57,168 nt of DNA from a virus (taxonomy: Duplodnaviria; Caudoviricetes), in the IMG/VR virus record IMGVR_UViG_3300037262_000028, positions 1 through 57,168 of that record; one strand, 5' to 3'. Made by a program: the position numbers and the translations under genes. Position 1 is the first letter of the stretch. Each line of letters begins with the position of its first letter. Of the stretch, positions 1 through 57,168 are shown one piece after another. Under the pieces are notes generated by a model, which searched no databases, was not told the origin of the DNA, and worked only from the letters and a program-made list of their open reading frames with translations.

Positions 1-59
1 TGCACAGATGTATGTGCATGGGACTGAGCGTAAAAGTCCTAATTTTATCAAAGAAGTTT
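1..59. repeat. Terminal direct repeat, copy 1 (circular assembly overlap)
   Basis: Bases 1-59 are identical to 57110-57168. Confidence 0.95.
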
Positions 60-123
60 ATTGTGAACGGCAAGATAAAATCCAAGCAGCCATTACCAAA
101 CTAACTAATCTGGAGAGTGGATC

Positions 124-883
124 ATGAGTGATCGAATAATTTGTTGGTTCTCGTGTGGTGCAGCCAGTGCAGTTGCAACAAAACTGACGCTTTCCGCATA
201 TCCAGCCGAAAAAATTACGATTGCCCGTTGCATCGTCAAGGAAGAGCACGAAGATAATGAGCGTTTCGCTCTTGATTGCGAAAAATGGTTTAATCATCCG
301 ATCACTAACTTGATAGATGTTGAGCATGGTGGATCAGTCTATGAAGTTATTAGACGAAGAAACTATATCAGTGGAGTGCTTGGCGCACCCTGCACGATGA
401 TTCTCAAAAAAAAGAGTCAGGGAAAATTTTCAGCGTCCGACTGATAAGCATGTTTTCGGATACACAAATGACGGAAATGATATCAAGCGATGGAATAATT
501 TTCTTGACGCAAATAATATTGATGCCGAAGCGCCATTGATTGACAGAGGGTTGACTCACGCTAATTGCCTGTCAATGATTGAGACTGCGGGGATACAGCT
601 GCCAGTCATGTATAAGCTTGGTTATCAGCACAATAATTGCATAGGCTGTGTAAAATCAAGCGGTGCAGGATACTGGAACAAAATACGCGACGATTTTCCA
701 GAGCAGTTTAATCGTATGGCAACGGAATCTCGAAGACTTGGTGTGAGAATGATTAAGGTGAAATCTGAAAGAATATTTCTTGATGAACTAAAACCGGGTA
801 CTGGGAAATACCAAGACGAACCGGAAATACAATGTGGTGCATTTTGCGAAATGGCAAACAAGGAAATGCTGGAGGGGAAATGA
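124..883 (+). pseudogene. PAPS-reductase / adenine-nucleotide alpha-hydrolase family protein split by a +1 frameshift at an A8 run (406-413)
   Basis: N-part has the WFSCGAASA PP-loop-like motif and APCT. Removing one A gives continuous LKKRVRENFQRPTDKHVFGYT... into ORF 536-883 (MYKLGYQHNNCIGCVK, CGAFCE). Confidence 0.8.
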
Positions 884-1083
884 GCTACAACGTAAATAAT
901 CCGCCGAAAAGTGAAAATATTAATTTCATCGGTAAGCGTGTAGGCGCAGCTAAATCAGCAGGAGTTAATTGGCGCACCGCAAAGGTCGATGGAGAATCAC
1001 GATTCCAGACGCAAGATTTTAATTTTAGTCGCTACAACTTTGAAGTTGAGCATGGCGTAATAACTAAACAATGGATGGGCTAA
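880..1083 (+). CDS. Hypothetical protein
   Basis: ATG 880 overlaps the upstream stop, preceded by GGAGGGG RBS. Confidence 0.6.
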   Translation: MSYNVNNPPKSENINFIGKRVGAAKSAGVNWRTAKVDGESRFQTQDFNFSRYNFEVEHGVITKQWMG

Positions 1084-1118
1084 TCGTGCCCCAACTATCA
1101 CCAACTAAAGGAGCTGAA

Positions 1119-1313
1119 ATGAACCAACAACAGAAACAGCAAATATTGGATGCGCTGCGGATTGGTGACCATAGCACAATAGCCCTGTACATGCAGGTTG
1201 ACACTAAAAGCGAAGAATTGGCATTAGTTAGAAATCAAACGCTGATTCACGCAGCCATCAAAGAACTAGAAGCAATGCCGACAGAAGTACAACCTAACGG
1301 AGAAGTGAAATGA
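1119..1313 (+). CDS. Hypothetical protein
   Basis: AAGGAG RBS before ATG 1119; ATGA-coupled to the next gene. Confidence 0.65.
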   Translation: MNQQQKQQILDALRIGDHSTIALYMQVDTKSEELALVRNQTLIHAAIKELEAMPTEVQPNGEVK

Positions 1314-2074
1314 AAATCGAAGCAATTAAATTACTATCAGGAACGCACGCAGATACAGCTACAACTGGTCACGGCTGTTTTATGAATGTCATCAGTTATC
1401 TTAATGGTGAAGCACAAATAACCGATAAATCAACCTGCGTTTGCCCTACGATCAGGCTAATAGCAATCTGGCTAAACGATTTTGCTGATGACGAACTGCG
1501 TCAGCGTATGGTGCCGTTTATTCTACGTGCATTCGGCTCTGCTACAGACAACAAAGTTGAGATGGAGCGTCGATTGAAAGCAGTTGTTAAGTATGCGGAA
1601 TTTAACGCGAGACTGGCAGCATATTTTGCCAAGTCCGCCGGGTACGCCGGGTACGCCGTCGAGTACGCCAAGTCCGCCGTCGGGTACGCCCAGTCCGCCG
1701 TCGGGTACGCCCAGTCCGCCGCCGAGTCCGCCGCCAAGTCCGCCCAGTACGCCGCCCAGTACGCCAAGTCCGCCGGGTACGCCGCCAAGTCCGCCCAGTA
1801 CGCCGCCCAGTACGCCGTCGAGTCCGCCGTCGAGTCCGCCGTCGGGTACGCCCAGTCCGCCGCCGAGTCCGCCGCCAAGTCCGCCGGGTACGCCGCCCAG
1901 TACGCCAAGTCCGCCGGGTACGCCGCCATGAAAGAAGCTAGCTTCCAAGCCGGGTTAGATTTCCTTGATGAAGTATGCCCACCACTGGAAGCATTGGATA
2001 AGGTTATTTTGAGCAGGGTTACGGAGTTGCAGAAGCTGAATGAAGCAATGCCAACTACGGAGGAAGTGAAATGA
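1310..2074 (+). CDS. Phage protein with a central Ala-rich repeat tract
   Basis: N-domain GCFMNVISYLNGE..TDK..CVCP..I.LND, then 100 codons of A(A/V)xY/S repeats; ATGA-coupled on both sides. Confidence 0.8.
   Translation: MKIEAIKLLSGTHADTATTGHGCFMNVISYLNGEAQITDKSTCVCPTIRLIAIWLNDFADDELRQRMVPFILRAFGSATDNKVEMERRLKAVVKYAEFNARLAAYFAKSAGYAGYAVEYAKSAVGYAQSAVGYAQSAAESAAKSAQYAAQYAKSAGYAAKSAQYAAQYAVESAVESAVGYAQSAAESAAKSAGYAAQYAKSAGYAAMKEASFQAGLDFLDEVCPPLEALDKVILSRVTELQKLNEAMPTTEEVK
1628..1927 (+). repeat. Coding minisatellite of 9-nt and 12-nt units
   Basis: 28 units of GCC[GYC]NRG-TMC built from only 8 codons; much higher GC than the flanks. Confidence 0.9.
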
Positions 2075-2298
2075 ACCGCACAGTCGAAATTTTTAGGTAT
2101 GAATGGATTGATCCAAAAACCTGCAAGGCTAAGCATCTGGTGCCTGATGGTAAGGCAGTATTCCACCGATTCGGCCAAGATTATGAAGAATTCGAATCTG
2201 GTGGTTGCATGTTCCCGATTGCTATTATCGAGCGTGATAATGGCAAGGTTGAGATTGTGCCTGCCAGTCAAATTAAGTTTATTAAGGAACAGCCATGA
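2071..2298 (+). CDS. Hypothetical phage protein
   Basis: FHRFGQDYEEFESG...AIIERDNGKVE motif common in small phage proteins; coupled start. Confidence 0.75.
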   Translation: MNRTVEIFRYEWIDPKTCKAKHLVPDGKAVFHRFGQDYEEFESGGCMFPIAIIERDNGKVEIVPASQIKFIKEQP

Positions 2299-2387
2299 AC
2301 CAAGCCGATATATTGAAGCTGGCAGAGATTAATCTGGATTCTGAATCAGAATCAGTCATTAAGCTATTACAGGAGAAATTGAAATGA
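2295..2387 (+). CDS. Small hypothetical protein (30 aa)
   Basis: AAGGAA RBS; ATGA overlaps at both ends. Confidence 0.5.
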   Translation: MNQADILKLAEINLDSESESVIKLLQEKLK

Positions 2388-2620
2388 CCAGAATAGTTGC
2401 TAAATTTCATGTCGGTGATCAGGTAACGCACATTAAAACTGGTCATGGCTACCGGATAGAAGTTGAACCGTCACAATGCTTTATCGAATCAACTGGCGAA
2501 CCAGCGTACGCTTATCGCAGTGCGGACGGGTTGTTGTGGATACGCGGACAAATTCAGATGGAAGATGGGCGGTTTAAGTTAAGCCCGATAAGTACCGCGC
2601 CCGGGCAGCGCACAGATTAA
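2384..2620 (+). CDS. DUF1653-like small SH3-fold protein
   Basis: H-x-K-TG-x-x-Y...E...AY......WIR....EDGRF pattern. Confidence 0.6.
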   Translation: MTRIVAKFHVGDQVTHIKTGHGYRIEVEPSQCFIESTGEPAYAYRSADGLLWIRGQIQMEDGRFKLSPISTAPGQRTD

Positions 2621-2631
2621 CTTAACCGCTA

Positions 2632-4056
2632 TCACTGCCCCAGCCCGGATAAAAACGCTTTGGTAAATCCCAGTGTGCCAGCCGTACCGACACTACCGTA
2701 ATTATTACAGGTGTCACTTGACGTGTTAGGTGACGCCTGGGTGGCACAATCAAAATCGCGCGAATAGGCCCAGGGGGTGATCCGGTTTAAGCCATTTGCA
2801 GTGAACCAGGTCGTTATTGTAGCCACATCGGCAATCGTAAGAAAGTCGATCGTACCTCCCACCCAGTCATTGCCGCCTATATACGGATTTACACCAAGAT
2901 TAGCGTAAGGGATTCCGTTGTAGTTATGCGCGTTCTGCATCTCCTGAATAACCGATAACCCCATCTCGCACACGCCGGCCGAAATAACGCACTGATTAGA
3001 TTGCTGTAAAAAATCGCCAGCCTGCAGCACAAATACGTAATTAGTAACCGGATAGACCGCCATAGCTTCCTGAATCCAGACAGCATACTGAGAGAAGCCG
3101 GTAGAGCATCCGACTGAACAGGCGTTGCCGCCAACCTGAAAACTCCATTGCAGACCTGGGTAAGTCGTCTGCGCGTAGTTCATCTCTTCGATAAGATTAA
3201 AGACGTCGTTTTGGGAATAGTTCGGCGTTGACGTGCCAAATACCCCCGATGTTATATTTAAACTGGCCGCTACATTATTCACCTTACCAACTAAATACGT
3301 CCCTGTTCCGCCTGTCCCAGTGCAGGATCCGCAGGCAGTCACCCCGTTTAGCTGGGAACCGCTCATCGCGATGATATAGTACACACCCACTGCCAGACCG
3401 TTATTATATATTTCCTGCCCCAGTGATACCGGCGTAGTGTCGGCGGTCACTGTCAGGATGTTACCCACACCTGTGCAGTCAGAATTACAAATAGTGCCCG
3501 TATAAGAACTGTTGACAATAGTCTGCCCTTCAATGTCAAAGTCAAAACCTAACAAATTAGGACTCACGAACGTATTCACGTAAGTCATGAACGCCGTATT
3601 ATTAGGGCTGGTGCCTGAATTACATTTAAAGGTGTGCCCTGCACCCCCGGCGGAGACAAAATAGGTTTTACCGTTTGCAATGAATGAGGGAATGTTGACA
3701 GCAGCAGCAACAGCAGCCGGAATATTAGGCTCGAAGATGGGCATCGGACAGGTTGTTGATGCCGGGTTGTTAACAGTGAATCCCCAGGTTAGCGTTTTAA
3801 GATCCGGTGGCATTGAGGACCAGACACTTTGCGCAAACTGCGTGGACACAGTTTGCGTAGTCAGCGATGTGATAATTGAATTAGGGTAGATCGCGTAGTG
3901 AGGGTCGTAAGGATAAAGGCCCCCTGACGCATTTGCCGCCGTATTGGACGTATAGGTGTAGTCGTCACTATACAACATGAAAGGGGCAAAAGTGACCTGC
4001 GCACTGGCAACGGAAAACATCAGCGCAAATAAAACAAAAGAAACTAATTTTTTCAT
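2632..4056 (-). CDS. Secreted GH18 (chitinase-like) glycoside hydrolase with an inserted beta module
   Basis: Signal peptide MKKLVSFVLFALMFSVASA; VSAGG strand; catalytic GFDFDIEG (DxDxE); late W-A-Y-S-R-D motif. Confidence 0.7.
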   Translation of the reverse strand: MKKLVSFVLFALMFSVASAQVTFAPFMLYSDDYTYTSNTAANASGGLYPYDPHYAIYPNSIITSLTTQTVSTQFAQSVWSSMPPDLKTLTWGFTVNNPASTTCPMPIFEPNIPAAVAAAVNIPSFIANGKTYFVSAGGAGHTFKCNSGTSPNNTAFMTYVNTFVSPNLLGFDFDIEGQTIVNSSYTGTICNSDCTGVGNILTVTADTTPVSLGQEIYNNGLAVGVYYIIAMSGSQLNGVTACGSCTGTGGTGTYLVGKVNNVAASLNITSGVFGTSTPNYSQNDVFNLIEEMNYAQTTYPGLQWSFQVGGNACSVGCSTGFSQYAVWIQEAMAVYPVTNYVFVLQAGDFLQQSNQCVISAGVCEMGLSVIQEMQNAHNYNGIPYANLGVNPYIGGNDWVGGTIDFLTIADVATITTWFTANGLNRITPWAYSRDFDCATQASPNTSSDTCNNYGSVGTAGTLGFTKAFLSGLGQ

Positions 4057-4716
4057 TTACTTCTCCGGATGGGCGCTAAATTTTAGCGTGCCCTGATAAT
4101 ACAGTTTAGATGAATGCCAGTGGGCAGGAAGAAAACGTAAAAAACCCGGCGGGTACCGGGTTATAAAAGTGTGCGGATAAGGCGGCCCGTAGGGGTATTC
4201 AGGTACCACTGGTACCAAATCGCCGAACCACTTTAGTTTTTTAAACACGTTACGAAACGATATACCCGGTATGTTTTTTTGCACCCAGCTGCAAAATTGT
4301 TTTTCACCCGCGTTAGGACAGGCGAACAGAATGCAGGACACTTCTTTAAAACCTGCCAGTATCAGTTCCGCTGCGCACAGTACGCCTTCACCTGCGCCTT
4401 TAGAGTGGCCGCTGACAACGATTTTAAAACCCGCAGGAATATCAGGTATCAGGAACTTTAAAATGGCGGGCAGATTCTCGTAGAAGCCACTGTGAACATT
4501 GCCAAACGTCGGGTGCCGGTAAGGTAGCACATCGAAGTCGGCAATCCAGCCGTGCAGATTGGCCGTGCCCTGAAAGCAAATGTGAAACACGCCATCAACG
4601 ATAGCGGTTCCACAGATGGTTTCACCAGCCTGATACAGCTTACTGAATGCGGCTTTATTAATCGGAAAGTAGATATACGTACAAGCCAATTTCGCCGCAT
4701 TAGTTAAATCGCTCAT
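4057..4716 (-). CDS. Lipase class 3 family alpha/beta hydrolase
   Basis: FQGT oxyanion region, VHSGF, nucleophile elbow SGHSKGAG, FACP, DLVPVVP and a distal His. Confidence 0.85.
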   Translation of the reverse strand: MSDLTNAAKLACTYIYFPINKAAFSKLYQAGETICGTAIVDGVFHICFQGTANLHGWIADFDVLPYRHPTFGNVHSGFYENLPAILKFLIPDIPAGFKIVVSGHSKGAGEGVLCAAELILAGFKEVSCILFACPNAGEKQFCSWVQKNIPGISFRNVFKKLKWFGDLVPVVPEYPYGPPYPHTFITRYPPGFLRFLPAHWHSSKLYYQGTLKFSAHPEK

Positions 4717-4717
4717 A

Positions 4718-5017
4718 TCACGCAGGCTGATGCTGTACTTCAGTTGCCGGTGTGTTGAGTGCTACCCACGCTGTATGCGTAGCCAGCACACCCTGGCCAA
4801 TGGTGGCGAATGTTGACGCCAGTTCAGCCTGCGTCATCAGCCCTGCAGCCTGAATTTGCTGCGCGGCCTGCAAAAACTGCAAAGCCAGCGGTGCCAGCGC
4901 CGCAGCGCTGGATACCGCAGGGTTTGCCGCGACTAAAGCTGGCGCTAAAGCAGTTAGTGTCGATACCAGCGTCGTTTCAATAGTTGACGCTGTACCTGGT
5001 TCGTTAGTTGAGTCCAT
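4718..5017 (-). CDS. Ala/Leu-rich hypothetical protein (lysis-associated)
   Basis: Likely start ATG 5017 in a TAATG overlap with the upstream stop; the longer track ORF overlaps the lipoprotein gene. Confidence 0.6.
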   Translation of the reverse strand: MDSTNEPGTASTIETTLVSTLTALAPALVAANPAVSSAAALAPLALQFLQAAQQIQAAGLMTQAELASTFATIGQGVLATHTAWVALNTPATEVQHQPA

Positions 5018-5334
5018 TATTTTGCTCCCTGTTGAACTGCAATTGTTGCTGCCAGTGTCGTTACAGCAGCGGTAATCTGCGCCGTCGCTGCGTCCGGACT
5101 CGCCGGTAGTGCTTTTCCCGTACATAGTGGTGTCACCTGGCTGTCCAGCGTGTTGATAGCGCTGATCTGAACTGCTGTCAGCTTGCCTGCGTCCCGTAAC
5201 TGTAAAATGGTGGCGAAACTGGTTTTGTAAGCCGTACATGCCTGAACGAAACCAACTTGCGCCGACTGAGTTGTTGCGCAGGCGGTTAAACCAAGGCACA
5301 ACATAACGGCCAAAAAACTGAATAACTTGCTCAT
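5017..5334 (-). CDS. Lipoprotein, possible spanin-like lysis protein
   Basis: Lipobox LGLTA-C after a hydrophobic leader; hydrophobic C-terminal helix; downstream of the endolysin. Confidence 0.65.
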   Translation of the reverse strand: MSKLFSFLAVMLCLGLTACATTQSAQVGFVQACTAYKTSFATILQLRDAGKLTAVQISAINTLDSQVTPLCTGKALPASPDAATAQITAAVTTLAATIAVQQGAK

Positions 5335-5546
5335 TTTGTATCCTCATTAAGTGGTGAAGCGGGGCTTTTAGATGAACCTAACGTATTAAAAATACCGAGG
5401 CCGGTTCCCGCCGCGGTTAAACCCATAACGACTAATGATCCGTCATACGTCGGATAAACAACTTTTAAATATTGAATGAACGCCAGACCGCCAATTACGC
5501 CGGCATAACTTAAAAATTTTAATACTGCCGCTAAGTTAGGATTCAT
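5331..5546 (-). CDS. Two-TM membrane protein (holin/antiholin-like)
   Basis: Two hydrophobic segments in 71 aa; coupled to the endolysin. Confidence 0.6.
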   Translation of the reverse strand: MNPNLAAVLKFLSYAGVIGGLAFIQYLKVVYPTYDGSLVVMGLTAAGTGLGIFNTLGSSKSPASPLNEDTK

Positions 5547-6040
5547 GATGTCACCGTATCGTACTGAGTTAAATTACGCGCGCTTATTTCGTCCGTCAGC
5601 ATCGTTGCGTAATTAGGGTTTGTCGAATAACCGGCTGCCGCAATCGCCTGAATAAAATCATTCACATTTGTTGTCTGAAACGCGGCTGCGTAACGTTGAT
5701 TAGTACGCAGAAAATTAGCGTGGTCCTGAATTGATGAAAGCCAGTCAGGATAGCTACGCCAGTTCGCCTGCACAATAATTTTTTTATATCCGCTTGCCGG
5801 ATTAGTTGGGTCAACCAAAACATCTTCGCCAGTAGGCATCGAAAACGTCGCGCCGGTCCAGCCTGAATCCGCCTTGATGCCAAACAGATTGTTAGCTTGC
5901 TGGGTTAGCTCACTGCCGCCCCAGCTCGATTCAAAAATAGCCTGAACGATGACAAAGGAAGGCCAGATGCCTGATGCTGCAAAACCAGATTGCGCAACCG
6001 GGGCTATAGTAGTAATAAAATCAGCCGGCGTCATAGTCAT
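5543..6040 (-). CDS. Endolysin, GH73 glucosaminidase/FlgJ-type muramidase
   Basis: QAIFESSWG, ANNLFGIKA, GYSTNPNYA motifs. Confidence 0.9.
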   Translation of the reverse strand: MTMTPADFITTIAPVAQSGFAASGIWPSFVIVQAIFESSWGGSELTQQANNLFGIKADSGWTGATFSMPTGEDVLVDPTNPASGYKKIIVQANWRSYPDWLSSIQDHANFLRTNQRYAAAFQTTNVNDFIQAIAAAGYSTNPNYATMLTDEISARNLTQYDTVTS

Positions 6041-6311
6041 CCTTATCTGTATGGGTTCTGTCTTCTAATAACCCTTCGCGTTTCTCCCGCAACCGGGTTA
6101 TTTTCAACTCGCTTATTTTTATTTTTAATACGACACACCCGATAAGACAACCCAGAAACAGAGATATCCAGCCCAGCGCATCCTGGCTGACGTGGTATGC
6201 AATTTCAAGGAACCCCATCAGTCCCGTCGATATGGCTGTCGTCGCCGCCGCCGTCGGGGTTTCCAGAATCTCTTTCACTTTCTCGGTGACTATCTGGGTA
6301 AGTATGTTCAT
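6021..6311 (-). CDS. Putative holin
   Basis: One or two TM segments, highly charged C-tail, immediately upstream of the endolysin. Confidence 0.6.
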   Translation of the reverse strand: MNILTQIVTEKVKEILETPTAAATTAISTGLMGFLEIAYHVSQDALGWISLFLGCLIGCVVLKIKISELKITRLREKREGLLEDRTHTDKDDYDAG

Positions 6312-6724
6312 TATGAAATTCTTTCACTAAATAAATGGACCAGATTATAATCGCGAGAAAATACAACCCAACGAGGATATCGCTTAAAGTCGCCATCTGT
6401 TTTTCTTATTAAAAGTAGTCTTAGATAAGTTAATGCGACAATACCGGTGATAGCGTCGTGGTAAAAATAAGGGTAAGCGGGCCATTTTAAAACAAACCAG
6501 GCCACAATTTGAATGCCCATCTGAGCCAGGGCCAAAAGAGAAATATCTTTCATTAACTTAGTCGGCTTCGTTTTAATTAAAAACAGCAGCGCCAGTAAAT
6601 TGAAATTAACACATACAAATAAATAAGCCTCATTCGTTGGAATGAGGCTTAAAATGTGATGCGAAAAGCAGTCAGCCCAAAGCAAAATAAAAAAGGCTGT
6701 TATCCGCGACTGTAGCCCGCGCAC
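6311..6724 (-). CDS. Four-TM integral membrane protein
   Basis: Four hydrophobic stretches; TAATG-coupled to the holin candidate. Confidence 0.65.
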   Translation of the reverse strand: MRGLQSRITAFFILLWADCFSHHILSLIPTNEAYLFVCVNFNLLALLFLIKTKPTKLMKDISLLALAQMGIQIVAWFVLKWPAYPYFYHDAITGIVALTYLRLLLIRKTDGDFKRYPRWVVFSRDYNLVHLFSERIS

Positions 6725-6726
6725 GA

Positions 6727-6939
6727 TTAGCCTTTAGGTGGTTCTGGTAAATTGCCGCCAACATCAGGCGTCACTTCGGGCGCTGTTTCAGGTGCCGCTT
6801 CGGGTTGGGTACCAGCGGCTTCAGGTGCAGCGCTGTCTGCACTGTCAGCTTTAAAAAAATTGCCAACTATTTGCTCGACGTCAGTAAGCAGTTTTTCTGC
6901 GTCAGCCTTCAGGTCGCTTTGTGGTTCTGTGTTATCCAT
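6727..6939 (-). CDS. Small acidic, Pro/Ala-rich hypothetical protein
   Basis: Same strand as the late operon, GGAAAG RBS. Confidence 0.55.
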   Translation of the reverse strand: MDNTEPQSDLKADAEKLLTDVEQIVGNFFKADSADSAAPEAAGTQPEAAPETAPEVTPDVGGNLPEPPKG

Positions 6940-6986
6940 GATGCTTTCCGTATAAAAGTTTATGCTGCTAAAGACCGTATTTTACT

Positions 6987-7580
6987 TCACCAGTTAATAG
7001 CTTGTACAGCAGCAATTGACGATGCCCTGAATATGGCCGCTTTTTGTGTTTGCTTATGGACGAATAAAGGCTGTGTGCGCAAAAATATAGCGCTTGCCAG
7101 CCCTTGCAGTTGTGAGAAAGTCATCGGTACGGCATTGTCTTTTGTATCATACCAGGCAAACCCGGGCGGGGCATTGCCCATTGCAGCAGCGACGGCGTTA
7201 TTCAATGTAGTCAACGATGTCTGATCTGCGTTAAACGTTGTACCCATATACTCTACAGGCTCGTTAATTGCAGCCAGATAAGCGGCTGTGATAAGTGCTG
7301 TCTGGTTTTCTTGCGCCTGTTTAATCAGCACGTCTTCACTTGGTGCTGTGGTGGTGAGCACGGCGTAAACCGCAACCTGTTCCCCTTCCACTTCGGTAAA
7401 AGGTGAAGTGGGCGCGGTGAAACTGTACGATGAACCGTGCGGCAGATTAACCGCAGTCATGTGGTCAGCATCAGATACCAAAAAAGCATCCGCCGGTGCA
7501 TTGACATCTGTCGCGAAATAAAAACCTTTGTTTGGTACCGTTGTGTTGGCATGCGCCGAAGGGGAGTAAAGCACGTTCAT
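6987..7580 (-). CDS. Tail fibre assembly protein (DUF4376-like)
   Basis: Follows the fibres; FNAD..S and W...DN..VPMT...LQGL motifs. Confidence 0.75.
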   Translation of the reverse strand: MNVLYSPSAHANTTVPNKGFYFATDVNAPADAFLVSDADHMTAVNLPHGSSYSFTAPTSPFTEVEGEQVAVYAVLTTTAPSEDVLIKQAQENQTALITAAYLAAINEPVEYMGTTFNADQTSLTTLNNAVAAAMGNAPPGFAWYDTKDNAVPMTFSQLQGLASAIFLRTQPLFVHKQTQKAAIFRASSIAAVQAINW

Positions 7581-7593
7581 GGTAGTCCTTTAA

Positions 7594-8538
7594 TTAATGG
7601 CCGATAGTAATATAAGTTGCGGCAACGGTTCCGGAAGCCGCATAAATCGTGGCCCCCGTTGTTGTCGGTACTGAAGATGACAAGGCCGCGACGGTAGCGC
7701 CGTTCTGCGCTGCCGGCGTACAGGTGTAAGCGCCGGTTGGAAAGGTAATCGCAAAAGTCACGGCGACACCTGCCGTGGTTGCTGACACGGTTCCCCACTG
7801 TATAATCAGTCCGCTAGGCAGCTTAGCGTAGCCTGATGTGCCCAGCGACGCACCGGGGTTAGCAAACGCCGTGGTGGCCAGCGTCGTGTTGCTGGTGTTC
7901 GTCGCTTGCGTTGCGCCTAGCTGGTTATAAATAACCCAGTTGGCCGCTGCTGCCGCTGTAATCGTTTCGCTCCCGACCGTCATCGAGTTTTGCAGGTTAT
8001 ACGTCCCTGTCCCGCCTGATCCTGTACCAAAACTGACAATCTGTGTGCCGGTCGTCACACCCGTACCTGACAAAATGTGACCTAAAACCAGCGTACCTGA
8101 ACCAACAGCGGTCACATTTAAAACTGTACCGGTAATTGTGCCGGTAACAGAGGCTGCTGCCGCATCAGGATTAGAAAAGTTATTATCGGCTGTCGATTTC
8201 CAGAATGTTGTTCCGGCTGCGTTACCTAATACGGCGCCTGATGCATAGCCGCCCACAAACTGGCAAAACGCGGCGTTATAGCTTGAGGTGAAACCCGCCT
8301 GCAGCCACTGTATAGCTGACGTTATTTCGTTTAGCAGCCCGTTAAAATCCTGACCGAAAGGAGGGACCCCGCCGTTAGATACCGATACGAAAGTGAGCGG
8401 GGGAAAACCGTCAGTTAATGATGCCGCCCCTGGTGTTACGTTAATCTGCGAAGCAGTCGGTATGGGCCTTGTGTAAGAACCTCCGGCGGCATTCGCAAAA
8501 GGTATCGGAAAAGGGGTTGGTGCGTTAGAAGCTTGCAT
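7594..8538 (-). CDS. Tail fibre protein 2
   Basis: N-terminal baseplate-binding region ([25 protein letters not shown], GGYxxGA); C-terminal [14 protein letters not shown] domain. Confidence 0.85.
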
Positions 8539-8553
8539 GCGTTACCTTTTTAA

Positions 8554-9840
8554 TTAATACCCGATGGCGAAAATAACCGGGGTGACACCATTACCGTTAT
8601 CTGAATTGCTCCGTATCACGGCTGCTGAGCCAACTGCTGATGAATAGAATCCGTAAGTCCCGTACTGAGAAGCGGATGAATATAAGCTCGATACGCACAC
8701 TTTCAGCACTGCGTTGGGGAATGTGATCGGGAAGTTAACAACCTGACTGCCTGCAACTGCCTGATTAGCCCCTTGCGTCCACTGAAAAATAATCCCGCTA
8801 GGCAGTTTTACGTAGCCGTTTGCGCTGATGGAATTGCCAGGATTAGCAAAAGCCGTTGTTGCCAGCTGTGTTGTCGCCGTATTTGATGCTGCTGTCGCCG
8901 CGAAGGCCGCCCCGCCAAAATAAGCTCCCGCTCCCGTGGCATCTATTGTCACTGCACCTGTACTGGCATTCCACTGGAAGGGCCGGTAAGAAGTGTATGA
9001 CGCCGCATTTGCCGCAGCCTGGGATGCCTGTACTGAAGATGACAACAGAAAAATGGCCGATCCTGATACGCCGAAAAAAGATTTGTACCACGCCGTACCA
9101 GATCCTGATACGTTGGTAATACCTAACGCCGTACCCGATGCGTTTAATGCTGATGCGGAAAAACTACCGCTGATAGCAGCGCTAACGGCCGAAAAAGCCT
9201 CAACACTTAAGTTACCTAGTGTCTGAATGAAATACTGCCAGTTCGATGCACCAGCAGCCGTAATCGTCGTGCTGCTATTGGTTTGCGTCGTCTGTACGTT
9301 GTACGTTCCTGTACCGCCAGATCCTGTGCCAAAACTAACAATCTGCGTATTTAAAGTTACGCCGGTGCCAGACAAAAGTTGTCCGATAGCGACAGTACCT
9401 GTACTGATAGCCGTAACAGTCAGAATTGTGCCGGTAATGTACCCTGTAAAGGTGGCGTTAGCTGCGTCTGGATTCGTTAAATTGTTATCCGCTGTCGATA
9501 CCCAGAACGTATTACGCGCAGCATTTGCGATAATTGCGCCGTTTGGGTAGCCTCCGATCGCTTCGCAAAATGTAGGGCTAAAACCGTATATATACCCGGC
9601 CTGCAAACCTTGAATCGCCGCAGTTATTTCCTTCAGTATGCCGTTAAAATCCTGACCGAAAGGAGGTACGCCGCCAGCGGCTGTAGGGTTAAATGTCAGA
9701 GGGGGGAACCCGTCAGTAAGCGATGCCGCCCCTGCTGTGATGCCTATCTGAGAAGCTGTCGGGATTGTTCGTATAAATCCGGCTCCCGCGTTATTAGCGA
9801 AGGGAATCGGGAACCCTGCCGGAACATTTGCTACTTGCAT
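8554..9840 (-). CDS. Tail fibre protein 1
   Basis: Paralog of fibre 2 (probable start MQVANVP at 9840); C-terminal [13 protein letters not shown] domain. Confidence 0.85.
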
Positions 9841-9841
9841 A

Positions 9842-11338
9842 TTAAGAGTACCCTTCAAAAAGTGTGCCGGTATTAAATCCTGTAGCGCTGCCTAACCCGC
9901 TTAAATATATCGTAATTGGCAAATTATTCGTCATGTTGAATGTTGTTGTAGTACCGTTTCCGGTTCCAAACAGCGCGTTTTGTGCTGTCGCGCTGTCGCC
10001 GCTAACGATGTTACTTTGTGCTGTACCATTCCATGTCAGGGCGACTGTGGCTGCAGGTGCGACACTAAAAGTGACTGTGCTGTTATCCACGCCGGGCGTA
10101 TAATCTGTGACCGTAGCGCCAGACGTGGTTGATGTCGGTATGAAACTGGTCTGCCCTGCCCCCGATTCAAACTGTGAATTAGCAATCCAAAATGTCTGGT
10201 TATCGTTAGCTGAACTGGCGTCTGGCGTGACATAGCATTCGTAACCGTTTGCAGAGCCGCCGGCAAACGTAGCCGTTATGGCGAAGCAATACCAGCCGCC
10301 CGCTAAAGGAGTAACTACAACACCCCCGGCAGCTATATTCGTAATCGCGCCTGTGGCAATATTTACCGTACTGTTAGCCTGCAGCGTTCCGCTGCCGTCA
10401 TTAATGAACAGATCAACCGTGCAGGTTAGTGTGCCAACCAAAACATAAACAGAAAAAGTAGTTGCTAACCCTGAAAAATTAGTGGACGAAAAAGGTGTGC
10501 CTGCTGAAGTCCATCCGCAAACTGGCGCGGTAACTGCTGCGCTTAGTGTGATTAACGTAGCATCAGTTGTACCGTCTGGTGACGTTGCATTATTATAGGT
10601 GGCCGTACATTGTGTCAGCACATTTAATGCTGCATTGTCCAGATAGTTAGTCCGGGGTGTTGTGTACTGTAATTGGTTACCCTGCCACGTCGCGGCGTAA
10701 ATAGAATTAATAACGACGGCAGGAAAAGCTGACCCGCCATCGGCTTCAGCAAAACCAAAAGCAAAAGGCAACTGAACCTGCATAACATCAAACAGAACGC
10801 CGGTCGGTGGTGTAATCGCTCCTGTCTGCTTAATAATCGCTAATTCGTAAGGCTGCAGCGTAAATTCGAAAGTCAGCCTGGCCTGCATGTTACCTAAATT
10901 TGTTACGTAAGCGTTTCCCCTGCCGGGGAATAACGTCATTAAAATCTGGTTGTAGGCAGGTGACGTCGATGTGCTGATATTCATGAGCGCTTTAGCCAGA
11001 ATAAGCGACCTGAACACTGGATCTGACAACACGTAATTACTGGTTGTTTGCGTTCCGTTATAGAAATTGGACTGCCCGAATTCCGCCGCGCTGGCTGTTG
11101 TTGCTTCTTCAAAACCAAATGGCATACCCGCAGGCAAACTCACCGTGTTACCGATATTAACGATACGCCCCCACACCTGCAGACCGTAGCCGGTCGCCGT
11201 TTCAATATTCCATACGTTATTGTAAAAATTATTGATATTAGTTGTTGGGTCTAACTCAGAATTCCATGCCTGAACCACACTATTTAGTGTTGGCGAATTG
11301 GCGTACTGAGCAAGAATTGTTTGTTCTAAATTTTGCAT
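9842..11338 (-). CDS. DUF2612-type baseplate wedge protein with a large inserted beta-sandwich domain
   Basis: [33 protein letters not shown] motifs; directly after baseplate J. Confidence 0.8.
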
Positions 11339-11339
11339 A

Positions 11340-12752
11340 TTAAGAGAAAACTACGGCGATATTCGTTGCTGATAAAGTCGGAACCTGATTCGCTGCCATC
11401 AACACCGAACTTAGCGTCGGTGCTGTAACGCCTAATTCTATTGAGTAAATAACCGCCCACGAACCGAGCGCGGCAATATTAGCGTAGTATCTGCTGGAAT
11501 AAAGAGAACTGCCAATACGCGCCTTAGTGCCGCCGTCTTGCCCTGCAAAAGACTGAATTACCGCAGCCTGAACTAAAGCGATAGCGTTAGAAGGCGTATT
11601 ACTATTTAACTGCATAGAAATACTAAACAGTATTGGTGTGGCCGCCGGTGTTTCAAAAGCAATCTGATAAGACGGGTAGGGCGGGTTATAACCTGAAGCG
11701 GTGTCATACACTGTCACGGTCGTATTTCCGTTGTAGTTACACCCGGGACTGACGTTAGCCCACAAGGCGTTACCGATTGCTTGTGCAACGCCGCCATATA
11801 CAGACGCATAAATTGAGTTGGGCAGCAACTGAACACCGCCTACTGCACAGGTGATGGATTCACTGCCGACAGTCTGTGAAAAATTCAGCGCGTATGTTCC
11901 CGTACTACCTGTGCCTGTACCCAGCGATGTGATATAAGTGCCTTGCGTAATACCGCTTCCTGTCAGCATCTGATTGACCGCAACAGTACCGGATGCTACT
12001 GCAGTAACAGTGAACGTTGTGCCTGAAATACTGCCTGTAACAACAGCGCCGCTCGTAATGGATAGCGGGTTCTGAATAACGTAAACATCTTCCACGCCAG
12101 CTACGGCGAATAAGGCCGACACAACCGCCGGCAGACTACCTTGCGCATTAATCGCGACAGATTGTTCGCGGCGCAATTCGAATGCCTGGGGTGTCTCCGT
12201 GTTGTACCCGACTACACCTGCAGCCGGGTTGTAAATGCTGTTCCAGCCAGGTACCGTTTTGTAAATAGAACTTAAATAGCCGATAGGGCAGGCGATAGGT
12301 CCGGCGGTACTGCATTCAAACGTCAGCGATATACTGCCGCCTGTTGGGATTGTTCCGCCTGCTGTGGCCAGATAGATATTGCCTGCCTGATCGATCGCCG
12401 TAGCGTTAATAGGTATAATTGCCCCGACAGCGCCTATGCAGGTGCAGGTAACGACAGTGGCCTGCGCAGCGATACGGGTCATAAAATAAATGCGCCCGAT
12501 AGCGTCTTGCATCCGCCCGGAAGAAAACGCAGGGTCGACATTATTCATCAGCGTCAAAAACTGACTATTCACGTCGCCAATAATCGCTGTCAGCGATGTC
12601 GCTAACTGACCTTGGGGCGATGTCAGTGCAGGATTAAGATTACCGCCGAAAGCCTGGTTTAAATCCGCCTGAACGCCAGTCAGTATTGCTTCTTCAGTTG
12701 GCGGTACCCAACCGTTCGTGCCTATACTTGGAAATGGTACGTTTGTCGACAT
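11340..12752 (-). CDS. Baseplate J-like protein
   Basis: [38 protein letters not shown] motifs. Confidence 0.9.
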
Positions 12753-12785
12753 TGAGAATCCTAATTATTAATAGCCTGGTACCAT

Positions 12786-13883
12786 TTAATTCAAAATGAC
12801 GTAATTATAAATACTGGTGTCTGAGGTAGCGCAAATAACAACAAAAGACGTCGCGCTGGTAATCGTTTTAATGTTTGGCGTCCATGAAACAGTACCGCCT
12901 GGGGTATTCGTTGAGATGATAACGTTAGACGTTGATAATATATTCGTGTTTGTGATCGTGATCGATCCCCCCGATGTGCAGGTAAATGTGCCTGCACGCC
13001 CACTGGTCAGTGTTACGCTGTTTGTGCTGACTGATCCGCCGTACACATTAACCGCTGTAGCCGCTAAGGTGGCGTAGCCTGCCGTTAAGCCGGGCACATT
13101 TAAACTGTAGCTTGGTGTGGTACCGCCAACAAGAACGCCTGACCCTGTTGGTAATCTGGTTGGGGTGCCGCTGGCGCCGCCGTAAATCAGATCGCCCGCC
13201 GTCGTCATCGGGTTAGTGAAGCCTCCTGGTGAAGTGCCCCAAATAAAAGATGTGCCGTTCCACTCTAAAAATGTTGATGATGATACCGGCGCCGTGATAT
13301 AGGCCGTCACACCTGGCGCTGTCTGGTAGGAAATAGTATTCGTGGTCCCGCCCGCTGTAGCGGTCGCTTCAGCGGCCAATGTAGTTGTTGCTGCGTTTCC
13401 GCTAATATTACAAGCAGCGCACGTACCTGTCAGATTCGTTATATCGCCTGACGCTGGCATACCCAGCGCAGGGGCGACTAAAGTGCCGCCGTTAGATAAA
13501 ACAACGTTACCTGTTCCGGTTGTAGCGTAAGAAGGAAGCCATGCAGATCCGGACGAATTAGGTATCCCGGCACCTGGGTAAGTAAATGACCCGCCGCCGC
13601 CCGGCGCCCAGTAAGGCGGTACACCAGGACCGTTAGATGTTAGTACGTAGCTACTCAGACCGTAGTTATTAAGCGTCTGGCTGTCGCCGTAACCGTTTCC
13701 CAGCATCACACCGTATTTTAAGAGTGGGCCAGAGGTATAAGTTACGCGTGCAGTAAAAGCATTATTCAGGGATGTCGCTGTTACTGTCTGACCTTCAGAC
13801 CAGGGAAATCCTGTTGTCTGCGAATAAAGCAGTGCGCCCGCCGACAGAAACAGCACAAACACGATAATTTTTTTCATAGTCAT
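12786..13883 (-). CDS. Fibre-like Gly/Thr-rich protein with a signal-peptide-like N-terminus
   Basis: MKKIIVFVLFLSAGALLYS leader; VLTSNGPGVPPYW and TTAGDLIYG..GTPTRL fibre motifs. Confidence 0.65.
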   Translation of the reverse strand: MTMKKIIVFVLFLSAGALLYSQTTGFPWSEGQTVTATSLNNAFTARVTYTSGPLLKYGVMLGNGYGDSQTLNNYGLSSYVLTSNGPGVPPYWAPGGGGSFTYPGAGIPNSSGSAWLPSYATTGTGNVVLSNGGTLVAPALGMPASGDITNLTGTCAACNISGNAATTTLAAEATATAGGTTNTISYQTAPGVTAYITAPVSSSTFLEWNGTSFIWGTSPGGFTNPMTTAGDLIYGGASGTPTRLPTGSGVLVGGTTPSYSLNVPGLTAGYATLAATAVNVYGGSVSTNSVTLTSGRAGTFTCTSGGSITITNTNILSTSNVIISTNTPGGTVSWTPNIKTITSATSFVVICATSDTSIYNYVILN

Positions 13884-14317
13884 CCTAAAATGTCGCCGCC
13901 GCCTAACACGGATGCATCTAATGTGAATGTTTGCGCGCCCTGTACGCCTTGCCCGCCTGATAGTGGTACAGCCAGAGCTGCTGTTGCGCCGGTTACAGAC
14001 GTCACCTGAAGCTGACCGTATAAACTGCGGTTAACAAGCCCGGTAAAAAACAGTTGTGTCGAAGCGATATCAGGTGTTGTATTCGCTGCTGCAATAGCGT
14101 TAGCGCGGATCAGTTCATAGGGTATAGGGGTGACACCGAAAATCTGAGTGAAATAAGGCAGTCCTTGCGTCGTATCATAATAAACTTCGCCTGCGAATGT
14201 CCTGACGGTACTGGCCGCGTCTTGCACCAGTGAGTAAGGTTCGGTTGCCATTGCGATGTTACCGAAAGCATCTTGCGCTAAATCCCAGGTCGACGGCAGC
14301 AAAAATAATGTGTTCAT
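13880..14317 (-). CDS. Baseplate wedge initiator (gp25/W-like)
   Basis: TWDL..D..GNIA, GEVYYDTTQGLPY; position after the spike gene. Confidence 0.75.
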   Translation of the reverse strand: MNTLFLLPSTWDLAQDAFGNIAMATEPYSLVQDAASTVRTFAGEVYYDTTQGLPYFTQIFGVTPIPYELIRANAIAAANTTPDIASTQLFFTGLVNRSLYGQLQVTSVTGATAALAVPLSGGQGVQGAQTFTLDASVLGGGDILG

Positions 14318-15093
14318 TAAACTGTAGTTCCTGTGTTGATAGTTGAACTGCCGGTCTGTACGTTAACCACCTGATGATGGTGCGTAGTTAAACTGTGACC
14401 CCCACCTACTGCTGTTGTTACATCGCCAGTCGCCGCCACGCTGCCTGTCACCACTGCGTTACCGTTAACCGTAAATGTAGGTGTCGTCACTGTGACCGAC
14501 GATGTTGCGTTAAGCTCTATAGTAGGTGCAACTAATTTAATATCCGTTGCCTGCAGCTCGATCAGATTTGGCGATACCAGCGTTATACCGGTCGCACTGA
14601 ACTGAACGTATTGCGTTGGTATCCCATTCAAAAATCCGCCAAAATACACGCCATCTGACATGGAAAACCGACGGTTTGAATCGGGGTTGCTTAGTAACGG
14701 ATTATTAGGTGTGCCTGCCGTAGAGGATGACGCTGACGCGCTATTAGCCACGACCTTACTGATGTCTTTTTCAACAAAAACTGCCAGCCCGATATCGCCT
14801 TTTTGTGGGTCTAAAATTATTGCGTTCGCCCCTCCCTGCATACGGAAATAAGGCACACCACTCAAAATAGAATGAGGTATAGCGTTACCGTATCCATCCG
14901 TCTGATTAATTAGGGGCTGTACGCTAACGAATCCAACCGCGGCGTCTGTGCCCGTATTAGTGACTGAAACAACCTGCACTAATGTTGCTGTGTGTTTGCG
15001 ATTTAGTATTTGGGTTATTGTGTAGATCAGCGCGTTATAGTCGCCCTGCATATTAGCTGCAGTCGCCGTACTCTGATAAGCATCATCATCCAA
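14317..15093 (-). CDS. Baseplate spike (gpV/Gp138-like)
   Basis: OB-like N-part VQPLI, DPQKGDIG; beta-helix repeats; C-terminal HHH metal-binding tip. Confidence 0.85.
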   Translation of the reverse strand: MDDDAYQSTATAANMQGDYNALIYTITQILNRKHTATLVQVVSVTNTGTDAAVGFVSVQPLINQTDGYGNAIPHSILSGVPYFRMQGGANAIILDPQKGDIGLAVFVEKDISKVVANSASASSSTAGTPNNPLLSNPDSNRRFSMSDGVYFGGFLNGIPTQYVQFSATGITLVSPNLIELQATDIKLVAPTIELNATSSVTVTTPTFTVNGNAVVTGSVAATGDVTTAVGGGHSLTTHHHQVVNVQTGSSTINTGTTV

Positions 15094-15979
15094 CCCATAT
15101 CCCCTTTAATACTGTGAACCACGCGCCGCCCGGCGTTTCGCTTTCCAGCGTATGTACAGCAGAAGCAATGGTCCAGGTGTTATTAGCCAGTGTTAATGCG
15201 CTGTCAGTTACCGTAAATCGGTTGCCCTGACTCAGATTCGGTAAAAATACAGTTTTTATATCAACCCCCTGTTGTGAAAAAGTAGGGTAACTAACCAGAC
15301 CGTTACTAGGCGATATGATAGGTATTAACCCTATATTCGGGATAAAACCCTTCACTGGCCATATCGTCAATACGCCTAATTCTATTTTATAATTTACACC
15401 TGCCGCCGCCGCGCATTCACGGATCTGATCTAAGCCTGACCCTGGAAGATACATATTAGTCAGTGTCGTAGCAATATTTTGCGGATTGGAATAAGTCAGA
15501 TTAAGTGAAGGCACCGCATTATTCATACCTGCTACGATAGCCTGAAATATCGTATTTATGGACGTTGTACCAGGAAAACTTGTGGCGTTCACCGGCAACA
15601 CTGCGTGCCATAAATAGGCTATCGCGGTAATATTCAATGCTGAATCGGGCGGCGACGCAAAGTCACCCCAAGCGGTGATAATCGAGCCTGTAAAAATAGT
15701 TGTCAATGCTGAACCGCTATTTCCGACCGCAACCCGTACTGTATTACCGCCTTTGTACTGGCCTAAAATTTGGCCAAGACATGTTAACTGGTTAATTAGC
15801 GGAAGCGTTACCCCGGATATACGCAACTGTACGGCGGCGCCAGCATCGCCGCCATAAATCTGACAATCGCACCGGACACGATAACCTGACAACGTTACGC
15901 TACTACCAAGACCGTTTCCAAAATCGCCTGTACCTAATGTGAGCGTGACTTCAATGACACGTTTAACGAAACTCATCAA
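15086..15979 (-). CDS. Baseplate hub protein
   Basis: Position, size and IFTGSI / GLVSYPT motifs typical of this myovirus group. Confidence 0.7.
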   Translation of the reverse strand: MMSFVKRVIEVTLTLGTGDFGNGLGSSVTLSGYRVRCDCQIYGGDAGAAVQLRISGVTLPLINQLTCLGQILGQYKGGNTVRVAVGNSGSALTTIFTGSIITAWGDFASPPDSALNITAIAYLWHAVLPVNATSFPGTTSINTIFQAIVAGMNNAVPSLNLTYSNPQNIATTLTNMYLPGSGLDQIRECAAAAGVNYKIELGVLTIWPVKGFIPNIGLIPIISPSNGLVSYPTFSQQGVDIKTVFLPNLSQGNRFTVTDSALTLANNTWTIASAVHTLESETPGGAWFTVLKGIWVG

Positions 15980-16287
15980 CCTGCCCCGTTCAAATCAGAT
16001 ACCTGTAAATAATAAAGAAGATATCGCGCACCGAGTCCCGGACTACTTGGGGGATTTGTTCCCTGCGTATCGTAAAAAGCCAGATCACCCAGAAAACCGA
16101 GATAGGTATTCTGGACTATTTTGGTCCAGTTATTGCACAGTACGCCGCCCACAATAAGTGTGCCGCCTACATACAGATCGCAAAAGAATCCGGTCGACTT
16201 CTGGTATAAATTAATTGTGCAATTCTGGCCGCCTAACCCTACCGTGATCGTTTGTGCATATTCATCAATCAGCGGGATAGTTTGCAT
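15976..16287 (-). CDS. Small baseplate protein
   Basis: MQTIPL...Q...LGGQNC...YLGFLGDLAFYDTQG...LGARYLLYY pattern. Confidence 0.7.
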   Translation of the reverse strand: MQTIPLIDEYAQTITVGLGGQNCTINLYQKSTGFFCDLYVGGTLIVGGVLCNNWTKIVQNTYLGFLGDLAFYDTQGTNPPSSPGLGARYLLYYLQVSDLNGAG

Positions 16288-16289
16288 AG

Positions 16290-16979
16290 CTATTTTCCTA
16301 AAACAGTCGAGGCCGCCGGGGCGTTAACCGGCGGTGGTTGGGGTGTTACCTGATTTGGCTGGGCCGCAGCACCATCAGGTTGCGCCGTATTGCTAAATGC
16401 TGCAGAAGTACTAACCCTGATTTCGACCAGCGAAATATCAGCGACAATCATACCGGCACCCTGACCAGATGTGCGCCGGTAATCAAACCCGGTGATATTC
16501 GCATTCAGGTATGTTTTTTCTGGCGTGACAATATCATACAGATCGAAACTGGCTTCCAATGTTTCTAAATCATCTAAAAAAAATGCCCTGTTAGCCGACC
16601 CGTCAGGTCCGTTGCTGCCAACAGCCATCTGTATCCGTGCCTCATAGGGTTTTGCAATTTTATTGTACTGCCCAAAGGAGCCGCCTTCAACTGGATAATC
16701 TGGTACGCTCGATTCTTTATGGTATTCAAGTGACAGCACTGTATCTGGCTGCAAGACCGGTACACCATTAAGATAAATACCCCACTGCAGTTTAATCGGC
16801 GTTTGAGTGATACCTGCGTATATGCCGTTATAAATTGCCTGATTAACGCCCTGATTATTGGCTTGCTGCGCGGAGTTAACTAAACCGTTAGCGCCGATAA
16901 TAATATCGGAAGTCAGCAAAACCGCAACGTCGACGGCTAAACCGATATCGTTAACCAGTTGGGGGATACCTGAACCCAT
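16290..16979 (-). CDS. Tail tube initiator / Dit-like baseplate protein
   Basis: YPVEGGSFGQYNK..P motif; directly after the tape measure. Confidence 0.7.
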   Translation of the reverse strand: MGSGIPQLVNDIGLAVDVAVLLTSDIIIGANGLVNSAQQANNQGVNQAIYNGIYAGITQTPIKLQWGIYLNGVPVLQPDTVLSLEYHKESSVPDYPVEGGSFGQYNKIAKPYEARIQMAVGSNGPDGSANRAFFLDDLETLEASFDLYDIVTPEKTYLNANITGFDYRRTSGQGAGMIVADISLVEIRVSTSAAFSNTAQPDGAAAQPNQVTPQPPPVNAPAASTVLGK

Positions 16980-18595
16980 TAGTGCACTCCAGTCGTCGCC
17001 ATCGCCACATGAATCGCAGGTTTAATCGTCCCTGCAATACCTGGTGCATCGGTTGCTGCTGTTTTTATATTAACTGAATCGATATTCACCGTAGTTGATG
17101 ACGAATTACTGGCGCTCTTGCCCACTGCTGTTGCATTCGCCCCGAGCGCCCCCGCATATCCTAAGCGCTTATTTAGCGAGGCTGATAAATCCGTGGCGCT
17201 GGGCGCTTCATAAATTCGCGCGAACGCTTCAGTCATTTCACCTACTGACGATCCTGACAAGGCGTTTTTATATCCTGGGTTCGTATCCAACTCAGATTTC
17301 AGAAACTTAAGCTGTTCGTCTTCTGTTCCTTTGTCCAAACCGTGTCCAAACATTGCTTTAAAAGCGTCTTGCCGCGCACCGCGCCAGTTAGCTAATCCTC
17401 TCGCGCCTTGGCCGCCACCTTTCGGGTTATAGGACCCGGGGTTCAGGCTGCTCTCAGCTTGCAAATTACCCGTAATGGCTTTTGCCTGGTCTGTCGTAAA
17501 ACCCATCGCTTTCAATTTATTGATAATGCGTAACTTAGCTTCTTTCTGTTCGCCCGTTGATAGAGGCCCTGTCGGTGTTGCGGATGGTTGAGTTGAACTG
17601 TCGCCAAAAATATCATAGCTGCGATCTTTATGCCTGCTAGCCCCCCATCTGCTGATCCAACCTAAGCTATTACCTATCGCTTTGCCGACCAGATTAAATA
17701 GCTTAGCGACCCATTCTACTACAGTAGCCAAAGTCCCGACGCCGTCTGAAAAACTAATCAGATCCTGTTTGAATTGATCCGTCACCAACCATGCAGCCAA
17801 ATCTTGCAAAGGCTTCATAAAATGGTTCAACACTTCAATGCCTGCTGCGGCTAATTCATTACTGACTTTATTCCAGGCTTTACGCAATTCTTCTGAATCG
17901 CCAGCCAGTTTCATCTGTTCATTAACAAGTTCTGCATTCGCGCGCAGTAATTTTTTGGCTGCTTCCGGGCCGTCTTTCAAAATCGGGTATAGACTAGCGG
18001 CGATACCGAGTTCGGAAGAGGCTAAATTACCGGCCGCTTCAGCATCTGTCTGCGTCCCGCCTTTTTCCAGAACATTGCGGCGTACACGTGCGATCGCTTC
18101 AGATTTTTTAAGTAGCAAATCAAGGCCACTCGTCGCCGACGATATATCGACCCCGTTGACCATCACGCCCTGACTTACTTCACGGTACTTACGAAATCGG
18201 GCAAACTCTTCATTCGCTTTAGAAATCGCCGAAGTTGCATCTTCAGCAGTACCGCCTGCCTGTTCGGCCGCAGCGCGCCATTCGAAAATTTCTTTCTTGT
18301 TTATAGCGAAATTATCCGACAAACGCTGTACGGAAGCTGTCGAATCCAGCATATTGCTGACAAACGTCTTAATGCCTGATACGGACGCGTAAATTCCTAC
18401 GATAGAAATCAATTCACGTTTCAGTTTACTGAACGCCTCTGCGGCTGATGACCCTGATTTATGAAGGCTTTGGCCGGTCTTGCCTGACTGACCTTCTATA
18501 TTTTTCAGATGCTTTACGGCCGCTTGCTGTTCAGTAGTGAACTGAGTCGTATCGAGCGACAAAGAAACAACAAGACTTTCAATAACGGTTGGCAT
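16979..18595 (-). CDS. Tape measure protein with a C-terminal lysozyme-like domain
   Basis: MPTVIESLVVSL start, helical Ala-rich body; GNLQAESSLNP...GLANW phage tail lysozyme motif. Confidence 0.85.
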   Translation of the reverse strand: MPTVIESLVVSLSLDTTQFTTEQQAAVKHLKNIEGQSGKTGQSLHKSGSSAAEAFSKLKRELISIVGIYASVSGIKTFVSNMLDSTASVQRLSDNFAINKKEIFEWRAAAEQAGGTAEDATSAISKANEEFARFRKYREVSQGVMVNGVDISSATSGLDLLLKKSEAIARVRRNVLEKGGTQTDAEAAGNLASSELGIAASLYPILKDGPEAAKKLLRANAELVNEQMKLAGDSEELRKAWNKVSNELAAAGIEVLNHFMKPLQDLAAWLVTDQFKQDLISFSDGVGTLATVVEWVAKLFNLVGKAIGNSLGWISRWGASRHKDRSYDIFGDSSTQPSATPTGPLSTGEQKEAKLRIINKLKAMGFTTDQAKAITGNLQAESSLNPGSYNPKGGGQGARGLANWRGARQDAFKAMFGHGLDKGTEDEQLKFLKSELDTNPGYKNALSGSSVGEMTEAFARIYEAPSATDLSASLNKRLGYAGALGANATAVGKSASNSSSTTVNIDSVNIKTAATDAPGIAGTIKPAIHVAMATTGVH

Positions 18596-18819
18596 TAATC
18601 ATCTCTGCTTAAATGTTCATTGTAATTATCAACCAGGATAATTTCAATCATGTCATATACGTCTTCGATGCTGTACACCGTATCAAGCTCAGCCATTGTG
18701 GCTTTATCATGAGAGATGACCATTCCTAAAGTCCGCGGTACATTAAGATAGTTAATGCACCGCTTATCGGGGATGCCGCCGAATTTTACTGAGAACTTCC
18801 GGCGGCCGGCGAAAAATTT
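18595..18819 (-). CDS. Frameshift-extended tail chaperone (GT-like) segment in the -1 frame
   Basis: Slippery A-AAT-TTT (18819-18813); -1 frame encodes ...YLNVPRTLGMVIS..ATMAELDTVYSIEDVYDMIEI..VD and ends at TAA overlapping the tape measure ATG. Confidence 0.75.
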   Translation of the reverse strand, partial: KFFAGRRKFSVKFGGIPDKRCINYLNVPRTLGMVISHDKATMAELDTVYSIEDVYDMIEIILVDNYNEHLSRDD

Positions 18820-19193
18820 ACGTGCAGTAGCAAAATCTCTTTACGCAAGACCAATCTGGTTTTCACTTCTTCGATGTCATCTTCAATCAGATTGCGAAGC
18901 ACCGCTGGTTTACCCGGGTCGGGCATAGCCTGCACGCACTGGAACATTTCATCCATCAGCGGTTCCACATCGTAATAGTTCATACCAGCTAAAGCTTTGA
19001 ATCCAATTGCGGCGATGCCCGCCATACCAGATTGCATGACATCTTCTGGAATATCGACTCCGCTTTTAGCTAAAGCCAGAAAAACTTTCATCGCCCAACG
19101 TTCAGCTTGTGAAGCAGGCATTTCTTTCAGCTGAAATACTTTGCCTTTATCCCGTCCTTCCGCCGCGATCGTAATGGTTGCGGTTTTACGCAT
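18786..19193 (-). CDS. Tail assembly chaperone (G-like)
   Basis: GRDKGKVF..EMPASQAERWA, DDIEEV motifs; start at 19193 in a TAATG overlap with the tube stop. Confidence 0.8.
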   Translation of the reverse strand: MRKTATITIAAEGRDKGKVFQLKEMPASQAERWAMKVFLALAKSGVDIPEDVMQSGMAGIAAIGFKALAGMNYYDVEPLMDEMFQCVQAMPDPGKPAVLRNLIEDDIEEVKTRLVLRKEILLLHVNFSPAAGSSQ

Positions 19194-19621
19194 TATGCAG
19201 GTGCTCCTAAGATTGTTTGCCATTTGATCTGAAACCGGCGCGGTGCCAGCACTTTCTTACCCGCAGCTAAAGGCGTGTAATTAGCCAGAACTCCATTCGT
19301 TAACGCGTATGCCCGTGAGATGCCAGGCTGATATATCGTACCGAATGCCTGATAAATTTCACGTTGCGCTTCCTGCGATGCGTACCACGCCTCGAAAAAG
19401 ACATTCGACACACTATCCGGTTGCAGGGTGACGTGCATAATTTTAATCTGCGGCACCCAGCCAGTCGACATAATTCCGTCAACGCCGATCAGGGCTTCGA
19501 CAGGATCTACCGCGTCAACCTCATAGGCGTCATCTTGTGCGAAGCCTATCATTTGTTGCGGGGTGTTAAACAAACTTGTTACGCCCAGATAAAGGGTACT
19601 GTTTGCTGAAGTAATGCTCAT
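19193..19621 (-). CDS. Tail tube protein
   Basis: MSITSANS, GFAQDD, GVDG..S.G motifs; follows the sheath. Confidence 0.85.
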   Translation of the reverse strand: MSITSANSTLYLGVTSLFNTPQQMIGFAQDDAYEVDAVDPVEALIGVDGIMSTGWVPQIKIMHVTLQPDSVSNVFFEAWYASQEAQREIYQAFGTIYQPGISRAYALTNGVLANYTPLAAGKKVLAPRRFQIKWQTILGAPA

Positions 19622-19636
19622 GGTGAATATCCTTTA

Positions 19637-21574
19637 TTATTGAGCTTCGACTGAGGCTAAATTCATGCTTTGTACTGATCCGCCATCCATGTACCAAAAA
19701 GTCATCGGCGGAGAACCGCGGGCCCCCCGCACCTGCGCAGTGGCAGGCAAAATCTGCAAATAATACCCTTGTGAAAACAAAATCGCATCGATCGGCGTGC
19801 CTGCCGCCGTATTGACTTCGGCAATCTGCAAAGCAGATAACTGAACGCCTGGCTGAAATACGCCGAAGTTACCCGCTTGCGTAATCACTGTGCTTAACGC
19901 TGCGCGAATTAAAGCGTAACCTTGCGAGTTGTAAGGAATAGATTTCACGCTGGTCAGCAGTGTCATTAACACTAGCTGGAACGCTGAATTCATCCATATC
20001 TGATTAACGTAGCTATCCGCCCACTGAAACTGACCTGAAATCTGGCCTGGATTAAAAAACTGGAAACCCTGATTGGCTGTCGCGTAAGAGCCGTAAAAAT
20101 TGTATCCGTTAGCGATCAGATTAGAAGATACAGTCTGTGACGAGACAGTTGACGTAAATCCGGACTGCGATTTAAACGCCAGTGTCGAACGTCCGTTTAA
20201 CTGCGTGAAATCGATCGATGCAATAGAACCTGAAGTAAAAGCTGCCAGTCCGGTGTTATTTGGGTCGTAAACGCAAATAGTTCCCGAAGTTGAGTTATTT
20301 TTAAGAATATAGCCGAGACTGTTTGTTGCTGCGTTCGATTGCGTCGGAGTGATATCGAGATCCCACGCAACATAAGCGAATTCGCTATTTTGCAAGCCGT
20401 CCCAGTTAGCGAACGCCTGTTTATTCACGTTGCCGTAACCATTATCAGGATCGAACAGGGTAAAGAAAGTTGCCCAGTTAGTTGTCTGCGCGACGATGCC
20501 CGCCATGAAGGCTGCAGGTGTTGCAGGTGCCGCGCCTTGCGACAATGCGGCCCCGGTCGCCGAAGTCATCGACAAAGCAGTAGCCAGTGTGCCGGTACAG
20601 TAACCAATCGTACCTGCTGCACCGGGGGTGCCGCCGGTTAAAACGAAGTTACCGGAAACGCTATCATAAGTACAGGTGAGCGGACCTGAACTGATTGTGG
20701 TTGCAGATACTGTTTGCGCGCCGCCTGACGTAATATATGTACCTGCTGCACCTGTACCGGTACCCAGAGCTGTAATGGTTGTACCGGCTGCAGTAGTACC
20801 TCCTGATATGACTGATCCGACATACAGAGTACCTGACGACATCGCTGCAACAGTCATCAACCCGTATGATTGCGTAATCGTGGTTGATGTTGTTGTCTGA
20901 TTAAGGCTGACAGTATAAGTGCCAATACCTCCCGTCGTGCCAGTAAGTTGTGCCGTAATCGCTGTACCTGTCGTAACGCCTGTGCCAGACAGTACGCCGC
21001 CGACAACTAAAGCGCCTGAACCGACAGCAGTCACTGTCAGGGTATAGCCGGTGATTGAGCCTGTTACGCTGGTTGTCGTGCCTGTAGCGATAGTTGTCGC
21101 GGCGCTGGTAACACCGTCGTACGCGCCGAATGCTGTGGTAATGATCGTCGCAGCGTTTGCGGGGCTGGTAGCCGCAGATAAAGTGATCGCCCCCGACGTT
21201 TTCTGTACGCCTTCTACAGTGACGATTAACGTGCCGCTAAGAACCTGTAACGCTGTCAGTGATAAAGCCGCTGTTGCACCGCCGCGGATATATGCAGGTA
21301 CGGCGTTTTGGTTGTATTGCGCAAACAATAATGCGCCAGGCTTAATGTTCGAACCTTGAAAACCCGCGAAATATATAAGAGCGTTAGCGTAGTGTACTGA
21401 AGCTAATCCGTAATATGCACCGACAGCGGGTGCTGAAGGAAATGAAGGAACTGTTCCGATTGGTGTGCGAGTGCCGTTATCCAGACATAGCCCGGATAAA
21501 TCTAAGCCAGAACCGCCGGCCGATAAAACACTGGGGTTGACCTGGACAATGGCCGATGCTGGTATTGTACTCAT
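19637..21574 (-). CDS. Tail sheath protein (DUF3383-type) with two inserted beta modules
   Basis: [14 protein letters not shown] start, [23 protein letters not shown] motifs. Confidence 0.9.
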
Positions 21575-21620
21575 GCGTTACTCCATATAAAAGCTGCTAA
21601 AAGCAAGCTGTGAAATTAAA

Positions 21621-22166
21621 TTAAGGGTGATACACCGCTTCTACAGAAACCAGTTCAACGTCCAGTGCTGCAGCGAATTGTTGGGTGATTGTGACAACAG
21701 CGTTTACCTGCATATGAAAGTCCACAGTCCAGCGCGTTTCAATCTGCTGTTCTGCATTTAAAAAAGGTGCCTGAACCGGAGTGCTGCACCATAGCGGTGT
21801 AATATCGAATCCAGATGTGGCGAACTGATCACACCCCCAGCCTGACCAGAACAATGTTGTCAGTATCTGTAAATTATCGGCCGCCAGCGGACCGTGAATA
21901 TCTAACTGAACTGACACGTCAGTAGGCGCGTTATCTGTTTGCACTGAGGCTGTACTTGGGTACCCGTCGCTAAATTCAGTCCAGTTAAATCCTAAACGTT
22001 GTCGTAACGATGGTGTCATCGTGACAAAATTAGTGTTTGCTGGTTCTGCCACGCGGTTTGTCTGCGCTTTTACGACAGGCGTCCCGGAGGGTAGTACGTA
22101 AGTTAAAAAATTGCCGAGAGTCTGAAACAGATCGGCTTCAGTAATGCTAATCGTCGCCGTCACCAC
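21621..22166 (-). CDS. Tail terminator / neck protein
   Basis: QTNRVAEP, QLDIHG, EQQIETRW motifs; position. Confidence 0.7.
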   Translation of the reverse strand: MVTATISITEADLFQTLGNFLTYVLPSGTPVVKAQTNRVAEPANTNFVTMTPSLRQRLGFNWTEFSDGYPSTASVQTDNAPTDVSVQLDIHGPLAADNLQILTTLFWSGWGCDQFATSGFDITPLWCSTPVQAPFLNAEQQIETRWTVDFHMQVNAVVTITQQFAAALDVELVSVEAVYHP

Positions 22167-22169
22167 TAT

Positions 22170-22553
22170 TTAACTCCCGTTTTGCAAAACGCACGCTACT
22201 TTTGTCCATCCGTCCGTCGAATACCAGTTTTCAAGTGGCATAATAACCAGCCAGACAGTGCCATCCGGCAGCGTAACTAAATCGCCGCCTTTACTGGCTG
22301 GTCGTGATACGCCTTGCCAGTTACCGCTAACATACATCACGCATTTTTCGCCGACTAAATTCAGTCCGCTAACTTGCTGTAAATCTTTCCACTGAAGCGG
22401 TTGCTTTTGCACCTGAACATTTACTGCCGGCAAATATCCTGGTGTCTGCGTAAAATCGATGCCAATTGTAGGTGTTGTGGACTGCTGATAAGAAGCGGTA
22501 AGCCACGGGTTAATTGCGGCTATAACTGGCGCTACGATATTGTGCAAGTTCAT
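22170..22553 (-). CDS. Head closure / head-tail connector protein
   Basis: MNLHNIV..AINP, KGGDLV, WLV...LENW motifs. Confidence 0.7.
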   Translation of the reverse strand: MNLHNIVAPVIAAINPWLTASYQQSTTPTIGIDFTQTPGYLPAVNVQVQKQPLQWKDLQQVSGLNLVGEKCVMYVSGNWQGVSRPASKGGDLVTLPDGTVWLVIMPLENWYSTDGWTKVACVLQNGS

Positions 22554-23107
22554 TCCGGGTCTACCTCGTAATCCACGCTATTCAGCATGTGCCCTGAATC
22601 TATCAGTGGTTTTTCTGATACCCCATTTGTGCTTTCGCCTGCCGCAACCCTGGCACGCGCTTCATTTACTGTCGCGTACGATATCGGGTTTCCGTTATCG
22701 CCTAACGTTGGGTCTGCAGCGCGCATGGCGCGCAGCATAATTGTTGTGCGCGATAAGGGCGGTGCGACCAGATCGATAATCGATGTCTGCAATTCGGCTT
22801 TTATTTCCTGCCCCATCTGATCTAATGACTGTTTAGCATTGTAATTAGTAGCCAATAACTTTTTCGCTATATCCTGCCCCCAATGGTTTTTTTCATTCGC
22901 AATCATCGTGCGGAAAAAAGGTCGGGGAGGGCTGCCCGAACCTGGATCGCCGAACTCCTGTATCGCCGCAATGTAAGCAACAGGCTTATTTTCGTAGGTT
23001 GCTGATTCCAAAAACCCTACGTGGACTTTTTGGGCTGCCTTTAAATTCGTCGCTAACTCTGCTAATCTCGCGTTCAGTGTTCCTGAACTTTTAAATGACG
23101 CGCTCAT
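22550..23107 (-). CDS. Tail completion / neck protein
   Basis: VGFLE, AAIQEFG, PPRPFFR, KPLIDSGHM motifs. Confidence 0.8.
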   Translation of the reverse strand: MSASFKSSGTLNARLAELATNLKAAQKVHVGFLESATYENKPVAYIAAIQEFGDPGSGSPPRPFFRTMIANEKNHWGQDIAKKLLATNYNAKQSLDQMGQEIKAELQTSIIDLVAPPLSRTTIMLRAMRAADPTLGDNGNPISYATVNEARARVAAGESTNGVSEKPLIDSGHMLNSVDYEVDPE

Positions 23108-23526
23108 GATGGCCAGAAATTACGTGGGCGGGTTACAACGTACAATGCGTTGCGATATTGATTCGACATCGCCCAGTAGCTAGAGCCCGGCTGCGTTTGC
23201 TGCCACCACTGCGCTGTACCTTCCTGATATTTATTCTCAAGCTGTACGGTAACAGTTCCTTCAGTCGCACTATTAATGCGGCCTACGATGCCTGTAGCAG
23301 GTTGCGCCGCAGTACCTGAATTTAATGTGGCTATGTGCGCCGTTATTAAATTTAAAAATGTCTCGCGTTGCCCGCCAATACTGTCATCTGTAACCAGACT
23401 GCATCCGGTGTTATCACAATATTGACAGGCTTCATTAAAATAAAGTTGCGCCAGCGTTTCTGGTACGTTCGCCGCAAGAGCCGGAAAACGAAGTGCCCAT
23501 GTGGAGTAGTTAAATACGACTGACAT
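23104..23526 (-). CDS. Head-tail adaptor (DUF4054-like)
   Basis: LITAHIA, GRINSATEGTV, WWQQTQPG motifs. Confidence 0.8.
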   Translation of the reverse strand: MSVVFNYSTWALRFPALAANVPETLAQLYFNEACQYCDNTGCSLVTDDSIGGQRETFLNLITAHIATLNSGTAAQPATGIVGRINSATEGTVTVQLENKYQEGTAQWWQQTQPGSSYWAMSNQYRNALYVVTRPRNFWPS

Positions 23527-23541
23527 TATTACGCCTTTAAA

Positions 23542-23910
23542 TTAATCTGCCACGGTGAATTTTTTTAAGTCTTTACCAGGCTTATCAGGATCTAAAGGTT
23601 CAAACCCGTTCTTTTCCGCTTTCATCTCAGTTGCTCTGGCTTCGGCATCGTTTGTTTTATTCATTGAAAAAATAAAACCATTCACAACCGCCGGGTGTTC
23701 TGCATTCAGCCGCATCCACTCGTCAAAAAATTCTTTCGGTACGTTTTCAGTAATACCAAAACCTCCTATAACGCGCGATGCGTTTGTACCGCGTAAAGTA
23801 ACGCGGCGAAGAGGTTTGCCAGGTGTCAGAAAATCCATGTGGATCCCGTTAGGAATCTTGCATCCAACACTGACTGTATTGCCGGATGATAGCTTGGGGA
23901 GTTCGGCCAT
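23542..23910 (-). CDS. Conserved virion-associated protein
   Basis: VGCKIPNG, FGITENVPKEFF.EW, GFEPLDP; follows the capsid gene. Confidence 0.7.
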   Translation of the reverse strand: MAELPKLSSGNTVSVGCKIPNGIHMDFLTPGKPLRRVTLRGTNASRVIGGFGITENVPKEFFDEWMRLNAEHPAVVNGFIFSMNKTNDAEARATEMKAEKNGFEPLDPDKPGKDLKKFTVAD

Positions 23911-23928
23911 TTTAAATCTCCATAAAAT

Positions 23929-23956
23929 AAAAAGGCATTCATAAGAATGCCTTTTT
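23929..23956 (-). terminator. Intrinsic terminator after the major capsid gene
   Basis: AAAAAGGCATTC-ATAA-GAATGCCTTTTT hairpin with T-tracts on both sides. Confidence 0.8.
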
Positions 23957-23985
23957 CGTCTTGCGATTAAACTACAAAATACTAC

Positions 23986-25041
23986 TTATACGCCTACCAT
24001 CGAGCTGATTGCAAAAGGTTGGAAAATAATAGCGCCCCAACTTCCCTGCGACTTTTTCTGTTCGAAACTAGACATTTTAACGACCATCTTGTGTGCCCTC
24101 ATTTTTTCAGTGAATGCACAGAAGCCGGTTTTTTGCCCGTCAAGTTCATCAACAATCAACTGAACCATATTTCCTGCTGACGTATTTAAATACTGCTGTG
24201 CAGTTTCAATACGCAGTTTAGGGAAGTTCTTTTTCAGTAAATCTTCAACGTTGACGTTGTACTGATTAGTGGTGGTTAAAGCAACACTGGACGCTGGTGA
24301 CATTGCTAAAGTCATCGGCGAATCCATTTCAACCAGGCCACCGGATTGCGATACAACTAAACTGAATAGCGACTGAATATCTGTGTAGATTTCATTCGCT
24401 GTCGCTGTTACTGCACCGTTGGTAATCCACGGCCCTGACGTTCCTGAGTTGTATGCTTTCACACCTGGCGCAAGTGAAGGAAGTAAATCAGGAGAATTTA
24501 ACAACCCGTAATTTTGCAAACCTTGCACGCCGTAAAAATAAGTATTGTTCTGGTATTTATCCAACACGATTGCAGAAGCAATATTTAAACGCGCCGCCCA
24601 GTCGATTTTAGCTAAAGCCGCCATTTCCAGTTGTTTTTCACCCCATTGCGTAATCGTCTGATAATGGTACGATTGACGTTGCGGGAAGGTGGCGTTTGCT
24701 GTGACGGTACCGTTTTCAGAGTAGTCGCCGTAGCTCGATACTTCACCGCCGTTTTCAATGGTCGGGAACATCGCTGTAGCCATAGTCCAGTCGCCTTTTT
24801 TCGCTTCGCCCAAAATAGCGGCGGCGCGGTTTGGGGTGACTAAAACACGGACCAGGTTAGGGTCAAGGTAGTTAGCCAGGAAGGAGGGGATACCGGAGTT
24901 GCTGACGGTAACCAACGCGGGCTGTGCATCCAACGCCATACGTTCTGCAGCACCTTCTGGCAAATAGTCAAACAATTCGCCAGCGGGTCCCACAATACCG
25001 TACCGCGATTCGAGCATCGCTAATTCTAAATTTCGTTTCAT
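23986..25041 (-). CDS. Major capsid protein (DUF2184-type)
   Basis: ALDAQP, KKGDW, YGDYS, YGLLNSP, FTEKMRAH, QKKSQGSWGAII motifs. Confidence 0.9.
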   Translation of the reverse strand: MKRNLELAMLESRYGIVGPAGELFDYLPEGAAERMALDAQPALVTVSNSGIPSFLANYLDPNLVRVLVTPNRAAAILGEAKKGDWTMATAMFPTIENGGEVSSYGDYSENGTVTANATFPQRQSYHYQTITQWGEKQLEMAALAKIDWAARLNIASAIVLDKYQNNTYFYGVQGLQNYGLLNSPDLLPSLAPGVKAYNSGTSGPWITNGAVTATANEIYTDIQSLFSLVVSQSGGLVEMDSPMTLAMSPASSVALTTTNQYNVNVEDLLKKNFPKLRIETAQQYLNTSAGNMVQLIVDELDGQKTGFCAFTEKMRAHKMVVKMSSFEQKKSQGSWGAIIFQPFAISSMVGV

Positions 25042-25067
25042 GTTATTTCCTTTTTTAAATTAGCAGA

Positions 25068-26237
25068 TTAGCCGATAGCCCATGAACTCATCTTAATGAG
25101 TTCACCGACCGCGCCGGGGGACATCGCAAACCACTTAGTTTCAGTGGCGCCCAAGACTGTCACAGTACCGCTTGTTGATGCGGTAGATGTATTAGTCAGA
25201 TAACTGCCAACGCCGCCTGTAGCACCAGAAACCTGTGCTGTGACCTGCGTATTTGCGGCGATAGTGCCGCCAGTAATCGTGTCATTAATACTGATCGTGC
25301 CGGAACCAACAGCAGAAACAACCAAAGTACCGCCTGATGCTGAAATGGTTGTTGATGTGGTGGTTTGGCTGATACTGACAGCATAAGTACCCAGACCGCC
25401 TGAACCTGAAATAAAGGCAGTGATGGTTGTTCCTGCCGATACGCCCGTTCCTGATAATGTCTGCCCGACAGCAAACGTACCTGACAATGCAGAGCCGGCG
25501 GTAAACATGCCGCCTGATGCAGTAATCGTGGTACTAGGTACTGTCTGACTAATATTTACCTGGAAGGTAGCGCCAGCAGAACCGCCAGCGGTACCTGTCA
25601 ACTGCGCAACGATCGTTGTACCTGCAGCTACACCGGTGCCAGTCAGAGTCTGACCTGCAACAAAACCGCCGCTGGATAACGCACCCATAGTGAGTGTGGT
25701 ACCTGCAATAGTGCTGGTTGTTGCTGTATTAACCGCAATGGTTGATGTCGCAGCGCTATTGGCTACCAAAGAAGCAGTTACTGATGCTGCTGTTGGCGGA
25801 GAGCCTGTAGCCGCAAAACTAATCTGGCCTGTAGCGTTATTCGCGTAGGCTTTCATGTTTGCCGTTACGGCGGTAGTTCCGTTATTAGTTACCCAGAAGT
25901 CGCCAGCCTGATGCACTGTGACAGGGTATCCTGGAGGTACCAGCTGGGTGTTAGATCCAAGGAACTTAGTAATCAGAGCTTGCTGTTCGCGGTGGATAAA
26001 ACCGAGAGGTGTACCAGCTCCGGTATTGTTAACCTGCGACCACGGATCGACTTCGCCTGAAACGTTGTCGTAACCTTGCGGCGATCCCCAGCAGAAGTAC
26101 CCTACCGTAACGCCGTTAGGTCCTGCTACAGGATCACCAGGCCCGTTCAACACCGACGCGCGGGGGTTGGCCGAGCAAAAATCGCCCGCCACGCCTGGTG
26201 CGGGCATAATATTTACTTGCTGTTGAAATTGTGACAT
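25068..26237 (-). CDS. Head decoration / cement protein with three nested beta modules
   Basis: [40 protein letters not shown] motifs; sits between protease and capsid. Confidence 0.85.
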
Positions 26238-26249
26238 AACTTTCTCCTA

Positions 26250-27719
26250 TTAACCTAATTGAATAACTGGACCCGCAGTTGGGAACCGGGACGCGAAGCT
26301 TGCTACGGCTGCACTGTCATGGGCCAAATGGGTTTTAGTGGTTTGGGTGGTTTGCTCTTTAACCAGCATCTTCACCATCGCTTTATACGCAGCCGGCGGA
26401 ACATCAGTTAAATCTACGCCAGCAGCATCCAGCGCCATTTTATATACCGCTTCAGCGCTATCAAATGCCACACGTAATTCGCCAACATGCGGCCGGACGG
26501 CTTCGCGTGCTTCAGCGATGTCATTCAGTCGTTTTGTTGTGTTTTGTTCGGAATTTTTGACTGCGGCGGCAATCGCTGCATCCATGGCAGTTTTATCTGA
26601 TGCACCCATAGGTTTTTCCTTTTCGGATGTAGGTTTTTTAGGTTTGCCAGGGAATTCTGGCGGCTCATCTGCAGCTCCACCTTCAAGTTGAGCTAATAGC
26701 GCCTTTAGTTTAGTAAGTATTTCAGCCTTATCATTTTCAGCATCGGCTGTCACTTTTTCAGCTTTGGCACCATCAAGGTCTGCGTCTGGATTTTCGTCTG
26801 ATGCTTCTTCATCATCATCCTCATCTTCAGCACCCTCTTCCGTTCCTTTTGGATCTGTAGCGCCGTCTTTATCTGCGTCTGGCGACTCGTCCGTACCGTC
26901 GTTATCAGATGCTGAAAACATATCCAATAAACCCATCAGGTCTTTCAGACTCGCATCCTGTGCCAGTTTGCCTTTAGTCGCGATTTTAATCGCTTCAGCA
27001 ATCTGCACTTTTTTCTTTTCCCAGTTAGCATGAGTTACCCCATCCAAAATCGGGTTTAAATCGATTTTTGCGTCGTTAGCCAGTTTGGGCTTGAGGAAGA
27101 CCACTAGGGCACCTTTCGCCATCGCTGCTTTGCGCGATAATGTAAAATTTCGTGACATAGAAGTCTCCAATTGTGAATCCCCGACAACGACATCGCTGCC
27201 GGCCCTGCCCTCTGTAACCAGTGCTACGTGGTTAAAACTGATATCCCGCATAACACCGTCGTATGCAACTCCTTCGTATGTGCCGGGTGTCATGTCCGCC
27301 CTGTAACGGTACCCGCACGATAATTCAACCTGATCTTCGCTTTCAATACCCGCTATAGCAACAGCGTCCCATACGATGAGACTGTTTTGCAAATAGGGTT
27401 TTTTAAAAACGGCGTCGGTGCCAATGCTACCGACAACATCCATCTTTTTAGGGTCTTCAGGCGATACAGCAATGTGTTTTATCATCAGCTGCACCCCATT
27501 CGACGTCGGTGCTGCTTTTTCCAGTTCGCCCGGGTCGCGTAATAGCTGATAGACTTTTTTTGGATCCAGATTTAACGTGCCGTCCGGGTCTGGAATTTCG
27601 TGGCCGATATATGGGCACACATTAGCTTTAGATATATTTGAAACTGCTACGCGCAACCGCCCTTCAATGTCGTATGTTCGCGCACTGTTTTTATCAAGCG
27701 CGAGTCTTATTTCGGCCAT
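26250..27719 (-). CDS. Prohead protease/scaffold (DUF2213-type)
   Basis: ISKANVCPY.G.EIP, ELSCGY, NHVALV..GRAG; acidic scaffold tail; probable start MAEIRLALD after a GAGG RBS. Confidence 0.85.
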   Translation of the reverse strand: MAEIRLALDKNSARTYDIEGRLRVAVSNISKANVCPYIGHEIPDPDGTLNLDPKKVYQLLRDPGELEKAAPTSNGVQLMIKHIAVSPEDPKKMDVVGSIGTDAVFKKPYLQNSLIVWDAVAIAGIESEDQVELSCGYRYRADMTPGTYEGVAYDGVMRDISFNHVALVTEGRAGSDVVVGDSQLETSMSRNFTLSRKAAMAKGALVVFLKPKLANDAKIDLNPILDGVTHANWEKKKVQIAEAIKIATKGKLAQDASLKDLMGLLDMFSASDNDGTDESPDADKDGATDPKGTEEGAEDEDDDEEASDENPDADLDGAKAEKVTADAENDKAEILTKLKALLAQLEGGAADEPPEFPGKPKKPTSEKEKPMGASDKTAMDAAIAAAVKNSEQNTTKRLNDIAEAREAVRPHVGELRVAFDSAEAVYKMALDAAGVDLTDVPPAAYKAMVKMLVKEQTTQTTKTHLAHDSAAVASFASRFPTAGPVIQLG

Positions 27720-27900
27720 GTCGACCCTCAAGTAGTTGTTCCAGCACGTCAATAAGTGCCAGCATTAATTTTGTGTCATCGTCGCCTGTAAAACCGTTAG
27801 CATGCGCAGCGGCTGCCTGGCGTTCAGCATCTTTACGTGAAGAATAAACAGTGCCGTGGTTGCCCCATTTATACCCACCTGTTACTTTTCGGATCGGCAT
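27694..27900 (-). CDS. Small conserved phage protein
   Basis: MPIRKV.GGYKWG..G.VY..RK.AERQA.A..ANG motif. Confidence 0.65.
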   Translation of the reverse strand: MPIRKVTGGYKWGNHGTVYSSRKDAERQAAAAHANGFTGDDDTKLMLALIDVLEQLLEGRHGRNKTRA

Positions 27901-27903
27901 AAG

Positions 27904-28707
27904 CTACCTTAAATGATAAGACAGCCCCGGTATGACCGGCCTTGATATACACCGGCAGTTAGGCCGTTCACCCGGATAGATAAATTTACCTTCAACTTCG
28001 GAATACATACCTTCGTCAATCTTGTATGTTTTTTTGGCAGCACCCCACTTAACGTGTTCCTGCCGCGGTTCATTACCGCCGTTACTGTGCATCCAGACGG
28101 CTTCGGTAATTCCCGCTTCTTTTTGCCTCACTTTTGTTATTGCTGCCGTAGCTTTGTTATTCTGGTCCCTGCTAATAAATTGTGCGCGCCGGCGCGTTAC
28201 CCCAAAATTTGCCTGTAACTCTTTACTTAACGTACCCAGATCGCGACCTGTCTGCACGCTGCGCATGACGATGCCTTCGACTTCAGCTAAATGCCGTTGG
28301 GGGATGCTTTTAATAAGAGCGACATTAGCGTTCACGGTGGCTTGTGCCACATCGTTCATGGCAGCCGTCATTTTGAACTCGATCGCAAAACCTGCCTGCT
28401 TTAACGAATCCATAAAAGCCCGCGTCGTGTAGTCGCCTGACTGTTTAGTGAAACTTTTAGCCAGATCAGGTGCGCGGTCTGAAAACTTTTTAAGCCAGTA
28501 ACGGCTCAGTCGTTTCATTAAGACGCGCATTAAAAATGCCGGGCTTGCATCCATCGCGATTTCAGGCGCGTTTGTTTTATATGCCTGCAACACCCAAAAA
28601 TTAACGCTCTTATTCATCTGATCAATCAGCGCCAGTAACTGGCGGCTATACGCTGCTTCGATACCTGCGTTAGGATGAACAGGCTTAAATGTTTTAAGTG
28701 CTCCCAT
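27904..28707 (-). CDS. Head morphogenesis protein (Mu gpF / SPP1 gp7-like)
   Basis: RAQFISRDQNNK, WMHS, PR..H, PGERPNCRC motifs. Confidence 0.9.
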   Translation of the reverse strand: MGALKTFKPVHPNAGIEAAYSRQLLALIDQMNKSVNFWVLQAYKTNAPEIAMDASPAFLMRVLMKRLSRYWLKKFSDRAPDLAKSFTKQSGDYTTRAFMDSLKQAGFAIEFKMTAAMNDVAQATVNANVALIKSIPQRHLAEVEGIVMRSVQTGRDLGTLSKELQANFGVTRRRAQFISRDQNNKATAAITKVRQKEAGITEAVWMHSNGGNEPRQEHVKWGAAKKTYKIDEGMYSEVEGKFIYPGERPNCRCISRPVIPGLSYHLR

Positions 28708-28716
28708 ACAAATAAA

Positions 28717-31158
28717 TTAATATACTGACGGGAAGGATGCGGGTGTGACGGAGTAAGACACAAGCACATTACCTTCGCTGTTAGGGTGTGTTCCTTCGGT
28801 GGTTGCATACCAGGGGTTCCCGTTGACAACAAATAGCCCTGTGGTGCCTGATCCGCCGTATTCCAAATAAGTGTTAGGGTCAATCAACGTGTTTATTTGC
28901 AGCAAAGATTTAATGCTGGCCGTATTTAATGCTGTATATACAGTCATTCGTGTCGACGCAGCCCCGCCAGACCATCCGCCTAATGTAACTGTCTGGTTAG
29001 CCGTTGTTTCATACATGTCTGTTGTTGTAGCAACGTCAGGTGTTGGTAGTTTCTGAATGATATTTGCGCCGGGGCAGCAATTTTTTATCAGTCTGTTTAC
29101 AGCAAACATCTCACCTAAAATAAGCGTGGCGCCCTCCCGGTTGCCCGTTGCTGAATGAGGTCCAATGTATTGCCAAACCATCGTGCCATCAACAATATTT
29201 GCACCATACGTTGTACCGGAAAGATTGGTTAGTCCGGTAGTGCCGCTTACGTCACCTGGGACAGTTACGCCAACAGCGACATAATCGCTCGTTGCGCTTG
29301 TTCCTGATACCACATCACCAATAGTGTGTGAAGCTAATGAAGCCCAAACGGTAGGCGATAAATTACAGGAATGAGAGATATCATTGTGAACCATTCCGCA
29401 TACAACATGTGTCGGATTTCCCAGTGTCAGTAAACTCTGGCGGAATTGAGAATAGGCTGAGTTCATCCAGTAAATATTTGCGTCGCCGCCCTTCGATAAA
29501 TTGAACATCGAATAGCCGGCGAGCTCATTTACGCCGCGCTCTAACCAGCCTGAATTACCTAAAGCAGAACCAAATGCGTCACCGGCATTACCGGAAGGTG
29601 AAAAATAAATCGTAATAGGTGAACCACTGCTACCGATATTCGCTGCCGCGGTGTTCCATGTTGACCCGTTAGTTGAGCCGCCGGAGATATTAGTGCCTAT
29701 GGTCCCTACATTCGTTGACCCGTTTGTCCACATCGTTTCGCCGGTCGCCATAACGACGCCGCCCAGCCCACTCACTACATTGATGATGTTGCTGGCAATA
29801 TAACCGGTAAATGATGCCATACCCCCGCCCTCAAGCGACCCGAATTCAATTGAATCGCCGACTGCAGCAATAAAAGGGGTTGGCGCATTTGTCAAAATTT
29901 GCATTTGACAAGGCGTCATGTACGTTGTAGAGCCTACAGGACTTGTGGTGTAGGCTGTGTATGTCGCGCCTGACCGTGCCTGATCACTATGGATATAGGA
30001 GAGAATGCCTGTACAGGCGCCAGAAACGGTCACCGCATTGTTTAAAGTAAGTGTTACCGATCCCGTCGCCCCCGTAGTATCTACTACGTAAGTACCGTTT
30101 GGCACAGTCGAACCTGATGGCCCCTGGAACATCTGGCCCCTGGCCCAGGCAGTACCGCTGGTAATAGTTACGGTACTGGATGCTGTAGCAGACCCGGTAC
30201 CAGTAGCCGCCGTTGTGGTGTTAAGTACGCCGAGATAGCGTTGTAAGAAGTTACTGGCGGGTTTGCAGTAAGGAAGGGCCTGTCCGTATGCCGTCACAGT
30301 TGCGCCATTAGACGCGGCGTTTGCTGCCAGGGTATAGGATGTTCCGGCAGAAACGACAGTGGCTATCGTGCCGACTTGCGCATTATTATAGAAAACCGGG
30401 CTGCCAACGCCGAAGCCGTTACCGCTTACGCTGGTGCAAGTAAGCGTATTGCCCGTAGTAGCGAATACCGCCCCAGCGATAATTATCTGGGTCGGATTCT
30501 CCATGGTGGTATGCAAGCCAAAGAAATTCGGTGACGCCAGCGGTCCTGGTGTGTAATAAGCGCCTGGATCTAATATGTCTGTTTCAATGTAGCCGGCCTG
30601 TTGTGTTGGCCCGTTGTTACTTGTGCAGGTTACGTTAGATAAAGTGTTTCCGGTATAGGGAGATGCCAGGGTGATTCCGGTCGTACCAGAATAGGTTTGA
30701 ATAATCCCTACGACAGATGTTCCGTTAAACAGAGGCTGCCCGGCCGCGATTGTCCCGAGAATATTAGAGCAGGTAACTGCGGATGAGCCCTGGCTAACTG
30801 ATACCCCTGGAATAATCGCGTAAGTAGCTGTATTCGCACCGTTAAACGTGTATTGCTGACGCGGAGTTAATCCTGTAACCGCATTTGTGAAACTCAGCTC
30901 GAATGCTACTTGAAAATTTAGCCCGAAAGGTATCTGCACTTCCTGTACTGCCCCGGATACGGTTAGCAGCATAAAAAGCGGAATTACTTGCCGGTGCTGA
31001 CGAAAACGGGTGTTCAAATAGTGGCGTGAGCGCACTGTCTGTGAAATACCGCCGCCGACATTATAGCCTTGTAAAACAGGTGTCATCGAAGGCCCGACAC
31101 CGCGCCATGTGCTGTAAGGTAATACCTGTTTGACTGAGCTTGGTGGGATAGATAGCAT
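28717..31158 (-). CDS. Large SGNH/GDSL esterase-domain virion protein with several beta modules
   Basis: Block I VGDSI, block III G..HND, block V EGTHPN; Gly/Thr-rich inserts. Confidence 0.7.
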   Translation of the reverse strand: MLSIPPSSVKQVLPYSTWRGVGPSMTPVLQGYNVGGGISQTVRSRHYLNTRFRQHRQVIPLFMLLTVSGAVQEVQIPFGLNFQVAFELSFTNAVTGLTPRQQYTFNGANTATYAIIPGVSVSQGSSAVTCSNILGTIAAGQPLFNGTSVVGIIQTYSGTTGITLASPYTGNTLSNVTCTSNNGPTQQAGYIETDILDPGAYYTPGPLASPNFFGLHTTMENPTQIIIAGAVFATTGNTLTCTSVSGNGFGVGSPVFYNNAQVGTIATVVSAGTSYTLAANAASNGATVTAYGQALPYCKPASNFLQRYLGVLNTTTAATGTGSATASSTVTITSGTAWARGQMFQGPSGSTVPNGTYVVDTTGATGSVTLTLNNAVTVSGACTGILSYIHSDQARSGATYTAYTTSPVGSTTYMTPCQMQILTNAPTPFIAAVGDSIEFGSLEGGGMASFTGYIASNIINVVSGLGGVVMATGETMWTNGSTNVGTIGTNISGGSTNGSTWNTAAANIGSSGSPITIYFSPSGNAGDAFGSALGNSGWLERGVNELAGYSMFNLSKGGDANIYWMNSAYSQFRQSLLTLGNPTHVVCGMVHNDISHSCNLSPTVWASLASHTIGDVVSGTSATSDYVAVGVTVPGDVSGTTGLTNLSGTTYGANIVDGTMVWQYIGPHSATGNREGATLILGEMFAVNRLIKNCCPGANIIQKLPTPDVATTTDMYETTANQTVTLGGWSGGAASTRMTVYTALNTASIKSLLQINTLIDPNTYLEYGGSGTTGLFVVNGNPWYATTEGTHPNSEGNVLVSYSVTPASFPSVY

Positions 31159-31160
31159 AG

Positions 31161-31613
31161 TTAATTTACGTAATAGTCAAAGGAATCGCCAGCAGTACCG
31201 TTAACCCAGTTATTATTTAAGTTTGTCCCGGCAATAACCGAAATCGCGTCGCCCGGATTAAGCCGGTACCCGCCGCCCGCTGTGGGGTACACTGCATTAG
31301 TTACCCCCGCATTGCCTATGAACCCAACGCCCACATTGCCGATATTAGCGCGGATAAAACCGCCTTGCGTAATAGTCCCCGAAGGAAAATTAACCGCTGT
31401 GCCATTTGTACCTATGCCCAGCTGGCCTGAAATTACCGTTGCAGGGCCTGGTGCGCTGGATGTAGGTACTGGGTTTGCTATTCCCAGAGCTTGCGGACTG
31501 CCATTCACGTCCAGCGCCATTAGTTGCACACCTGTTACCGTTTTACCTGTAGGCGTTCCTGTCGCAGTGGCTATTTCAAATTCGGACTGGGACGTAGTGT
31601 TAATAATTGTCAT
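31161..31613 (-). CDS. Putative small beta-sandwich structural protein
   Basis: IRANIGN.G..FIG...V....GYRLNPGD pattern; late operon. Confidence 0.6.
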   Translation of the reverse strand: MTIINTTSQSEFEIATATGTPTGKTVTGVQLMALDVNGSPQALGIANPVPTSSAPGPATVISGQLGIGTNGTAVNFPSGTITQGGFIRANIGNVGVGFIGNAGVTNAVYPTAGGGYRLNPGDAISVIAGTNLNNNWVNGTAGDSFDYYVN

Positions 31614-31626
31614 AGCGGCTCTTTAA

Positions 31627-33219
31627 TTAGTTACTGGTGCCATTAGAATGTAACCCTTCAGTGTGGGGTTCATATTCCCCTGGTCCTTCTTCGTCTGACA
31701 TATCTGCATCTGGCGGTGTAATCTCTTTATTCACGTCGATCGAGGCGTATTTCGAATCTTCGTCAGTAGCGATACGTTCGCGCGATTCCTGCGGGGCTAT
31801 CACGCCTGCGTTAATCAAAATCGCATCTGTATCAGCTTCAACTTTACGCACATTAGCTTGTGCGCTGGCATTCATCACGCCTAGTGGTTCAAACTTAAAC
31901 CCTAACGACGGGTCGATTTCGCCGTACAGTGATAATTGCACCAGGTTAAATATTTTAGTGACGTGCGGACGCACTTGCGATTCCTGCCTGGCTTCAATGG
32001 TCGCGTTAAATGACTCAAATTCACCTTCGCTGGATGCATTCAGACCGCTAGGCGTAATCCCCAGCAGTTTAATTAACGGGATGCACGTTACCGAGCTCAT
32101 GTGTTCTTGTGCCTGCGCCTGCAAATGGTCCAGACCTGCCAGTGACGCTGACACGTTCATGAAGTCTTCGCGATCTTTATCGATCATCATGATATTGCGG
32201 TTGTCACGGAATTTATTAAACACTTCCGCGCGCGCAATCATCATATCAGCAGCCCCGCCGTTCAGAATTGTGCTCATGTCCGTTTTCAGAACCATGACTG
32301 AAAAACTATGCAACAAATCAGATACGGACTGGCGTGTGCGCAACCAGTTGTCGACGTACGGCTTAGCAATTTGCGATAAACTTAAGCCGCCAAATGAATA
32401 GGCTGCTTTTAACAGATCCGGTACCGGATGCCCGATAAATGTCAGCAGACGTGACTGATGTACAGTCGTCGCCATCACATACCATGAATCAGGCTTGTAA
32501 TAATTATTTTTTAACGGGTTAATTGAGTTGTACGCAGAAGGGTAAGTCCACATCGGCTCAACAACAATCAGTTCTTTTAACGGGTGTTTTTTGGTGACTT
32601 TGGCTTTAGACAGTTCGTTTGATGTGTCGCCTAAAGGTAGTTTCAATTCGTCTGGCGTATCTGTGTCGCCTGTATCGATGTAGATGTGACCGCGACCGAA
32701 AAACCCGTCCAGTTCCAGTACATGCCGTATTTTATTCTGTACATCTAGCCGGTTGAATTCGCGTTCAATTTCCTGTATCTTTTTCGATTTATCGTCATCC
32801 CCTTTTGAGGTAAACCGAATCCAGCGCCGTGTCATCTCCTGCGCAATAATTTCAGTTATCTGACGATATTCAGGGCGCTGTGATAATTCTGCCAGATAAG
32901 GGTAACCTAAGAAACCGATCCCTTCCTGAAAATTACCCGCGCGCGCCCATTCGTATGCCTGCCCTAAATATTCATCAAGCGCCAGTTTTTCGCCTGCCGG
33001 CACGACGCCTGGTGCGATACTAGGCAGCTCAAAGGCTGAATTAAACGTGGGGTGTGCCGGTTCGCTCGTTAAACGTATCTTTGCCACCGCTTCAGCACTA
33101 ATATGCATCGCTTTAATGAGCTTTTCAATATGCTCCGGCCCTGGTTCAGACGCTTTTTGGGTGACTTCCTGCGCCTTATTTTTAGGGAGAAAACGGCGAA
33201 AAAAAGCAAAAATAGTCAT
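31627..33219 (-). CDS. Portal protein (DUF1073-type)
   Basis: FLGYPYLAELSQRPEYR, VHQSRLL, KLLGITPSGLNASSEGE; probable start 33219 (TAATG overlap). Confidence 0.9.
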   Translation of the reverse strand: MTIFAFFRRFLPKNKAQEVTQKASEPGPEHIEKLIKAMHISAEAVAKIRLTSEPAHPTFNSAFELPSIAPGVVPAGEKLALDEYLGQAYEWARAGNFQEGIGFLGYPYLAELSQRPEYRQITEIIAQEMTRRWIRFTSKGDDDKSKKIQEIEREFNRLDVQNKIRHVLELDGFFGRGHIYIDTGDTDTPDELKLPLGDTSNELSKAKVTKKHPLKELIVVEPMWTYPSAYNSINPLKNNYYKPDSWYVMATTVHQSRLLTFIGHPVPDLLKAAYSFGGLSLSQIAKPYVDNWLRTRQSVSDLLHSFSVMVLKTDMSTILNGGAADMMIARAEVFNKFRDNRNIMMIDKDREDFMNVSASLAGLDHLQAQAQEHMSSVTCIPLIKLLGITPSGLNASSEGEFESFNATIEARQESQVRPHVTKIFNLVQLSLYGEIDPSLGFKFEPLGVMNASAQANVRKVEADTDAILINAGVIAPQESRERIATDEDSKYASIDVNKEITPPDADMSDEEGPGEYEPHTEGLHSNGTSN

Positions 33220-33497
33220 TAAAATGTACTTTGATTTACCAAAAACTGGCTGACAGACGCTACCTGGGCTACGCCGGTACCGATCCACTCATACTGATGC
33301 AGCCCGACTTGCACCGGGTTAAACTGCGCGTAATATACGCCAGTCGACACTACAAGCACTGAACTGGAGTAATCAGTGACGACACCATCGGGAGTTTGTA
33401 TCTTAAATGTGACCGTTGTCGGACTTATCGGGCTACCTGCTGGCGTTGTAACGGCCAAATTTAACTGGATCAGTGTGCCTGCTGTGTACGTGTTCAT
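33219..33497 (-). CDS. Small Ig-like structural protein
   Basis: P.TVTFKIQTPDG...STGVYYA....G...YEW beta-sandwich pattern. Confidence 0.6.
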   Translation of the reverse strand: MNTYTAGTLIQLNLAVTTPAGSPISPTTVTFKIQTPDGVVTDYSSSVLVVSTGVYYAQFNPVQVGLHQYEWIGTGVAQVASVSQFLVNQSTF

Positions 33498-34585
33498 GTG
33501 TCGCCCGTAATTGCTGTTGTGACGGCGTAATCGCCTGTCGCTGAGTTGTACACCCGGTTGTCGTTTGTAACAGCAATCATCGTCACGGCAGCAGCGTAAT
33601 CGCCTACTGCTAAATTATATGCCCCATGGTCATTTGCGGCGGTGATAAACGCTGCGTAATCCGTGGCTGCCAGCTTGCCGATATTGGACCCGTGAATTAC
33701 GACGGTAACAAAACCTGCCTCTGTTAGCCCCTGCACCCCGCTGACATTAATAGTCCAGACAGGTGTACCGGTAACAACCCCCGCGGCGCTGTTTCCCTGT
33801 TTGCCTGCTAATCCTGTTCGCACCGCGCTTATTACATTACCTGCGGTAGTGGTGCCCTGAACACCTGCTGCATAAAGCCCGTCGTTCGCCGCCATCAGGC
33901 CCGCGGCGCAAGTGGCCTGTGCGCCGCTTAATGCTGCGCGTACTGCAGGTATTACTGAACCTGATGCTGACGCAGCCTGAACGCCTGCCAGTGTGCCTGT
34001 ATTAATTAAATCAGAAGTGCTGCCGGCGGCTGATGTGCCCTGAACCCCTGACACGGTGGTCTTGCCTCCCGCTGCCAGACTGCCCGGAGAAGCGGCCCCT
34101 TGCGCACCAGTTACCTGCACACTGATGCCAGGAACCAGGCTGCCGGCACCCGATACCCCTTGTGCACCGGTTAATGTTACGGCTACGGCAAGGGAGGTCG
34201 TGCCCGCACCTGATACCCCCTGCACACCTGTGGCTTGTGCCCCGCTAAAAACGACACTGCCTGCCGAAGTCGTCCCCTGGACGCCCGTTACATTAACTGC
34301 AATGACTGACGACACGGTGCCAGCGGAACTGGTTGCCTGAACCCCCGCCGTAGTTACAGCGGTCGTTACGCTGACATTTCCCGCGGCAGATGTGCCTGCA
34401 GCGCCGGTAATTGCTTGTAGCAGCGCAGGTATGGTGGTGCCTGCGGAACTGGTTGCCTGAACACCGCCAACCTGATACTGAATACGGACTGACAGAACCC
34501 CGGCAACAGAGTTCGCCTGAACTCCGGTGACGGCATAACTGACAGACCCGCCGGCTGAACCGGAAAAAAGGAGCAGCATGGACAT
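33494..34585 (-). CDS. Repeat-rich fibre/stalk-like protein
   Basis: About 15 imperfect ~19-aa repeats of VTGVQ(A/G)TSxAGxV. Confidence 0.7.
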   Translation of the reverse strand: MSMLLLFSGSAGGSVSYAVTGVQANSVAGVLSVRIQYQVGGVQATSSAGTTIPALLQAITGAAGTSAAGNVSVTTAVTTAGVQATSSAGTVSSVIAVNVTGVQGTTSAGSVVFSGAQATGVQGVSGAGTTSLAVAVTLTGAQGVSGAGSLVPGISVQVTGAQGAASPGSLAAGGKTTVSGVQGTSAAGSTSDLINTGTLAGVQAASASGSVIPAVRAALSGAQATCAAGLMAANDGLYAAGVQGTTTAGNVISAVRTGLAGKQGNSAAGVVTGTPVWTINVSGVQGLTEAGFVTVVIHGSNIGKLAATDYAAFITAANDHGAYNLAVGDYAAAVTMIAVTNDNRVYNSATGDYAVTTAITGDT

Positions 34586-34608
34586 AGTGCTGTCCTTTTA
34601 ATTAACTA

Positions 34609-35250
34609 TTAAACTGGTACTTCTTCCCAGGAAAATGAAGCTAAAAAGCCTGATGCGGCCATCACTGCAGAGGTGTAGATGAGCGCATAGCCGCCTGGGG
34701 GTAAAATAATTTCACCTTTTATATCGTAAATACCAGGCATCGATTCCGTTGTGGTTACTGCGCCGGTTCCCAGCGCACCTAAAATAGTGTCTACGGTAGG
34801 TACGACAGGCAGCGTGATCGTGGCTGAAGAGTATAACTGGGCAACAGGCTGTGCACCCGAGCCTATATTTTTTGACTTAGGATTCAGCGATGTCAGAGTT
34901 CCGCTCAGTGCTGCAATGCCGTAACCGGTGGCCAGACCAAATACCAGCGGTGCTGCTGGTGCAACAATAAAACCGATGCCGACACGTTCAATCGCGACGT
35001 TTACTGCCGAACCGACCGGGTTGTAAAGCACTACCGTACCTGTTACCGTGGTGCTTAACCCGGCGATAGTTGCTGTCGCTAAGGCTGCCTGCATCGCGCC
35101 ACCAAAACGGGACTTACGATACGTACCTTCATAACAAGGCCCGTGTAGTTCTGAAACAATTACGTCGTTCATGTTGCCGGAACGGACAACGGGCTGCGAC
35201 CCGGACGGCGAGGAAGCCGCTGGTGCGCCGGTTTGCGTAGTAATTTGCAT
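34609..35250 (-). CDS. Putative structural protein
   Basis: VSELHG..YE..YR, LYNP.GS.VN, IILPPG, FSWEEVPV motifs seen in phage virion proteins. Confidence 0.6.
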   Translation of the reverse strand: MQITTQTGAPAASSPSGSQPVVRSGNMNDVIVSELHGPCYEGTYRKSRFGGAMQAALATATIAGLSTTVTGTVVLYNPVGSAVNVAIERVGIGFIVAPAAPLVFGLATGYGIAALSGTLTSLNPKSKNIGSGAQPVAQLYSSATITLPVVPTVDTILGALGTGAVTTTESMPGIYDIKGEIILPPGGYALIYTSAVMAASGFLASFSWEEVPV

Positions 35251-35262
35251 AGTTATAACCCT

Positions 35263-36861
35263 TTAAATATAAGTAGCACTGACGCTACAAGTCGATGCGG
35301 TGATCGCTGTTGCATCCAACACGGCGATAGCGCCAGTGACTGCCCAAATTATGCCTGATGAAAACGACATACCAACAGAGGGTATCGGTAGTGCATAAGA
35401 AGCTGTTGGCGGTATATAAACGTTATAAACCGGTGTCGTCGTGCCTACCGTTGCCGTAGATGCGTTAAATAGTTTTAGCCAGACCCCTGTACTGTTGGAG
35501 TTAGATACCGACATCGACATCAGCCGGCCCCCCGAATTTTTAATTAGTTGACTTACAGGTGTTGCTGGTGCCAGCACTACTGTGGCAAATGACGTCCCGC
35601 TAGGTGTTACTGTTATGCCCAGGGCTATTTGCCCGGCTGCGGCGGCTGAAGCTGTTCCCCCTATTTGATTTATGTTAACAGGGGCGGGCGCTACGTACCC
35701 CGACGCCCAGGGTTGCGCACGTAAATAGGCTGTCGCGTTACCGGCACCCGTTACCGTTAACTTTATCCAGCGTGCTAAACAAGGGAAACTGTAAGAACCA
35801 CTCGAAATGGTGGTTACGTACCCGTTTATTATTAGCGCCGCCGTCCCGGATAACGCTGACCAGTTTACAAGGTCATTAGAACAGCTCACCGTGGCTTGCA
35901 TAACATAAGTTGTTATATTTAAGCTTTGGTACCCTGTCGTATCTATGACGAGCTGGCCGTTAACTACACCGTTTAACGGGATTGGTACTGGCGCATCTGA
36001 AACAAGTATCCGGCCATTTACATCGACCGCTGGCTGATTAACTATCTTAAAGCGTGCCGCAAGACCTAACGTATCATCAAATAAGGCAGACATAAAATCG
36101 ACGTTGGCAAAATCGCCAGCCGGGTCGCCCGTTATTGCCTGAAATAGCGGCCCGTCAGATGATGTTGCTGCTAACGTGGCCGGGTCGGGAACACTGCTGC
36201 TGCTAATAACGGTGACTGGCAGTCCTGCGCCCGGTGCGATAGCCACACCGTTGATTTCGTTTAATGCGACGGGCAGGTTACCTAAATTAGTCACCGGCAT
36301 AATAGCGCCGTATGCCACATTCAAATTAAACAGGGTGGTCGTGTTGGGACCGACATTTTGCGCCGTTACTTTGACGTAGTTACCGTTCAAAATGCGTGAG
36401 ATATTAACCGCGTTGTCCGGCGTGACTAAATACGTCCACACATCGGCCAGATTTACCCCGAGAATATCGACATATTGCAAAACAGTTAGTATAAGCGGCT
36501 GATCTGATGTACATAAAAACGTGATAGCCGGTTCCGCTTCCGCTGTTTCAATCGCGCCGGGAAATATTTGCCCGGGGGCTAATTGTGCGGTGCTGGTATT
36601 AACTGTACTGTAAAAAAAATTAGTCGCGCCCAGCGCAACCATCAGCCCGTTTTGGCCGGCACCGGCTGATAAACTGTTAATCGGGGAACCGGAACCGTCA
36701 TTACTGTTAACGCTTCCGGTCCATGCCGATTCGCTGCTACCGTCAGCCCCACCCCCTACGTCGAGGATGGTCATCGGTGTTTTAACACCTGCGTTGACCG
36801 TTTTTGCTACCGTACGGATTATATCGCCGGCCCCGCCGCTTGATGCGCTATTGTCACTCAT
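35263..36861 (-). CDS. Putative multidomain beta-rich structural protein
   Basis: 532 aa; C-terminal KNSGGRL..., WLKLFN..TATVGTTTP, GMSFSSGI jelly-roll-like pattern. Confidence 0.6.
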   Translation of the reverse strand: MSDNSASSGGAGDIIRTVAKTVNAGVKTPMTILDVGGGADGSSESAWTGSVNSNDGSGSPINSLSAGAGQNGLMVALGATNFFYSTVNTSTAQLAPGQIFPGAIETAEAEPAITFLCTSDQPLILTVLQYVDILGVNLADVWTYLVTPDNAVNISRILNGNYVKVTAQNVGPNTTTLFNLNVAYGAIMPVTNLGNLPVALNEINGVAIAPGAGLPVTVISSSSVPDPATLAATSSDGPLFQAITGDPAGDFANVDFMSALFDDTLGLAARFKIVNQPAVDVNGRILVSDAPVPIPLNGVVNGQLVIDTTGYQSLNITTYVMQATVSCSNDLVNWSALSGTAALIINGYVTTISSGSYSFPCLARWIKLTVTGAGNATAYLRAQPWASGYVAPAPVNINQIGGTASAAAAGQIALGITVTPSGTSFATVVLAPATPVSQLIKNSGGRLMSMSVSNSNSTGVWLKLFNASTATVGTTTPVYNVYIPPTASYALPIPSVGMSFSSGIIWAVTGAIAVLDATAITASTCSVSATYI

Positions 36862-36867
36862 GACTTA

Positions 36868-37548
36868 TTAAGCGATACGAATTAAAGAGGTGGTTGAGCC
36901 TACTGTGGGCAGGAGTATAGTAAATGTGCCAGCCGTTACGGTTTGTGTACCGCCAAAGCTGCCGATATAAGCGCAATAAGTCTGGTTACTCGCGTTATAA
37001 ATCATGCATCCTGATGTGCTAAACGTAGCCGATGTCCAGCTCGGGTTTGTTGTGGGCTGCGTGACAGCGACCAGCGTGTTCAGCACCGGTGTGGTATTTA
37101 ATGCGCCGCCGCACGCCTGTCCGCCCTGTATATATCCGCCCGATCCGGCTAATTCATCGGTGCCTAAGTTGGTTGTTGTGGGCGACCCTGAACTTGACCC
37201 CCACTGAACCGACCCCGCGCCATATGTTCCTGTCACCGTCGCAATCATCAGGGCACAATTAAAATTATGCCCGACGAAGGTTAATGTAGGTGACCCGGCA
37301 CCTGTGCATGCCTGGGTGATATAGCAAGACGTGGTACTGTCGATCGCACCCACAAAACTGTTTGCCGGTACGTTGGTGCCTGATACGCTGCAACCGATAG
37401 CTACGTTGGCCAGCGACGACAGTGCTGTGATATGTGTGCTTGTGTTAGCCGTTGTGCCGGTCGCTGTACCCGAACCGTTAAAGCAGTGGCCGCCCTGTAA
37501 GACGCTGACCTTAAACTGAGAGGGGAGTGCGGTAGTAATACCAGCCAT
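36868..37548 (-). CDS. Putative structural protein with one inserted beta module
   Basis: MAGITTAL.SQFK..VLQG.H.F start; E..G.GGY..GG; FGGTQTVTAGTFTI..P end. Confidence 0.65.
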   Translation of the reverse strand: MAGITTALPSQFKVSVLQGGHCFNGSGTATGTTANTSTHITALSSLANVAIGCSVSGTNVPANSFVGAIDSTTSCYITQACTGAGSPTLTFVGHNFNCALMIATVTGTYGAGSVQWGSSSGSPTTTNLGTDELAGSGGYIQGGQACGGALNTTPVLNTLVAVTQPTTNPSWTSATFSTSGCMIYNASNQTYCAYIGSFGGTQTVTAGTFTILLPTVGSTTSLIRIA

Positions 37549-37550
37549 GG

Positions 37551-38054
37551 TTATTCTCCGGTCGTGATCGTCGCGCTGTCACCAGCAGGGGTAACAGCCG
37601 GTGCCAGTGTGGCTTTAAATTCGATACTGTGACCAAGGTCAGGATTGCGGTCTGCGTGCCAGCTTCGTTCAATTTGCATACTTGTCTGAAAATGCGATAT
37701 TAGTGTGGCGCGAATACGGTCAGGCATTGCCGGGTCGCTAAAATCGGGCGCCCACTGGGTGGCCTGGCCTGCGGCGATAATCGCCGCTACAGCAGCGTCT
37801 AAATCGGTATGGTCAGACGGGCTGCCGTCAGCGACCAGCCGGCTGCTGTCGTTAGCGATAAACAACCGTTCCCCGGCTTGTACCTCGTCGTGGTGCTTTT
37901 CCAGAATATCGACAATAGCGCCCATTAGCTTAATACCTACGCCGCGTTTTTCCGGTGCGATGTCATCAGCGATAGCCAGAATATGGGTGGCTGTGGCTTC
38001 TGCCCAGGCTGCGCCGGAGTGCGGGCCGCCGTTAGTGATCAGGATACCTTGCAT
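37551..38054 (-). CDS. Hypothetical protein
   Basis: Open 167-aa ORF in the late operon with an AAAGG RBS. Confidence 0.65.
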   Translation of the reverse strand: MQGILITNGGPHSGAAWAEATATHILAIADDIAPEKRGVGIKLMGAIVDILEKHHDEVQAGERLFIANDSSRLVADGSPSDHTDLDAAVAAIIAAGQATQWAPDFSDPAMPDRIRATLISHFQTSMQIERSWHADRNPDLGHSIEFKATLAPAVTPAGDSATITTGE

Positions 38055-38073
38055 GATAAGCCTTTTAAATAAT

Positions 38074-39675
38074 TTAGATCGCCGCTACAGCATACTGACT
38101 GATCGTGATAGGTTTTCGTGCGGTCACCGAAAAAGCGATCATAACCGCGTCGGCTAAATTTGGCGACTTGGTATTGTCTGGTGCTTTGTTCACCACGATC
38201 TTACCGATATCGTTAGTGACATAAGTTGGCTGGCTCAGTTCGCCAACCAGTTTGCTATGATGTTTAATGGCTGAGCTGATCGAAATAATATCGTCCGGAT
38301 CGCATACGCGTCCTTCGACCACCCACCCGTACGTTTTCTCGAACCGGCGGCGCAACGCCCACCAGGCCTGCGCTTTACGGTCCCGGAAATAATCTTTATT
38401 CTTGCGTCCTTTAACGTCTTCGCCTTCAGGGTTAAAGACGGCTTCAGAACCGCGGAAGGCTTCGGCTTCAATGGGCCGCTGACCGTTGTCGGTGCGCCGC
38501 TGGGCAATGATACGCGCGTCGCCGCGCACGCCCGCGCCCAGTCCGTCACTATCGTACTTAAATAATTCGTATCCCATCGCGTCGCAGATATCGTGGGCTT
38601 TAAAAGCTGTCCTGAAAATATCGCTGCCTTTACCGGACCATTCATCGACGTATTCCAGAACAATGCCGTGACGTCCGCAGAACGCGTTCATATCTTTACC
38701 TTCGTCGGCCACGTCCAGTCCGCCGGATTTCATGCCTGACGGAGGTATTTGCAATCGCAGGTGCGCGTCAACCGACGCTTTAATCCAGCTGACAGGGATC
38801 AAAACGCCTTCCACTGAGGCTGCGAAGTCGCAATCTATTTCCTGCGCGACGGTGACCGGATCAAGTTCTTCGCACTGGCGGTTGTACCACGCGATATCTT
38901 TCCTGGGATCGTCCTGCCAGTGAAAGGTAAAAAGTTTAATTTTGCCGCCATTGCATTTATCTGCGAATGGATTGCCGTACCCGTTCGGTGTCGAAATATC
39001 GATACGGCAATTCGTTGTCTGTGACAGCGAAGCCTCCACCAGATGCGGCCTTTCAAGAAACGCCGATTCATCCACAAGGTAAATGGATGTCGTATTTCCG
39101 CGGCCAATATTGTCTCCTGCTTCGCCCGTAATTGTGGCGCCCGTTTCCGGGAAAATCAGCCGCATATGCGGCGCGTGCTTACCCGCTTCCCACCCCGCCC
39201 GAAACTCAACGGGCAGGTTGGCCATAAATGTGCGCCCTTTGTGAAAGAGCGATTTCGGGTCGCCCACCGAGTCCACGTAAATCTCTTTACGTGACCCGAC
39301 GCCGATGGCCATCCCTTCATTAAAAATACTGAGCGAACAACCGACGGCCATGGCCAGCCAGGAGAAACCCATCTGCCGCGTTTTCAGCGTCATCATCGGT
39401 TTCTGGTTATGCCAGCACCAGATAACATCGTTAATCCAGTCTTCCTGTTTCGGAAACAGGATGAACGGAATCAGGCTGGGCAGACCGCGCTCCACATTTT
39501 TTGGATCCACCGTCACGCCCCAGTCCATAATAAACTGCGGGATGTGTTCTTTGTAGTACGCTTTAATCCCAGGGAGCTCACCAGGGTTGTTACGGATGAA
39601 TGTTAATGCGTCAGCGCGCATCTGGAACACGGCGTTGTAATCCGGGTTCATGTAATCGAAATTAAGAGGGCGCAT
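38074..39675 (-). CDS. terL: Terminase large subunit
   Basis: Walker A KTRQMGFSW, GRG, Walker B YLVDESA, ISTPNG, nuclease GLDVADEG.D, SPNLADA. Confidence 0.95.
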   Translation of the reverse strand: MRPLNFDYMNPDYNAVFQMRADALTFIRNNPGELPGIKAYYKEHIPQFIMDWGVTVDPKNVERGLPSLIPFILFPKQEDWINDVIWCWHNQKPMMTLKTRQMGFSWLAMAVGCSLSIFNEGMAIGVGSRKEIYVDSVGDPKSLFHKGRTFMANLPVEFRAGWEAGKHAPHMRLIFPETGATITGEAGDNIGRGNTTSIYLVDESAFLERPHLVEASLSQTTNCRIDISTPNGYGNPFADKCNGGKIKLFTFHWQDDPRKDIAWYNRQCEELDPVTVAQEIDCDFAASVEGVLIPVSWIKASVDAHLRLQIPPSGMKSGGLDVADEGKDMNAFCGRHGIVLEYVDEWSGKGSDIFRTAFKAHDICDAMGYELFKYDSDGLGAGVRGDARIIAQRRTDNGQRPIEAEAFRGSEAVFNPEGEDVKGRKNKDYFRDRKAQAWWALRRRFEKTYGWVVEGRVCDPDDIISISSAIKHHSKLVGELSQPTYVTNDIGKIVVNKAPDNTKSPNLADAVMIAFSVTARKPITISQYAVAAI

Positions 39676-39681
39676 AAACGC

Positions 39682-39804
39682 TTATTTCTTAGGCTGTTTT
39701 GGCTTTAAAGCCAACAGCCCCCAGCCCAACTGTCGCCTGATCTGATCGGCTGTCAGCGGTGCAGTCTTTGGTTCGGGCCGGGGGTGCTTGGGTAGTTCAG
39801 ACAC
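39682..39804 (-). CDS. Small protein (40 aa) between the terminase subunits
   Basis: GTG start with an AAGGAAGG RBS; MSELPKHPRPEPKTAPLTADQIRRQLGWGLLALKPKQPKK; below the ORF-track cutoff. Confidence 0.55.
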   Translation of the reverse strand: MSELPKHPRPEPKTAPLTADQIRRQLGWGLLALKPKQPKK

Positions 39805-39827
39805 TGATCACCTTCCTTTCCAAACAA

Positions 39828-40523
39828 CTAACTGCCAGACAACATCCTCTGATAGGCTCTGCTGGCGTCGATCGCATTAATTCCTGCAAAGTCGACATTC
39901 GCCGTGATATCCTGCAGGGCTTTTGCAGACGCTTCCTTATTGCCGGCCAGTACCGCTAAAGCCGGTTCCAGCGCTTTATTCGCTGCTGTGGAGAGGGCCA
40001 TCACGTTGCGCGCCACTAAGTGGTTGTTCGCATCGGGGTCTTCCATGTTCAGTTTTTCGACTTCCTTATTCGCCGCCTGCGCCAGTACGTGCGCCGTTTT
40101 GGCACCGTAATTCGCCGCGCCGACAACTTCTGTCGTCATGGAACGCAACTGATCAATTAATTTTTTCGTGCTCTCCTGATGTTCTTTCGGGAGCTTTTCC
40201 AGTGTTGCCCGCGCCTTGTCGGCGGCAGCAGTGGCTTCCGGCGACGCGTCAGTCTCCGCCGAAAATAAATCTTTAGCGACGGTTGTGATCATTTTGATTT
40301 TCTGGGAAACGTTACGGCTGATCGTGGATTGGTTTACCTGATGCTTGTCGGCTAATTCCGTCGTGGTTGCGCCTTGCAAATACTCCAGCTCGATCGTCGT
40401 CCATTCTTCCGGCGTTTTCGCGCGCGGCATTCCGCGGCGTTCACCATGGTGCACTATTTTCTTCGGCCGTATCTTAGGCCGCAAATAATCGTGACTGTCG
40501 CTGGTATCGGGAACATAAGCCAT
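39828..40523 (-). CDS. terS: Terminase small subunit
   Basis: N-terminal HTH (TTELADKHQVNQSTISR), helical body, C-terminal ASRAYQRML; upstream of terL. Confidence 0.75.
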   Translation of the reverse strand: MAYVPDTSDSHDYLRPKIRPKKIVHHGERRGMPRAKTPEEWTTIELEYLQGATTTELADKHQVNQSTISRNVSQKIKMITTVAKDLFSAETDASPEATAAADKARATLEKLPKEHQESTKKLIDQLRSMTTEVVGAANYGAKTAHVLAQAANKEVEKLNMEDPDANNHLVARNVMALSTAANKALEPALAVLAGNKEASAKALQDITANVDFAGINAIDASRAYQRMLSGS

Positions 40524-40538
40524 AAACCACCCGCAAAT

Positions 40539-40704
40539 AAAAAACGGTCCTGTTTAGGAACCGCGAAGACCATGACGCACGCTAAGATCATGGCCGGAGA
40601 TTGTTGGATGCAGGGGTTGCTTTGGCAACCCCGCGCTCACCCACCGAAGCGAATGAGGGGGAGTACAAAGAAAAAAGCCGGCTCGCGTGCGGCACAGCTT
40701 TTTT
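40539..40704 (-). terminator. Two intrinsic terminators in the late leader
   Basis: Hairpin plus T-tract at about 40671-40704 and about 40539-40563 on the minus strand. Confidence 0.6.
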
Positions 40705-40809
40705 CAGAGCGAGTTAAGCAATCAAGTGAAGCGTCTAAGGTAAGACGGTGCCCCGCTTTCGCCCTGATTATGCATTTCGGATTGTGAAACCGGATCTGCA
40801 GTGATGTGG

Positions 40810-40838
40810 AATATACACCTTAGTTTTCTATCGCGCAA
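40810..40838 (-). promoter_or_regulatory. Late promoter (pR'-like)
   Basis: TTGCGC-N17-TATATT immediately downstream of the Q-like gene. Confidence 0.65.
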
Positions 40839-40846
40839 CTTATTTT

Positions 40847-41353
40847 TTACGCCGCCATTTTTCGTGCCAGTTTCTTCACCGCCATATTGCCGGCATACCG
40901 TTCCAGTTCCGCCAGCGTTTCAACCATATCCTTCACGTGGTTCAGAATGCGCGCCTCGGCGGCTACCGGTTTCGTGCCGGACCCGCTGCAGGGTTTGCAT
41001 GTCGCTTCATACGCGCCTGTCTGATTAAACTTAGGATGGAATCCTCGCCCCTGACAGGCCGGGCACACCGGATTTAACCAGTACGTCATCGCCGCATTCG
41101 CGACAATAACCGGGTTGATGTGTTCGGGCCAGTGCCGTAATTCCGCTTTGTTTTTTACAATCGCTATCCACTTGACGCTTAACGTTTTGTACGAGGTTGC
41201 ATCGTTGCAATATTTCACCCGGTACATGTCGGTAGCCAGTCTGACAGGGGAGAGGGCTAACGCAATTAACGCGTCGGTGGCGAAGTGCCGGTCGTCATCC
41301 CTCAGATTACTGCTGTTCACGGATCGTGCGTACTTTTCGGCTATTTCTGTCAT
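40847..41353 (-). CDS. Late-gene antiterminator Q-like zinc-finger protein
   Basis: CPACQGRG and CKPCSGSG Zn motifs, helical C-terminus; located before the late promoter and terminators. Confidence 0.7.
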   Translation of the reverse strand: MTEIAEKYARSVNSSNLRDDDRHFATDALIALALSPVRLATDMYRVKYCNDATSYKTLSVKWIAIVKNKAELRHWPEHINPVIVANAAMTYWLNPVCPACQGRGFHPKFNQTGAYEATCKPCSGSGTKPVAAEARILNHVKDMVETLAELERYAGNMAVKKLARKMAA

Positions 41354-41546
41354 GCTGGCTCTCCCGGGCGGCTTTGTTTTTGCATCGCGAACACGGCGCG
41401 AGTGTACCGCACACCGGTCTGTATGGCAACACTTTTTGCATAGAGACGAAAAATTTTGCTGCGCGGGAACGCGTTTTAGAAAATAAAACGGCTAGTTGCA
41501 TACGGTAAGGGGGTGGGCGTTGTGGTTTGACTATTTGACTATTTAA

Positions 41547-42155
41547 CTATTCCTGATCGTCAAACAGAGAGGGTGCGGGGATCAGCTGCCGGGTAAGATG
41601 CTTCCATGTTTTAAAGTTGCGGATATGCGATACCGCTGCCTGGCTGATGCCATACTCTTTCGCCAGTACTTTCTGTTTTTCGTTTCCGTAACGAATACGA
41701 ATCACAGCATCTTCGTCTAGTTTCGATGCTGGATGGTCTTCACCCTCAGTCTGCGTTCCGTGTCGTCGTTTATCCCGCATATTCTGCAGATGGTTGCCCA
41801 GGTACAGATTCGTTATCGCATTATCGAGATGATTTCCGTCCTTGTGCAATACGTGCGCGCCTTCAGGTATTTCGCCGTGAAAAGCCGCATAGACCAGCCG
41901 GTGAACCTGATAGCGTTTAATTCCCGGCGTTTCAGACAGCCACACCGGTTTAGACAATATCACGCCTAAACGCCCTTGCTTATTGGTCCCTGGTTTCAGT
42001 AGCGTTTTATGAATACGCAACCCCTCATCGATCGAAGACTGCAACAGCCGGGCCACACTGCGTACGCGCCCGTGACTGCTTGCCTGGTATAGTCCGACAT
42101 ACCCCGGGATATCGCGCCATTCTTCGTATTCATCTAAAGCGTTCCAATTTTCCAT
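41547..42155 (-). CDS. NUMOD4-HNH homing endonuclease
   Basis: EEWRDIPGY.GLYQASSHGRVRS (NUMOD4); VHRLV...VLHKDGN..DN..NL...N; C-terminal HTH. Confidence 0.9.
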   Translation of the reverse strand: MENWNALDEYEEWRDIPGYVGLYQASSHGRVRSVARLLQSSIDEGLRIHKTLLKPGTNKQGRLGVILSKPVWLSETPGIKRYQVHRLVYAAFHGEIPEGAHVLHKDGNHLDNAITNLYLGNHLQNMRDKRRHGTQTEGEDHPASKLDEDAVIRIRYGNEKQKVLAKEYGISQAAVSHIRNFKTWKHLTRQLIPAPSLFDDQE

Positions 42156-42185
42156 AATATACCTTCAAGTCTGTTTTACGTCCTT

Positions 42186-42214
42186 ATTATATTTATTTTT
42201 TAGTTAGGGTGCAA
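42186..42214 (-). promoter_or_regulatory. Sigma70-type promoter for the HNH-Q operon
   Basis: TTGCAC-N17-TATAAT. Confidence 0.75.
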
Positions 42215-42362
42215 GCGTTTTTACCGGGGGGTGTCTGCTTAGGCTGGGGGCTAAAAGCTTGTAGTTGTAAGGTTGACAACTATTTGTAAAAAAGTGCCGC
42301 GCGGCTAAATAGGTACCCCTGTGGTCAGTCGGCCAAAAGTGTCCGATGGGGGCCTGTTTGAC

Positions 42363-42440
42363 AACATTTCTCAGTAGTAATGTTAGCTAACAGATAACAT
42401 TACTACTGAGAAATGTTATCTGTTAGCTAACAATTGTTAG
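42363..42440. repeat. Interlocking perfect inverted repeats
   Basis: 23-bp IR 42363-42385/42395-42417; 21-bp IR 42381-42401/42412-42432; 14-bp palindrome 42427-42440. Confidence 0.9.
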
Positions 42441-42529
42441 TTAAAATATATCGAATTACGATTATAAGTGTATGTTAGTGTTATTTGTCGAAATAATGAT
42501 TATGCGAAATTGAAAATAATAGTGTTAAT

Positions 42530-42542
42530 AATCAATGACTTA
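42530..42542 (+). promoter_or_regulatory. IHF-binding consensus
   Basis: AATCAATGACTTA matches WATCAANNNNTTR, with an AT-rich 5' flank. Confidence 0.55.
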
Positions 42543-42748
42543 TATAGTAGATTGTTAGCTGTTAGCTAGTCAGTTGTCAGAATTGACGGTCAACTACTAG
42601 ATATAGTGTTGTCCGTTATCGATCGATGCTGGCGTTTTATGCGCCGTGTTAGCGCCTGGGGATTATGGTGTTGTCAGCTTGCATACACTTTTGACTGCCC
42701 CGCTTGCTAACTGCCGAAGCTGTTGTTCAACCGTTAGCCGTTAGCAGA

Positions 42749-42789
42749 CAGTCAATAGCCAACTACTAGATGTAGTTGGCTATTGACTG
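42749..42789. repeat. 18-bp perfect inverted repeat with a 5-nt loop
   Basis: CAGTCAATAGCCAACTAC-TAGAT-GTAGTTGGCTATTGACTG. Confidence 0.9.
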
Positions 42790-42970
42790 CCAGGACGCTG
42801 CCAGCCAGGACGCTGCAAGCCAGGACATTGCCAGCCAGGACATTGCCAGCCAGGACGCTGCCAGCTGCCAGCCAGGACGCTGCAAGCCAGGACATTGCAA
42901 GCCAGGGCATTGCCAGCTGCAAGCCAGGACATTGCCAGCCAGGACATTGCCAGCCAGGACGCTGCAAGCC
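42789..42970. repeat. 15-bp tandem array
   Basis: 11 units of GCCAGGRC(GC/AT)TGC(C/A)A plus two 7-bp half units; no spacers. Confidence 0.95.
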
Positions 42971-43004
42971 GGCGCTATTTTCATCGCATTTTGTGGGACT
43001 TGGA

Positions 43005-43411
43005 AATAGTCAAATAAAGCCGAAAAACAGAATAGTTAAATAGTCATAGTCATTTTCAAAAAACTTTTTTCCCGGCCCAGCATTTGTGTAGGATTATATG
43101 TATATGTATAATATTCCTTTATTATAAAAGGGTATATGACTATTTAACTATTTACTTAACTTTAGCAGGGGAAAACCGCAAAAATCACAAAACTATTATT
43201 CGACTATCAGTTGACTATTCCATGTCTTATTTTGACTATTTTCGTTTAGCCTAAAAAGTCAAAAATACCGCGCGCGTAAAAAATACACGAAAACAGCACA
43301 AAAACAGGCAAAAACGCGTTTCCAAAAACGTCGAAAAACGCACGAAAAAAACACGAAAAGCCACTAAAAACAGGTATTACAAAATAAATTGAAAACGACT
43401 ATTCGACTATT
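43005..43411. promoter_or_regulatory. Candidate replication origin: (G/A)ACTAT iterons around an AT-rich core
   Basis: TGACTATTTAACTATT inverted at 43031-43046 and direct at 43137-43152; further GACTAT copies to about 43411. Confidence 0.55.
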
Positions 43412-43504
43412 CCCGTTTTCAAGCCTGGCAGTGCGCGGTTAAAACCGGGATGCGCAAAACCACAAGATATTAGCAAATTAGAGTAAATACTCTATAAATA
43501 ATGC

Positions 43505-43533
43505 TTGCATAGCGTAAGGAAATTATTTACAGT
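43505..43533 (+). promoter_or_regulatory. Sigma70-type early promoter
   Basis: TTGCAT-N17-TACAGT upstream of the small-gene cluster. Confidence 0.65.
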
Positions 43534-43591
43534 GGAGTCACTGAGCAAACAAAGCTCAGCCAGATAAACGAAACGACATTGGAGAAAAATC

Positions 43592-43720
43592 ATGAATGCA
43601 ACTACTTACACAAGCTCACGCGCTGTTATAACTGATGATGCAAAACGTATTGCGCTGATCAAAGCACGCATTGCTGCCTTGCTGGCTGTCGAAAGCGCTA
43701 AGCTTGGCCTGTCAAACTAA
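43592..43720 (+). CDS. Small early protein (42 aa)
   Basis: GGAG RBS; first ORF after the promoter. Confidence 0.55.
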   Translation: MNATTYTSSRAVITDDAKRIALIKARIAALLAVESAKLGLSN

Positions 43721-43734
43721 ATCGGCGAAATAAA

Positions 43735-43908
43735 ATGAAAACGCAATTTATGCCAAACGTAGAAGACGCCCAATACGACACTTTTGCCGAAAACCTAGGG
43801 CAAGCTTACGACCTGATGCCATGGGCTGCCATAGTCGTTGCAGTCGAAGATGGATACCGTGGTTTTGAGAGTGTTGACGACCATAAAACACGGGGGAACC
43901 AAAAATGA
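43735..43908 (+). CDS. Small early protein (57 aa)
   Basis: PWAAIVVAVEDGYRGFESV..H....NQK pattern of small phage proteins. Confidence 0.6.
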   Translation: MKTQFMPNVEDAQYDTFAENLGQAYDLMPWAAIVVAVEDGYRGFESVDDHKTRGNQK

Positions 43909-43940
43909 AAAACAATTTATTAAACAATTCAGAGAAAATC

Positions 43941-44171
43941 ATGCAAACCGCAATCAACCCGTTTTCTATCCTGGCAGCCCGTCCACTAATACAGGACGCT
44001 TACGACACACTATCGCGCGTCTGGTCATTTGCCCACATTACCGGCCTGGCTGCAGCACTGCATCGCGATACAGGTCTAAATAAGCGGGTTATTGCGGCAT
44101 GCCTTGATGATGACCAGTTTTGTTTTCACCTTATCGACTATCGCCGGTTCAAAAACGGCTATCCAGACTAA
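43941..44171 (+). CDS. Hypothetical early protein
   Basis: In-frame ATG 43941 with an AGAG RBS. Confidence 0.55.
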   Translation: MQTAINPFSILAARPLIQDAYDTLSRVWSFAHITGLAAALHRDTGLNKRVIAACLDDDQFCFHLIDYRRFKNGYPD

Positions 44172-44194
44172 TTAACTAAAAGGAGCTATTTATC

Positions 44195-44590
44195 ATGGCA
44201 CGCATTACAAAAGCACAGATAAACGCCGAATTAAAAGCCAGCTGCAAAGCTGAATTACTGAAAATGTTGCAACCAGGTAGCGAAATTTATACCGTGTTGA
44301 AACACGTTTCAGTGTCCGGCATGAGTCGCGAAATTCAGCTGTTGGCCACTGAAAACGGCCATATCCGCAACATCAGTCATCTTGCCGCGCAGGTCATGGG
44401 CGACAAAATAGGCAACCACGACGGCATAAAAATACCGGGTTGCGGTATGGATATGGGTTTTGCCCTGGTCTATAACCTGGGCCGTTGCTTGTTCCCTGAT
44501 GGTTTTAAAATCGACGGGCGCGGGCGTAATGGCGACACAAGCGACCATGATAACGACGGCGGATACGCACTTAAACACCGTTGGATATAA
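44195..44590 (+). CDS. Conserved phage early protein
   Basis: AAGGAG RBS; YTVLKHVSVSGMSR, GCGMDMGF.LVYNL, GGYALKHRW motifs. Confidence 0.8.
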   Translation: MARITKAQINAELKASCKAELLKMLQPGSEIYTVLKHVSVSGMSREIQLLATENGHIRNISHLAAQVMGDKIGNHDGIKIPGCGMDMGFALVYNLGRCLFPDGFKIDGRGRNGDTSDHDNDGGYALKHRWI

Positions 44591-44603
44591 GGAGACTGAC
44601 ATC

Positions 44604-44735
44604 ATGAGAACCATAGAAACGACAGTATATAAATTCGGTGAGCTATCAGACGAAGCCAAACAAAAAGCGCTTAATGCCTAGCGCGATTTAGGCAATTTTG
44701 ACGACGAAGGCGCTATCCACGGGGAGCTAACATGA
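44604..44735 (+). pseudogene. Truncated early gene with an in-frame TAG
   Basis: AAGGAG RBS; MRTIETTVYKFGELSDEAKQKALNA*RDLGNFDDEG...; the second stop overlaps the next ATG. Confidence 0.6.
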
Positions 44736-44914
44736 ACCACGAGATAAAAGTAGCAACCAATATCGCGACCGGCCAGAAAACCTATTTTGTCGACGGTCGC
44801 AAAAAACCGCGCGAATACGTGCAATTTTTAGAACGCCTGGCAGAGCGCACCGAATGCATGTTTACGCGCGCAACGAAAACGCACCAGTACAACTACAAAA
44901 CTTTAAGGGGGTAA
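44732..44914 (+). CDS. Hypothetical early protein
   Basis: GGGAG RBS; ORF track. Confidence 0.6.
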   Translation: MNHEIKVATNIATGQKTYFVDGRKKPREYVQFLERLAERTECMFTRATKTHQYNYKTLRG

Positions 44915-44915
44915 C

Positions 44916-45305
44916 GTGAACACAATCAATATGGAAGCCGTACAGAGCGCGGTTGCTATTGCAGATACATTTTTTGCCGCACGCCTTACCAATTCACACG
45001 TGCACAACCCGGCGCAAGCCTGGAGTAACTTAACAGGTGAGGGCATCATAGAACTGTATGATGAAATAGCAAAATTCGGCGCCCTATCAGCTAAATTTAG
45101 CGCGCAGCAAAGCCAAAAATACGCCAGTGGTGTTTATGCGTATCGTGTAGATAACGACTTCGGCACCTATTTTTCTGCCAGGCTATTTGATAAAACGTAC
45201 GATTTTGAAAAGGCAAGCCGCTATTTGCAAAACCTTGTCATTGCGTTTTATCGCTGCCCAACGAAAACGCAAAGTATCGATAATATGACGAGGGCGCGGC
45301 CATGA
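44916..45305 (+). CDS. Hypothetical early protein
   Basis: AAGGGGG RBS, GTG start, coupled to the next gene. Confidence 0.6.
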   Translation: MNTINMEAVQSAVAIADTFFAARLTNSHVHNPAQAWSNLTGEGIIELYDEIAKFGALSAKFSAQQSQKYASGVYAYRVDNDFGTYFSARLFDKTYDFEKASRYLQNLVIAFYRCPTKTQSIDNMTRARP

Positions 45306-45463
45306 AAGCACTAATAAAACCGGTTTTATTGGCAGCGAAAGTCGTCACATTACCCGTGCTTGCTTTGCTAATAATCGCGCTATTCTTCGCGCTCATGATG
45401 ATCGAATTTTTCCTTGAATGCGTCGAAGACATCGCACAAGGAAACGAAACGAAAGGAAAATAA
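45302..45463 (+). CDS. Small membrane protein (53 aa)
   Basis: GAGG RBS; long hydrophobic stretch VVTLPVLALLIIALFFALMMIEFFL. Confidence 0.55.
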   Translation: MKALIKPVLLAAKVVTLPVLALLIIALFFALMMIEFFLECVEDIAQGNETKGK

Positions 45464-45756
45464 AATGGATCACGGTATAACTTTAGACTACCTGCGCACA
45501 ATGGCGGACAAGGCCGAAACAACCGAAGAGCTAAAAAACATCAATCGACGCTTCTTTTAAATACGGCTTGATTAGCCTAAAAGACTATAAGCGCCTTTTC
45601 AATAAATGGCTTGAAATTCAATGCAATAAAGAAGGGACCTTACCATGAAAAAAGGCGATTACATTATTCTGGTCGACGCTATTCGATGCTTTCGACTATG
45701 AGCAGTCTGACGAATATATCTATGATCTATCCACCCACCGAAGGAAAGGAATAACT

Positions 45757-46107
45757 ATGTGCCTGACAAATTTGGAAGCATTAAAATTGGGGCGTTTGAC
45801 AGCCGAAAGTATAGAAAAACTCGTGTATTTTGAACATGCTGCACTAACTGATTTACCCGCGATAATTGATAAGATAGCCGATTTAAGGACTAACGCTATT
45901 AGCCTAAAAATTGCTGAAATTAAAGAGTGCTTAGTTAAAATAAAATCAGACGGATTTGATGCGCAAGAGTTCATAATGAGCAAAACCACGTTAGGACAAG
46001 ATTTAAACGAATTAGTCGATGAAATAGAAGATATCGAAAACGAATTAAATTCGTCGCTACACGATATCGAAGACCGTATTTTTATGCTGACTTATGGAGA
46101 CGAATAA
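45757..46107 (+). CDS. Hypothetical acidic coiled-coil protein
   Basis: AAGGA RBS; heptad-like C-terminus. Confidence 0.65.
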   Translation: MCLTNLEALKLGRLTAESIEKLVYFEHAALTDLPAIIDKIADLRTNAISLKIAEIKECLVKIKSDGFDAQEFIMSKTTLGQDLNELVDEIEDIENELNSSLHDIEDRIFMLTYGDE

Positions 46108-46127
46108 AATGAACGGGCAGGTATATC

Positions 46128-46304
46128 ATGCGTAAAGGCGATTATATTATTCTGGTCGACGTGATTAAAAAACATATGGCATTAGCTGCGCTACGCCAGG
46201 ACAAAAACGCTATGCTGGAATTGCGCACCCTGGCCGTTGAACTGTCTGAAAAATTGCATGTTGACCGTGAAAAATTTTTGACAGCATGCGAATTAAAGTA
46301 CTAA
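46128..46304 (+). CDS. Hypothetical protein (58 aa)
   Basis: MRKGDYIILVDVIK...DREKFLTAC; AGGT RBS. Confidence 0.6.
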   Translation: MRKGDYIILVDVIKKHMALAALRQDKNAMLELRTLAVELSEKLHVDREKFLTACELKY

Positions 46305-46312
46305 AAAACCGC

Positions 46313-46341
46313 TTGCAATTCGTGACAGAAAGTTTTAATCT
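46313..46341 (+). promoter_or_regulatory. Sigma70-type promoter
   Basis: TTGCAA-N17-TAATCT; shares the GCTTGCA -35 context with the promoters at 42214 and 43505. Confidence 0.55.
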
Positions 46342-46387
46342 GTAATTCTTGATTCACCCGGATACCAGTACCGGAATACCAAAACTG

Positions 46388-46444
46388 AAAAGCCTAGGGG
46401 CCATAACGCTAATTCGCGTTATGGCCCCTAGGCTTTTTTGTTTT
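46388..46444 (+). terminator. Long hairpin terminator
   Basis: 22-bp perfect stem 46388-46409/46416-46437 followed by a T-rich tail. Confidence 0.75.
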
Positions 46445-46463
46445 CAGTATGCATTAGGCAACT

Positions 46464-46661
46464 ATGAACATGACGCCAGAACAGTGTGAAGAGTACATCA
46501 GGGGCCAGATTAATAGCGCGCTGACAGATTGTTTAAACAGCGCGCAACCGATTTACCACAGTGAAACCGGCTGGAAGTTACTAGCCGAATGCGCACAGAG
46601 ACACTTTGAAAAGTACGGACTGCCTTCAGGATGGATACCCGGCAACACCAAAATAGAGTAA
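46464..46661 (+). CDS. Hypothetical protein
   Basis: ORF track; same orientation as the early cluster. Confidence 0.5.
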   Translation: MNMTPEQCEEYIRGQINSALTDCLNSAQPIYHSETGWKLLAECAQRHFEKYGLPSGWIPGNTKIE

Positions 46662-46855
46662 AAAGTCCATAATCAGACAATCGAATAGGAAGCGAATACA
46701 GGCCCATTGTAAGGTTTTATTTTACAGTCAATACCCTACAGCCAGCTAGAATCAAATTGAATACAGGCCCCCTCAAGCCTTAAGATATCAAACAGACAAC
46801 TTAACAAAAAAACAACAAAAAAATCCCCGCCAACCCATCTTACCGGTAGTAAAGA

Positions 46856-46892
46856 AAAACCCCGTTAGCACAATGCTGACGGGGTTTTTTTG
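46856..46892. terminator. Bidirectional terminator between convergent operons
   Basis: AAAACCCCGTTAGCA-CAA-TGCTGACGGGGTTTTTTT. Confidence 0.8.
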
Positions 46893-46914
46893 ATTCTTAA
46901 TATACCAGTGTAAG

Positions 46915-47088
46915 TCACTTTGCTTTTGGCTTACCGCCTTTAAGCCCGTTTGATCTGGAAGAAGTTGCTTTCGTTTCTGATTTAGCGAGACCCCCTTTAG
47001 TACCTAACTGCACAGCAGCGGCTGATAAACCAGTCGATTTTTTACCTTATGCGACCGGTGCAGTTTTTCCTTTTGATGCTGTTGCCAT
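46915..47088 (-). pseudogene. Small basic KGG-type protein with an in-frame TAA
   Basis: AAAGGA RBS; MATASKGKTAPVA*GKKSTGLSAAAVQLGTKGGLAKSETKATSSRSNGLKGGKPKAK. Confidence 0.6.
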
Positions 47089-47187
47089 GATATTTCCTTT
47101 CAGTTGAAAGCCCCAGGCAGGAAACCTGAGCGCTTAGGTTAGCAGCATACCCCACCCTAAGCGCTTAGGGGATAATTTCTGCGCCTA

Positions 47188-49542
47188 TCATTTTCCGACA
47201 GCGCGAAGCCCGGTCACTTTCGACGGGCCGATTTCTTCAACCAGATTGCGCAATGCCGATTTTCTGCGTGCCTCCACCATGTCAGGCGCGGCGAACAGAT
47301 GGCGTTTATTCAGATTGTCTTTACTGCAGACCAGTCCCAGGTCTTTCCAGCCGGCTTCTTTAAGACTATGCAACAGCGCTGCTTTGGGCACTTTGCTGCC
47401 ATTCGGTGCAGACAGCGCTAACCGTTCACATAAGCTGTTGAAGGGGCCACCGATCACACCTTTAGCAAACTCGCCCTGGCGTAACGTGATCATGTCGAGA
47501 ATAAACGACTCGGACATTGACCGGCCATTTTCGATCAGATTGGCTTTGTAGTCGGTCATGGAGGGCGCTTCTGCCGGATTGAATTTACTCACATCGCGTT
47601 GTGACAACCACAGGGCGATCTGGCCAAAGCCACCACCCGTATACCAGGCCCAGATACGGTTCGCTTCTTCCGGCGTCATGCGCGGTGCCTGCGAGTTAAG
47701 GCAGAACCAGCGCCGGTCCTGCGACGCTAACGAAATAGGGATCTGTTCATTGGAGTAAGCTAACACAAACAACCGGTTAGCCATCTGGTAAGGCGCTTCA
47801 TGCTTACGTTGAATATCCAGCATTTCAGGCGGGGCGGCGATGATTGGTTTGAGTTTATTCGCCATGGCGCGCCGCGCTGACGCATCGGGCTCTTTTAATT
47901 CGTTGATGATTAGTATTTCGGACTCCAGTGCGTAACCCCATTGCGAATCGATCGTGTCACTATCCATGTAACCGCGGTTGCGTAAGCCTGACCCGCAGAC
48001 AGACCAGATAAACGGCGCCCACATCGTATCTTTGCCGCACCCTTCATCGCCCACATGCAGTACAGCATGATTGATTTTGATCGTCGGCTTTTGCAATTTG
48101 AACGCCATGATGTCCAGCACATGTTCACGCTCCTGGACAACCGGAATAAGCCGCTCTGTCAGACCGAGCCAGAGTGAGATGTCCCCCATTATCACATCAG
48201 ACAAGTCAGGCCGCGCGTCAACCCATCTGTTGCCGTACAAATTATCGGCGTCGCCCCGTTCAACAACAGGCGGATCGCCCGCAGCATAAGTCAGATTAAT
48301 CAGAAAAGACGCGCCTTGCGCGACGCGCAGTTCGTCAAACGCGACGGATGCTTCTATCTTGCGTTTATTATGAATGGATTTGCAGTGGGTGCCACGCATC
48401 AACGCGTTGAACGATGCGCGTGACAACATGCGCCGGTTAGTCATATCGAAGTAGGCATCATTTTGCTGCACATACATAAAACGGGTGTACCACTCATCCC
48501 GGGATACCCGGTCTAACTCTTTACGCTCTTCGCGCGCGTCTATTTCTTTAACGGCGTCTGCCGGCGATGAAAAAAGGGGGGAGGGTTTTAATTTGGACAG
48601 CGCTGACGCCATCCTGCCGGACACGGCTTCGTCTTTTAATCCCACAACATGTTCAGGACCACCATTATCAGCAATCAGCTTTAAGTAGTACGCTGAATCC
48701 AGTGTCGTACAGTGCTCATGCAGACAGCAGAACGACCGGTTGACGGGATGGTAGCGCGCCATGGGATTACCATCGCTGTGATTTTCATGGTTGGGGCAGA
48801 TCACACCCCACCATCCGGCACCGTTACCAGGTTCCAGTATCTGCTGATTGGCATGAAGGAATTCGAGAACGTCATCGTCACCAGTATCGGCAAGCGTAAC
48901 GTGAGAGAAAGATGCGGTGCTGGATTCGCCTGGCACGACGCTTAACGCAGTCAGTATTTGTTCCAGCGTAAATAACCGGTCAGGATGGAATTCAACTAAG
49001 ACGGAAGCGAAATTGTTTTTGCCAGGCTTTAAGTTAGGGGAACCCGGCAGCCGGAAGTTGCGCACTTCATTGGTGGCGCCAGCGTCCGTGAATCCTGCAG
49101 CAGCAATCGCCTCGATCGCCGCACAAAAGTCTGCTTTCTTTGGTTGGTGGTCGAAGTTAAATGCATAACCCCACTGAAAATTGCCTGGCGACGTTTCCAT
49201 CTTCCAGGTGGGTTCTAACGGCGGCACTGCTGATTTGGTACCGATGTCATCTAACACCATCACTAGTACGTATTCGCAATTAACTTTGGACGCGGATACT
49301 TTACCGCGCGGCATCCGGTCCAGCATAAAGCTGCCCGTGTTACCGTACCAGGAACCGTGAGCTTTAATCTTTTCCGGCATGGACGCCGGCCAGGTATATT
49401 TGAGAGAACCATCCTTGTGCACCGCCTGGATGCCATCCACCATCACGGGTTTCTGGCAGACGAAAAGCGTTGTTTCGTCTTCAGGAGCTAAACTAATAAG
49501 GAATTGAAGAAAGGGGCTTTGTGCTATAATCTCGTTCGCCAT
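47188..49542 (-). CDS. Primase-helicase (RepB-type primase + Zn-binding region + SF3/D5-like NTPase)
   Basis: VLDDIG, ETSPGNFQWGY, RLPGS; CPNHENH..CLHEHC; Walker A GDEGCGKD, IINE, SN, DRRW. Confidence 0.9.
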   Translation of the reverse strand: MANEIIAQSPFLQFLISLAPEDETTLFVCQKPVMVDGIQAVHKDGSLKYTWPASMPEKIKAHGSWYGNTGSFMLDRMPRGKVSASKVNCEYVLVMVLDDIGTKSAVPPLEPTWKMETSPGNFQWGYAFNFDHQPKKADFCAAIEAIAAAGFTDAGATNEVRNFRLPGSPNLKPGKNNFASVLVEFHPDRLFTLEQILTALSVVPGESSTASFSHVTLADTGDDDVLEFLHANQQILEPGNGAGWWGVICPNHENHSDGNPMARYHPVNRSFCCLHEHCTTLDSAYYLKLIADNGGPEHVVGLKDEAVSGRMASALSKLKPSPLFSSPADAVKEIDAREERKELDRVSRDEWYTRFMYVQQNDAYFDMTNRRMLSRASFNALMRGTHCKSIHNKRKIEASVAFDELRVAQGASFLINLTYAAGDPPVVERGDADNLYGNRWVDARPDLSDVIMGDISLWLGLTERLIPVVQEREHVLDIMAFKLQKPTIKINHAVLHVGDEGCGKDTMWAPFIWSVCGSGLRNRGYMDSDTIDSQWGYALESEILIINELKEPDASARRAMANKLKPIIAAPPEMLDIQRKHEAPYQMANRLFVLAYSNEQIPISLASQDRRWFCLNSQAPRMTPEEANRIWAWYTGGGFGQIALWLSQRDVSKFNPAEAPSMTDYKANLIENGRSMSESFILDMITLRQGEFAKGVIGGPFNSLCERLALSAPNGSKVPKAALLHSLKEAGWKDLGLVCSKDNLNKRHLFAAPDMVEARRKSALRNLVEEIGPSKVTGLRAVGK

Positions 49543-49664
49543 GAGAACAGGTCCTTTTGTTATTTTGGTAGAAACGGAGCCGCTGTGTAAGCAGGGCTCC
49601 GTTTCGCTATTGTAGTGCTTTACGGCACGCGGCGTAACGGTAAATTTGCCGTAATGTAAAATTG

Positions 49665-51683
49665 CTATTTACTATACCGGTCCATGATATCGCCTTCAAC
49701 GGCAAGCGGTAAGTCTTCAGCCCAGTCTGGTCTTTCTAACATGATTTCTTTCAGTAAAGCCGCTTCCTGTTCAGCGATACCGGTATCGGCTTCGGCTACA
49801 ATTTCGTCATGGGTGTGAAGCACAGTAAACAAGTCTTCAGCATCGCATTCGCGTAATGCACGGCGCAACAGACAGTTTGCTGTTGCTTGTGTGCAATTTT
49901 CCGAAGCCAGGCCGCCGTAGAGATGCGCGCGGGGCCATAAAATAACGTCTGCAGCCGGTTTCCAGGAGGCTTTGGCGTAGGTGACTTCACCCTTTTCCAA
50001 TTTGGCGTAGGGGTAACACAGAACGCGTCCGGATGGCAGGGCGTACCATAAGTGTTCGCCATCGTACAGATAAGTGATCCGCCCTGCGCTATACTCGGCT
50101 CCCGGATTACGCATCGCTGACATATAAGCAAGTTCCAGATCCTGCCAGAACTGCACAGCCCACGGATTAGCACGGCGCCAGCCAGCAACGATTTTACGCA
50201 CTTCGGATTCCGGCAGCACCACACCGTAGTTTTTACCCATGGAAGTAAAGGCTTTGACCGAACCTTGAAACCCTAAGGCCAAAACAGCAACTTTTCCAAT
50301 CTGACGCATCGTGACATATTCCTGATCTTTCTCTTTAACGCCAGCGATAATTTTGGCTTCTGGAATGTGATAAATACCGGCCGCTTCCCGGATATACAGA
50401 TCTTCATTGCGTCGGAATACATCCAATTTTTTCTCGGCAGATGGCTGTTGCGATAACCAGGGGAGAACCCGCGCCTCAATACCAGACCAGTCGTAGACGA
50501 TCAATTTTTTACCGGGCGGCGCGATGAGAGAAGGGCGTAACATTCCTTTCAGTACATCAGTAACACGCTTGCCATATTCAGGCACGATCGAGCGGTTAGC
50601 AATGGTTGCTTTACGCACCGCAAGCGGGTCTTCGGCGCACTTGCGCGGAAAATTATGAACCTGGAGCCCGTAACTGGCCGCCCGGCCTGTCGCTGCACCG
50701 CCGGCGAAAGCAAATGCACCCCGCACGCGGTTATCTTCCACATCGGCCAGTTCATCCATGCGTTTGAATTTGGCGACAGATGAAGACCATAAGTCATCGG
50801 CGCACTGAATTACTTCAACGACTTCGGCAGGTACGTGTTCATAATCATCGACAGCTAACAAGTTAAAGCGCACTGTTTTATCGAAGCTGAATTTTTTCTC
50901 GCCGTCTTCATACCGTTCCATCAGTTTGATTGCTTCAGGACTAATGCGGTCCATCACCCATTTTTTTAATTTTTGTGAGCGTACAGAAGTGATTTCACCT
51001 TTGGTGATTTCAGTAACGATTGCCTGGACATCTTCGATTTCTTCTGTCGAATAGCGAAACGCTGATTGCGCGAAAGCACGATCAACCAGCACACCGCGGT
51101 CATTAACGCGCTCATTCACGTGGTAGTCGTGCAGCTCTTCATCAGATAAAGGTCGCATCGATTTACTGACTTCACGCATCACCAGGCAGTCATCGATACA
51201 ATAGACGCCCATCTCATGCATCAGTTCAGGATTATCGTCGAAAGTACCATCAGCACGAGGGAGTGAAAGCGCGCGGATGAGTTGCGCACCCCGGTAATTT
51301 TTACGCGCTTTTGACCCGGCGAACCGCCCCACATCTTCTAATGAACTCGGCCCACAATTGGCGCGCGACTGGACTGCCGTGCAGTACCACGATTCCAAAG
51401 GCGGTTCTGGCACATCGTAATCGGGACAGATAACATACCAGGTAATGAGCCGGTCGAACGCCGCATTGTGAGCGTAGACACGACGACCATGACGGAAGTG
51501 TTCTTTGATCCGTAGAGGAAAAGGTTCATGCGGCCACCACAGAACGAACTCTTCATCGTTGAATGCGTAGCCTAAACAGAGCGGCTTAGTGCTCGGATCC
51601 AAGGCGTAATTATAGGCTCCGCGCTTGGGAAGATCGCAGCGGGATTTTGTTTCGAAATCAAGCCAGAGAACGTCCTCAGTCAT
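49665..51683 (-). CDS. polA: DNA polymerase family A (APSE/Bcep-type)
   Basis: Exo LDFET, AHNAAFD, YCIDD; motif A DWSGIEARV; motif B RQIGK...LALGF; motif C HDEI. Confidence 0.95.
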   Translation of the reverse strand: MTEDVLWLDFETKSRCDLPKRGAYNYALDPSTKPLCLGYAFNDEEFVLWWPHEPFPLRIKEHFRHGRRVYAHNAAFDRLITWYVICPDYDVPEPPLESWYCTAVQSRANCGPSSLEDVGRFAGSKARKNYRGAQLIRALSLPRADGTFDDNPELMHEMGVYCIDDCLVMREVSKSMRPLSDEELHDYHVNERVNDRGVLVDRAFAQSAFRYSTEEIEDVQAIVTEITKGEITSVRSQKLKKWVMDRISPEAIKLMERYEDGEKKFSFDKTVRFNLLAVDDYEHVPAEVVEVIQCADDLWSSSVAKFKRMDELADVEDNRVRGAFAFAGGAATGRAASYGLQVHNFPRKCAEDPLAVRKATIANRSIVPEYGKRVTDVLKGMLRPSLIAPPGKKLIVYDWSGIEARVLPWLSQQPSAEKKLDVFRRNEDLYIREAAGIYHIPEAKIIAGVKEKDQEYVTMRQIGKVAVLALGFQGSVKAFTSMGKNYGVVLPESEVRKIVAGWRRANPWAVQFWQDLELAYMSAMRNPGAEYSAGRITYLYDGEHLWYALPSGRVLCYPYAKLEKGEVTYAKASWKPAADVILWPRAHLYGGLASENCTQATANCLLRRALRECDAEDLFTVLHTHDEIVAEADTGIAEQEAALLKEIMLERPDWAEDLPLAVEGDIMDRYSK

Positions 51684-52066
51684 ACGCCTCCAACCTGAAT
51701 TTTTAAATTACTTAGTTCGCGCGACGCCAACATTAAGGCTTTACAAAATGAACGGCGGATTTCTTTGACGATTATTTTGGGTGTTTCAGCTGAAAGCGCA
51801 GGTAAATAATCTGCGATTTCCAGCAATTTTAAACACAAGTCCAGATCGTGAAACTCAGCGCGAACCATACCCCCAGTTTCAGAAGTGACACTGAAACTCC
51901 ATGCAGTAAGAATGCCGTTCTTTTTCACGCCGCCTTCAGCGATATTATCGCTCATCGCTTTACAGGTTGCATCGTAATGATGATTTGAACAGTATCGCAG
52001 TATAGCAAGCTGAGAGCTGGTCATTTCTACCCAAAATATCGGTTGCGCGGTGATATCGATTTTCAT
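51680..52066 (-). CDS. Hypothetical protein
   Basis: ATGA-coupled to polA; contains HYDATC. Confidence 0.65.
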   Translation of the reverse strand: MKIDITAQPIFWVEMTSSQLAILRYCSNHHYDATCKAMSDNIAEGGVKKNGILTAWSFSVTSETGGMVRAEFHDLDLCLKLLEIADYLPALSAETPKIIVKEIRRSFCKALMLASRELSNLKIQVGGV

Positions 52067-52251
52067 TTCGCTTCCCCGTTATTTTCGCCAGGCTTTTTCC
52101 ACACTAACTCCACTTTCACCAGATAGCGCCGTGCAAGAAACGTCGCTAACTTTCTGAATTTTAGCCAAAACAAAACAGCACAGACGTGCATCAGCCAGCG
52201 ACGGTCATAACGCAGTGTGATGTTGCAGGAAGGTGTGAAATGATCAGCCAT
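52063..52251 (-). CDS. Hypothetical protein
   Basis: Coupled ORF in the replication operon. Confidence 0.5.
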   Translation of the reverse strand: MADHFTPSCNITLRYDRRWLMHVCAVLFWLKFRKLATFLARRYLVKVELVWKKPGENNGEAK

Positions 52252-52347
52252 AATAGTTTTTCAAAGAGTAGACCGGACATCGGGTCAACGTGTCCGGCAA
52301 CCGTTTCTAGAATGCAGCTCACCGCTGCAAGCAGACCCTAACAACGA

Positions 52348-53055
52348 TTACTGCGCGCGACGACGGCGACCTGTCGCTACCGGCTCAGTTGCGGCAACTG
52401 GTGCAGCTGCCGTTTCCTGTTTCGGTTCTTCTTTCGTTGCACCGCGACGCCGGGTTGTGACCGGTTCTTCTGCTGCAGCCGGTTCATCGCCTCCCATCGG
52501 AATCCATTTCAGTACGTTAAATACCGGCGTGAAAATTTTACCGTACTGTTTATGGATATAATGCTCTTTACCGAGTTTAACGATCGGCACGGGCTTGGAT
52601 TCGTCCTTATCGATTTGTTCAGCAATCGTCAGACCGAGCTCCTGGACTGCGCGCTTGCCGCCGACAGAAGTAGCCGCATACCGCACTTCCATGCCTTCGT
52701 CTTCACCAGACATACATAACAGTGAAAGACTGACCTGGGCTTCCCAGCCGCGTTTCGCGCCGGCCGGTTCGGCAGGCATATCAGGTAACGGTTCACTGAT
52801 TGCTACCATCTTTTCCCCCAGGACAACAGCGTCTCCCCACGCAATAAAGCCGTGAAGGAAACCCAGAGGGTTAATAGCCCAGGTCGCATCATCAGTAATT
52901 TCGGTTTGATCTGCACCAAACACCCACGACCCGGTTTTGTCCATTTTGAGAATGGTGCCGCCGCCGGACGTATCGACCCGAATGTTACTCAATGCTACTG
53001 ACATCGATTTGACTGAAGGTAGATTAGCCCCTTTGAATACTTGTAGATTTGTCAT
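52348..53055 (-). CDS. Putative ssDNA-binding / annealing protein
   Basis: LKMDKTG.WVFGAD, SVGGKRAV, Y.HKQYGKIFTP; disordered C-tail; lies between exonuclease and polymerase. Confidence 0.7.
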   Translation of the reverse strand: MTNLQVFKGANLPSVKSMSVALSNIRVDTSGGGTILKMDKTGSWVFGADQTEITDDATWAINPLGFLHGFIAWGDAVVLGEKMVAISEPLPDMPAEPAGAKRGWEAQVSLSLLCMSGEDEGMEVRYAATSVGGKRAVQELGLTIAEQIDKDESKPVPIVKLGKEHYIHKQYGKIFTPVFNVLKWIPMGGDEPAAAEEPVTTRRRGATKEEPKQETAAAPVAATEPVATGRRRRAQ

Positions 53056-53073
53056 AATGTAATTCCTTTAAGT

Positions 53074-54198
53074 TTAGTTTAGTTTTTCCAGTGCAGCGCG
53101 CATTTGCATGCCTAACTGCATAATCGATGGCCTCGGATCGGATTCTTCGGCCATCGTATTGCCCGATGAAATTGAAACGATTAAGTCTTCAGGCAAGGCA
53201 ATCTTGTGTTTTTTAAGCACCTTCTCAGCTTGTGCTGGTGACAGTAATGAAGTCTCAGTCACTTCGTCTTCGGCGACAAGTTCGGCGAGCCGTTTTTTGG
53301 CTTCCGCTTCGTCCCGCCATTTTCTGGTACCGCGCTTTGCAACCAACTTATAGCCCGGCACCGGAACACTATTTTCTAACATCTGATTAGCCAGATCACG
53401 TAAATCTTTAATCCAGCCTTCCAGCAATACGGCATTGCCCAGATACGCAGCAATTAGTTCTGGACTAATCGCTTTCAAATCTGTTTTTAATGCGCGCTCC
53501 ATTGCACCGGTCATCTTAGGGCACGTCGGTTTGGCAGCACACCATTTGCAATGAGAGCCCGCTTTAAGTGGCGGATTATCACTTTCTGCTAGTTTCAGAG
53601 CGATGTCAAGTTCTAGCTCAAACTGCGCTATACGTTCGAATGTAGTAACCCATCGGCGCATTTCCGGCGGTTGAATAATGACTAATTCAATCTCTTTTGC
53701 GCCGTCGAAAATCCATTTCGCTTCTTCCGTGCGCATGGCCGCCGCAGCATAAAACATCAACTGATAGTTTTCTTCAGCATCGACGATTATTCCCGACCCC
53801 ATCTTGTAATCAGCAACAATAGCGCGTTTACCAAGTCGCCCCATTAAATCAGTCGACCCAAATACGCCAGGTAAAAAATCACCGAAATGGACTCTGGTTT
53901 CAGTCATGTATTCCATCTCGCGATCTGGATCTAATTCATCGATCAATGCGAGAGTAGGGTATATTTTTTCATCGAGCAAGCCCTGCGTCAAAGTAGCCTC
54001 TTCGTATCTCACACCTAAAAGCGCTTCAGGCTTTTTACCGCTACCCATTATTTCGTCCATAACACCGTGAAGTAACGTACCCTCATCGGCATACGAACTC
54101 GAGGGCTTAGGAGGCGCTTTAGCGCATAGATTTACTGACCCCGGACACTGAATTACGCGACTGGCGGAGGACCCGCCAACGATACTGGAATGGTTCAT
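53074..54198 (-). CDS. PD-(D/E)xK Cas4-like exonuclease (DUF2800-type)
   Basis: CPGS, EGTLLH, GSTD, DYKMG, QLMFYA, IIQP, HCKWC..K..C. Confidence 0.9.
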   Translation of the reverse strand: MNHSSIVGGSSASRVIQCPGSVNLCAKAPPKPSSSYADEGTLLHGVMDEIMGSGKKPEALLGVRYEEATLTQGLLDEKIYPTLALIDELDPDREMEYMTETRVHFGDFLPGVFGSTDLMGRLGKRAIVADYKMGSGIIVDAEENYQLMFYAAAAMRTEEAKWIFDGAKEIELVIIQPPEMRRWVTTFERIAQFELELDIALKLAESDNPPLKAGSHCKWCAAKPTCPKMTGAMERALKTDLKAISPELIAAYLGNAVLLEGWIKDLRDLANQMLENSVPVPGYKLVAKRGTRKWRDEAEAKKRLAELVAEDEVTETSLLSPAQAEKVLKKHKIALPEDLIVSISSGNTMAEESDPRPSIMQLGMQMRAALEKLN

Positions 54199-54287
54199 GG
54201 TTTCACCTTAATATTTATGTTATTAATACGGCAGTATTCAGCCCATTGTTCAGCGACTTTAGGGACTTTTATTGAACGAGCCACAAC

Positions 54288-54854
54288 CTAATCATCCTCC
54301 GTGCAGTTATTTTTATGAACGTATTCGTTATGCGCAATCTTCGTGAACGGTGTCCGTAGAAAGCCCCATTTCTGCTGATATTTTCCCGTTATGAATAACG
54401 TCCAGCACCCTTCGCCGGCAGTATTCACTTCGAGCCGGTGCCAGGATTTTGCAGGCCGCCACAGAATTGAGCCTGGACCATAAAACCGGCGCCGTTCACC
54501 TAAGAACAAACCCGACTTGTCATAGTCAAGAGTGACCTCAGTGTAGCCGCCTTTGAGAATAACTGTCAGGTAAGCCCAGGGATGGTCGTGGTGTTCTCTT
54601 GCATTATCAGAGCGCAGGATATGGTGAACGCGGATAGCGATATCGAATGTTTGCAGAAAACGGATGAGGGGGTTTTTGAACCAGGATACTTTCCCGCAAC
54701 CTGGACCAGCCTTCTCGCTGGCATACGGCACAAGCCAGAACCGCTCCATGTAACCTTCCAGATGGAAGTACGGTGTTTGTTTGGCACGGTTGATTAGGTA
54801 ATCGGCAATGTTTGGCATGTCAGCTCCGTAGCAAGTCGTCATCGGTGCGGTCAT
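54288..54854 (-). CDS. Cupin-fold protein
   Basis: HHILRSD...HDHPW...ILKGGY.E...WHRL...WTLFITG. Confidence 0.75.
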   Translation of the reverse strand: MTAPMTTCYGADMPNIADYLINRAKQTPYFHLEGYMERFWLVPYASEKAGPGCGKVSWFKNPLIRFLQTFDIAIRVHHILRSDNAREHHDHPWAYLTVILKGGYTEVTLDYDKSGLFLGERRRFYGPGSILWRPAKSWHRLEVNTAGEGCWTLFITGKYQQKWGFLRTPFTKIAHNEYVHKNNCTEDD

Positions 54855-55080
54855 CTAGCTCCCAACTACGCAGTGAGGCAATTTCTAGTTTCGTTTTCGT
54901 AGGCAATTCGACGGCTTCTATTAGTGCAGCCAACATTTCGGCTAAAAGCTCGACTTTTACTAGTATGTGAGAACGTTCATAAGCATCCCCGCAAGCATCT
55001 GCTAATGTATTGTTAATAACGTCGTTAAAATTGACGCCACGCATGACGCGATTATCTTCAAAACTATTTTTCAAATTCAT
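54820..55080 (-). CDS. Hypothetical protein
   Basis: GGAG RBS; first gene after the leftward promoter. Confidence 0.6.
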   Translation of the reverse strand: MNLKNSFEDNRVMRGVNFNDVINNTLADACGDAYERSHILVKVELLAEMLAALIEAVELPTKTKLEIASLRSWELDDRTDDDLLRS

Positions 55081-55116
55081 AATCTATCTCCAGTTAAATT
55101 AATTTTGCGAATTTGC

Positions 55117-55164
55117 AGAATACAACAAAATTTTATTTGTGTCAAAAAGTTTTTGTGCTATATT
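55117..55164. promoter_or_regulatory. Overlapping divergent promoters
   Basis: Minus strand TTGACA(55145-40)-N17-TATTCT; plus strand extended -10 TGcTATATT (55156-64). Confidence 0.7.
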
Positions 55165-55201
55165 TGCGTTAAAGCTGAAAATAACATGAGGAGAAATTAA
55201 C

Positions 55202-55666
55202 ATGCCTAGAATCGATAGCGTTATCAAACAACTTGAAGTCGACATTAACCGCTTACTGCTTAAAGATATCAAGGTTGGCGACTTTATCCGCTTCGAAGAA
55301 GAAGGTAAAAAATACGAAATCCAGGCACGCAGTGGCGACTTTCTGGTGCTAAATAAGCCTTTTGCACGCCGGCGAAGAAGGGGCATGTCTTGTATTAAAA
55401 CGGTGATTTATACAATAATCGATCTGGAAAGACAAATTCGCGGAGTGACGATTTATACAATAGACGATCTGAACAGACAGCTTAGTGAACCGGGAGACCT
55501 GTTATACAGGTCCGTCGCCGAAACGCGATTACAGTGTGAAGAGATGCTGGAACGGTTATTGGCTGGCGACACAGAAGTGAGCCACCGCAATAACGTGCCA
55601 CTACGTATGAAGAAAATTATTAAAGCTGAAGATGCACGTAAAAGAACATATAAGGTGAACAAATGA
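55202..55666 (+). CDS. Hypothetical phage protein
   Basis: GAGGAG RBS; YTIIDL...RG and EVSHRN.VPL motifs. Confidence 0.75.
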   Translation: MPRIDSVIKQLEVDINRLLLKDIKVGDFIRFEEEGKKYEIQARSGDFLVLNKPFARRRRRGMSCIKTVIYTIIDLERQIRGVTIYTIDDLNRQLSEPGDLLYRSVAETRLQCEEMLERLLAGDTEVSHRNNVPLRMKKIIKAEDARKRTYKVNK

Positions 55667-55860
55667 TGAATACTGACTACCGCAATTACACTGACGCTCA
55701 GCTTTTGGCGGCCTACGCGCATTTATGTTCTGCGCACGCAGAAGTGACAGATAAGTTAAGCAATTATTTTTCGCAAACCCTTATAGACAAGTATGACCGT
55801 AACATCGACGATTTTCAGGAACTACACTCCGAATTAATTTTGCGAAGTATAGGATATTAA
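55663..55860 (+). CDS. Hypothetical protein
   Basis: AAGGTG RBS; coupled. Confidence 0.6.
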   Translation: MMNTDYRNYTDAQLLAAYAHLCSAHAEVTDKLSNYFSQTLIDKYDRNIDDFQELHSELILRSIGY

Positions 55861-56133
55861 ATGCGCGAATCCGAAATAGAACGCTATTTTATCTGGGCTG
55901 TCGCCATGAAAGGCGGCAAGACATATAAGTTTCGTTCTGTCACGCAGAACGGTGTGGCTGACCGGATCGCCTGTTTGCCAAATGGTGATACGTGGTACGT
56001 CGAGCTAAAGGCTCCCGGCGGCAAGATGGAACCGTTACAGATCGAATTCCAGAATGAAATGCGCCGGTTGAATCAGTTGCATGCATGCTTGTCGACAAAA
56101 GAGGAGATTGACCAATGGATGAAGAATCTTTAG
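55861..56133 (+). CDS. VRR-NUC nuclease
   Basis: MRESEIE, GVADRI, VELKAPGG...LQ motifs. Confidence 0.9.
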   Translation: MRESEIERYFIWAVAMKGGKTYKFRSVTQNGVADRIACLPNGDTWYVELKAPGGKMEPLQIEFQNEMRRLNQLHACLSTKEEIDQWMKNL

Positions 56134-56456
56134 AAAATAAACTGTACGCTTTTTTGGTCAGCAGAACGCCTCAATCTTATTCAGTCCAATGGCTGTCTAA
56201 ACGGTTTAACGTAACGACAGTCGACCTGCGCGCTGTGCTGAACTCGCTGGTAAATGACCCGTATATTCAGCAAGCTAATCAGCGCCAGATACGATATTAC
56301 GTGCCAGAAGTGTCAACAACGCCAGGGCGCTACGTTCCGCCGTTCAGACCGCTGAAACTAGACCCGCGAATGGGCGAACGATGCAAAGAGTTGTATAGCG
56401 AAGGCCATAGCGTAAAGTCAATGGCTTCGTCAGTATTAAACCGCAGAGAGGATTGA
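56115..56456 (+). CDS. Hypothetical protein, possible winged-HTH
   Basis: SVQWLSKRFNVTTVDLRAVLNSL helix-turn-helix-like segment. Confidence 0.55.
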   Translation: MDEESLENKLYAFLVSRTPQSYSVQWLSKRFNVTTVDLRAVLNSLVNDPYIQQANQRQIRYYVPEVSTTPGRYVPPFRPLKLDPRMGERCKELYSEGHSVKSMASSVLNRRED

Positions 56457-56460
56457 AATT

Positions 56461-56709
56461 ATGATATTCAACTGCTTGAAACACGGAATTTCGTATGGCG
56501 GTGTTTGCATGCTGTGTCTGAATGAAGCGCTTGCTATGGTCCAGCAGCCGCTATACCCTCCGACACGACGCCAGTATTACGCAGCGAAAGCGATGCAAGG
56601 AATTATCACAGCTAACGCCGGTTTGAATTATGACGAAATTTCCGTGGCACGAAATTCTTTCGCTATGGCTGATGCCATGATCAAATTCGAACAGAATGAA
56701 CAATCGTGA
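56461..56709 (+). CDS. Conserved phage protein
   Basis: RRQYYAAKAMQGII...A..SFAMADAMI motif. Confidence 0.75.
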   Translation: MIFNCLKHGISYGGVCMLCLNEALAMVQQPLYPPTRRQYYAAKAMQGIITANAGLNYDEISVARNSFAMADAMIKFEQNEQS

Positions 56710-56909
56710 GTACTGAAATGATTGCTTATCTCGGCTTTAAACGAGAAACCGAAGTTGTATGTAACCCGGTCGATTTAGGTTGCGGTGCTGGCCAGGTAGA
56801 CTGTTTCGAATGTGGCGGCGATGGCGACTGGACAAAATTTTTCCCTGAATTGGGACCGCAGAAATGCGTCCAATGTAAGGGAACCGGAAAACAATTAATT
56901 GGGATATAA
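56706..56909 (+). CDS. Small DnaJ-type zinc-finger protein
   Basis: CFECGGDG and CVQCKGTG. Confidence 0.65.
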   Translation: MSTEMIAYLGFKRETEVVCNPVDLGCGAGQVDCFECGGDGDWTKFFPELGPQKCVQCKGTGKQLIGI

Positions 56910-56912
56910 ATC

Positions 56913-57168
56913 ATGAGCAATAAATCGGAGCCTGTGGCGTGGATCAACAATAGTGCCTTGCGCACGCTTAAAATTGGTCTGGCTGACCTTGCCACGGTAA
57001 GCCCTCAAGAAACTCAGATGTTCACTAACGCGCTTTATTTGCATCCAGCACCAGCCTTAACCGCCGATCTGAAAGCGGAGTTGATTGAATGCTTAAAAAT
57101 GGGACTGGCTGCACAGATGTATGTGCATGGGACTGAGCGTAAAAGTCCTAATTTTATCAAAGAAGTTT
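56913..57168 (+). CDS. Hypothetical phage protein spanning the circular junction (continues 60..127, 107 aa)
   Basis: MSNKSEPVAWIN...ALYLHPAP... stays open across the join and stops at TGA 125-127, overlapping the next ATG (ATGA). Confidence 0.75.
   Translation, partial: MSNKSEPVAWINNSALRTLKIGLADLATVSPQETQMFTNALYLHPAPALTADLKAELIECLKMGLAAQMYVHGTERKSPNFIKEV
57110..57168. repeat. Terminal direct repeat, copy 2 (circular assembly overlap)
   Basis: Identical to 1-59; an ORF reads through the join, consistent with a 57,109-bp circle. Confidence 0.95.

What the first reader, a model, noticed from the sequence alone, without database searches (positions are those of the whole stretch)
3245..37470. 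One ~65-aa beta module inserted about 14 times into 8 unrelated late proteins: a candidate virion-wide surface-display system
Seen: a module of the form (A/S)xxTGxIxGTxLTVTAVxSGxxxxGQxLSGTGVxxGTxIxxxGTGxGGxGTYxxxxxQTxxSxTITA recurs in-frame. Clear copies are in both tail fibres (~7955-8155, ~9260-9457), baseplate J (~11845-12048), sheath (2 copies, ~20690-21110) and head decoration (3 copies, ~25150-25790). More diverged copies are in the GH18 protein (~3245-3510), the SGNH protein (about 4 copies, 29605-30805) and the 226-aa protein (~37275-37470). The host domains resume on both sides, so these are loop insertions. Established: Ig-like domains spread among phage structural genes in a similar way. 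Inference: this is a different mobile domain that would coat head, sheath, baseplate and fibres in many copies, for adhesion to a glycan, EPS or surface, or for shielding.
Basis: partly seen in the sequence, partly recalled or inferred. Interest (0 to 1): 0.85.

Follow-up and report, generated by a model that had tools for sequence, protein, structure and literature searches.

The report
Unnamed beta-barrel add-on coating a phage
One small, self-folding, almost charge-free protein domain with no family name is plugged into the head cement, tail sheath, baseplate and both tail fibres of an uncultured phage, a new example of the known habit of phages to re-use one surface add-on across the particle.

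Summary
The repeat is real, but smaller than claimed. Profile searches find 8 clear copies of a ~66-residue module in 5 virion proteins: two paralogous fibres, baseplate J, sheath (2 copies) and capsid cement protein (3 copies). A ninth, diverged copy lies in a secreted GH18-like enzyme. The 4 copies claimed in the 813-aa SGNH-like protein are not supported. The one claimed in the 226-aa protein is at best a distant relative. These look like compositional look-alikes in T/S/G/A-rich, charge-poor proteins.

AlphaFold2 folds the module as a six-stranded beta-barrel (pLDDT 96.9). It matches no Pfam, NCBIfam or PDB sequence. The nearest solved fold is the capsid decoration protein gp7 of Arthrobacter phage Bridgette (Z about 7). 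Relatives such as Burkholderia phage PE067 lack the inserts.

The family is large: 6840 representative proteins. Most identifiable hosts are phage cement, sheath, terminator, fibre and tailspike proteins. It also forms long arrays in giant adhesin-like or RHS bacterial proteins. Other phages carry it in up to 5 genes.

So this is an unnamed, promiscuous surface domain, functionally analogous to phage Ig-like domains. A role in weak glycan adhesion is plausible but untested.

The parts
7948..8154 (-). Module copy in tail fibre 1 (gene 7594-8538, aa 129-197). It sits between the conserved N-terminal fibre domain and the Gp53-like_C tip.
   Evidence: HMM domain E 2e-34, 1.8e-27 and 4.6e-25. Pfam Gp53-like_C matches aa 239-314. 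The N-terminal ~125 aa are shared with the PE067 fibre.
9250..9456 (-). Module copy in tail fibre 2 (gene 8554-9858, aa 135-203). This fibre is a paralogue of fibre 1.
   Evidence: HMM E 2.9e-26. 67% identical to the fibre 1 copy. The two fibres align along their whole length.
11841..12047 (-). Module copy inserted in the baseplate J-like wedge protein (gene 11340-12752, aa 236-304). This was the sequence folded.
   Evidence: HMM E 6.4e-27. PE067 baseplate J (412 aa) has a gap at this place. AF2 model pLDDT 96.9.
20864..21073 (-). Module copy 1 in the tail sheath (DUF3383; gene 19637-21574, aa 168-237).
   Evidence: HMM E 8.7e-24. The PE067 sheath (498 aa, 55% identical) lacks a ~148-aa segment here. 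E217 gp31 aligns on both sides of it.
20684..20863 (-). Module copy 2 in the tail sheath (aa 238-297), in tandem with copy 1.
   Evidence: HMM E 3.9e-20 and 7.9e-16.
25515..25727 (-). Module copy 1 in the capsid cement/decoration protein (XM1_gp53 family; gene 25068-26237, aa 171-241).
   Evidence: HMM E 2.6e-22. Pfam PF23982 matches aa 4-168.
25332..25514 (-). Module copy 2 in the cement protein (aa 242-302).
   Evidence: HMM E 7.1e-24.
25149..25331 (-). Module copy 3 in the cement protein (aa 303-363). It is followed by the last ~28 aa of the cement fold.
   Evidence: HMM E 2.9e-21. The C-terminal 28 aa align to PE067 cement residues 127-155.
3247..3477 (-). Probable diverged, Cys-containing copy (aa 194-270) in the secreted GH18-like protein (gene 2632-4056). 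It lies inside an inserted segment (about 3211-3525) directly after the DFDIEG motif.
   Evidence: Broad HMM domain E 0.004-0.007. hhalign 67% and 26%. Four of 5 homologues lack the segment. A 27-nt stretch is 85% identical to the fibre 1 copy.
37255..37485 (-). Uncertain. This is the N-terminal extra segment of the 226-aa protein (gene 36868-37548). It may be a distant relative of the module. It is not counted as a copy.
   Evidence: hhalign probability 18%, E 1.3e-3 with the family alignment. No HMM row. Shorter homologues of 149 and 183 aa lack the segment.

Best explanation
SHOWN
- The recurring segment is an autonomous, non-catalytic accessory domain of about 66 residues.
- It folds as a closed six-stranded beta-barrel.
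- It belongs to a large family that has no curated name.
- The window is a complete 57-kb myophage with direct terminal repeats and XM1/E217/PE067-type structural genes.
- The domain is spliced into places where relatives have nothing. These are: before the last strand of the capsid cement protein (3 in tandem), in the sheath (2 in tandem), in baseplate J (1), and behind the attachment domain of both fibres (1 each).
- A diverged copy sits after the catalytic strand of a secreted chitinase-like enzyme.

INFERRED
- The insertion sites face outwards.
- The particle would carry on the order of a thousand or more copies. This assumes the cement protein forms trimers at every three-fold position, as in XM1.
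- That would give the virion a dense, uncharged, hydroxyl-rich (Thr/Ser/Gly) coat.

MOST LIKELY MECHANISM (inferred, untested)
- Like the Ig-like domains of other phages, each barrel makes weak contacts with polysaccharide: host envelope, capsule, EPS or another matrix.
- High copy number turns these weak contacts into useful avidity. This would hold the particle near hosts before the fibre tips bind specifically.
- In cellular proteins the same barrel is strung into long arrays that serve as a stalk.
For: THE DOMAIN AND ITS COPIES
- 8 copies score at E 3e-20 to 2e-27, against 0.35 for the next ORF. The same 8 appear.
- The AF2 model built on 59 copies has pLDDT 96.9 and pTM 0.83, with six strands.

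INSERTIONS RELATIVE TO RELATIVES
- PE067 homologues lack the inserts.
- No module was found in 31 kb of PE067.
- GH18-like homologues lack the insert.

SIZE AND RANGE OF THE FAMILY
- 6840 representative proteins match at E <= 1e-3, 2700 at <= 1e-10 and 131 at <= 1e-30, out of 1.84 billion.
- 1736 proteins match at E <= 1e-5 among 8000 scored candidates.
- BFVD gives 14 matches at E <= 1e-3, with TM 0.79-0.97 and 32-66% identity. They include an HK97 capsid protein, P22 gp10-like, side-tail-fibre, pectate-lyase and giant-virus collagen proteins.
- Of 77 family proteins scanned, 22 carry a Pfam family: tail collar 5, XM1_gp53 4, DUF3383 sheath 3, pectate lyase 3, and 7 others once each. The other 55 carry none.
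- Of 36 module-bearing ORFs in related viral contigs: cement 11, sheath 6, tail terminator 6, DUF1996 3, pectate lyase 1, CBM_5_12 1, none 8.

HINTS OF A SUGAR CONTEXT
- Giant hosts carry discoidin, PA14/GLEYA, LamG, CBM_5_12, autotransporter PATR and RHS repeats.
- The two GH18-like proteins with the insert lack the N-terminal CBM_5_12 that 3 of the 4 insert-less homologues carry.

NEAREST SOLVED FOLD
- It is a capsid decoration protein, Bridgette gp7: Z 7.0, rmsd 1.7 A over 61 residues, 28% identity. A second look gave Z 6.8. Foldseek gave E 0.023, TM 0.71.
- Its role as dimers around the pentamers comes from passages of bioRxiv 10.1101/2022.09.09.507160.

EXPOSED POSITIONS IN RELATIVES
- In XM1 the cement protein forms surface trimers on a T=7 lattice, and the sheath carries an outward insertion domain (passages of PMC10457771).
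Against: - No binding has been measured, and no ligand site is evident. The conserved positions are glycines (G20, G25, G30, G45, G47, G50), core hydrophobic residues, T37 and Y52.
- The fold matches are borderline (Z below 8) and say nothing about function.
- Bridgette gp7 is not detectable by sequence: it is not among the hits at E <= 10.
- The exact insertion sites were not mapped onto coordinates of a solved relative, so outward exposure is an inference.
- The complementarity between CBM_5_12 and the module rests on only 6 proteins.
- In cellular proteins the tandem arrays fit a passive spacer role equally well.
- Exposed virion proteins of this lineage are charge-poor throughout (D+E+K+R 2-8%). 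The module's composition may therefore reflect a lineage trend rather than a function of its own.
Confidence: 0.55

Rival explanations
1. Passive structural add-on. The barrel has no external ligand. It makes lateral contacts that reinforce the capsid, sheath or baseplate lattices, perhaps by pairing as Bridgette gp7 does. Alternatively it is a neutral, robust spacer that is tolerated in loops and spreads because it folds on its own.
For: - The conserved positions are purely structural.
- The nearest solved relative binds a capsid as dimers.
- The most frequent host is a cement protein whose known job is reinforcement.
- Copy number varies freely, from 0 to 5 or more, among homologous hosts.
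- In giant bacterial proteins it forms long arrays of up to 26 matched stretches, like stalk domains.
Against: - Its place between the attachment domain and the receptor-binding tip of fibres, in tailspike depolymerases, and in a secreted glycosidase loop is hard to explain by lattice reinforcement.
Confidence: 0.3
2. Shield or cloak. The uncharged Thr/Ser/Gly coat masks the virion surface from proteases, from non-specific electrostatic sticking to particles, or from host surface decoys and defences.
For: - The charged-residue content is extremely low: 0-1.4% in the 8 copies and 3.1% over 535 non-redundant family copies.
- The predicted copy number on head and sheath is high.
Against: - There is no direct evidence.
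- The host proteins are already charge-poor without the module.
- The module also occurs in secreted enzymes and cellular adhesin-like proteins, where cloaking makes little sense.
Confidence: 0.1
3. Compositional artefact. The 'module' is only low-complexity G/T/S-rich sequence recurring by chance.
For: - This does describe the 4 claimed copies in the 813-aa protein, and perhaps the one in the 226-aa protein. They give no HMM signal and poor mutual alignment.
- Control proteins score as high as they do in shuffle tests.
- tblastn with its low-complexity filter found nothing for two clear copies.
Against: - For the 8 clear copies E-values are 1e-20 or lower, against 0.35 for the next ORF.
- The glycine and tyrosine register is conserved.
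- The fold prediction is confident.
- There are thousands of homologues.
Confidence: 0.02
4. Glycosylation scaffold. The Thr/Ser-rich barrels are sites for O-glycosylation of the virion.
For: Thr plus Ser make up about 33% of residues. Virion glycosylation in mycobacteriophages is recalled from memory, not from a call.
Against: - The PHROG and Pfam scans run on the window's ORFs of 100 aa or more found no glycosyltransferase.
- Most of the Thr lie in beta-strands of a compact fold, not in a disordered linker.
Confidence: 0.03

Closest known systems
Capsid decoration protein gp7 of Arthrobacter phage Bridgette (PDB 8ECI)
   Same: It is the best structural match in all three PDB comparisons: Z 7.0 with rmsd 1.7 A over 61 residues and 28% identity; Z 6.8; Foldseek TM 0.71. 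It is a small beta-barrel that sits on the outside of a phage capsid.
   Different: - gp7 is a free-standing 124-aa protein that binds as dimers around the pentamers. Here the barrel is spliced into other proteins.
- There is no detectable sequence similarity.
- Z below 8 may reflect only a common arrangement.
Ig-like accessory domains of tailed phages (Big_2, I-set, FN3 on Hoc, tail tube, wedge and fibre proteins). Fraser et al. 2006, 'Ig-like domains on bacteriophages', is recalled; its title was seen only in the listing as a term in other papers.
   Same: - It follows the same logic: one small, dispensable beta domain found in many unrelated virion proteins, in variable copy number, and absent from close homologues.
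- The proposed role, weak carbohydrate adhesion, is the same.
   Different: - The fold is different: a closed six-stranded barrel, not a sandwich. The structural neighbours are EF-Tu domain II, the F1-ATPase N-terminal barrel and E1 FCCH.
- No Pfam Ig family matches at E <= 10.
- The module is almost free of charged residues.
Outward insertion domains of contractile sheaths (InD of XM1 gp6; domain A of E217 gp31)
   Same: An extra domain carried by the sheath subunit beyond the conserved core (passages of PMC10457771, and PMC10329688).
   Different: - XM1 InD is described there as FliD-D3-like and unique to XM1.
- The module here is a different, much smaller barrel, present twice, and shared with head, baseplate and fibre proteins.
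Translation-factor domain II / F1-ATPase N-terminal / E1 FCCH beta-barrels
   Same: The same general six-stranded barrel arrangement over 63-68 residues, with Z 5-6.
   Different: - Identity is 6-18%, and these matches sit at the level expected for common folds.
- Pfam E1_FCCH matches a segment next to the module arrays in two family proteins, not the module itself.
Non-catalytic carbohydrate-binding modules (for example CBM_5_12) of glycoside hydrolases
   Same: - A small beta domain attached to a chitinase-like enzyme.
- The two insert-bearing GH18-like proteins lack the CBM_5_12 that 3 of their 4 insert-less homologues carry.
- The module co-occurs with CBM_5_12, discoidin and PA14 domains in giant proteins.
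   Different: - There is no sequence match to any Pfam CBM.
- No aromatic platform is conserved apart from one tyrosine.
- Binding has not been tested.

Membership tests
The unnamed module family itself (profile A2, and the broad HMM of ~797 copies) | Significant match to the family profile over most of its ~67 positions | tested here: met
   8 copies match at E 3e-20 to 2e-27 and 8e-16 to 5e-25. The GH18-like copy matches weakly, at domain E 0.004-0.007.
The unnamed module family: claimed copies in the 813-aa protein | Match to the family profile | tested here: not met
   The true reading frame gives no row at E <= 100. hhalign probability is 1.2%. The segments align with each other at 19-26% identity.
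The unnamed module family: claimed copy in the 226-aa protein | Match to the family profile | tested here: inconclusive
   There is no HMM row. hhalign probability is 18%, E 1.3e-3 with 5 homologues. The segment is an add-on that is absent from two shorter homologues.
Phage Ig-like domains (Pfam Big_2, I-set, fn3 and relatives) | Sequence match to a Pfam Ig-type model | tested here: not met
   All 8 copies were scanned against Pfam-A at E <= 10. The only matches were three unrelated DUFs, at E 0.43-6.6.
Phage Ig-like domains | Two-sheet Ig/FN3 sandwich fold | tested here: inconclusive
   The listed structural neighbours are closed barrels: Bridgette gp7, EF-Tu domain II, the F1 N-terminal domain. 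A family that is not listed is not excluded by that.
Bridgette gp7-like decoration proteins | Shared fold over the whole domain | tested here: inconclusive
   Z is 6.8-7.0 with rmsd 1.7-2.0 A over 61-62 residues and 27-28% identity. That is only about 1 Z unit above unrelated barrels.
Bridgette gp7-like decoration proteins | Detectable sequence homology | tested here: not met
   Profile searches of the PDB with A1 and A2 at E <= 10 do not list 8ECI.
E1_FCCH (PF16190) | Pfam model match on the module | tested here: not met
   There is no match on the 8 copies. In P0168 the match at aa 795-856 lies after the last module copy, which ends at 779. In P0025 the match at 786-852 lies far from the copies at 2052-2367.
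Carbohydrate-binding modules | Binding of a glycan | not testable with these tools
   Only context is available.
GH18 glycoside hydrolase (host of the ninth copy) | Pfam Glyco_hydro_18 match and DxDxE catalytic motif | tested here: inconclusive
   There is no Pfam match at E <= 0.01. A DFDIEG motif is conserved across 5 of the 6 aligned proteins (NIDVEG in P0246), and one homologue is named 'chitinase' by its source. The Atlas neighbours include GH18 clusters, but at scores of 0.76-0.79, which count as leads only.

The most novel reading that the evidence does not exclude
The barrel is a previously unrecognised carbohydrate-binding module family. Under this reading it took the place of CBM_5_12 in a phage-encoded chitinase-like enzyme. 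Displayed a thousand-fold on head, sheath, baseplate and fibres, it would give a whole lineage of environmental myophages a virion-wide, multivalent glycan-adhesion coat. Tandem pairs of the barrel would be exchanged as cassettes between sheath and cement genes.
Probability: 0.25. Interest if true: 0.7.

Novelty: new variant of a known kind. Interest (0 to 1): 0.45.

Why it matters
- It defines a large domain family: 6840 representative clusters and a high-confidence fold. The Pfam-A, NCBIfam and PDB copies searched here do not match it, so many phage structural proteins now labelled 'hypothetical' could be partly annotated.
- It adds a second, non-Ig fold to the short list of promiscuous surface add-ons of phage particles. 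Head, sheath, baseplate and fibres of one complete genome all carry it, so it makes a compact test case for what such add-ons do.
- If the barrel binds a glycan, it would be a new CBM-like family.
- It could also serve as a small, charge-free display or affinity scaffold.

Tried and rejected
- Single-sequence AF2 of the whole cement protein gave an unusable model (pLDDT 38.9). That used one of the two structure jobs, so the claimed copies in the 813-aa and 226-aa proteins could not be folded.
I re-ran it with one copy.
- Smith-Waterman scores against shuffles did not discriminate. The 813-aa protein reached z 4.0 and the 226-aa protein z 2.6, but the control proteins DUF2612 and the 532-aa protein reached z 3.5 and 3.4.
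- Homologues of the 813-aa N-terminal part: only its own cluster turned up in the 5.8-billion protein set, and nothing in viral contigs.
- Pfam on the five claimed diverged segments gave only a sub-threshold MlaD match at E 0.019.
- tblastn of two clear copies against 50,697 phage records gave no match. The low-complexity filter probably masks the query, so this says little about cultured phages.
A sample of 301 genomes from that genome's phylum had 2 with the module, one being the centre genome itself.
- PF25919, listed on 5 family proteins, is not matched by the Pfam copy at hand and appears in no paper. Clear module hosts such as P0024 do not carry it, so I did not take it as the module's family.
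- DNA-level repeats between copies are only 25-27 nt at 72-85% identity, so recent duplication or gene conversion is rejected.
- No tandem DNA repeat was found in gene 33494-34585.
- Self-association of the barrel (2 copies, alignment A2) was submitted to complex prediction many times, but the queue was always full and no job ran. This question stays open.
- Earlier-findings look-ups by sequence and by place returned nothing.

Full report
WHAT THE WINDOW IS. The 57,168-base window is a whole virus record with direct terminal repeats, estimated 100% complete. All late genes lie on the minus strand. Pfam and PHROG scans give this gene order:
- Large terminase, then a five-gene block with no hits.
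- Portal, a 150-aa protein, the 813-aa protein, head morphogenesis protein, protease/scaffold.
- Cement protein (XM1_gp53 family), major capsid protein, neck proteins.
- Sheath (DUF3383), tube, chaperone, tape measure, hub and wedge proteins.
- Baseplate J, DUF2612 protein, two fibres ending in Gp53-like_C, a fibre-like protein.
- Endolysin, class-3 lipase and a signal-peptide protein with a DFDIEG motif.
- A replication module (DNA polymerase, primase, exonuclease) follows.
The closest named relatives are Burkholderia phages of the PE067/phiE131 type. Their sheath is 55% identical over two pieces covering 67-68% of the query, and the structural genes are in the same order.

- An HMM from four copies found the other four at domain E 5e-9 to 2e-16.
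- An HMM of all eight scored each at 3e-20 to 2e-27 among 652 six-frame ORFs, with the next ORF at 0.35.
- A six-frame search of the record with a 59-copy profile returned the same eight places.
- The copies share 33-67% identity and a fixed register of glycines plus one tyrosine.

The 'more diverged' copies fared differently.
- GH18-like protein: probably real. The broad HMM gives domain E 0.004-0.007, with the next ORF at 3 or more. hhalign gives 67% against the single sequence and 26% with its family alignment, at the same residues. A 27-nt stretch is 85% identical to the fibre-1 copy at the GTGGTGTY motif. Four of five homologues lack the ~95-100-aa segment, which sits immediately after the DFDIEG motif.
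- 813-aa protein (four claimed copies): no profile signal at all, and the segments do not align with one another.
- 226-aa protein: weak. hhalign reaches 18% with homologues, although the segment is an add-on that two shorter homologues lack.
These proteins are, like most exposed proteins of this phage, very poor in charged residues (2-8% D+E+K+R) and rich in T/S/G/A. That explains why they looked similar by eye. Tally: 9 of about 14 copies, 6 of 8 proteins.

ARE THEY INSERTIONS? Yes, at five kinds of site.
- Sheath: against PE067 it has a 148-aa extra block holding the two copies.
- Baseplate J: it has one extra block.
- Cement protein: a linker and three copies lie between the core and the last ~28 residues, which align to PE067 residues 127-155.
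- Fibres: the module follows the ~125-aa N-terminal domain shared with the PE067 fibre and precedes the tip domain. This is a domain junction, not a loop.
- PE067 itself has no copy in the 31 kb examined.

WHAT IS THE MODULE?
- Folded on an alignment of 59 copies (8 from the window, 51 from 38 viral contigs), it gives a very confident model (pLDDT 96.9, pTM 0.83) of six strands.
- No Pfam-A or NCBIfam model matches at E <= 10, and no PDB sequence matches.
- The structural neighbours are small closed barrels. Best is the decoration protein gp7 of Arthrobacter phage Bridgette: Z 7.0 and 6.8, rmsd 1.7-2.0 A over 61-62 residues, 27-28% identity; Foldseek E 0.023. The preprint 10.1101/2022.09.09.507160 (passages read) describes gp7 as binding in dimers around the capsid pentamers.
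- Next come two Pyrococcus proteins of unknown function, translation-factor domain II, the F1-ATPase N-terminal barrel and the E1 FCCH domain, at Z 5-7. These values are in the range the tool warns may mean only a common arrangement.
- In the library of predicted viral structures the same domain is plainly present: 14 matches at E <= 1e-3, TM up to 0.97, 32-66% identity. Hosts include capsid, P22 gp10-like, side-fibre, tailspike and giant-virus collagen-repeat proteins.

HOW WIDE IS THE FAMILY?
- A profile search of 1.84 billion representative proteins found 6840 at E <= 1e-3 and 131 at <= 1e-30, some with up to 26 matched stretches in proteins of 3000-4000 residues.
- Where a host family could be named, it was overwhelmingly a phage virion protein (22 of 77 named; 28 of 36 named, namely cement 11, sheath 6, tail terminator 6, DUF1996 3, pectate lyase 1, CBM_5_12 1).
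- The giant hosts are adhesin-like or toxin-like cellular proteins with discoidin, PA14/GLEYA, LamG, CBM_5_12, PATR or RHS parts.
- Source names are uninformative, for example 'beta strand repeat-containing protein' and 'gp53 minor capsid family protein'.
- In a sample of 301 bacterial genomes of one phylum only 2 had it.
- Ten other virus records carrying it had 1, 11, 3, 10, 3, 6, 2, 2, 1 and 2 matches, in up to five different genes. The window, with 8-9 copies in 5-6 genes, is at the high end but not unique.

HOW DID IT GET THERE?
- The copies in this genome are no closer to each other than to copies elsewhere (best outside matches 54-74%).
- At the DNA level they share only 25-27-nt stretches.
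- On a weakly resolved tree of 61 copies they cluster by host protein and position (20 label changes against a shuffled mean of 28.3; 0 of 200 shuffles as low). They do not cluster by genome (50 against 50.0).
- Sheath copy 1 groups with cement copy 1, and sheath copy 2 with cement copy 2. This hints that tandem pairs move as units, but the support is unstarred (SH-aLRT 84-92).
- The picture is old, repeated domain shuffling among virion genes of a lineage, not a recent burst inside this phage.

WHAT DOES IT DO? Nothing here measures function.
- Conserved positions are glycines, core hydrophobic residues, T37 and Y52. There is no catalytic or obvious ligand motif.
- Charged residues make up 0-1.4% of the eight copies and 3.1% across 535 non-redundant family copies.
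- Three points of context favour weak contacts with polysaccharide. The module sits in fibres and tailspike depolymerases. It sits in a loop next to the catalytic strand of a chitinase-like enzyme that lacks the CBM_5_12 of its relatives. It keeps company with lectin-like domains in giant proteins.
- High copy number would make such contacts effective. If the cement protein forms trimers on a T=7 lattice as XM1 gp53 does (7 per asymmetric unit; PMC10457771 passages), the head alone would carry over a thousand barrels.
- I hold this at about 0.55 for the whole statement. Within it, the domain and insertion part is near certain, and the adhesion part is about 0.4.
- The main rival, at 0.3, is a passive structural or spacer role.

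COMPARISON AND NOVELTY.
- The logic is that of the Ig-like domains of phages (Fraser et al. 2006, recalled; the paper itself is not in the library). The fold and family are different and uncatalogued.
- Earlier notes of this scan (AI notes, not checked here) report the same phenomenon with other unnamed domains in other phages. The phenomenon is therefore recurrent. What is new here is this particular barrel family.
- I found no paper naming it. They were word searches and cannot exclude a description under another name. Supplementary files were not consulted.
- Verdict: a real, partly over-counted observation, and a new variant of a known kind.

Noticed in passing
window 33494-38054 (minus strand): Five genes (363, 213, 532, 226 and 167 aa) lie between the portal and large terminase genes. 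PE067 has a single 194-aa gene there. Pfam and PHROG scans give no hit for any of the five. Four of them are charge-poor (2-8.5% D+E+K+R). By eye the 363-aa protein is built of loose GVQ(A/G)T(S)SAG-like units, but no DNA tandem repeat was found.
   Followed up: partly
window 12786-13883 (minus strand): A 365-aa protein with a signal-peptide-like N-terminus sits between baseplate J and the wedge genes. This is unusual for a gene inside a baseplate cluster. Its only match is a sub-threshold K1-lyase_C hit at E 8.6e-4.
   Followed up: no
window 9842-11338 (minus strand): The DUF2612 baseplate protein is 498 aa, against 219 aa in PE067. The extra ~280 C-terminal residues have no family match.
   Followed up: no
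whole window; PE067 locus L001: Exposed virion proteins (fibres, sheath, baseplate J, cement, DUF2612) have only 3-7% charged residues. Portal, terminase, scaffold and tape measure have 22-29%, and the capsid protein 16%. The PE067 sheath (7.8%) and fibre (6.9%) show the same trend.
   Followed up: partly
L012, L015, L016, L020, L027, L030 (viral contigs): In related phages the same module is also inserted in the tail terminator protein (Phage_tail_terminator_9), in 6 of 36 module-bearing ORFs. The window's own terminator-region genes lack it.
   Followed up: partly
P0168 aa 795-856; P0025 aa 786-852: A second small barrel-type domain matching Pfam E1_FCCH (ubiquitin-activating enzyme FCCH) occurs in two giant family proteins. 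In P0168 it lies just after the module array; in P0025 it is far from the array. This suggests that another uncatalogued phage or adhesin use of that fold exists.
   Followed up: partly
window 2632-4716 (minus strand): The late operon ends with a secreted chitinase-like protein and a class-3 lipase (PF01764, E 9.6e-14), next to the endolysin. Homologues of the chitinase-like protein carry an N-terminal CBM_5_12 instead of the module insert.
   Followed up: partly
window 28717-31158 (minus strand): An 813-aa protein sits between the portal and head-morphogenesis genes. It has GDS and THPN motifs by eye, and its Atlas neighbours are SGNH/GDSL clusters at 0.85-0.86, which count as leads only. It has no homologue outside its own cluster in two searches. 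An esterase in a head-gene position is odd.
   Followed up: partly
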